DNA of 33,329 nucleotides, from contig MCFE01000822.1 in the NCBI GenBank assembly GCA_002104905.1, positions 1 through 33,329 on the forward strand, read 5' to 3'. A model generated the notes under the pieces. It worked only from the letters and a program-made list of their open reading frames with translations, did not search any database and was not told where the DNA came from. This document shows positions 1 to 33,329 of this stretch, piece by piece. A program made the position numbers and the translations under genes. The DNA is from Basidiobolus meristosporus CBS 931.73. Lineage: Eukaryota; Fungi; Basidiobolomycota. Positions within the stretch are counted from its first letter, which is position 1. The number at the start of each line of letters is the position of its first letter.

Positions 1-1446
1 TACGTACAAATTCTTCTTGGGAGTAAAGTCATTGGCGAAAGTATAACTTTAAAAAATGTTAAACAGTTCCACGGAATTACTCCTCATTGGAATGACAGTA
101 CTGTTGAACAGGCTGTTGGGAGAGTTATTCGCAGTGGTTCTCATGATATGTTGCCTGAAGAAGAACGTTATGTTGACATTTATATTTATGCTGCAGTTAC
201 ACCAGATAATAAAGGTGTCGACAAACTTAAACTTGAAATTTGCGCCCAGAAACAAATGGACATTGTTCATATGAAAAACAAACTTAAAGATGTTGCCGTT
301 GATAGATATATATTTCGCGAAGAACTCACTGAAAAGGATCTTGAGTTAGATATTACGACGTTTGTTTTATATTATGTGGATAAGTATATGAATTTATTCG
401 TCCAGAAGATACAGCTAATATTTAAAGACAAAACCTGGTTGTTTCTGTCTGATGTCTTAAATGCTTCTAATATTAACAAAATTATTTTTATGGAAGCTAT
501 TTACAAACTTATTACATCCAATGATAACAGAATCCATTCCGATAAATTTCTTAGAATCTCTGGTGATATTTTATATCTTACGTCTGATCCGCTTTTACCA
601 TTTGAATATGTTTGCGGAGCATTAACTTGGGAAACTCCTTCTCAACCAAAAGATATTTTTGAGAGAAAGGTTGAATATTTAGGATGGGATGAGTTAAACA
701 AATATAACGGCAAGGATCCTCTTGAAATTATACGGGCCATGCAACATATTAAAGATAAGATTTTATTTTTGGAATCTGCATTAATACATAAACGATATGA
801 TTTAATTTTGCCGTTATGGTTACTTTGGTATAAAGATGATCATAATACGTATTATCATATTATGTGTTATAGAGAAGAAGAAGTTGCGTATCGTGCATCT
901 AAACTTATTCCTAAAAAGCTTAGCGGTAAAACCAGAGTGTTTAGGAATGGTAAGTGGGCGTATTTAGATGGAGAGGACGAGAAACAAATAATGGAGGTTT
1001 TTACTGTTAGGTTTAATAATTTAAAATGTGACATTTCTAAGTATCCATTGTTTGGTTTTATATCTATATTAGATAATTATATGCGCATTAAAGTCGAATA
1101 TATGCGAAGAGGTTCTGATAAAGATAGAAGAATGGATCGGCGTGGAAGAAGTTTAACGTCTTTGAAAAAGATAGATTTGGCTGTTATATTGGCGCTTTTG
1201 CAAACTTTTGTAGAAAAACTTAATAACAGTCCGTCTACACATTTTGAGGTTAAAGAAACGGAAGATTTTATATGGAATAAATTAACACAAACGTATTGTT
1301 CATCTTTAGATCCATATGTTGATATTATTAAAGAACAAAATATATTAGATAGGATTTGGGTTACAATTAATAAATGGAATGCCAAAAAGATCAGAGAGTT
1401 AATAAATCATACACTTATGATATATAATTTATACATTATACTATAA
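1..1446 (+). CDS. D6/D11-like (VETF small subunit / NPH-I family) SF2 helicase, 5'-truncated by the window edge
   Basis: Frame 1 is open from base 1 (the ORF track starts it at 148). It reads LLGSKVIGESITLKNVKQFHGITPHWNDSTVEQAVGRVIRSGSHDMLPEEERYVDIY, which matches SF2 motifs V/VI (QxxGRxxR) in the form typical of NCLDV D6/D11 helicases. Ends TAA at 1446. Confidence 0.85.
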   Translation, partial: YVQILLGSKVIGESITLKNVKQFHGITPHWNDSTVEQAVGRVIRSGSHDMLPEEERYVDIYIYAAVTPDNKGVDKLKLEICAQKQMDIVHMKNKLKDVAVDRYIFREELTEKDLELDITTFVLYYVDKYMNLFVQKIQLIFKDKTWLFLSDVLNASNINKIIFMEAIYKLITSNDNRIHSDKFLRISGDILYLTSDPLLPFEYVCGALTWETPSQPKDIFERKVEYLGWDELNKYNGKDPLEIIRAMQHIKDKILFLESALIHKRYDLILPLWLLWYKDDHNTYYHIMCYREEEVAYRASKLIPKKLSGKTRVFRNGKWAYLDGEDEKQIMEVFTVRFNNLKCDISKYPLFGFISILDNYMRIKVEYMRRGSDKDRRMDRRGRSLTSLKKIDLAVILALLQTFVEKLNNSPSTHFEVKETEDFIWNKLTQTYCSSLDPYVDIIKEQNILDRIWVTINKWNAKKIRELINHTLMIYNLYIIL

Positions 1447-1504
1447 ATTAGGAGAGTTATATTTTTGTATTATATATTTAAATTATTTTTAAAAAGTTTT
1501 AAAT

Positions 1505-1605
1505 CTGATGTTTGATGTTTAAATTTAAATTTGATATTTGATTTTTGATGTTTAAAATTTAAATTTGATATTTGATGTTTGATGTTTGATATTTGATGTT
1601 TGAAT
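1505..1605 (+). repeat. Degenerate 7-bp tandem repeat (TTTGATG/TTTGATA)
   Basis: tttgatatttgatgtttgatgtttgatatttgatgtttga; the same motif occurs at 4645-4720 and, reverse-complemented, at ~13270, 14680-14765, ~17280 and 18525-18650. Confidence 0.85.
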
Positions 1606-1654
1606 TTTTAATTACGAAATTTGTTTTAAACATTGGGTTTGATTTAATGTTAAT

Positions 1655-1755
1655 TAAATATTTTCAAACGTTTGAATTTAATTGCAGTTAACATTAAATA
1701 TTTTCAGACGTTTGAATTTAGTTGCAATTAACAAAAAGTTTCCAAACGTTTAAGT
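1655..1755. repeat. About 2.5 copies of a 40-bp unit containing the palindrome TTCAAACGTTTGAA
   Basis: Perfect 14-bp palindrome at 1663-1676; variants TTCAGACGTTTGAA at 1703-1716 and TCCAAACGTTTAA at 1741-1753. Confidence 0.75.
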
Positions 1756-1893
1756 TGGTGTAAATAATATATATTTTTTAAAACTTTATTTATTATAACC
1801 ACTTGTCTTACTTATTTATCTATATTGTTTTATTATTTTATTGTATCTTTTCTCATTTATTCTCGTTACTTTTACTCTCTAAGTTTTTTAGTC

Positions 1894-4422
1894 ATGGACT
1901 GCTTTTTATACGATCTGCAATTGGTTTCTAACGCTCCCGTAATTATTCACGGATATGCTAAATATAATAACCAAACTATTTTACTTGTTATTCACGGGTT
2001 TAAACCTTGGTGTTATGTTGATCTTTCTCTTGCTAAAGTTAAAGACATCTGCCAATATCATGACATTCCTTATTTTAACGTCCAAGAAGTTTATATGCCA
2101 ACATCTCTCGCCATTAAAAATAAAAAATCTCTTATTAAAATTACTTTTATAAACTATTTGCACATGAAAGAATTTGTTCAACATGCTACCCCATTTTTAT
2201 GTTATATGTACGAACTTGAATGTATTCCAATTTTTACATCTAAATACGGCCTCGACTTTGTTGGTTGGGTCCAGATTAAAGATGCTTACACCAAACCCGA
2301 CGATTCTATTACCCATCTCCCAACTTATCATGTTTCTCATCCAACAAAAATATCACCCATCGATGGTAACGAGCCCACTTTCCCAACAGTTATGGCATTT
2401 GATATAGAATGTATGGTCTCTGCCAAATCTGGAATGCCCAAAACTTACAAACCTGGTGATAAGCTCGAGATGATTAGTATTGTTATGACCAATTACATGT
2501 CTGGCAAACTTGATAATTATCTCCTCTTTATCGGCGATCAACCTTTTGATGATCCCGCCTATGATAATGTCACCCAACTTTTTTTCTCTACCGAGGTTGA
2601 ACTTCTTCGAAAGTTTTGCTCTCTCATCCAAAGTTTGGATCCTGATATTATTACTGGATACAACATTTATGGCTTTGATTTTAAATATGTCTTTGAACGA
2701 TTAAGCTTTTATTTAGAACCTCTCCAAAATATGTCTCGACTTACTAATGGCTCTACTAACTTAGTTGATGTAGATTGGGAAAGTAGCGCGTATGGTTATA
2801 ACACTTATTGCAAAGTGGAAATGGATGGTCGCCTTATTGTCGATCTTATGCTTTACTTTAAACGTTTTAAACTCGAAAAATACAGTTTAGATTTTGTCTC
2901 TGAAAAATTTTTAGGTGTTGGCAAAGACGACGTCCATTATGAAGAAATATGGGATGCTTTCGAATCCAGGAACCCGTCTCAGATGAGTCTCGTCGGGAAA
3001 TATTGTGTCAAAGATTCTGCTCTTGTTATCCAACTATTTGAAAAGTTTAACTTGTGGACCGATCTTTGCGAAATGTCTAAAGCCATGAGATGCAGAATTG
3101 GTGAGATTTATACCCGTGGTGAACAACTTAAAGTCAAGAATCAAACCATCAAAGAGTGCATTAACCGAAATGTTGTTCTTGCCCAAATTCAGCGTAAAAA
3201 GAATACATGGGACAAATACAGTGGTGCCAATGTTTTGACCCCTGAACGTGGTATGTATAACCAATGTTGCGTTTTAGATTTCCAATCTTTGTATCCATCT
3301 ATCATGGTTGCTCATAATATTTGCCCGTCTGTTTACGTTAAGAATAAATTTACTACCAACAATGTTAACACTATAGATATGGGTACATACGAACACAAAT
3401 TCTTACAGTCACCTATTGGCATTCTTTCTGGTCTTGTTAAAAATTTAATGGATAAACGCAAAGAAGTTAAACTTAAAATTAAAAAACTGGACGAAAAAGA
3501 TATTTATACTAAACTTATTCTTGATCGTAGACAGAACGCACTTAAGATTTGTGCCAACAGTGTTTACGGTATCATGGGCTTTGAAAAGAATAAATATTTT
3601 GGCCATTTGGGTTGCGCCGAATCTATTACCCGTATGGGTAGAAAATATTTAGATCAGATTGTCACTCATATATCTGATAATTATCCAGTCAGAGTTATTT
3701 ATGGCGACACTGATTCCTGCATGGTTATTCCTACTTCTCCTATCCCCGCACCCGATTATATCCAATTGTGCCATGACATTTGCAAAGATGTTACCAGTAT
3801 GCTTCCTCAACCTATGGCACTTAACTTCGAAGAATACTATGACAAAATTATTCTTATGTCTAAAAAGAGATATATTATGTACAAGAATCAAACTCTTAAA
3901 TACAAGGGTGTTATGAATGCCCGACGAGGATATTGCCAATTTGCAAAAAATCTTTATAGCAGTACTATTACCGATATGGTTAACGATGTTCCCAAAGACC
4001 AGATTATTTCTAACGTTAATAAACATATTACAGATCTTCTGAGAAAAAATGTTCCCATTAATCTTTTAAGCATGACTAAATCTGTTAAAAATTTAGATGA
4101 ATACAAAGTCGAACCCCCTCAAGTTATCATGGCTAAACGATTAATAGCTAATGGTATAGAGGTAAATGCTGGCACTAGATTAGAATATGTTTTTACAACT
4201 TTGGGTGATAAACAAGGTGAAAAGATGTATATGCCTGAAGAGTTGGCAAGAATAGAAGGATTAGAAGTCGATCCTTTATATTATATGGAACATCAAATTA
4301 TGTCTCAGATAGATGATTTGTTGGGAATATTGGGTGAAGATAATTATATTAAACAGATGGTTAGATCGATGAAAAAGGCTGAACGATATGCAAAGAAATT
4401 AGAGCAAACGCAAACTGTATAA
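1894..4422 (+). CDS. polB: Family B DNA polymerase (viral), about 842 aa, no intein apparent
   Basis: ExoI AFDIECM, ExoII GYNIYGFDFKY, ExoIII YCVKD, region II DFQSLYPS, region III KICANSVYG, region I YGDTDS. First ATG is at 1894; the track start at 1825 is a TTG. Confidence 0.97.
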   Translation: MDCFLYDLQLVSNAPVIIHGYAKYNNQTILLVIHGFKPWCYVDLSLAKVKDICQYHDIPYFNVQEVYMPTSLAIKNKKSLIKITFINYLHMKEFVQHATPFLCYMYELECIPIFTSKYGLDFVGWVQIKDAYTKPDDSITHLPTYHVSHPTKISPIDGNEPTFPTVMAFDIECMVSAKSGMPKTYKPGDKLEMISIVMTNYMSGKLDNYLLFIGDQPFDDPAYDNVTQLFFSTEVELLRKFCSLIQSLDPDIITGYNIYGFDFKYVFERLSFYLEPLQNMSRLTNGSTNLVDVDWESSAYGYNTYCKVEMDGRLIVDLMLYFKRFKLEKYSLDFVSEKFLGVGKDDVHYEEIWDAFESRNPSQMSLVGKYCVKDSALVIQLFEKFNLWTDLCEMSKAMRCRIGEIYTRGEQLKVKNQTIKECINRNVVLAQIQRKKNTWDKYSGANVLTPERGMYNQCCVLDFQSLYPSIMVAHNICPSVYVKNKFTTNNVNTIDMGTYEHKFLQSPIGILSGLVKNLMDKRKEVKLKIKKLDEKDIYTKLILDRRQNALKICANSVYGIMGFEKNKYFGHLGCAESITRMGRKYLDQIVTHISDNYPVRVIYGDTDSCMVIPTSPIPAPDYIQLCHDICKDVTSMLPQPMALNFEEYYDKIILMSKKRYIMYKNQTLKYKGVMNARRGYCQFAKNLYSSTITDMVNDVPKDQIISNVNKHITDLLRKNVPINLLSMTKSVKNLDEYKVEPPQVIMAKRLIANGIEVNAGTRLEYVFTTLGDKQGEKMYMPEELARIEGLEVDPLYYMEHQIMSQIDDLLGILGEDNYIKQMVRSMKKAERYAKKLEQTQTV

Positions 4423-4644
4423 GTTACAAGATAATTATGTTTGTCATGACACATTAATTATTCCAAACTATTTTTTAATATAAATGTTTTATGTAACAAC
4501 TTTTTTAGATTGTATATTATTTTTAACTCTGAGTAAACTTTTTTTAAAAAGGTTTTTTCTCAGATACTAATATGGTTTAAACTTTTTCCGAACCAAACTT
4601 TAAGTCTTAAATTAAACGTTCATGACTTAAAAAGTTTTTTACGA

Positions 4645-4720
4645 ATTTGATATTTGATATTTGATGTTTGATGTTTAATATTTGAATTTTAAATTCGGAT
4701 TTTAATATTTAATATTTAAA
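4645..4720 (+). repeat. Degenerate 7-bp tandem repeat (TTTGATA/TTTGATG)
   Basis: atttgatatttgatatttgatgtttgatgtttaatatttgaa, downstream of polB. Confidence 0.8.
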
Positions 4721-4807
4721 TATGGTTTTTAAATTTAGTTTGCGAAAAAGTTTTTACAAAATTATTTAAATCAACTCAAACCATTTGGTTTAAACTTTTG
4801 AAACGAC

Positions 4808-7452
4808 TTTTGTACAATGTCAGCGGATTTGTATATTATCATCTCTTTAATATGGTAACTACGACCCAACTTTGTAAATTATTAAAGATACAATAATTTG
4901 CATCCTGTTGTTGAATTTGTATAGCACCACCGTATTTGTATCTATATAAATTCTCTAATCTGGTAACTACGACTTAACTTTGTAAATTTATAAAGATACA
5001 AAAAATCGCTTCTTGTTGCCAAATTTATATAGTGTCATAGCATTTGTATTTTGAGAAATTCCCTAATCCGGTATTTACGACTAGGGTTTGTAAATTATTT
5101 AAGATACAATTATTTACACCTTGTTACCGATTTTGTACAGTGTCACCCCATTTGTATCTTTATAAATTCCCTAATCTGGTAACTACAACCCAACTTTGTA
5201 AATTATTAAAGATACAAAAATTCACACCTTGTTACCGAATTTGTATAGTGTCAGTGTATTTGTATCTTAGGGAATTCTCCAATCCGGTAACTACGACCTA
5301 ACTTTGCAAATTATTAAAAATACAATTATTTGCTCCTTGTTGTTAAGTTTGTATAGTGCTACCGCATTTGTATCTTAAGAAATTCCCTAATACAGTAATT
5401 GCGACCTAACTTTGTAAATTGTTAAAGATACAATTATTTACACCCTGTTACCGATTTTGTATAGTGTTACCGCATTTGTATCTTATGAAATTCCCTAATA
5501 CAGTAACTACGACCCAACTTTGTAAATTATTTAAGATACAATAATTCGCTTCCTGTTACTGAGTTTGTATAGTGTCACCCCATTTGTATCTCAAAAAATT
5601 CCCTAATCTGGTAACTACGACCCAACTTTGTAAATTATTAAAGATACAATAATTTGCATCTTGTTGTTGAATTTGTATAGTGTCACTGCATTTGTATCTT
5701 AAGGAAATTCCCTAATCTGGTAACTACGACTTAACTTTGTAAATTTATAAAGATACAATAATTTGCATCTTGTTACCGATTTTGTATAGTGTCACCCCAT
5801 TTGTATCTTAAGAAAATCCCTAATCTGGTAACTACGACCCAACTTTGTAAATTATTAAAGATACAATAATTTACTCCTTAATACTTATTTTGTACAGTGC
5901 CACCGTATTTGTATCTATATAAATTCCCTAATATGGTATTTACGACCTAACTTTGTAAATTGTTAAAGATACAAAAATTTACACCTTGTTACCGATTTTG
6001 TATAGTGCCACCGTATTTGTATCTTAATAAATTCTCTAATCCAGTAACTACGACCCGAAGTTGTAAATTATTAAAGATACAACATTTTACACCCTGTTAC
6101 CGATTTTGTACAGTACCAGTGTATTTGTATCTTATGAAATTCTCTAATCTGGTAACTACAACCCAACTTTGTAAATTATTAAAGATACAATAATTTACTC
6201 CTTAATACTTATTTTGTACAGTGTCATACTATTTGTATCTTTATAAATTCCCTAATCTGGTATTTACGACCCAACTTTGTAAATTGTTAAAGATACAATA
6301 ATTTACACCTTGTTACCGATTTTGTATAGTGCCACCTCATTTGTATCTTTATAAATTCCCTAATCTGGTATTTACGACCCAACTTTGCGAATTATTAAAG
6401 ATACAAAAATTTACACCCTGTTACCGATTTTGTATAGTGCCAGCGCATTTGTATCTTATGAAATTCTCTAATCCAGTAACTACGACCCGAAGTTGTAAAT
6501 TATTAAAGATACAATTATTTACTCCCTAATACTTATTTTGTACAGTGTCACCCCATTTGTATCTTTATAAATTCCCTAATACAGTAACTATGACCTAACT
6601 TTGTAAATTATTAAAGATACAATTATTTACACCCTGTTGTTGAATTTGTATAGTGTCATCGTCTTTGTATCTTAAGAAATTCCCTAATCTGGCAACTACG
6701 ACCTAACTTTGTAAATTATTAAAGATACAAAATTTTACTTCCTAATACTTATTTTGTATAGTGTCAGTGTATTTGTATCTTATGAAATTCCCTAATCCGG
6801 TAACTGCGACCTAACTTTGTAAATTATTAAAGATACAATTATTTACTCCCTAATACTTATTTTGTATAGTGTCACCTCATTTGTATCTTATGAAATCCCC
6901 TAATCTGGTAACTACGACCCAACTTTGTAAATTTTTAAAGATGCAATTATTTCTTCCTTGTCACCGATTTTGTACGGTGTCATCGTATTTGTATCTTAAG
7001 AATTCTCTAATCCAATAACTACGACCCAACTTTGTAAATATTAAAGATACAATTATTTACACCTTGTTGTTGAATTTGTATAATGTCAGTGCATTTGCAT
7101 ATTATAAATTCTCTAATCCAGTAATTGCGACCTAACTTTGTAAATATTAAAGATGCAAAAATTTACTCCCTGTTACTTATTTTGTATAGTGCCAGCAAAT
7201 TTGCATCTTAAGAAATTCCCTAATACAGTAACTATGACCCAGCCTTGTAAATATTAAAGATGCAATTATTTACACCCTGTTGTTGAATTTATATAATGTC
7301 ACTGCATTTGCATCTTATAAATTCCCTAATCCAATAACTATGACCCAACCCTGTAAATATTAAAGATGCAAAAATTTACATCCTGTTGTTGAATTTGTAC
7401 AGTGTCACCCCATTTGTATTTTTATAAATTCCCCAATCCGGCAACTATGCCA
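4808..7452. repeat. Tandem array of about 24.5 x 108-bp units, each with an internal inverted repeat (TTGTATCTT...AAGATACAA); non-coding
   Basis: The GGTAACTACGACC-like core recurs 25 times at 4854, 4962, 5070, 5178, 5286 ... 6907, 7014, 7120, 7227, 7333, 7440. Spacing is 108 bp (one 109; 106-107 in the last units). Stops occur in the reading frames examined. Confidence 0.97.
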
Positions 7453-7519
7453 AGTTTTGTCTTAAGTTATTTATACCACTTCTTATTTCTAAACCTCCGT
7501 TTCATCTCAACAACAAACT

Positions 7520-7640
7520 TTTTTTTCTCGACCCAAACTTAATCATCCAAAACTTTTCTCGACCCAAACCTTTTCCGACCCCCAAACTCTCTCGACCCAA
7601 ACTTTTTCCGACCCCCAAACTCTCTCGACCCAAACTTTTT
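7520..7640 (+). repeat. C/A-rich module repeat (TTTTCCGACCCCCAAACTCTCTCGACCCAAACT x2 plus partial copies)
   Basis: A 33-bp unit occurs twice at ~7571-7636; the same module recurs at ~14775-14808 and partly at ~12353-12380. Confidence 0.85.
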
Positions 7641-7766
7641 TCCAAATTAGTTTTTTATCTCTCCTACCCCCAAATTATTTTTGTTTTAACCACATTTTCT
7701 CGTTTCATCAACCATCCTTCTTATCTAATACCCTTTTTGACTCATCGTCTTATAAACTTCCATATT

Positions 7767-7777
7767 TATACGAAAAT
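7767..7777 (+). promoter_or_regulatory. Candidate viral promoter element TATACGAAAAT
   Basis: CG lies 19 nt upstream of the ATG at 7790; the same motif occurs at 18-20 nt upstream of four minus-strand genes. Confidence 0.5.
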
Positions 7778-7789
7778 TTCTTTCTTATC

Positions 7790-8458
7790 ATGTCTCCCTA
7801 CATCTGGCTATCCCACCCCAACTCTAAAAATTATTCATATTGCGCCAATCTAACTTTTAATGGATGGCATCCTCTCAAAGATAATATCTCCAATTTAGTT
7901 ATTGGCCTCGTTAACCAATCATGCAGTAAAATCCTTTCACCTGACGATATTAATTCCCTTTACCAAAATCACCTACCTTTCGATCCTACCCACGTTGACG
8001 GCAACATTTACAAGTTTATTATCCAATCTATCGCCAACAATACTAATTACTCTCCTTATGTTAGCCAATGGTTTGACACTTATGATTCATGCTTCACCGC
8101 CATGAACGATTTTGACCCTCACACATCATCCCCCGTCTCCAAATCTATCGTTGATAATTTTAATACACCCTTATTTACTCATCCCCTCCCAGAACCTTTT
8201 ACATTTATGGTTGTCGGTATGAGATATTGCACTAACCATACCTTCTCCGTTGGTGACCTTGTTACATTAAACATAGTAGATAATAATCCCCACGATCCCA
8301 ACGCCGTTCAAGTCTTAGTTGATGACGTACATGTTGCCTACGTTTCTCGCAAAGATGCACCCAAACTTAGATCTATTGGCTTCGACAATAAACTTTGTAC
8401 TTGTTTAGAAGTTTACTACCGTAGTGCCAAATTTATACTTGAAGATATATTCTACTAA
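7790..8458 (+). CDS. Protein with a C-terminal HIRAN domain (222 aa)
   Basis: FMVVGMRY...VGDLVTLNIVDNNPHDPNAVQV...HVAYVSRKDA fits the HIRAN pattern (G..Y; L..E/DxxNxxDxNAIxV; GYV). N-terminal half unrecognised. Confidence 0.8.
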   Translation: MSPYIWLSHPNSKNYSYCANLTFNGWHPLKDNISNLVIGLVNQSCSKILSPDDINSLYQNHLPFDPTHVDGNIYKFIIQSIANNTNYSPYVSQWFDTYDSCFTAMNDFDPHTSSPVSKSIVDNFNTPLFTHPLPEPFTFMVVGMRYCTNHTFSVGDLVTLNIVDNNPHDPNAVQVLVDDVHVAYVSRKDAPKLRSIGFDNKLCTCLEVYYRSAKFILEDIFY

Positions 8459-8630
8459 CAACTTTTATTTCTATCCTCTCTTTACGCCCCATGTATATCT
8501 CTTCTTTGATTGTTGAACCCTCCCCCCCGCCTTTTAAAAAATATCCCACTAAACTATCCATGTCCATCCCATTCTCATCTCCATCCAATTAAATTGGTTA
8601 CACCCTCATCCACCCCTTCATATATTGAAC

Positions 8631-11600
8631 ATGAGTAAAGAATCCGTCGTCAACGAATACTTTAATTTTTTAACTCTCTACCAACACCAATATGGTCAAC
8701 AACTCGTTGTTCTTATGCAAGTCGGTAGCTTCTACGAAATTTACGGTGTTGACAACAATACCGAAAAACTTGGTAACCCAGCCGATATCTCCGAGCTCCT
8801 TAATATCATCCTAACTAAAAAAAATAAAAAACTCTCCTACAACAACCGCTCCAACCCCCTACTCGTCGGCTTCCCCTGTGTCGCACTTAAAAAATACATC
8901 CCTTTATTACTCGAGCATAACTACACCCTTGTTATTATCGACCAAAAAGGTTCCCCTCCCAATATCACCCGCGAAGTTACCAATATTATCAGCCCCTCCA
9001 CCTATGTTGACGTTGATGAACCTCTCGTCTCTCGCAATTATCTTGTTCTCTTATTCTTTGACACCAATAAAAAATTAACTTCTGACACCAATAAAAAATT
9101 AACTTCTGACACCAATAAAAAATTAACTTCTGAATCCGATAAAAAATTAATTTCTGAATCCGATAATATCTCTTTTAACATTGGTATTAGTGCCATCGAT
9201 GTTATTACCGGTAAAAATACCGTTTACGAATCTTACTCTACCCCCGAAGATCATCGTCTCTCTTTCGATCATATCCTCTCCTTCCTCAAACAATACCACC
9301 CTCGTGAAGTCGTCTTCTGCTCTCCCTCCAAATATTTAGACTTTATTAAATCCCTCGACCTTGTATCTTACTTAGAACTCTACTCCGACGATATCCTCTT
9401 CCATTACATAGATGCCACTCCTAAAGCTCTTCAACTCAACTACCAGAACGAACTCTTAGGCAACATCTTCCCCCACAAAACCATGCTCTCCAACATAGAA
9501 TTTTTAGATCTCGAACGCAAACCCCTCGCTCTTATTAGTTACGTCCTTCTTATAGAATTCCTTTACCTCCACAATCCCATGCTCGTCCGCAAACTTTCCC
9601 CTCCTGAAATCTTTTTATCCTCCAACCATCTTCTCCTCGCCACCAATACTATAGACCAACTTGATCTTATCCACTTCTCCAAATCCAAGTCTTCCCACAA
9701 ATCTAATCAAACCCAATGTTTACTTGACATTATCGATCTCTGTTCTACTAAAATGGGTAAACGACTCCTTAAAAAGCGTCTCCTCTCTCCCGTCACCAAT
9801 CCCCACAAATTAGAACATCGTTATCGCCAACTCGACGACTTTAGTTCTCTCTTCGAACCTTCCGTAAAAACTTTCGATCGTCTCTTAACTAATATCGCCG
9901 ACCTTGAACGACTTCATCGCCGACTTTTATTAGAAGTTCTAACTTTACCCGAACTTTCTCGACTCTATACCTCTTACAAAGCTATCCTTGATCTTTGCAA
10001 TCTTCTTATTCCTGCCTTCTCCTCCCCTAATACTACTTCTTCCTCTCATGATCTTCCCAACCTACAAACTCTTTCGCTTGATGAGCCTCCCAATATACGC
10101 TCCTCTTCATCCAATGAGCCTCCCAATATACGCTCCTCTTCGTTTGATGATCCTCCCAATATACGCTCCTCTTCATCCAATGAGCTTCCCAATATACGCT
10201 CCTCTTCATCCAATAAGCCTCCCAATATACGCTCCTCTTCGTTTGATGAGCCTCCCAATAGACGTTCCTTTTCATCCAATGAGCCTCCCAATAGACACTC
10301 CTTTTCATCCGATGAGCCTCCCAATATACACTCCTCTTCATCTGATGATCTTCCTAACCCACAAACTTTACCTCCCAAATCTTCTTTACAACATATCCTC
10401 TTGTCTCAACACAAAATTTCCCTTCTTAATAAATTCGTTAACGACATCTCTCGTATCTTTGTTATCGATAATATCCCCACCACTGGCACCCTTGACCCCT
10501 CCATCTTTCGCAAAGGTATCTTCCCCGATCTCGACTCCCTCTCCAACTCTCGAAACTTCTGAACTTGACAAATTAGAAGATATTGCCTTTGCTCTCTCTT
10601 CTCACGCCCTCTCTTATCTTTCTTCTACCTCACGCAAATATGTCGACAAAAAACTTATCCCCATTAAAGTCGACTATTCTCCCCGCTCTGGATACTATCT
10701 TTCTGTCACCAATTCTTTTGCCACCAAACTTAAATCTTCCTTAACCAAATCTTTCATCTCTAACGATAACATTACCTTTAAATCTGACAAATTAAACACC
10801 AAAATCTCCTCCAACAGCCTAACCCACATTAGCGATCATATTCTCTCCCTAGATGACCAAATTAACAAACAACTTAAATCTCTCTTCCTTAGCAGCCTCA
10901 AACACTTATCTTCTTACAAAAATATCTTTCGTCGCATCGAACTCTTTGTCGCCGAATTTGACGTTATTAAATCTAACTACAAAATTAGTCGCCTCTACAA
11001 CTTCTGCCGCCCTGTCGTCAAACTCTCCAACAAAAGTTATTTTAAAGCCACTGATCTCCGTCACCCCCTCATCGAGCGCCTCCAAACTAATCTAGAATAT
11101 GTCCCTAACGATATCACCATCGGTACCAACAACCATGACGGTATTATCTTATACTCCATGAACTCCTGTGGCAAAACCAGCCTCCTCAAAGCCTGCGGCC
11201 TCTCCATCATCCTCGCCCAAATGGGCTCCTTCGTCCCCGCTTCTTCTTTCGAATTCTCTCCCTACAAATCTCTCATGACTCGCATCCTTAGCGAAGATAA
11301 TATTCTCAAAGGCCAATCATCCTTCGTCGCCGAAATGTCTGACCTTAGAAATATCCTCAAACGTGCCGACCCCTACACTTTAGTTCTTGCCGACGAAATT
11401 ACCCACGGCACAGAACACATCTCTGGATCTGCCATCTTTGCCTCCAGCGTCATGACTCTCGCCGAACAAAATATCAGCTTTATGTTCACCACCCATTTAC
11501 ACAACATTTACAAATTTATCAAAGATATTCCCAACGTTAAAGTTTTTCATCTCTCTGTTAATTTCGAACATATTAATTCTAAAAACGTTATTATCTTCGA

Positions 11601-12048
11601 ACGCAAAATTAAAGAAGGCCCCTGTGACTCCATTTATGGCCTCGAAGTCTGCGAATTCCTTAACATGGACTATAACTTTCTCCAAAAAGCTTTCCAAATC
11701 CGTGCCGACATTTTGTCCCGTGAAGATAAAACTTGTCCCACTATTGCCAATGGTCTTCTAAACCAATACTCCAAATATAGCCGTTACAACAAAGATAAAC
11801 TTGTTTACAAATGTCAAATCTGCAACTACGTCCCTACCCAAACTACCGACCTCCCTATCGATGTCCACCATATCCAACATCAACACACTTCTGACAACAA
11901 TGGTATGATCGACCATCGCCACAAAAATTCTAAATCTAATCTCGTTGCTCTTTGCAAAAACTGTCACGTTAAAACCCACCAAAATAAACTCCAGATTAAC
12001 GGCTATGCTAGCACCACCGAAGGTCTTATCTTAAACTTTGAACAATAA
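8631..12048 (+). CDS. mutS7: MutS7-type MutS-HNH fusion, interrupted by one frameshift at ~10555-10562 (pseudogene or assembly indel)
   Basis: First ORF has the mismatch-recognition motif LMQVGSFYEIYG. Second frame has the ATPase motifs YSMNSCGKTS, SSFVAEM, LADEITHGTE and FTTHLH, then a C-terminal HNH/Zn region CQIC...DVHHI...SNLVALCKNCH. The halves are in different frames and join near ...DSLSNSRNF*/ELDKLEDI. Confidence 0.9.
9057..9167 (+). repeat. In-frame 24-bp tandem repeat inside mutS7 (SDTNKKLT, about 4.5 copies)
   Basis: tctgacaccaataaaaaattaact at 9081 and 9105, with variants at 9057, 9129 and 9153. Confidence 0.95.
10080..10343 (+). repeat. In-frame 33-bp tandem repeat inside mutS7 (DEPPNIRSSSS x8)
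   Basis: Eight units such as gatgagcctcccaatatacgctcctcttcatcc, flanked on both sides by a DLPNxQTL-coding direct repeat. Confidence 0.95.
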
Positions 12049-12189
12049 CCATTCTAACCCAACGTTTATCCCTTTTTAAAACTCCTTTCAAACCTAACTC
12101 CCACCCCCTAATAAAACTTTTTTTATAAACCCTAATCTTTCTCTAACAACTTTTCCCAAAGTCTAACCGTCAAACTCCAATTAACATCT

Positions 12190-12640
12190 TTTTCAAGATC
12201 CAAACTTTATCATCATGAAAACTTTTTAAAAAACTTTTTTAAACATCAAGATTAAAACTTTGTCATCCTAAAAAACTTTTTCGACCAAACTTTTTTCCAA
12301 ATCTAAACTTTGTCATCCCGCAAAACTTTCTCGACCAAACTTAATCTTTCTACTCCCAAACTCTCTCGACCCAAACCTTTTTCAAGATCTAAACTTTGTC
12401 ATCCCGCAAAACTTTCTCGACCAAACTTTTTTCAAGATTTTAGTTTAGTCTTCCCGCCAAACTTTTTTTTAAGATCTAAACTTTGTCATCACGCAAAACT
12501 CTTTTTAAAAAAATTTGTCATCGCGCAACCTTTTTTCGACTAAACTTTTTCAAGATTTTAGTTTAGTCTTCCCGCCAAACTCTTTTCAAGATCTAAACTT
12601 TGTCATCACGCAAAACTTTTTCGACTAAACTTTGACAAAT
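12190..12640 (+). repeat. Composite intergenic repeat of TCAAGATCTAAACTTTGTCATC(C/A)CGCAAAACT, CTCGACCAAACT and TTTTAGTTTAGTCTTCCCGCCAAACT modules
   Basis: About six copies of the AAGATCTAAACTTTGTCATC module and two of TTTTAGTTTAGTCTTCCCGCC in the convergent intergenic region. Confidence 0.85.
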
Positions 12641-12730
12641 AAAAAAGTTTTCTCCAGACTTTTAGTCCAGATTTTTTTTAATCTATGTTTTTATTCTAAT
12701 GTCTATTTTGTTTATTTTTTTTAACCAGTT

Positions 12731-13147
12731 TTAAATCATAATGCCAATTAACATTATTAACATTATAAACAACCCGTTTATAGTTATTTTAGAACTGCTT
12801 GACCCAATTGGAAATACACAATTCCTACCCGGAGTCGTAATATTTGTATACATTTTTGTATTTATAAAGTTGATATAATTACATCGGACAGAACAATACG
12901 TAAAACCATTCGTTGAACACAAATTAATTGCTTCGAAAGTCTCGTTTTGCAAAATATTTATATTCGTATTATTGTTGTAGTTTAAATAACCAAAATAATT
13001 ATATCCTTGGCATGTTCCATTTGTAACAACACTATTAGTAGACAAAGATATCATATTAAAAAGATCTTCGTTCAAAAACGTAAACGCATTTAAAGTAAGA
13101 TCTGTATTTACTTCCGCAACTTCAACGTCTGTAAGAATGCAAGACAT
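12731..13147 (-). CDS. Hypothetical Cys-containing protein with a C-terminal hydrophobic anchor (138 aa)
   Basis: ATG at 13147 (MSCILTD...). Five Cys, N-X-S/T sequons (NGT, NNT, NET, NIT), ends SSSSKITINGLFIMLIMLIGIMI. Confidence 0.7.
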   Translation of the reverse strand: MSCILTDVEVAEVNTDLTLNAFTFLNEDLFNMISLSTNSVVTNGTCQGYNYFGYLNYNNNTNINILQNETFEAINLCSTNGFTYCSVRCNYINFINTKMYTNITTPGRNCVFPIGSSSSKITINGLFIMLIMLIGIMI

Positions 13148-13493
13148 TTTTTTTAAGTTTCGTAAAAATCGTACGTTATTATATACAACAATCAAACAAT
13201 ATTCTTAACCCGACCCAAACCTTTTTAAAAAACATTTTCCAAAAACCAAATTTAAAAACTATATTTAAAAGATCAAAAATCAAAAACTAAATTTAAACAT
13301 CAAGATTAAAACTTTTTCCGAATTAACTTTTTTAAACATCAAGATCTAAACTTTGTCATCCCGAAAAACTTAAAAAACATATTCTATACCCAAAACTTAA
13401 TCATACAAAAAACCTTTTTAATTCAAACATAATAACTTATTTTCCAAAAATTTATTTTTATTCATCCCGATTTTTTTAATGCAAAATATTTAT

Positions 13494-14492
13494 TTAATTG
13501 CATCCTATTTTAACTTCATCTAATGTTTCATCATCTAAAAATATATTTTCGAACTCCTTTAGTTCATCGTTAGATAAATGTTTTATATATCTAATCTCAA
13601 AACGCTTGGATTTCTTTTCTAATATTTCTTTTAATCTATCTAATTTGCATCTTAAGTTTCCAAACTGCTGTAAAATTTTTTGTTCAGGTTTTTGTTCCAT
13701 ATTTTTGTTAAAATTCCAGACCAATCCTTTCAACTCTCGTTGTATCCTATCTAATCTTTGCCTTGATCTTCGTTCGTCCATTTTAAGTTTTAATCTGTAT
13801 TTTAAATCTTCTTCATATTTTTGCAACACCCTTTTTGATTCTTGTTTAGCCCGAATTAAATCATACTCCAACGTATCCAATTTCTCTTTTAATTGTTGGT
13901 CGGAATTAATTTTTAAATTTTGTATAAAATTATCGGTGTATTTATTATTTAATTCGTTGATTAATAAAAGAGTTTTTACGTAATCTTTGAGATTTGTTAT
14001 ATTAAATATATTACTGTTGTTATAATAAAATCCATCCCTAAACAATAATTTAATATCCCATTTAATGTTATTTAAAACATATAAATTACACCTTTCTGGT
14101 TTACTAAAATCGAGATCGGTTATAATAGTTAGTAATATCATTGCAAAGTGCAAATAACAAATAATAGTATTGTTTTTCTTTAATTCTGTTCGAAAAAAAC
14201 GCCATATTATTGGTAATAGTAACAAACACACTATTATTGCATATTTTTTATCGCTATCATACCAACTTGGATTCAACCAAACCTGCAAATACTTTCTGCG
14301 TTTAATTTTAAAATTAATAATCCAACATGTTGCATTTATTAAAATCAAAAACGCAATAATTACAAAACATGCAATAAATGTGTGTTTAGCAGATCCGCCT
14401 GGGTGAAATATTTGATTGTATAAAAGTGGTATATACAATATATAAATATATCTTCGACACAATCGTCCAATTTCGTAACTTAATTCTCCCAT
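13494..14492 (-). CDS. 4-TM/coiled-coil multigene family, copy 1 (332 aa)
   Basis: Shared motifs INATCWIINFKIKRRKYLQVWLNPSWYD, LNNIKWDIKL and RYIKHLSNDELKEFENIFLDD. Confidence 0.9.
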   Translation of the reverse strand: MGELSYEIGRLCRRYIYILYIPLLYNQIFHPGGSAKHTFIACFVIIAFLILINATCWIINFKIKRRKYLQVWLNPSWYDSDKKYAIIVCLLLLPIIWRFFRTELKKNNTIICYLHFAMILLTIITDLDFSKPERCNLYVLNNIKWDIKLLFRDGFYYNNSNIFNITNLKDYVKTLLLINELNNKYTDNFIQNLKINSDQQLKEKLDTLEYDLIRAKQESKRVLQKYEEDLKYRLKLKMDERRSRQRLDRIQRELKGLVWNFNKNMEQKPEQKILQQFGNLRCKLDRLKEILEKKSKRFEIRYIKHLSNDELKEFENIFLDDETLDEVKIGCN

Positions 14493-14679
14493 TGAGAAAG
14501 GGTTTTTTCGTATTATTAATATTATAACATAAATGTTGACATCAATAAGTTAATTGTATTTGATTTATTTGCGTAAATGGAATTAATAATTTATTGTTAT
14601 ATTATTTGTACATTTTTTGGCATTAAACCCGAAATAATTTTTTGCATTAAGATTTAAACTTTTTTAAAAAACATTTTTC

Positions 14680-14808
14680 AAATATCAAATTTAAATATCA
14701 AATTTCAAAAACCAAATTTAAAATTTAAAAATCAAAAATCAAATATCAAATATCAAATATCAAAATTAAAACTTTTTCCGACCCCCAAACTCTCTCGACC
14801 CAAACTTT
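14680..14808 (-). repeat. 7-bp (ATATCAA/AAATCAA) repeat followed by the CCGACCCCCAAACTCTCTCGACCC module
   Basis: aaaatcaaaaatcaaatatcaaatatcaaatatcaaaa, the reverse complement of the 1505 and 4645 repeats. Confidence 0.8.
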
Positions 14809-14809
14809 T

Positions 14810-15736
14810 TTAAACATCAAGATCTAAATTTTGACAAAAAACAATAATTTTATCACGTCTATAATATCTAAGATATAATTGCAGAATAAATATATTTTTA
14901 AATTCTTCGAGTTCGTCATCAGATAAATGTTTGATGTATTTAAAATTAAAAAGTTTGGATTCCTGTTCAAGAATTTCTCGTTTGTGTTCCCGTTCTATAG
15001 TTGTTAAATTACGTTCAAACTTTTCGTATTCCTGATTTACATTTTGTAAATTTTGTTCCAATTGTTGCTTTAATACGTAATTTATTTCATGCCCAGCATT
15101 CTGGTTGTATTCTTGATCGAACTTATGTTTTAAATTATTAAACTTTTGTCTAAATTGTTGTTTATATTTGTCTGGATAATCATATTTTCCAGATAAATAA
15201 GCGTCCACATAAAGTCTAAGGCGTTCTATGTTTTTAATATTAGCGCTACCAAATTTGACCTCATCAGAATAAGAGATTTTAATATCCCAGTTAATACTAT
15301 TTAATATAGGCAAATTATACTTATTTAAAGTAATAAATTCGCAAAAAAACATTGCGTATATAGCTACTAAACTACATGCAAAATGCATATAATAAAAAAT
15401 AAACCATATAAAACCCAATTCCTTTTGATAACCACAACAAAGTATATACACCAATAATAACGTAAAAATTAGTCCATATTTGTAACTTCCATCATACCAA
15501 CATGGATTTAACAAAACTTGCAAAGATTTGCGACGTTTAAGTTTATGATTAATTATTCAACAAAATGCGTCTATCAAAATAACAGCCAAATACAGAATTA
15601 ACCAAACGATATTACAATTAATTTCAAACTTATACATGCATAAAAATCCAAAATTAAGTATGAAAACATGGTATCTGGCATCTATAATATTAATATGCTT
15701 TACCAAACTTGTAATTGTATGCGCCGAAAGTATCAT
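14810..15736 (-). pseudogene. 4-TM/coiled-coil family, copy 2, with a premature TGA at the conserved Trp
   Basis: ATG at 15736 is in frame with the 14810-15523 ORF. The sequence reads IDAFC*IINHKLKRRKSLQVLLNP where paralogues have DATCW; the TGA is at 15557-15559. The C-terminus also diverges after KHLSDDELEEFKNIF. Confidence 0.85.
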
Positions 15737-16043
15737 CGAAAAAAAGTATTTTTCGTATTGTTAAAACCATAAACTAGTTGTACATATTAATCTTTTTTAC
15801 ATCAAAAAATTATGCACGCTTATATTAAATTTTATACGCATTAACTTTATATTAATATTTTTGTTTCAAGATTTAAATTTTAACCACTCCCAAAAAACTT
15901 TAACCCCAACAACCAAACTTTTTTAAAAAAACTAATTTTATCCAAAAATAAACAACTTAATCATACAAAAAACATTCTTGATTTAAACATAATAACTCAT
16001 CTTTCTATTTTTTAACGCAACAAATATATCCAATCGTATACTA

Positions 16044-17024
16044 TTATATTTTGCCTGATGCTTCATCATCTAAAAGTATATTTTTAAATTCTTCCAATTC
16101 ATCATTGGATAAATGTTTTATATATCTAACGGTAAATTTTTTAGTTTTTTCTAATATTTCTTTTAACCTATCTAATTTGCATCTTAAATTACCAAACTGT
16201 TGTCTAATTTTTTGGTCAAGTTTTTGTTCTAAATCTCCGTTAAAATTCCACACCAATTCTTTTAGTTCTCGTTGTATATTCTTTAATCTTTGCTCCGATT
16301 TTTGCAGATCTATTTTAGCCTTTATTCTATATTTCAAAACTCCTTCGTATTCTTGCAAAAATATCTTTAATTCTTGTTTAATTCGAATTAAATCTTGTTC
16401 TGAGTTATACGATTTTTCTTTTAATTGTTGATCAGAATTGGTTTCCAAATTTCGTATAAAATCATCCGTATATTTGCCGTTCAACTCTTCTATTAACAAA
16501 AAAATTTCTGCATACCTTTTAAGCTTTATTATGTTCTGAATTGTATTGTCACCCGAAAAGGCTCCGTCTTTAAACAATAAGTTGATATCCCAATTAATGT
16601 TATTTAGAATAAATAAATTATAATTTCCCAGTTTTTTACGTTCCATATACCCTACAATATCTAATAATACCATTAACAAATATAAACAACAAGTACAAAT
16701 TGTATTTGTATGTAATTTTACCCAAAACAGACTCCAGATTACAGGTAATATTAATATAGAATTTAACATTACGTAGTTTTTGTATTCATCATACCAACAT
16801 GGATTTAACAAAACTTGCAAATACTTTCTGCGTTTAATTTTATAATTAATTATCCAACATGTTGCAGATATTAAAATATAAAACGCGATGTGCAAAAACC
16901 GTGCAATAAATGTATAATTATTGAATTTCGTTGAACGAAATACGTCAACGTATAAATCAAGTATATAATATGCAGGAAGATATATTCGACAAAAATGTCC
17001 AAATGCGTAAGTTAATTTTCCCAT
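16044..17024 (-). CDS. 4-TM/coiled-coil multigene family, copy 3 (326 aa)
   Basis: ISATCWIINYKIKRRKYLQVLLNPCWYD ... RYIKHLSNDELEEFKNILLDD. Confidence 0.9.
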   Translation of the reverse strand: MGKLTYAFGHFCRIYLPAYYILDLYVDVFRSTKFNNYTFIARFLHIAFYILISATCWIINYKIKRRKYLQVLLNPCWYDEYKNYVMLNSILILPVIWSLFWVKLHTNTICTCCLYLLMVLLDIVGYMERKKLGNYNLFILNNINWDINLLFKDGAFSGDNTIQNIIKLKRYAEIFLLIEELNGKYTDDFIRNLETNSDQQLKEKSYNSEQDLIRIKQELKIFLQEYEGVLKYRIKAKIDLQKSEQRLKNIQRELKELVWNFNGDLEQKLDQKIRQQFGNLRCKLDRLKEILEKTKKFTVRYIKHLSNDELEEFKNILLDDEASGKI

Positions 17025-17400
17025 TGTAAACGTCTGTTTTTTCGTATAATTTTAGTATTATAAAAAACTGTAAATCTCAATAATTCTATTATAATTATTA
17101 TATTATTCGAACGTCAAACTCGAACCTCAAGATTAAAATTTTTTTTAATAATTTTAAACCAAGTTAGAACCTCAAGATCCAAAGTTTTTGTCGAATAAAA
17201 ATAGTTAAACAATATTTGAACCTCAAGATTAAAACTTTGTCATCCTAAAAAACTTTTTTAAAAAACATTTTCCAAATATCAAATATCAAAAACCAAAGTC
17301 TAAACGATAAACCAAAATTTATATCTTCCTTTCAAGATTTAAACGTGTTCTTAGTCATCCCGATTTTTTTACATCTAAAAATATATCTAATTGTATACTG

Positions 17401-18372
17401 TTATATTTTGTCTGATGCTTCATCATCCAAAAATATGTTGTTGAACTCCTCTAATTCATCATTGGATAAATGTTTTATATATCTAACGGTAAATTTTTTA
17501 GTTTTTTCTAATATTTCTTTTAACCTATCTAATTTGCATGTTAAATTCACAAATTGCCGTTTAATTTTTACATCAAGTTTTTGTTCTAAATTTGTGTTAA
17601 AATTCCAATCTACTTCGACCAGTTCTTGTCGTATATTCTTTAATCTTTGCTCTGATTTTTGTTGGTCTATTTTAACCTCTACTCTACGTTCCAAAATTTT
17701 TTTATATTCTTGCAAGACTCTTTTTAATTCTTGTTTAGCCAAATTCAAATCATACTCTAACGTATTTAATTTGTCTTTTAATTGTTGATCAGAATTGTTT
17801 TCCAAATTTTGTACAAAATTATCGGCATATTTGTTACCCAATTTATTTATTAACAAAACGGTTGTTACGTAATCTTTAAGTTCTATTATCCTATATATTG
17901 TACTGTTACCAATATTCCATCCATCAAAAAGCAATAGTTTAATATCCCAGTTAATGTTATTTAGAATAAATAAATTGTATTTCCCATATTTAATATAATA
18001 GAGATCGGCTGAAATCGATGAAACAATCATCCATAAATATGTATAGCACATAAGGGGTATTTCGGCACGTTTTTTTATTTGATAAAAATACCATATTACA
18101 GGTAGCAATAATATCAAACTTGGTATTGCATTTCTTTTATTCCCATCATACCAACTCGGATTTAACAAGACTTGTAAATGTTTACGGCGTTTAATTTTAT
18201 AATTAATTATCCAACATGTTGCATCTATAAAAACAAAAAGCGCTAAATTTAACAAAATTGCATAAATAGTATAACTACCCAAATTAAATGTATAAATATG
18301 TAACATTGGTATCCCTAATATATAAACATATTTTTTTAAAATTTCCCCAAATGCATATGTTAATTCCCCCAT
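17401..18372 (-). CDS. 4-TM/coiled-coil multigene family, copy 4 (323 aa from the ATG at 18372)
   Basis: MGELTYAFG start matches the paralogues; IDATCWIINYKIKRRKHLQVLLNPSWYD ... RYIKHLSNDELEEFNNIFLDD. Confidence 0.9.
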   Translation of the reverse strand: MGELTYAFGEILKKYVYILGIPMLHIYTFNLGSYTIYAILLNLALFVFIDATCWIINYKIKRRKHLQVLLNPSWYDGNKRNAIPSLILLLPVIWYFYQIKKRAEIPLMCYTYLWMIVSSISADLYYIKYGKYNLFILNNINWDIKLLLFDGWNIGNSTIYRIIELKDYVTTVLLINKLGNKYADNFVQNLENNSDQQLKDKLNTLEYDLNLAKQELKRVLQEYKKILERRVEVKIDQQKSEQRLKNIRQELVEVDWNFNTNLEQKLDVKIKRQFVNLTCKLDRLKEILEKTKKFTVRYIKHLSNDELEEFNNIFLDDEASDKI

Positions 18373-18524
18373 TATAAGTGCTTTTTGTATTATCAAGACT
18401 TTACTATAACTGTAAATATCGATAATTATAACATCAAATTTTCGCACGTTTAAATGTTTAACTCAAATTACCAGTTGTGTTTCAAAATTAATTATTTTGC
18501 AAATCTTTTTTAAAAAACATTTTT

Positions 18525-18650
18525 CAAATATTAAATATCAAAAATCAAATATCAAAAATCAAACATCAAAAATCAAATTTCAAAAATCAAATATCAAATA
18601 TCATATTTAAAATTCGAATTTAAAAACCAAGTTTAAATATCAAAAACCAA
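18525..18650 (-). repeat. 7-bp (ATATCAA/AAATCAA) tandem repeat
   Basis: aaatatcaaaaatcaaatatcaaaaatcaaacatcaaaaatcaaatttcaaaaatcaaatatcaaatatc. Confidence 0.85.
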
Positions 18651-18755
18651 AGTCTAAACGATAAACCAAAATTTATATCTTTCTTTCAAGATTTAAACGT
18701 GTTCTTAGTCATCCCGATTTTTTTTACATCCAAAAATATATCTAATTGTATACTG

Positions 18756-19742
18756 TTATATTTTGTCTGATGCTTCATCATCTAAAAATATGTTGTTGAA
18801 CTCCTCTAATTCATCGTTAGATAAATGTTTTATATATCTAATAGTAAAGTCTTTAGATTTCTTTTCTAATATTTCTTTTAACCTATCTAATTTGCATGTT
18901 AAATTCACAAATTGCCGTCTAATTTTTACATCAAGTTTTTGTTCTAAATTTGTGTTAAAATTCCAATCTACTCCGACCAGCTCTTGTCGTATATTCTTTA
19001 ATCTTTGCTCTGATTTTTGTTGGTTTATTTTAACCTCTACTCTACGTTCCAAAACTTTTTTATATTCTTGCAAGACCCTTTTTAATTCTTGTTTAGCCAA
19101 ATTCAAATCATACTCTAACGTATTTAATTTGTCTTTTAATTGTTGATCAGAATTGGTTTCCAAATTTTGTACAAAATCGTCAACATATTTGTTACCCAAT
19201 TTGTTTATTAACAAAAAAGTTTTTACGTAATCCTTAAGTTGTGTTATATTATTTATCGTACTGGAACCAAAATAAAGCCCATCTTTAAACGACAATTTAA
19301 TAGCCCATTTAATGTTATTTAGAATAAATAAATCATATCTTCCCAATTTAATAGATTCCATATCTATCATAGCTTGTGATAGAACAACTAAAATTATCGA
19401 ATAACAATGGCAGGCTAAACTTGTTCCTAGTTTTATTTGGAAAATGTGCCATATTACTGGTAATATTAATATCAAATTTATTATTGCATATTTTTTATTG
19501 CTATCATACCAACTCGGATTTAACAAAACTTGCAAATGTTTTCTACGCAGAACTTTGTAATTAACTATCCAACATGTTGCAGATATTAAAATATAAAACG
19601 CAATGTGTAAAAACCATGCAAAAGATATGAAAGTATCGTATTTTTTTGTTGTATTAAATACCTGAATGTATAAATAAAATACGAAAAATGCACATGAATA
19701 TTTTTGGACAAATTGTCTAAATGCGTAACTTAATTCTGCCAT
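18756..19742 (-). CDS. 4-TM/coiled-coil multigene family, copy 5 (328 aa from the ATG at 19742)
   Basis: MAELSYAF start; ISATCWIVNYKVLRRKHLQVLLNPSWYD; C-terminal half nearly identical to copy 4. Confidence 0.9.
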   Translation of the reverse strand: MAELSYAFRQFVQKYSCAFFVFYLYIQVFNTTKKYDTFISFAWFLHIAFYILISATCWIVNYKVLRRKHLQVLLNPSWYDSNKKYAIINLILILPVIWHIFQIKLGTSLACHCYSIILVVLSQAMIDMESIKLGRYDLFILNNIKWAIKLSFKDGLYFGSSTINNITQLKDYVKTFLLINKLGNKYVDDFVQNLETNSDQQLKDKLNTLEYDLNLAKQELKRVLQEYKKVLERRVEVKINQQKSEQRLKNIRQELVGVDWNFNTNLEQKLDVKIRRQFVNLTCKLDRLKEILEKKSKDFTIRYIKHLSNDELEEFNNIFLDDEASDKI

Positions 19743-20254
19743 TGAGAAAGTTTTTTTTCGTATATTATTAATAATATGAAAAATGTGAATACCAATCATT
19801 AAGAATTATAACACAACTTTTATTTTTTGTTAAGTTTGCGCTAATACTTTTTGTATCAAAGTTTAATTCCAATTATTCAAACGTCAAACTCGGACTTTAA
19901 AAATAAAACTTTTGTCGAATAAAAATAGTTAAACAATATTTGAACCTCAAGATCCAAAGTTTTTGTCCAAGAAAAAATGGTTAAACCGGATTTGAACCTC
20001 AAGATTAAATTTTTTGCCCGAGAAAAATATTCAAACCAAACTTAAACCTATAAATAAAAACTATAATAGTTTGCATAATACTTTCACATAACCATTTGAT
20101 TATATAATCTCAAAGACAAATAAAAAAATATTTTCCACAAACCCCGAGAAAATTTTTGTTTAAGAATTAAATCGGAGTCTGTAAATTAATATTTTATTAT
20201 TGTCCAAAAATGGCATTTAAACCCTTACAACCATTTTGTTATGAATATTAACAT

Positions 20255-21253
20255 TTAGATGTTATAATGCTTTTTGAGAGCTCCCCTAAATGCTTTCCAA
20301 GTATACGGAATTATCGTGTCTTTTACTACCGATATTATCCCGTCAGAATTGGAATAGATTTCTCCAATGTCCGTCATGGCTTTGTTTAAAAGGTCCATAT
20401 TTGTTTCTTTAGGACTAAACTCGCCATCTACGAAACTATTTTTCCCCAATGTCGAGTCACCATCCGAGAAAAAAGTATCATCCAAAGTCTGTTCGTATGT
20501 TATGTACAAACTTTTATCAGATTTTGGTTCGTCTGCAAAAAGAATATTTGTTTCCAAAGTTGGCTCCTTGGTTAAAGAAATATTTATGTTTAACGGCTGC
20601 TTTTCTGTTATATAAATATTTTCTTTTAATGTTGACTTCTCGATCGTAGAAATATTTTCCTCCAAACCCGATCTGTCAACAGTCGAAATATTTATATTAG
20701 ATTCGTCAACCGTTGGAATATTTCTCTCTAAACCCGATCCGTCAACCGCAGAAATATTTTTTTCCAAACTCGGATTTTTAAGTGACGAAAAAATATTTCC
20801 CAATCCGAGTTTATGGCATGAAGAAATATTAGTTTCTGCAATTGGTTCGTCGGATGATAAATTGGTTTTGTCATCACACTTATCATCCGACAACCTTTCT
20901 TCTTGCAAATTTTTTTGTAGATTTTGAGAATTTGTATTAATAACAGATTGCAATTCTTCTTCTGTATATAGGTAATGTTCTATTAATGCGACGTAAGTCT
21001 GTGCAACCTTTGATATATGATACCCGCAATATTCTGAATCTTGTTTGACTTTGCGGCCGCATTTAGAACCTTTATTATGTCCGGTGGTTATTATAGCAAT
21101 ACATTTACAACTTTTCGCAGATTTGTCTGGATTATATTCTTGTTTGGCTAATATGGCATTTTTTGCATTGCAAATATGAAGTATACATTGGTTAAACCTT
21201 TCGGTTATATCGCTTTCAAGTTCGGCAAATAACTTCTGAATCTCGAATTCCAT
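20255..21253 (-). CDS. Hypothetical protein with an N-terminal CCCH-type zinc-finger-like motif and an acidic degenerate ~12-aa repeat tail (332 aa)
   Basis: CIAIITTGHNKGSKCGRKVKQDSEYCGYH (C-x13-C-x10-C-x2-H), a motif style common in giant-virus proteins; repeats LEKNISAVDGSG, LERNIPTVDESN, LEENISTIEKST. Confidence 0.75.
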   Translation of the reverse strand: MEFEIQKLFAELESDITERFNQCILHICNAKNAILAKQEYNPDKSAKSCKCIAIITTGHNKGSKCGRKVKQDSEYCGYHISKVAQTYVALIEHYLYTEEELQSVINTNSQNLQKNLQEERLSDDKCDDKTNLSSDEPIAETNISSCHKLGLGNIFSSLKNPSLEKNISAVDGSGLERNIPTVDESNINISTVDRSGLEENISTIEKSTLKENIYITEKQPLNINISLTKEPTLETNILFADEPKSDKSLYITYEQTLDDTFFSDGDSTLGKNSFVDGEFSPKETNMDLLNKAMTDIGEIYSNSDGIISVVKDTIIPYTWKAFRGALKKHYNI

Positions 21254-21562
21254 AGTTAGTTAACTCGCGAGTTAATCCGATATTTGATTTAAAATCAGGT
21301 GATAATAGAGAATATTTATATAACATAAATGGTACAGGTAATAGGAACTAATACTACAAAATAAATGAAAAAAGTCTGGTTTACTTATTTAGGCAGGCGC
21401 ATCCTTGACCAGTCAATAAAAAAAACTTTTTTAAAAAATTTTTTCGCCAAACATTTTTTTTTGCAAATTTAATTCTGGTGAGTTTAGTTTAGTATATTAT
21501 CCACATTTTTTTAACAACCCGTTTTTAACTTGAAAACTTTTTTCTACACCGTAAATAACCAA

Positions 21563-21928
21563 ATCTCAACTTAAAACTTTTTTTATAAACCGTAAATAAT
21601 CTGATCTCAACGACAGACTTTTAACCTTTATTCTTAATTTTTAAACTTTAACTAATCCGATCTCAACTTAAAACTTTTTTTATAAACCCTAAATAATCTG
21701 ATCTCAACGACAAACTTTTAACCTCTATTCTTAATTTTTTAAACTTTAACCAATCTGATCTCAACTTAAAATTTTTTTATAAACCCTAAATAATCTGATC
21801 CCAACGACAAACTTTTAACCTTTATTCTTAATTTTTTAAACTTTAACTAATCTAATCTCAACGACAAACTTTTAACCTTTACCCTTAATTTTTAAACTTT
21901 AACTAATCTAATCTCAACGACAAACTTT
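21563..21928 (+). repeat. Two-subunit tandem repeat, A (~41 bp) and B (~56 bp), order ABABABBB(partial)
   Basis: Subunits start with ATCTCAAC at 21563(A), 21604(B), 21660(A), 21701(B), 21758(A), 21798(B), 21855(B) and 21911(B, partial). Confidence 0.9.
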
Positions 21929-22108
21929 TGTTAAACTCGTCTTCGACCATTTTTTTATTTTTGGCCCGAAACTTTTTTAAAAATAATTCTCAAACGTTAA
22001 ACTCTAATTATTATTTAATATTCAAACTTAACTGAGATAAAATTTTTTGCAAGTAGTTAGTTGGTTCAAGATTTAAACTTTGCAAAAAACTTTTTTTAAA
22101 AATAGTTT

Positions 22109-22750
22109 TTATAAGTTTGTATCATCCAAAAATATTCTTTTAAATTCTTTTAATTCATCATCTGATAAATGTTTAATAATTCGGAAAGGTTGGTTAGGAT
22201 ATTCTTGCATTATTTCTTGCAAACTTTTAGATAAATTTTTACGAATAATTTGTGTTAATATTTTTAATTTAGATATTAATGCACTATCATGAAGATCAGA
22301 AGGAGATAAATTAATATCCCAATTAATATTATCCAATAATACAAAATTATATATATTAGAGGTTTCGCATTTTTCGCATAAAAATATAATTATATAACAT
22401 ATAATAATTATATAAAGACATGTTTTTTGCAATTTGGGTGTTTCCGGAAGATTATAATATACCATAAGTAAAAAACCTAAAAGTAAAAGTATTCCATGTT
22501 TTTTATTTCCATCATACCAACGTGGATCTAGCAGGACTTGTAAACGTTTGCGACGTTTAATTTTGTAATTAACAACCCAGCAAGTTGCATCTATTAAATC
22601 AACGCATATAAAAAATATTATACCAAGAATACCTGTGCCAACAATTGGTTCATATGATGTTCCCAATAAAAGTGCAAATCCATGTTTCATGTCAAATACA
22701 TAATAAAATGCATAACAAAAATACGTTTTTAAAGAACCCATTTTTTTCAT
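22109..22750 (-). CDS. 4-TM/coiled-coil multigene family, copy 6, short and divergent (213 aa)
   Basis: IDATCWVVNYKIKRRKRLQVLLDPRWYD, LDNINWDINL and RIIKHLSDDELKEFKRIFLDD; most of the coiled coil is absent. Confidence 0.88.
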   Translation of the reverse strand: MKKMGSLKTYFCYAFYYVFDMKHGFALLLGTSYEPIVGTGILGIIFFICVDLIDATCWVVNYKIKRRKRLQVLLDPRWYDGNKKHGILLLLGFLLMVYYNLPETPKLQKTCLYIIIICYIIIFLCEKCETSNIYNFVLLDNINWDINLSPSDLHDSALISKLKILTQIIRKNLSKSLQEIMQEYPNQPFRIIKHLSDDELKEFKRIFLDDTNL

Positions 22751-24319
22751 GTTATTAAAACTATTAAGATATTGTTGTTATCAATAACTAACTTATAAAG
22801 TCTATATGTTTATACACAAATAATAAAATTTTTTGTTATATATACGACGTCTTTAACGCAAGACTTAAAATTATTTGTTTAGTATAATTTTAGTTGTTTC
22901 AACAAAGTTTGTCGTTTCGAAAAAGTTTTTTTATTTTTGTTTCAAGATCTAAACTTGGATTATCCCCAACAACATTTTCCGAATTAACTTTTTCCAGCGT
23001 TAAACCCAAAAATTATTATTTGTTAAACCTAAACTCGGTCAGAACAAAAAACTTTTTTAAAAATAATTCTTAACGACAAAACTTTTTCACGATTAGTTAA
23101 TTGCTTGAGAAGTGTAATTCAATGAAGGCAAGTCATATTCTATGAAATGTTCTGTATAGATCAAAGGCATCTGAATTTGGCGGACAAGTAGGTCCAATCA
23201 CAGACACCCCTTGAGGCCAGGGTTCAATTTGCCTGTTAGGTAAGGTACGCTCATTTGGTCAATGGCGCATTGGTATATTCTAGTATTAGATAGTGTGCAA
23301 CAAATAGACTATCTATGGCCTTTTGTGGACCAAGGTACATTCTTGCGGATTTGATGCCGCTTTATTTGGAATTAATACTACACAGTCACCAGCCCAGATA
23401 GGGAAGATTGCGAAAATAGAAATGGCTTGAGATGCTTGGAGTGAAGTGACTGACTCCGAAGTGCCACTGGAATACCTCCAGCCAGTACCCTGGTGCATGG
23501 ATCCGGCGGCTCATTACGCAATATGTAAAGAGTGGATAAATCAATACCGAAGAATAAAAGGAAGGCTGTCAACTGATGAGCAATTCTTGCCATAGACGCA
23601 CTATAAATTGAGGAGTGTTGCTTGACAAACGTTGTACTACTTTCCACTCTCCAAAAGCCTCACCGTTAAGCCGATTATTCCGCCTACAAGGTCTCCGCTA
23701 CCCAGCCTTGCATCTGGAGCTTGCCATTCTGCAAAGTGTTGCTACGCTCACTTGACTTCCGGCTCGTTTCCGATCATCTCTGAATGCCAGGCCACGGACG
23801 TAAAGCCAATGTATCAATTGTATTGACGAGAAATGTAGCGTGGAATAAAACGTTTGCCAGTGATATTAAGTATTTTTTGGGAGAAGTAAATTAGAAATGA
23901 ACAATCCTTAGGTGGATTAATGCATTTGGGTAAGAGACAGGCAAAAATCAATACCAAAACGCAAGAGAATTAGCATTTACATCAATAGTGGTATTTTCTT
24001 CCTATTGCCAAGGATATACCAGCCAAGGCTCATATATGTGAGCGCTGGTGGTTTGCAATTGGCAAGATTTTCTAATATGGTGGTTTGCGCTTGTAATGAA
24101 ATAATGTTATAAATCAATGTGATGATGTTGCTGGCCTTGACGTGGAAAACTGTTGGCATTACAACAGCAGTATAGCAGCCTACAGCTAGTACTGTATAAT
24201 GCTACTGCACCAGTTTACCAAATGGGATTTCCTTTTGCTACCTCCCCTTGCACCATTCCTATATTCCACTGTAGAAATACCCCAATTTATTTGCTTACCC
24301 ACTACTACCTTGGGTGTTC

Positions 24320-24668
24320 TGTTGTAAAAATTCGTATTTCCACCTAAATATTCACCTAACTTAGTCACTTAGATCATTACCTTCATATCCTAGAGAATAC
24401 TGACCAAATTCCTTGTCGGGATTTACTTAGAATATTTTCACCAAAATACCAGGTACCCAGAACATGAGAATTCTCAAATTTGTCCAAACAGCCCCAAACT
24501 TTGCACACATGTTCTTGGGACCTTCCTTAACCTATTCTATGTGTTTGTAATGCCAAGACCATGTAAAAGTATAAATACTACTTTTACATTCAATAAATCA
24601 TCAAGTGAAAACCACATAATCTACTTGTTCTCCCAATCACTTGCAATAGCTTCCAGACTCTTACAACA
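24320..24668. mobile_element. Solo LTR (349 bp) with TGTTGTAA...TTACAACA termini
   Basis: 8-bp terminal inverted repeat with TG...CA ends; flanks TGTTC/TATTC (5-bp TSD, one mismatch); homologous to 27000-27347. Confidence 0.75.
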
Positions 24669-25014
24669 TATTCCACATATGGTGAAATCAAAAAGAACTA
24701 TGGCCTCCTGCTTACTAACCTCCACACATGCACACACCAGCTGCAACTGATATCCCCCTATCACCTCAACTTTACAGCTATTCAGTTTGATACTTACAAA
24801 GTTGCCATATACCTTGTATTGCTGATAACATATACATCTTGCAAGTATAACCTTAGTTACATCCACTCTTGTCTTGAAGACCTCTTAAATATCCACAAAA
24901 TACTCTTTGATGCTTAGCCAATATATTCCTTCTACCTGCTGGACTCTAATCCCCCTTATAAGTGCATTCTCTTTCTTGTTTGTATAAATTCTGTATTAAA
25001 TGGTGTAAGAATGA

Positions 25015-25990
25015 GCCATTTAGGGCCTCTTTTACAGTCTGGGGTTCATCAATATGGTCTGAATAGGCATAGGCTGAGTTTGTGATTCTTATTTACATAG
25101 TAACTTGGACTATTTCTGGTCCTTGTGGATCCCCTGACTGTAGTATTAGAATGATCACTTCTGGGATATTCCTGGGCACAGATTCAGGCCGAATTGTGGG
25201 TGAAGAGCTTGTTGGAGTGAGAAAATTATCCTTGCTTTGCTGTAATTCAATCCTGACCATTGGTGAACTTGAAATCAAATTTTTGTCATCACCTTGTGTC
25301 ATTTATGTGAAAATTTTAAATTTTCATCAAACAACTTATCCATGGACTAGATAAGCTTCTTTGCATTAGTGTTTAGAGTCTGTGTGCATTACTCCCAATG
25401 CAGTAGCCTAAATATACGCATTTTACACTTATTGGAAGATATTTTGACTGATTTCTGGGCAGTTTCTTGGCATATGCTGTACACCCAAATATTCTTAGAA
25501 GTCCTGCACTACATTTGTATCCATAGCATGCCTCAAGTGGGGTACAGCTGGGAAGTATTGTGTTATAACTTCTATTTTAAGGTATACACTGTTGCAACTG
25601 ATTTTGCCTACAAGTCATAGGATAACTTTTGATCATGGATCATATATCTTGCCATATCAATTATTGATCTTTTTGCACATTCTGCCACTCCGTTTTGCTA
25701 TGGGGAGTATTGTAAAGTAGTCTCTTGCTTTATCCTATGAATTCTGCAGCAAGTGGATGAGCAGTGTTGAGGTATATTCTCCACCATTGTCAGAATGTAT
25801 TTTCTTGATTATTTCATTAGTTTCTCTCTCCACTATGGCTTTAAACTCCCTGAGCTTAGACCAAGCTTCTTCTTTTCTCTCCATGAAGTAGACCCGCATG
25901 TATCTTGTTGAATTCTTAGTTTTGCTGAGGCACAATCTTAATTTTGTTGAAACAGACACTAAACCAAAAGGTTCAGTAATCTTCAACTAT
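25015..25990 (-). pseudogene. Decayed Ty1/copia retrotransposon fragment (integrase core to the start of the RT region)
   Basis: STRYMRVYFMERKEEAWSKLREFKAIVERETNEIIKKIHSDNGGEYTS, then a degenerate QNGVAE...LRIFGCTAY...KCVYLGY, and DEPQTVKEALNG at ~25017-25050; many stops and frameshifts. Confidence 0.85.
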
Positions 25991-26129
25991 ATTTTTCTGA
26001 TCAAGTTAAATTAGTAAGTGCCAAGAGGCTGGACTAATTGAAATCTGCTGGGGTGTTGATAGGTACATAAGATCAATGCAAAATTGCATCATTAATTAGC
26101 TGATGTCTTGGCAACTACCAAGTAGTTGG

Positions 26130-26576
26130 ATAGATCTCAGATGACTAATCCTTTGGAAAGGCTTAGCAGATCAGTTGAGGATGTAATGATCACTTGAAAA
26201 TTGATCAGGTGTGACAGCTAAAAATAGATTTGAGAAGTGATAAAATAAAGCATAACAGGGATTAGTTATGTTTAGGCTAGGGAAAATCAGTTAGGGTACT
26301 AGATTTTCTAACGGAGTGAAATTGGCCAAGTTTTAAATGCTGATGCACAACAGATAAAGCTCAGATGACTAATGACTTGGAAAAGCTTGGCAGATCAGTT
26401 GGAGATGTAATGACCACATGAGAAATGACTAGGTGTGACAGCTAAAAATAGATTGTGAGATTGGATAAAATAAACCATAACTTGGATTGGTTATGTTTAG
26501 GTCAGGGAGAATCAATTAGGGTACTAGATTTTCTAACAGAGTAAAATTGACTAAGTTATAAATATTTATGCACAAT
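26130..26576. repeat. Diverged tandem duplication, 2 x ~224 bp
   Basis: CTCAGATGACTAAT at 26136 and 26360; shared GGTGTGACAGCTAAAAATAGATT and TAGGGTACTAGATTTTCTAAC. Confidence 0.85.
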
Positions 26577-26999
26577 GGCTTGTGATTGCCTGGAGATCCC
26601 CATCAGTTCCCCCAGCCTACTGGCCATTCTGGCAACAAATCAGCTACTGCAAATGAATACCTCTCACTTCCAATATACTCAGACTTTCATATCTCATGCC
26701 TGGCTTCCCAGGAAACCTCTCACAGACCTAGCTAGCTGGGAGAAGTAGTAGCTTTCAGCTTCTCAACTGTCAGACCAGGCTTACCAGAAAGATATCTTTT
26801 GGACCTAGTTTTCTAGGATTAACTTCATATTAATGTGACTTCTTTACATACTTGTTGTAGGTAAATAAAGAAATCACCACCTGGTAATTTTCATCCCCTC
26901 TGCCTAACCGTAACTTCACCTGGTTCCTGCTGAAGAATTGTAGTTGGAGATCTAGATGTAAAGAAGTTTGATAAATACATCATGCAGTCAGGAAAGCCC

Positions 27000-27347
27000 A
27001 GTTGTAAAAATTTGTAAATCCACCTGAATGTTCACCTAACATAGTTACTTAGATCATCACCTTCAGATCCTAGAGAATACCAACCAAATTCCTTGTTGGG
27101 ATTTACTTTGAATATTTTCACCAAAATATAAGGTACCCAGAACATGAAAATTCTCAAAGTTGTCCAAACAGCCCCAAGCTTTGCACACATGCTCTTGGGA
27201 CCTTCTTTAACCTATTCTACATGTTTGTTATGCTAAGACCATGTAAAAGTATAAATACTACTTTGACATTCAACAATCATTAAATGAAAACCACATAATC
27301 TACTTGTCCTCCCAATGACTTCCAGTATCTCCAAGACTCTCACAACA
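27000..27347. mobile_element. Solo LTR (348 bp), same family as 24320-24668
   Basis: (A)GTTGTAAAAATT...CTCACAACA, colinear with the 24320 copy and flanked by a perfect 5-bp TSD AGCCC (26995-26999 and 27348-27352). Confidence 0.8.
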
Positions 27348-29221
27348 AGCCCAAGCTGGCCTATAAAAATCCTTGGCAGATCTTTTTCAGCAATATCTGA
27401 AGCAGCACACTCCCTTTATGATGGATTCAGCCTACATCATGTTCCCCTTATAGATGTTGTTGACATGTCAATCTTATCTCACTTACCACCACCTTTCCCA
27501 CTGAATAATGTCTTAAGCACTGAAGAGCCTTCATCTCTTATTAATTATCTACCAACTCCCCTCAGCCACACATTCTTATATCAAAGCTACAACAGTAGCA
27601 CTGGCTTCTTTGTTTCAGCTAAAATAAAGATCGCACTTGTTGGGAACTGTCTCCCACCTAATTCTAACCCTGTAACCTAAACCTTACCCAATGGGGCTAA
27701 TTTAGTTCTCACTATACAGCCTTACACTGGATATAATCAAGAAGATGGGGTTATTGATTGGGTATCTGCTAGTTCTCTTACTCTCCAATCCTGGACACTC
27801 AAACATCTCCTGTATTTAGCAGAAATGACAGAACCAATCAAAAGCTGCTTAGTGGTTGTTATGATGAAAAACTTGGGCAAAGTTTTTTGCAAAATCTGAG
27901 GTGAAGTTTTTTTCCAATAAGTGCTGCATGGTGTCTTAATGGCATCAATACCTCTTTGTCACAGGATTTAAATTTTGTGACAGCCTTTTGATTGATTCAT
28001 TACAATTATTTTTTGTAGGGCAAGCACAGGCAAGACTGCCTCTCTTCTTGTCAGACAATCCCTAATATCATTGATAGGGCGCCCTCTGAATATGTGCTCT
28101 CACACCACTTTGGCAGTCCTCTCTTCAGGCTGTTCTCTTTCAAAAAAGAGCTCCTCAGAAGATTACCAGTTGATCAAGGAATTTACCATTGCCCCAAATC
28201 ACCAACTTCTTCAGGAAATACTATCATGAGCAAGGAGTGTTACTCCTTTCTCCACTTGATTTTAGTATTGAGGATGTCTGAGATTCAAAGAAGTCCATTT
28301 TCATCTTGTAATCTTGCACCTTCCCAGATATCAGAGGTCTGACTTGGCTTCTTTATTTAAAATTTTAAATAAAGATCTCACCTTTTGATATTTGTCATCC
28401 CACTAAGTACATGGTTAGAATATTCACACTAGGTGCGATCTGGTGGGTTAACAGATACGGGTGGAGACCCATGACTTAGGGTACTTAACCCTCAAATAGC
28501 AAACCTCCCAGTCTAACTTCTTCTAGGCTTTGTTTGCGCATTGGCGTACACTTAGAGAAAGCTTAGGACTGCACTATGCGCCTGATAGTCTCAAAGAGCT
28601 AGCTGACTAAACTGAGGTAGCATGACACTAATCTTATGGTCGGCCACAGAGATTAACATGGCGTAAAATTATGAACATGCTTCGATGGTTTATACTCGTG
28701 CCAACCAGGTAGTTATCTAGTCGCTAATGGATGTTTTTGTTGAGCCTTATCCTGCATTTATGCATTCTTTCATTCGTTAAGCCTTGTATGGGATTATGAC
28801 TGAGCAAACGCAGGCAGTAATTGGAGTCCAGGCTCCACCCCCTTCCTCGCAAAGCTCTTTCTTTCTGTGATCTGGTTATGATCCACGTTCAGCAAGTACT
28901 TTGTTCTTTCACGCAGAACCCCGCTTGTGAAGCTTGCCGTGAGAGCAAATGATAAGGGCATGTTTGTCCCAAGGTCTGAGTCCATCCGAGGTTTCTACCC
29001 TGACGGCTATCGTGTTCAAAATATTGGCCCAGATACGTTTGTTGGAAAATGCCCTCATATATTGCTCGGATAGGCGTCCTCCATTTGAATCAAGTCAAGT
29101 GCAGTCTTCAGCTACTATCATTCGTGTCAAAATGAAAGTATTCTATGAGGCAGTTAGGAAAGGAACCTTCATGAGTTGTTTGCCGCAGTAAGTCTATGAA
29201 TCTTCACTACAACTAGCCCAA

Positions 29222-29290
29222 GTAGAATAATTCTCGATATCTCCAGGTAGAATAATTCTCGATATCTCCAGGTAGAATAATTCTCGATAT
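29222..29290 (+). repeat. 25-bp tandem repeat, about 2.8 copies
   Basis: GTAGAATAATTCTCGATATCTCCAG at 29222, 29247 and 29272 (partial). Confidence 0.95.
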
Positions 29291-29951
29291 TTTTATCTTA
29301 TACTTAATTATAGATGAACTACGTGTGTCAATTAGGCTTCTTTTCAAATAGAATTCTCATATATTTGGTTATCAAAACGACATCTGCCATTGCCTACACA
29401 TCAATTAGAATATTCAAAATCAGCCATGAACTTCAAGACTTTCTTCCTGGCCACTCTCCTGACCATTCTCTGGGTCAGTTAAGCCTAAGCCGAATACTAA
29501 CTAAATGATATTCTTTATTGGGGGCCGACATAATGCGCCATTACTCCTGAATTCATCCTCGAACATTTACAAATATATGATCAATAACATCAGTACAACG
29601 ATACTAACGTAAAGTTCTCAGAAAGCTTCTCTCTTGCTCATTTACGACTAACAATCGATACTATGGACTGTACCATGTAAAATATCACTCAGGGTATTTC
29701 CACTTGTCTATTTCGATAGTTAGAGCCATATATAATATCGCGTAATCTGAGGTCTGTTGGGACTAGAATTAGCCCTAAGCGACCCAACCAAGTAGCTTCT
29801 AAGCCCATCTTTTCCAACACACTACTCAGGGCTATTTCTCCGAGAGCCAAGCAGAACAAGGCAAGCTGCCAAGTAGCATTTCTACAAGGTTTAGCTTTTG
29901 TACATTGAGCATATTATTATGATCGATGAATGCTCTAAGGAAATGCTCAAT

Positions 29952-29992
29952 ACATATAAGGTAATCATGTCTGACATCTCTCAAAATCTTGA
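29952..29992 (+). repeat. 41-bp direct repeat, partner at 33224-33264
   Basis: Exact 21-mer GGTAATCATGTCTGACATCTC at 29960 and 33232, with matching ACATAT and AATCTTGA flanks. Confidence 0.75.
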
Positions 29993-30198
29993 AGAACAAA
30001 CAGTCGGCAATGAAGGCTTATCACGTCTATATTCAGAAATGAGCTACTAATTCAAGTATAATTAACTGGATTTTGTTTGCAATACCCCAATGCTTCTGTT
30101 TCCTAAATTGACTATATTCCTATCGGTCAATATTCTCAAATTTGTCACTTGGTTGAATTAAGCTTGGCTGAGAACTAATAAAAGCTGCCTCATCCTCC

Positions 30199-31817
30199 AT
30201 GCTGTTTCCTCAGAAATTCCCCACAACAACTATGAGCGAAGAAAAACCCTTCGAAAAGTCTACCCAAGTGGAGCACATCGATGCTGCACAAGATGATCCT
30301 CCCAACTCCGATGACATCAAGCTACGCGTTGCTGGAAAGGTCCCCCTCGCGGCCTGGTTCATCATCATCACCGAGCTGTGCGAGCGCTTTGCCTTCTACG
30401 GTGCCTCCCTTCTGTTCCAACCCTACATGCTCAAGGTTCTTGGCTTCAACAAGAGCACTGCCACCGCCGTGAACAGAGGCTTCCAGTTTCTGGCCTATTG
30501 CACCACTATTCTTGGTGCCGTCGTTGCCGACCGCTACATCGGAAAGTTCAAGACCATCGTCATATTCTCCCTCTTCTACATGGTGGGCTTGGTGTTCCTG
30601 GCAGTCAGCTCCCTCCCAGCCTCTCTGGATGGAAGCTTCGGTGTGATCGGCTTCGTGATTGCTCTGTATGTCTTCATCTCCTTCGGCACCGGCGGCATCA
30701 AGTCCAATGTTTCCTCCTTTGCCGCTGAGCAGATCAAGGAAGGAATCTTCCCGACCAAGACCCCCGGCGTCTACACCGACTCACAACTCACTGTTGAGCG
30801 CATCTTCCGCTTCTTCTACTGGGCCATCAACTGTGGCGCCTTGCTGGGCCAGTTCATCTGTCCCATCGTTGCCAACGACTACGGATCCTATCCCCTGGCC
30901 TACTCACTGCCAGCGATCATGTTCGTGATTGGCCTCGTGATCTTCGTGTCCGCCAAAAAGCTGTACTATGTCAAGCCTCCATCCGGCACTGTCCTCTCGA
31001 AGACCTACTCCTGCATCAAGTATGCCCTGTCTCATCGCAAGGCCCCGTTGGACAATGCCAAGACCAATGGGCCCATTGAGCACTGGTTGGACTACGCCAA
31101 GGTGGATGGCTTTGAGTGGGACGATCAGTTCATCGAAGATCTCAAGAAAACCCTGCGCGCTTGCTTGGTCTTCCTGTTCTATCCCTTCTACTGGGCTCTG
31201 TACTACAACATGTCCGACAACTTCATCAACATGGGACTGACGATGCAAAGACCATCGTTCATCAGTGGGCCCGAGCAGCTGAACCTGGTCAACAGCCTTG
31301 TCCTGGTAATTGCCATCCCTATCTTTGACACGGCCATCTTCCCATTGCTGAGAAGAATGGGCTGCCGTCTTGGTCCCATCACACGCATCACCATCGGGTT
31401 CACAATTGCCACACTTGCCTTTGTCTATGTCACCGTTCTCCAAGCACAGGTCTACAAGACCGGCCCCTACTACAACTTCACCGATTTGAGTGGCCTGCCC
31501 GAGGGTGAGCAACCAGTCAACGACATCTCCATCTGGTGGCAAGTGATCCCGTTCATTGGAATCTCCATCTCCGAGATCTTCGCCTCAGTCACCGGCCTGG
31601 AGTTCGCCTTCCGACAAGCCGCCCCGAGCTCAAGTCGGTGGTGACCTCTCTTTTCCTGTTCACCAACTGTGGTGGCAGTCTGATTGGCCTGATCCTTGCA
31701 GTGTGGAGCAACGACCCCAACTTTGTGTACGTGTTCGGCATCCAAACCGGACTGATGGGAGTCATGACTGTCATCTTCTACTGGATCTTCCGCAAATTTG
31801 ATACCATTGAGTGTTGA
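30199..31817 (+). CDS. PTR2: POT/PTR2-family proton-dependent oligopeptide transporter (host, fungal-type, intronless), 1-bp frameshift at ~31625
   Basis: ExxERFxYY-type motif ELCERFAFYG, PTR2 signature GTGGIKSNVSSFAAEQ, FFYWAINCGAL, many TM segments. The C-terminus ELKSVVTSLFLFTNCGGSLIG...FRKFDTIEC* continues in another frame after GCCGCCCCG. Strong C-ending codon bias. Alternative start at 30232. Confidence 0.93.
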
Positions 31818-33223
31818 TAGGAGGTGCCAGAAGGTATCTACCTGATTGTAAAATTAGTATACATAGGATGTAAAATAAAAGCAAAAGCAGTTCGTTTAAT
31901 CTTGAGTGATTTCTATCATAGTTTGATAGTGTTAATGTTGTCATTAAAAATTTCGCCATTGTGCTGGTAGTCTGTCAAGAATCGTATTCGTTGGAGTATC
32001 TGCTCACTAAATTTCTGTAGCAAGTAGCCATCAATCGCACTTCGTGCCAACATTGCCCTTCGAAATACTTGGAGCAATCATGTGTACCTATTGCTTTAGG
32101 ATGTTGCAAAATGAATACTGAATGCCAAATTTTCCAACTTTTTGATTTTTTGAGGATCAAAATTGAGTAAACGAAACATGTTGAGAAACTAAAAGCAGGT
32201 TCGCCGTCCATATTTGGATTCATGATTACTAGTGGTAAATAGGAAAATGCTGATCATATGCAATGCCAAAATAAAATGTCACGATGTCTGTATACGCAAC
32301 GTCTCTAGGATAAAGTAGTCCTTGCAATTAGAGTCGTATAAAAATGCGGATATTGATCTATAAACTAGATACACGAGCTGCAGAACCTGTGGATACTTCA
32401 AGTTTTTACTTCCATTCATGCTATTTCATGACTCTATGTTTGCGCAATATTGACGGTGAAATCTTGGCACATTGGCAGCAGCACTTGTGCATATAAAATA
32501 GCATGATATCAGCAATAGATTATTTTGAAGCTACTCAACTATTGTATCCAATAGAGGTGTTTTCGATCAGATTTGGCTATCATTACATGTAGCAATTTCA
32601 CTACTTATCCATTCTTTGTAGCAAAGCAGAAGAGATCCCTGATGGGTCAGCCAAGATAATGTACCATCACTTCAGAACTGTTTATCTTATGATCAATACT
32701 TGTGTACCATCTCATCTATGGCTGATAATCGATACTATGTAGTATTGAACTATATCTCGTACAATAGAATCCCTTATGATATACATTTAACATTCTGCTT
32801 GACTATAAGCACGATCTACTTTTTGATTCCTTGCACACTTTCAACTCAACTTGCAGCGCACAAACCCTCAGAAATATGATCTGTATTATTGGGATTAACG
32901 CAAGAAGTGTACTTCAGTTATGTATGGGAATGATTTCTTGCTGACAAGGAAGCATCAAATAAAGATGATCTACAACTTAATGAGATATGTGGTGTTTAGG
33001 GTTAGCCTTCTTTACTATTAATTGAATAACTTGGTTGGTAGTGCATACTAAATATGCTACTCAATTTGTAATAATGATATCCAAAACTATCTGAGAGCTG
33101 CTTGACGATAAAGGACGAACCCAATATCTGGAGCTGTCAGCATTGGACCGAATAGGAAATCACAAAATGACAATTTGTAGTGTTGGCTGTAATCTATCAC
33201 AATGGGTAAGAAAAACCCTGAGA

Positions 33224-33264
33224 ACATATTTGGTAATCATGTCTGACATCTCCCTCAATCTTGA
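33224..33264 (+). repeat. 41-bp direct repeat, partner at 29952-29992
   Basis: acatatttggtaatcatgtctgacatctccctcaatcttga. Confidence 0.75.
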
Positions 33265-33329
33265 TTCGATACCCTCAAATACTCTTCTCTTTACCATATC
33301 AAAACTGAGCTTCATTATTATTACTATTG

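What the first reader, a model, noticed from the sequence alone, without database searches (positions are those of the whole stretch)
1..23110. Giant-virus genome segment joined directly to fungal-like chromosome
Seen: D6/D11-like helicase, PolB and MutS7 in AT-rich DNA, then an abrupt switch at ~23,090-23,110 to sequence holding a copia relic, solo LTRs and a PTR2 gene. Established: these genes are Nucleocytoviricota markers, and giant endogenous viral elements occur in eukaryote genomes, while giant viruses of fungi are poorly known. Inference: this is one edge of a largely intact integrated giant virus. Only two lesions are visible among 12 viral genes. I cannot assign the viral order or the host species from sequence alone.
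Basis: partly seen in the sequence, partly recalled or inferred. Interest (0 to 1): 0.85.

Follow-up and report, generated by a model that had tools for sequence, protein, structure and literature searches.

The report
Known giant-virus relative in Basidiobolus fungus
A 23-kb piece of a giant-virus relative lies beside fungal DNA in a Basidiobolus contig that a 2020 paper already mapped; it is likely a recent insertion, though the join itself is untested, and the viral group may lack a capsid.

Summary
A D6/D11-type helicase, PolB and MutS7 sit in AT-rich DNA that switches at about 23,102 to host repeats, a copia relic and a PTR2 gene. The PTR2 is 100% identical over 463 aa to a Basidiobolus meristosporus protein. 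The locus is not new: Gong et al. 2020 (PMC7017919) list this PolB and map a 33,329-bp contig with these genes as a Pithovirus-related 'fundsalphavirus'. It is not filed under Mycodnaviridae. The viral DNA looks young: 10 of 12 ORFs show no lesion, and CpG o/e is 1.17 against 0.07 in the copia relic. The join is unproven. No listed contig bridges it, it falls in a viral spacer next to a multicopy host repeat, and one viral contig had depth 24 against 81-224 for host pieces. 'Largely intact giant virus' is unsupported: only 23 kb is present, with no capsid gene. New leads: MutS7 is linked to PolB across the clade; relatives' contigs reach only 93-137 kb and carry RNA polymerase, capping and HET genes, but no capsid, A32 or VLTF3 was found; HIRAN and MutS7 have no G at 499 four-fold sites.

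The parts
1..1446 (+). C-terminal 481 aa of a D6/D11-like SF2 helicase, cut by the contig start
   Evidence: Pfam Helicase_C E 5e-5, NPHI_C E 0.0014; 31-35% identical to helicases in 5 of 20 related loci
1894..4422 (+). Family B DNA polymerase, 842 aa, single ORF, no lesion seen
   Evidence: Pfam; 55% to best hit; 105-member clade, support 1.0; AlphaFold pLDDT 92; contains the published hit 1945-4329
4808..7447 (.). Tandem array, 24.5 copies of 108 bp, about 83% alike, with a 28-bp imperfect palindrome; no long ORF; possible replication origin (inference)
7790..8458 (+). 222-aa gene: N-terminal piece of a clade-conserved protein plus a HIRAN domain
   Evidence: HIRAN E 3e-6; clusters with ORFs of 8 related loci
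8631..12048 (+). MutS7 (domains I, III, IV, V, C-terminal HNH) split by a frameshift at about 10,516-10,560; about 360 extra nt with 8 x 33-bp repeats lie just before it
   Evidence: relatives have a median of 927 aa and 45-55% identity
12731..13147 (-). 138-aa ORF with a hydrophobic C-terminus, no family hit
13494..19799 (-). Five paralogs of a lineage-specific, predicted membrane plus coiled-coil protein (13494-14492, 14810-about 15,700 with an in-frame stop, 16044-17024, 17401-18372, 18756-19799)
   Evidence: only 4 outside homologs, on 3 Logan contigs
20255..21253 (-). 332-aa ORF with a Cys/His cluster, no family hit above cut-off
22109..22750 (-). Sixth, shorter paralog of the family; last viral gene
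   Evidence: tblastn
22751..23109 (.). Viral-type spacer ending at the junction (change-point 23,102)
   Evidence: motif copies elsewhere in the viral part
23110..24130 (.). Multicopy host repeat of unknown class; the listed other copies are about 85-93% alike
   Evidence: tables 2, 5, 8; no Pfam hit
24131..28420 (-). CpG-depleted Ty1/copia-type relic: high-copy start, 348-bp repeat pair, integrase and SH3 remnants
   Evidence: CpG 11 observed against 152 expected
30199..31817 (+). Host PTR2 peptide transporter, one of 14 near-identical cluster members, frameshifted near 31,625

Best explanation
The left 23.1 kb is a segment of a 'fundsalphavirus', a Nucleocytoviricota-related DNA element of non-Dikarya fungi, and it is likely a recent insertion into a repeat-rich Basidiobolus meristosporus chromosome region, with the join itself untested. 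The element is predicted to replicate and transcribe itself in the cytoplasm, because relatives carry PolB, D5 primase, FEN1-like nuclease, ligase, RPB1/2/5, TFIIS and a capping enzyme. It likely reached the chromosome by illegitimate end joining or transposon-associated rearrangement rather than site-specific integration: the break falls inside an ordinary spacer, next to a host repeat. It would then decay, as the two short PolB scraps among retrotransposons in the same species appear to have done. It may be present in only part of the nuclei.
For: Shown: host identity (100% over 463 aa); PolB groups with PolBs from Mortierella, Linnemannia, Podila, Bifiguratus and Clydaea assemblies (support 1.0); sharp change-point; youth of the viral DNA, with CpG 587 observed against 504 expected while the copia relic has 11 against 152 and no CpG excess among repeat differences (p 0.87 and 0.44); short-read contigs carry the viral DNA with 0 differences over 446 nt (X1, possibly the source sample); neighbourhood gene set of relatives. 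From papers: the reference assembly is PacBio (PMC7466969 passages), which makes a pure repeat-collapse join less likely (my inference); Gong 2020 lists two further, 468-612-nt PolB fragments among retrotransposons on 93- and 137-kb contigs of the same species and two in B. heterosporus, so this lineage does enter Basidiobolus chromosomes. An in-frame stop in one paralog is a substitution, not a long-read indel.
Against: No listed contig bridges the junction. The host side I could examine is multicopy (flank repeat, copia, 14-member PTR2 cluster), the setting where false joins arise. The one long viral contig in X1 has depth 24 against 81-224 for 7 listed host-repeat pieces; this is only a hint, since contig depth is no copy number and that stretch is 24% GC. 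The contig begins inside the unique helicase gene and both MutS7 and PTR2 carry frameshifts, as a thinly covered long-read contig would. Lack of CpG loss fits non-integrated DNA as well as recent insertion. A paralog can gain a stop in a free virus too.
Confidence: 0.6

Rival explanations
1. The virus-like DNA is a free, low-copy episome or co-sequenced virus in the culture, and the assembler (or one chimeric long read) joined it to a host repeat.
For: Depth 24 against 81-224 (weak); contig starts in mid-gene; frameshifts on both sides; junction abuts a multicopy repeat; no methylation footprint; relatives occur as gene-dense contigs without host DNA in the stretches fetched (coding 0.65-0.94 in 17 loci).
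Against: Long-read assembly; decayed insertions of the same lineage elsewhere in the species; GC bias can lower short-read depth (general knowledge).
Confidence: 0.27
2. The join is real but runs the other way or lies inside a larger unit: the element captured host repeats and a PTR2 copy, or host transposons broke up a larger provirus that resumes further on.
For: The break is mid-spacer, with no terminal repeat or hairpin seen; in run X5 short matches to the same spacer motif stop at 23,086-23,090 and go on in other AT-rich letters; PTR2 is amplified to 14 near-identical members, several on 14-23-kb contigs; relatives carry HET-domain genes (4 of 12 loci).
Against: 10 kb of host-type DNA follows with no return to viral sequence; the copia relic lost its CpGs long before any capture.
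Confidence: 0.1
3. The genes are cellular (divergent Pol delta and MSH) or come from a bacterial or eukaryotic contaminant.
For: Best solved-structure hit is yeast Pol delta; several JGI hits are auto-named 'DNA polymerase delta'. My tree held no cellular Pol delta.
Against: 251 bits to Pol delta against 931 bits to the best clade member; no C-terminal zf-C4pol hit; MutS has the HNH tail of MutS7; relatives sit among D5, RPB and capping genes; published trees place this PolB and helicase with viruses.
Confidence: 0.02

Closest known systems
Fundsalphaviruses (Gong, Zhang and Han 2020, PMC7017919)
   Same: [quoted passage not shown] Same shared gene set in relatives (D5, D6/D11 helicase, RPB1/2/5, methyltransferase, UDG).
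   Different: In the parts I read, the paper treats these as fossils and does not discuss the junction, intactness, MutS7 identity, the gene family, the array, environmental relatives or the missing capsid.
Pithovirus-like viruses (order Pimascovirales)
   Same: Sister group in the published DNAP tree; Pithovirus LCPAC104 PolB ranks 2 of 500 in the fold search; own RNA polymerase; divergent MCP hard to detect (PMC9546926 passage).
   Different: Only 25% identity, no better than other viral PolBs; compact 842-aa PolB; MutS7; fungal hosts; contigs under 140 kb, whereas pithovirus genomes are several hundred kb (recalled).
Mycodnaviridae (Myers et al. 2026, PMC13533422)
   Same: Giant-virus DNA integrated in early-diverging fungi, in part recent or latent.
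   Different: Found by MCP-bearing contigs, mostly zoosporic hosts, placed near Imitervirales and Algavirales; the paper calls earlier fungal EVEs, citing Gong among them, distinct and distant and has 0 mentions of Basidiobolus in its main text.
MutS7 (mimivirus, epsilonproteobacteria, octocoral mtMutS)
   Same: Domains I, III, V plus C-terminal HNH (definition in PMC3166940 passages).
   Different: Frameshifted here, with repeat insertions; belongs to a tight clade of about 927-aa proteins linked to this PolB type.

Membership tests
Fundsalphavirus | PolB falls in the clade of fungal endogenous DNAPs | tested here: met
   105-member clade, support 1.0, with Bifiguratus, Mortierella, Podila and Linnemannia proteins; the published list holds a hit at matching coordinates
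Fundsalphavirus | Flanking D6/D11 helicase, D5, RPB1/2/5, methyltransferase | tested here: met
   Helicase in the window; the others only in related loci, not in the 23 kb held here
Nucleocytoviricota | Viral-type PolB and SF2 helicase, intronless gene-dense DNA | tested here: met
   coding share only 64% in the window, 65-94% in 17 relatives
Nucleocytoviricota | Double jelly-roll major capsid protein, A32 ATPase, VLTF3 | tested here: inconclusive
   None in the window; 0 of 95 ORFs from 12 related loci, which cover only up to 10 kb each side of PolB; whole records could not be searched; none of the 14 host species appears in the published MCP or A32 trees
Pimascovirales / Pithoviridae-like | Marker-gene phylogeny with named references | not testable with these tools
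   No named reference sequences could be fetched; rests on Gong 2020 and a non-discriminating fold search
Mycodnaviridae | MCP-bearing contig | tested here: not met
   No MCP in the window; the paper's MycoCosm search found one non-zoosporic hit, Dimargaris
Mycodnaviridae | Placement in MY_02 by concatenated markers | not testable with these tools
   No reference set; its S6 Fig and S1 Table are pictures and could not be read
Giant endogenous viral element | Reads spanning the virus-host junction | tested here: inconclusive
   Only short-read contigs were available; none of the listed pieces bridges it
Giant endogenous viral element | Coverage equal to the host's | tested here: inconclusive
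   24 against 81-224, confounded by 24% GC and repeats
Giant endogenous viral element | Terminal repeats or target-site duplication; empty site in another strain | not testable with these tools
   Other end missing, no genome held; X3 and X5 gave no host flank
Giant endogenous viral element | Decay or methylation footprint of residence | tested here: inconclusive
   2 lesions in 12 ORFs; CpG o/e 1.17, no CpG transition excess
MutS7 | MutS I, III, V plus C-terminal HNH | tested here: met
   (HNH E 0.0095, below cut-off; the HH-N-CxxCH motif is visible in the translation); motif in 49 of 83 closest hits by a strict pattern
Cellular DNA polymerase delta | Closest relatives Pol delta; C-terminal Cys motifs | tested here: not met

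The most novel reading that the evidence does not exclude
Fundsalphaviruses are not fossils of giant virions but a living, widespread class of capsid-less, roughly 60-140-kb Nucleocytoviricota-derived episomes of walled fungi. They keep their own polymerase, primase, RNA polymerase, capping and MutS7 repair genes, pass from cell to cell like mycoviruses, reach high copy number in some Basidiobolus isolates, and now and then become fixed in chromosomes. This contig would be such an event caught very early.
Probability: 0.3. Interest if true: 0.85.

Novelty: already known. Interest (0 to 1): 0.42.

Why it matters
It still offers a cultured fungus with an almost undamaged piece of a viral lineage known only from sequence. 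That makes an open question testable: are these elements still active, and do they make particles? If they prove capsid-less, they would be a giant-virus lineage that gave up the virion for a plasmid-like life in fungi, and capsid-based surveys would have missed them.

Tried and rejected
No whole genome is held, so the other end and an empty site could not be sought. Run search: 7 runs listed, no RNA holder listed. In one search, 22,876-23,048 had no cover in X1 and 22,556-23,059 none in X2, and at several flank positions no contig carried the window's own letter; contigs drop variants and a filter removes records, so I draw nothing from this. A depth-24 piece at about 23,049 first looked like a bridge, but it matches a 22-nt motif inside the same viral contig; rejected. 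X3 gave two pieces of 35-83 nt at depth 3-5: no conclusion. Read-laying covered only 22,430-24,300, so the MutS7 and PTR2 frameshifts remain unchecked against reads. My first guess, Mycodnaviridae, was dropped. Whole-record capsid search failed. The Atlas gave nothing. The six-copy family had no Pfam or NCBIfam hit near a cut-off, a weak model (pLDDT 63) and no fold match at E 0.001 or better. Three conserved neighbour families (A4-A6) had no useful PDB hit. CpG-biased mutation in viral repeats: not significant (one of three tests p 0.064). No strong hairpin at the junction (-6.5 kcal/mol over 140 nt). The deposited MutS model skips about 9,870-10,515 as an intron, but relatives align on to about 10,007-10,037, so I read that intron as a likely annotation patch. 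Earlier findings of this scan: none returned.
Full report
Observation. The window has two compositional halves: 30% GC for 1-23,100 and 38-43% beyond. A 4-mer model trained on each side puts the change at 23,102, range 23,080-23,108. The left half holds 12 ORFs covering 64% of it: a helicase cut by the contig start, PolB, a HIRAN gene, MutS7 in two frames, two orphans and six paralogs of one family. A 24.5 x 108-bp array lies at 4,808-7,447. Two lesions are visible, a MutS7 frameshift and an in-frame stop in one paralog. The right half holds a multicopy repeat from about 23,110, a copia-type relic and PTR2. Solo LTRs were not confirmed; one 348-bp repeat pair flanks the integrase remnants.

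Host. PTR2 residues from 30,232-31,620 are 100% identical to a Basidiobolus meristosporus protein. It is one of 14 cluster members, all from that species, and the window's copy is frameshifted near 31,625.

Virus. PolB has 545 hits at E 1e-20 or better among 4,301 candidates; the best are unnamed contigs (55%, 49%), and named ones come from Mortierella, Linnemannia, Podila, Bifiguratus and Clydaea assemblies. In a FastTree of 137 sequences (the window, the 120 listed hits, 16 IMG/VR ORFs; 760 columns) it falls in a 105-member clade with support 1.0 that holds all those fungal proteins. The tree had no named Pithovirus or Pol delta. Pol delta scores 251 bits against 931 for the best relative. 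The fold search ranks Pithovirus LCPAC104 second at 25% identity, no clear margin over other viruses.

Prior art. Gong et al. 2020 (PMC7017919; I read main-text parts 1-2 of 3, supplement parts 2, 5, 6, 7 of 7 and passages of the rest) named this lineage fundsalphavirus, found it in 14 fungi and placed it next to Pithovirus sibericum. Their Table S1 lists a B. meristosporus DNAP at 1945-4329, inside this PolB, and their gene map shows a 33,329-bp contig with PTR2, MutS_III, POL and Helicase_C. So the virus-plus-PTR2 arrangement is in print. The term occurs in 1 paper of the library. Myers et al. 2026 (PMC13533422; abstract, Results part 1 of 2, Discussion, passages) describe a different clade; their S1 Table and S6 Fig are pictures that I could not read and may bear on Basidiobolus markers. 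Searches (listings only, plus passages of PMC9546926, PMC13524828 and PMC12142844) showed no paper on this junction or on a capsid-less reading. Subscription journals are not covered.

Is the join real? For: the reference assembly is PacBio (PMC7466969 passages), and the same species has two short PolB scraps among retrotransposons on long contigs. Run X1 holds the viral DNA with 0 differences over 446 nt, but may be the source sample. Against: no listed contig bridges the junction; the host side examined is multicopy; the viral contig has depth 24 against 81-224 for 7 host pieces, a weak hint given 24% GC; the contig starts in mid-gene. The break lies in a spacer motif that recurs in the viral part, and a joint in X2 marks the host repeat as starting by 23,110, so this is probably not a viral terminus (inference). 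I put a true join at about 0.7 (0.6 simple insertion, 0.1 capture or internal break) and a false join at about 0.27.

Age. Viral DNA has 587 CpGs against 504 expected; the copia relic, 1 kb from the junction, has 11 against 152. Differences among viral repeat copies show no significant CpG excess. If joined, the element arrived after the copia relic was eroded and has not been methylated for long (inference; host CpG methylation is inferred from the depletion, not measured).

How the element likely works. A degenerate motif scan of metagenomes gave 20 loci, 17 with a strong PolB match and coding density 0.65-0.94. Of 95 ORFs from 12 of them, Pfam found D5, RPB1, RPB2, RPB5, capping enzyme, UDG and helicase, and HET domains in 4 of 12 loci, which points to fungal hosts (the host inference is mine). 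FEN1-like nuclease, ligase and TFIIS were added. This is the kit of a virus that copies and transcribes itself in the cytoplasm (established knowledge of Nucleocytoviricota). MutS7 belongs to the clade: 13 exact contig lengths are shared between 102 PolB hits and 82 MutS hits (the closest hits of each list only). The six-copy family has 4 outside homologs on 3 short contigs among 1.84 billion representatives; it is predicted helical with 1-3 hydrophobic segments and a coiled coil, and a host-interaction role is a guess from its position and expansion.

Capsid question. No MCP, A32 or VLTF3 hit was found in the window or in the 95 ORFs. None of the 14 host species appears in Gong's MCP and A32 trees, built from hits at E 0.01. 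Myers found one non-zoosporic MCP hit in 2,543 MycoCosm genomes. Of the 102 PolB contigs, 36 are 30 kb or longer and none exceeds 92.7 kb; the longest of the 82 MutS contigs is 137 kb. Against: I saw at most 10 kb each side of PolB, metagenomic contigs may be fragments, and Pithoviridae MCPs are hard to detect. In run X5, which shares a species label with X1 but gave no host flank, short matches to the family gene and spacer lie on contigs of depth 2,449-2,876 and one of depth 6; without a host baseline this is a lead only.

Unexplained. HIRAN and MutS7 have 0 G at 499 four-fold degenerate sites, and MutS7 is 95% C or T there; among 67 long ORFs of relatives the lowest G share is 0.027 and the highest C+T share 0.59. 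Nearby spacers are G-poor too, and the skew fades to the right of 12.5 kb. It starts beside the 108-bp array, which suggests a replication-linked strand bias (inference, untested).

Verdict. Real feature, already catalogued; likely a recent insertion, join unproven; not shown to be giant or near-complete. Interest 0.42, mainly for the testable capsid-less and activity leads.

Noticed in passing
window 7,448-12,730: Extreme strand bias: 0 G at 499 four-fold sites in HIRAN and MutS7, spacers G-poor as well; far outside 67 ORFs of relatives.
   Followed up: partly
window 4,808-7,447: 24.5 x 108-bp non-coding array with an imperfect 28-bp palindrome; one unit is 109 bp; possible origin.
   Followed up: partly
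window 30,199-31,817: PTR2 is one of 14 near-identical cluster members in B. meristosporus, several per contig and several on short contigs; this copy is frameshifted.
   Followed up: partly
run X5 laid on window 22,505-22,598 and 23,030-23,090: Short matches to related virus-like contigs at depth 2,449-2,876 and one at depth 6, with no host flank.
   Followed up: no
L092:1728-2606, L093:6218-7825, L099:11379-13232, L100:1337-2881: HET (heterokaryon incompatibility) domain genes beside PolB in 4 of 12 related loci; may interfere with fungal non-self recognition (guess).
   Followed up: no
window 23,110-24,130: Unclassified multicopy host repeat with mild CpG loss (o/e 0.65), unlike the copia relic next to it.
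   Followed up: partly
window 9,059-9,157 and 10,081-10,342: In-frame 24-bp and 33-bp tandem repeats expand MutS7 well beyond the 927-aa median of relatives.
   Followed up: partly
protein P0092: A clade PolB is also annotated in a eukaryote gene set (id SM000343S12824; I recall this prefix as the alga Spirogloea, not checked), so hosts may extend beyond fungi.
   Followed up: no
L094:8555-12052, L095:8669-12415: Some relatives' PolBs carry long insertions (1,166-1,249 aa); hits of similar length have an intein-type Pfam, PF14890.
   Followed up: no

Follow-up and report, generated by a model that had tools for sequence, protein, structure and literature searches.

Between the family B DNA polymerase gene (polB) and a HIRAN-domain gene of an endogenous giant-virus element lies a tandem array of 108-bp units, which is probably an old, lineage-private, non-coding minisatellite occupying the long polB–HIRAN spacer. 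Most likely, these repeats serve no specific function. The window analyzed here is the entire contig of a fungal assembly (33,329 nucleotides) and carries a giant-virus-like endogenous element beside host-like DNA. The element is related to pithoviruses, and the fungus is of the Basidiobolus type. A sequence-only reading had described the array, its alleles and its neighbors, and these descriptions were confirmed; its claim of confined variation was not, and its term palindromic proved generous. Its interpretation also survived in part. Exchange between units, the setting among replication genes and the Pithovirus lineage were supported, and the proposed structured RNA was not. The coordinates of the features are given in Table 1.

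Table 1. Features in and around the 108-bp array (window coordinates)
Feature	Coordinates	Strand	Basis or remark
SNF2/NPH-I-like helicase gene, C-terminal part	148..1446	+	Weak NPHI_C match; contig begins within the gene
Family B DNA polymerase gene (polB), intact open frame	1894..4422	+	Pfam DNA_pol_B 1.8e-78, exonuclease domain 2.3e-31
AT-rich spacer (20% G+C), polB stop to array	4423..4807	+	TRF, heptad pattern, composition
Tandem array, non-coding	4808..7460	+	TRF, unit register, unit alignment, profile matches, six closed frames
u15, representative well-preserved unit	6321..6428	+	Strongest dyad symmetry of the array
Imperfect palindrome in u15	6340..6407 (arms 6340-6368 and 6379-6407)	.	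29-nt arms, 79% complementary
Array–HIRAN spacer	7461..7789	+	TRF, local alignment; C-rich 33-bp repeats at 7557-7640
HIRAN-domain gene, downstream neighbor of the array	7790..8458	+	Pfam HIRAN 3.4e-06
MutS7-like gene, MutS domains I-V and C-terminal HNH	8625..12048	+	Pfam on two pieces searched separately

Tandem Repeats Finder (TRF) reported a single array at 4808-7447 with a period of 108, 24.5 copies, 81% matches and a score of 2888. When the units were placed in register, 24 full units and one partial unit were obtained over about 2.65 kb. Unit spacing was exactly 108 bp in 19 of 24 cases and 105–109 bp in the remainder, in agreement with the 25 cores at a near-constant period that had been claimed. 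A profile of the 24 units recovered precisely these copies plus the partial one (profile positions 1–68, ending at 7460). The core GGTAACTACGACC, with at most two mismatches, matched 20 times in the window, always within the array and always on the + strand, whereas 0.18 matches were expected by chance. Within the array, the arm motif TTGTATCTT had 35 copies, 16 of them on the + strand and 19 on the − strand. A role of this motif as a promoter element, considered for a site that precedes the polB start by 45 nt, was rejected, as its two copies elsewhere in the window were not significant against 0.8 expected. A higher-order repeat was rejected as well, because identity rose only faintly at lag 3 (0.83) and lag 6 (0.82) relative to about 0.80–0.81. 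All six frames were closed, with 38–72 stops per unit-relative frame over the 24 units, and public gene models called no gene over the array.

The units were about 81% identical, corresponding to about 19% substitution divergence. Variation had been described as confined to a few slots, but 68 of the 108 columns varied across units. The description of reusable alleles held: 61 of 89 minor alleles were common to at least two units, and 69–70% of informative site pairs failed the four-gamete test, that is, showed all four combinations. The share of failures climbed with distance: it was 0.47 for sites within 5 nt of each other and 0.8 for those more than 60 nt apart. This mosaic arrangement of variants common to several units supported exchange between units by recombination or conversion; recombination had been proposed earlier. 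Mean identity to the remaining units was 0.76–0.79 for edge units and 0.80–0.83 for central units, indicating that the edges of the array were more diverged.

Substitutions were unevenly distributed. CpG columns made up 11% of columns and 24% of pairwise differences, and the transition/transversion ratio between units was 1.64. Parsimony steps averaged 3.31 in G/C-rich columns versus 1.45 in A/T-rich columns (2.3 times more). When each allele was counted once, 89 events predicted 47 invariant columns; 40 were seen, and they were unclustered. A tree-based count gave over-dispersed columns (index of dispersion 2.99) with 40 invariant columns versus 13.8 expected, and this excess persisted inside both the A/T and the G/C classes. 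The arms (0.55–0.8 steps per column) and the core (1.4) were among the least variable blocks, and the variable slots took 3.5–7 steps. The apparent conservation of columns was largely explained by base composition and recombination.

CpG observed/expected was 0.8–1.5 in the virus-like part and 0.32–0.71 in the host-like flank. Host-driven CpG decay was rejected as the chief source of unit divergence, because the virus-like part was not CpG-depleted and the host-like flank was. This result suggested that much of the divergence between units probably accumulated in a replicating virus that carried the array, which in turn implies that the array was retained for a long time.

These data fit a minisatellite, and its origin may be pictured as follows. 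A 108-bp intergenic seed, bearing a short inverted repeat by chance, would have been amplified head to tail, likely via replication slippage or unequal exchange, which is frequent in large DNA viruses that use recombination to replicate. The units would subsequently have diverged to about 81% identity, mostly by G/C-to-A/T changes with CpG sites as hot spots. The variants would have been re-assorted repeatedly, through short-tract conversion as well as unequal exchange, into the mosaic of reusable alleles, and the same processes would leave edge units more decayed than central ones. The array would then have no sequence-specific function beyond perhaps that of a spacer or of recombination-prone DNA.

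Like eukaryotic minisatellites and satellites, the array consists of non-coding, head-to-tail units of constant period with variant mosaics, diverged edges and CpG-biased substitutions, and it is private to its lineage, the spacers of the closest relatives being unassembled. It differs from typical young minisatellites in that its units are more diverged and its period is better kept, and from eukaryotic minisatellites in its location, since the DNA around it derives from a virus and is unlike the host-like flank in composition. Several observations speak against a minisatellite: the period is unusually well kept despite the divergence, columns were over-dispersed in the tree-based count, a double arm change from T-A to C-G was found, long retention in the virus is implied, and the array begins where the cumulative GC skew has its peak.

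The units had been called palindromic, with inverted arms around a core. The arms were found, and both 9-bp arms were perfect in 14 of 24 units. Calling the units palindromic was generous, as the per-unit dyad score was clearly above shuffles in only 3–4 units. In the best units, arms reached 28–29 nt, were 75–79% complementary and lay 10 nt apart; the 10-nt center of the u15 palindrome is part of the core motif. The ungapped dyad score of u15 was 13 versus 5.3 ± 1.3 in shuffles, and 0 of 100 shuffles scored as high. A 68-nt imperfect palindrome surrounds the core, and weaker outer pairs stretched the symmetry over alignment columns 8–104. In a slide control, 85% of candidate pairs were paired in register versus at most 50% with the partners slid. 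In three adjacent units, one arm pair had changed on both sides, from T-A to C-G, and a T/G intermediate was present in a nearby unit. The dyad symmetry is real, yet modest.

The genes around the array were those named before (PolB, HIRAN, and MutS domains I-V with HNH, by Pfam), and together with the SNF2-like helicase they form a replication and repair cluster; a replication gene cluster had been proposed. The virus-like genes there were largely intact. The MutS7-like gene lies in two frames, owing either to one frame change or to an intron; a public gene model of 921 residues that covers the gene has the intron. An SNF2 helicase lies directly upstream of polB in relatives too. Relatives of PolB were 40–55% identical over about 90–96% of its length, and the HIRAN relatives were 67% and 58% identical, one of them named from Basidiobolus ranarum. 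The polymerase clade of Basidiobolus and other fungi was reported to be closest to Pithovirus (PMC7017919), so the earlier comparison with Pithovirus was apt by lineage; the same paper coined the name 'fundsalphavirus', applied here to the element. The polB–array spacer holds a heptad (TTTGATR)n and further short tandem repeats at about 4645-4741, and the same heptad-repeat module precedes both polB and the array. Other spacers of the element were equally AT-rich and also full of tandem repeats, suggesting that the element's DNA tends to form repeats generally. The cumulative GC skew was maximal at about 4800, the left edge of the array, and fell steadily to about 23 kb regardless of gene strand; only 4.8 kb lies left of this turning point, and the skew is noisy there.

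Alternatively, the array could be a cis-acting, protein-binding viral element that acts as a replication origin, as an enhancer, or in partition or tethering. Each unit would present a dyad site and three direct TTTGTA motifs to a putative multimeric DNA-binding protein, and the adjacent AT-rich spacer would be a candidate unwinding region. We regard this role as doubtful. The correct dyad register, the low variability of arms and core, the one pair-preserving double change, the strict period and the probable long retention in the virus are consistent with it, as are the replication/repair genes around the array. The heptad-bearing AT-rich flank and the skew turning point hint at it; the comparative evidence gives it no support. 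Block conservation largely reflects A/T content and recombination, covariation measures were not significant, the skew maximum has its short and noisy left side, and the AT-rich flank is matched by the other spacers. The specific proposal that the array is a replication origin or genome-maintenance (tethering/partition) element of a fungus-associated pithovirus-related giant virus, with an iteron-like dyad field, an AT-rich unwinding region and a sign change in strand composition, and retained by the virus while its units drifted apart to 81% identity, seems rather unlikely.

The distribution of the unit also weighed against a cis-acting role. The unit had been proposed for a search elsewhere, and the profile found no further copy in the 33-kb contig, including 23 kb of virus-like sequence, and no match in 12 related loci totaling 169 kb. 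An exact pattern of the core plus flank matched nothing in viral, metagenome or prokaryote genome collections, the last of which holds bacteria and archaea only, so that a match to a fungus was impossible there. A looser inverted-repeat pattern gave only single chance sites per contig, and the loci it returned (L028 onward) were left aside. The sequence-only reading had looked to a conserved position in relatives. Among the related loci that cover sequence downstream of polB, no comparable array was found beside polB; other genes directly follow polB there, or the spacers have no array. The contigs of the closest relatives, among them those from public read sets with the 55% PolB and 67% HIRAN relatives, break inside the polB–HIRAN spacer. 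With the array absent from the relatives read, a conserved position finds no support in the data at hand. The last ~150 nt before HIRAN are kept in a relative (window 7633-7787 aligns with L005 90-241, score 46). A possible remnant unit upstream of HIRAN in L005 and L006 (a 10-mer of the core, then a 7-mer) was rejected, as 89 of 200 shuffles scored as high, and the conserved HIRAN-proximal block places this site outside the position of the array. A scan of viral contigs with the single PolB sequence found no relatives.

Baculovirus hrs occupy several dispersed loci per genome, where a known transactivator binds, and their activity as origins and enhancers has been demonstrated; ascoviruses and nimaviruses have similar interspersed repeats. 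Like hrs, the array is non-coding, belongs to a large DNA virus and has tandem units, each with an imperfect palindrome at its heart. Unlike hrs, it is a single locus in the 33-kb contig, belongs to an unrelated virus group and is known from sequence alone. Pfam scans of the ORFs in the window found no homologue of a known binding protein. Herpesvirus family-of-repeats elements tether latent episomes and have units of ~30 bp with an identified binding protein, and for coccolithoviruses, AT-rich families of non-coding repeats have been put forward as origins. The array resembles both by analogy only, as a set of dyad-symmetric sites flanked by AT-rich sequence in a large DNA virus; the units of those elements are shorter than its 108-bp unit.

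The pithovirus repeats suggest another possible origin. Their clusters are reportedly also about 2 kb long (Legendre 2014). Pithovirus M1 and M2 have near-perfect terminal inverted repeats of 54 and 47 bp that fold at −79 and −65 kcal/mol (Rigou 2023, PMC10664404). They alternate as (M1-M2)n at many loci, make up 16–18% of the genome and show putative TA duplications (PMC10664404). Like them, the array is a non-coding, kilobase-scale cluster (2.65 kb) of dyad-symmetric units on the 100–150-bp scale (108 bp), and its copies seem to spread and exchange via recombination; the likeness drawn here is one of architecture. The array could accordingly be a decayed tandem descendant of a miniature inverted-repeat transposable element or of an M1/M2-kind palindromic repeat, which we consider improbable. 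The lineage of the polymerase (PMC7017919) is compatible with such a descent, and pithovirus palindromic clusters, with units ~140 nt apart, may also multiply by recombination (PMC10664404). The 68-nt palindrome within each unit, with symmetry reaching over columns 8–104, and two dispersed arrays of a 110–126-bp unit in the relative L009 point the same way. Compared with the long terminal repeats and stable hairpins of M1 and M2, however, the arms here are 9–12 bp where perfect, as in most units, and at most 29 nt where imperfect, the units fold at only −7 to −10 kcal/mol, and the arms are internal to the repeating unit. M1 and M2 form many dispersed clusters, whereas one unit type at one locus was present in the window. 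No target-site duplication was readable, because all units come from one array and offer no independent insertion sites. No transposase was found near the array; the sole integrase-like fragment sits in the host-like flank.

Transcription of the array into a multi-unit structured RNA or many small RNAs is very improbable. The arm path from T-A through T/G to C-G fits pairing on the + strand, and the array, preceded by the same heptad-repeat module as polB, occupies a gene-like slot. However, a tRNA scan of the array and an Rfam search at E-values up to 1 gave no match, so that a tRNA or a described RNA family was rejected. The single-strand folding energies of the units had z-scores of −0.35 to −2.25 against shuffles, no better than the shuffles themselves, and the consensus structure had only 6 pairs (−0.29 kcal/mol). 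Covariation stayed at the level of column shuffles (85.2% versus 84.6% paired; 49 of 500 shuffles as high), and no gene model covers the array. That the array is a remnant of a 36-residue protein-coding repeat (108 = 36 codons) is close to refuted: the period is divisible by three and stops are scarcer than expected in one unit-relative frame (38 versus 59 ± 7), but even this frame has ~1.6 stops per unit whereas the adjoining genes are open, and a search of 1.84 billion representative proteins gave no relative for the longest ORF of the array (85 aa).

Most of what is known about giant-virus-like DNA in fungi concerns its genes, and there are hardly any descriptions of its non-coding architecture. 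The array shows that a fungal pithovirus-related element carries large intergenic repeat arrays, as pithoviruses do. Such an array may explain the polB–HIRAN breaks in the short-read contigs of the closest relatives, though these breaks fall in other short repeats. If it acted in cis in replication or maintenance, it would give a first way into the question of how fungi come to retain such viruses; as repeat DNA without a specific function, it would be of practical use chiefly for tracing the history of the element. A search for other parts of the element through its paralogue family returned the window and a single 1.3-kb contig, and nothing else.

Tandem Repeats Finder detected a single outstanding array in the window, at 4808–7447, with a period of 108, 24.5 copies, 81% matches and a score of 2888. 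In register, it was composed of 24 full units, followed by a 25th in which the repeat decayed after about 68 positions, which confirmed the sequence-only reading of 25 copies at a near-constant period. The spacing was exactly 108 bp in 19 of 24 cases and 105–109 bp in the others, mostly toward the right-hand edge. A profile HMM made from the 24 aligned units recovered exactly the array copies (the last matching profile positions 1–68 and ending at 7460), and a search of the whole window with it found no unit outside the array. The core motif (up to 2 mismatches) occurred 20 times versus 0.18 expected, and every copy was a + strand site within the array. The 9-bp arm motif occurred 35 times in the array (both strands) and 2 times elsewhere in the window, versus 0.8 expected. 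The tandem repeat, profile, core and arm counts indicated that the array is real and far beyond chance.

The window covers contig MCFE01000822.1 (NCBI assembly GCA_002104905.1) from end to end. The proposed position of the array between polB and the HIRAN and mutS7 genes was upheld by Pfam (table). In relatives, too, an SNF2 helicase directly precedes polB. The MutS7-like gene occupies two frames with one frame change, which the public gene model spans with an intron; its two pieces were searched separately against Pfam, and no joined version was used. The gene also contains in-frame coding tandem repeats, a 24-bp unit × 4.1 and a serine/proline-rich 33/99-bp unit × 8.

Features of the contig around the 108-bp array
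Feature	Position	Strand	Remarks
SNF2/NPH-I-like helicase, C-terminal part	contig start		Pfam
Heptad (TTTGATR)n arrays	1504–1604 (+), 4646–4679 (+), 13272 (-), 14677–14764 (-), 17278 (-), 18530–18605 (-)		
40-bp repeat	1653–1751		2.5 copies, palindromic centre; between heptad array and polB start
Family B polymerase gene (polB)	1894–4422		Pfam; reading frame open
108-bp array	4808–7460	+	
C-rich tandem repeats built on CAAACTTT	7500–7640, 12285–12634, 19921–20049, 21527–21929		
HIRAN-domain gene	7790–8458		Pfam; reading frame open
MutS7-like gene	8625–12048		Pfam: MutS domains I–V and HNH domain
Paralogous gene family	13494–22750	-	five or six tandem genes, ~210–350 aa
332-aa ORF	20255–21253	-	
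Host-like flank	22800–33329		G+C 0.36–0.54
Integrase-core fragment (weak)	25735–25986	-	host-like flank
POT/PTR2 transporter ORF	30199–31644	+	host-like flank

The mean identity between units was 81%, and the best pair shared 93%. The central 68 nt of the unit form an imperfect palindrome centred on the core. Over 23 candidate pairs, 85% of cells paired, whereas at most 50% did so when partners were slid by 1–3 columns, indicating that the symmetry register is real. The 9-bp arms were both perfect in 14 of 24 units; the longer arms are imperfect, reaching 28–29 nt in the best units with 75–79% complementarity and 10 nt between them. Weaker outer pairs carry the symmetry across alignment columns 8–104. 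The right arm is contested by a second small hairpin whose centre lies ~27 nt further along. The alignment of the 24 full units also revealed three direct TTTGTA motifs per unit and a fourth on the opposite strand inside the right arm.

Variation had been thought to be limited to a few slots, which was overstated, as 68 of the 108 columns varied in the unit alignment. The discrete, reusable alleles shuffled between units were borne out: 61 of 89 minor alleles were common to several units, and all four combinations were present in 69–70% of informative site pairs, a share that climbed from 0.47 for sites ≤5 nt apart to 0.8 for those more than 60 nt apart, whether CpG columns were included or not. 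On the neighbour-joining tree of the units, the columns looked over-dispersed (222 steps; index of dispersion 2.99), and 40 were invariant versus 13.8 expected. Because alleles were shared and all four combinations were common, many of these steps are old variants relocated by conversion. With each allele counted once (89 events), 47 invariant columns were expected versus the 40 seen, and the invariant columns were unclustered. G/C-rich columns had 3.31 steps each versus 1.45 in A/T-rich columns, 34 invariant columns were pure A/T and 6 pure G/C, and CpG columns made up 11% of columns and 24% of pairwise differences; the A/T-rich blocks are the conserved ones in the unit. Base composition and recombination thus weaken the over-dispersion of columns as evidence of constraint. 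The shuffled alleles are a sign of exchange between units and need not imply selection. The mean identity to the rest was 0.76–0.79 for edge units versus 0.80–0.83 for central units, as is usual in arrays homogenised by unequal exchange.

A search for the unit in 12 related loci (169 kb) found none (best E-value 0.51). The exact pattern was absent from viral, metagenome and prokaryote genome collections, and a looser inverted-repeat pattern gave just single chance sites in viral and metagenome contigs. Four close relatives (L007–L010) came from an alignment-based polymerase scan, from which seventeen distant loci (L011–L027) were left out. No sizeable tandem repeat was detected at polymerase loci L002, L008, L010, L250 and L251. 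The only arrays in L252 had periods of 33–93 bp and no more than 4.4 copies, and L007 had two small arrays (83 bp × 2 and 50 bp × 4) a short way downstream of polB. The sole other long-period arrays in the relatives sampled were two dispersed ones in the metagenomic locus L009 (PolB 41% identical), at 3738–4002 and 18447–19103, with a G+C-richer unit of 110–126 bp in 2.4–4.7 copies. Since related polymerase loci have no comparable array, a 24-copy array beside polB does not appear to be a clade feature, with the closest relatives' contigs all stopping within the polB–HIRAN spacer. The upstream contig ends in L004–L006 carry short C-rich CCAAAC-type repeats and no recognisable unit; a candidate remnant unit in L005/L006 (10-mer and 7-mer likeness) was no better than chance. 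Basidiobolus ranarum, the closest named HIRAN relative, keeps the HIRAN–MutS synteny, and the closer relative has a 162-residue gene of unknown family after HIRAN. In the Mortierella element L250, a HIRAN-domain gene (8493–9080) lies ~1 kb upstream of polB, indicating that the HIRAN–polB linkage recurs in the clade.

The array is best supported as an old minisatellite private to this lineage. A 108-bp seed in intergenic DNA, carrying a short inverted repeat, would have been amplified in tandem, and the units would then have evolved by biased point mutation and exchange between units. The evidence for a cis-acting role was not decisive. Points in its favour are the strict 108-bp period, arms and a core that rank with the least variable blocks, and one arm pair preserved through a double change, but the comparison with relatives gave it no support. 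Also in its favour, the array follows directly on a spacer of 20% G+C with heptad repeats, although the element has other spacers just as AT-rich. The maximum of the cumulative GC skew, at ~4800, coincides with the left edge of the array, with only 4.8 kb of sequence before it. The virus-like genes are also mostly intact, and their region shows no CpG depletion, so the 19% inter-unit divergence probably accumulated in an array borne by a replicating virus.

A multi-unit structured RNA, also proposed from the sequence, was not convincing by folding energy, shuffles or covariation, and nor was a hairpin DNA. The alignment fold retained just 6 pairs (-0.29 kcal/mol), and single units folded at energies between -7 and -10 kcal/mol (z-scores between -0.35 and -2.25). 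Paired cells amounted to 85.2% versus 84.6% after within-column shuffling of the 3' letters (49 of 500 shuffles were as high), and the remaining covariation measures on the units were unremarkable. In three adjacent edge units, one T-A pair had become C-G through changes at both positions, and a nearby unit had T/G there; this double change counts as two mutations within a single sub-lineage and is not significant by itself. Searches of the array found no tRNA, and Rfam gave no match when E-values up to 1 were allowed. A coding repeat was rejected, with all frames closed on both strands (38–72 stops per unit-relative frame over 24 units versus 59 ± 7 shuffled) and no relative of the longest array ORF (85 aa) among 1.84 billion representative proteins.

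Among known systems, the array works most like pithovirus intergenic repeat clusters and ordinary minisatellites. The pithovirus palindromic repeats M1 and M2 are defined by long near-perfect terminal inverted repeats that form very stable hairpins (PMC10664404). The array lacks both, and because such terminal inverted repeats are missing, we would not file it as an M1/M2 family member. Its apparent likeness to baculovirus homologous regions is confined to tandem units with an imperfect palindrome, and the array was seen at one locus in the window.

Relatives of the polymerase were metagenomic and fungal (Mortierella, Linnemannia, Podila, Bifiguratus and chytrids) with 40–55% identity, and the polymerase is a member of the 'fundsalphavirus' clade. 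This clade was placed closest to Pithovirus by its describers, and the fungi listed as carrying endogenous polymerase genes of giant viruses include B. meristosporus (PMC7017919). In its right-hand third, the contig has a higher G+C than in the virus-like part, with a composition boundary near 22.8–23.4 kb. The CpG observed/expected ratio was 0.32–0.71 in the host-like flank versus 0.8–1.5 in the virus-like part, which thus seems to have arrived fairly recently next to host-like DNA. Over 1–23000, cumulative GC skew fell steadily from ~4800 to ~23 kb across + and - strand genes; the asymmetry is independent of transcription direction.

Other spacers of the element hold heptad arrays, C-rich 33–86-bp repeats and a 97-bp repeat (Tandem Repeats Finder), and tandem-repeat formation is a general habit of the element. 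The heptad pattern had 30 matches versus 0.6 expected. Its arrays lie in spacers between same-strand genes, always oriented with the neighbouring gene strand, and may be a regulatory or 3'-end module; the one just upstream of the 108-bp array parallels one upstream of polB. The C-rich motif had 24 matches versus 3.9 expected, 21 of them on the + strand regardless of gene orientation, and its repeats resemble the CCAAAC-type repeats where the L005/L006 contigs break upstream of HIRAN. The 332-aa ORF matched no Pfam family; cysteines and histidines cluster near its N-terminus, and it contains a degenerate internal repeat. No member of the paralogous family matched a Pfam family either. Its proteins have hydrophobic segments at the N-terminus, a charged middle that is probably coiled, and a C-terminal motif in common; apart from those on one 1.3-kb public contig (43% identity), no relatives were found beyond the window.
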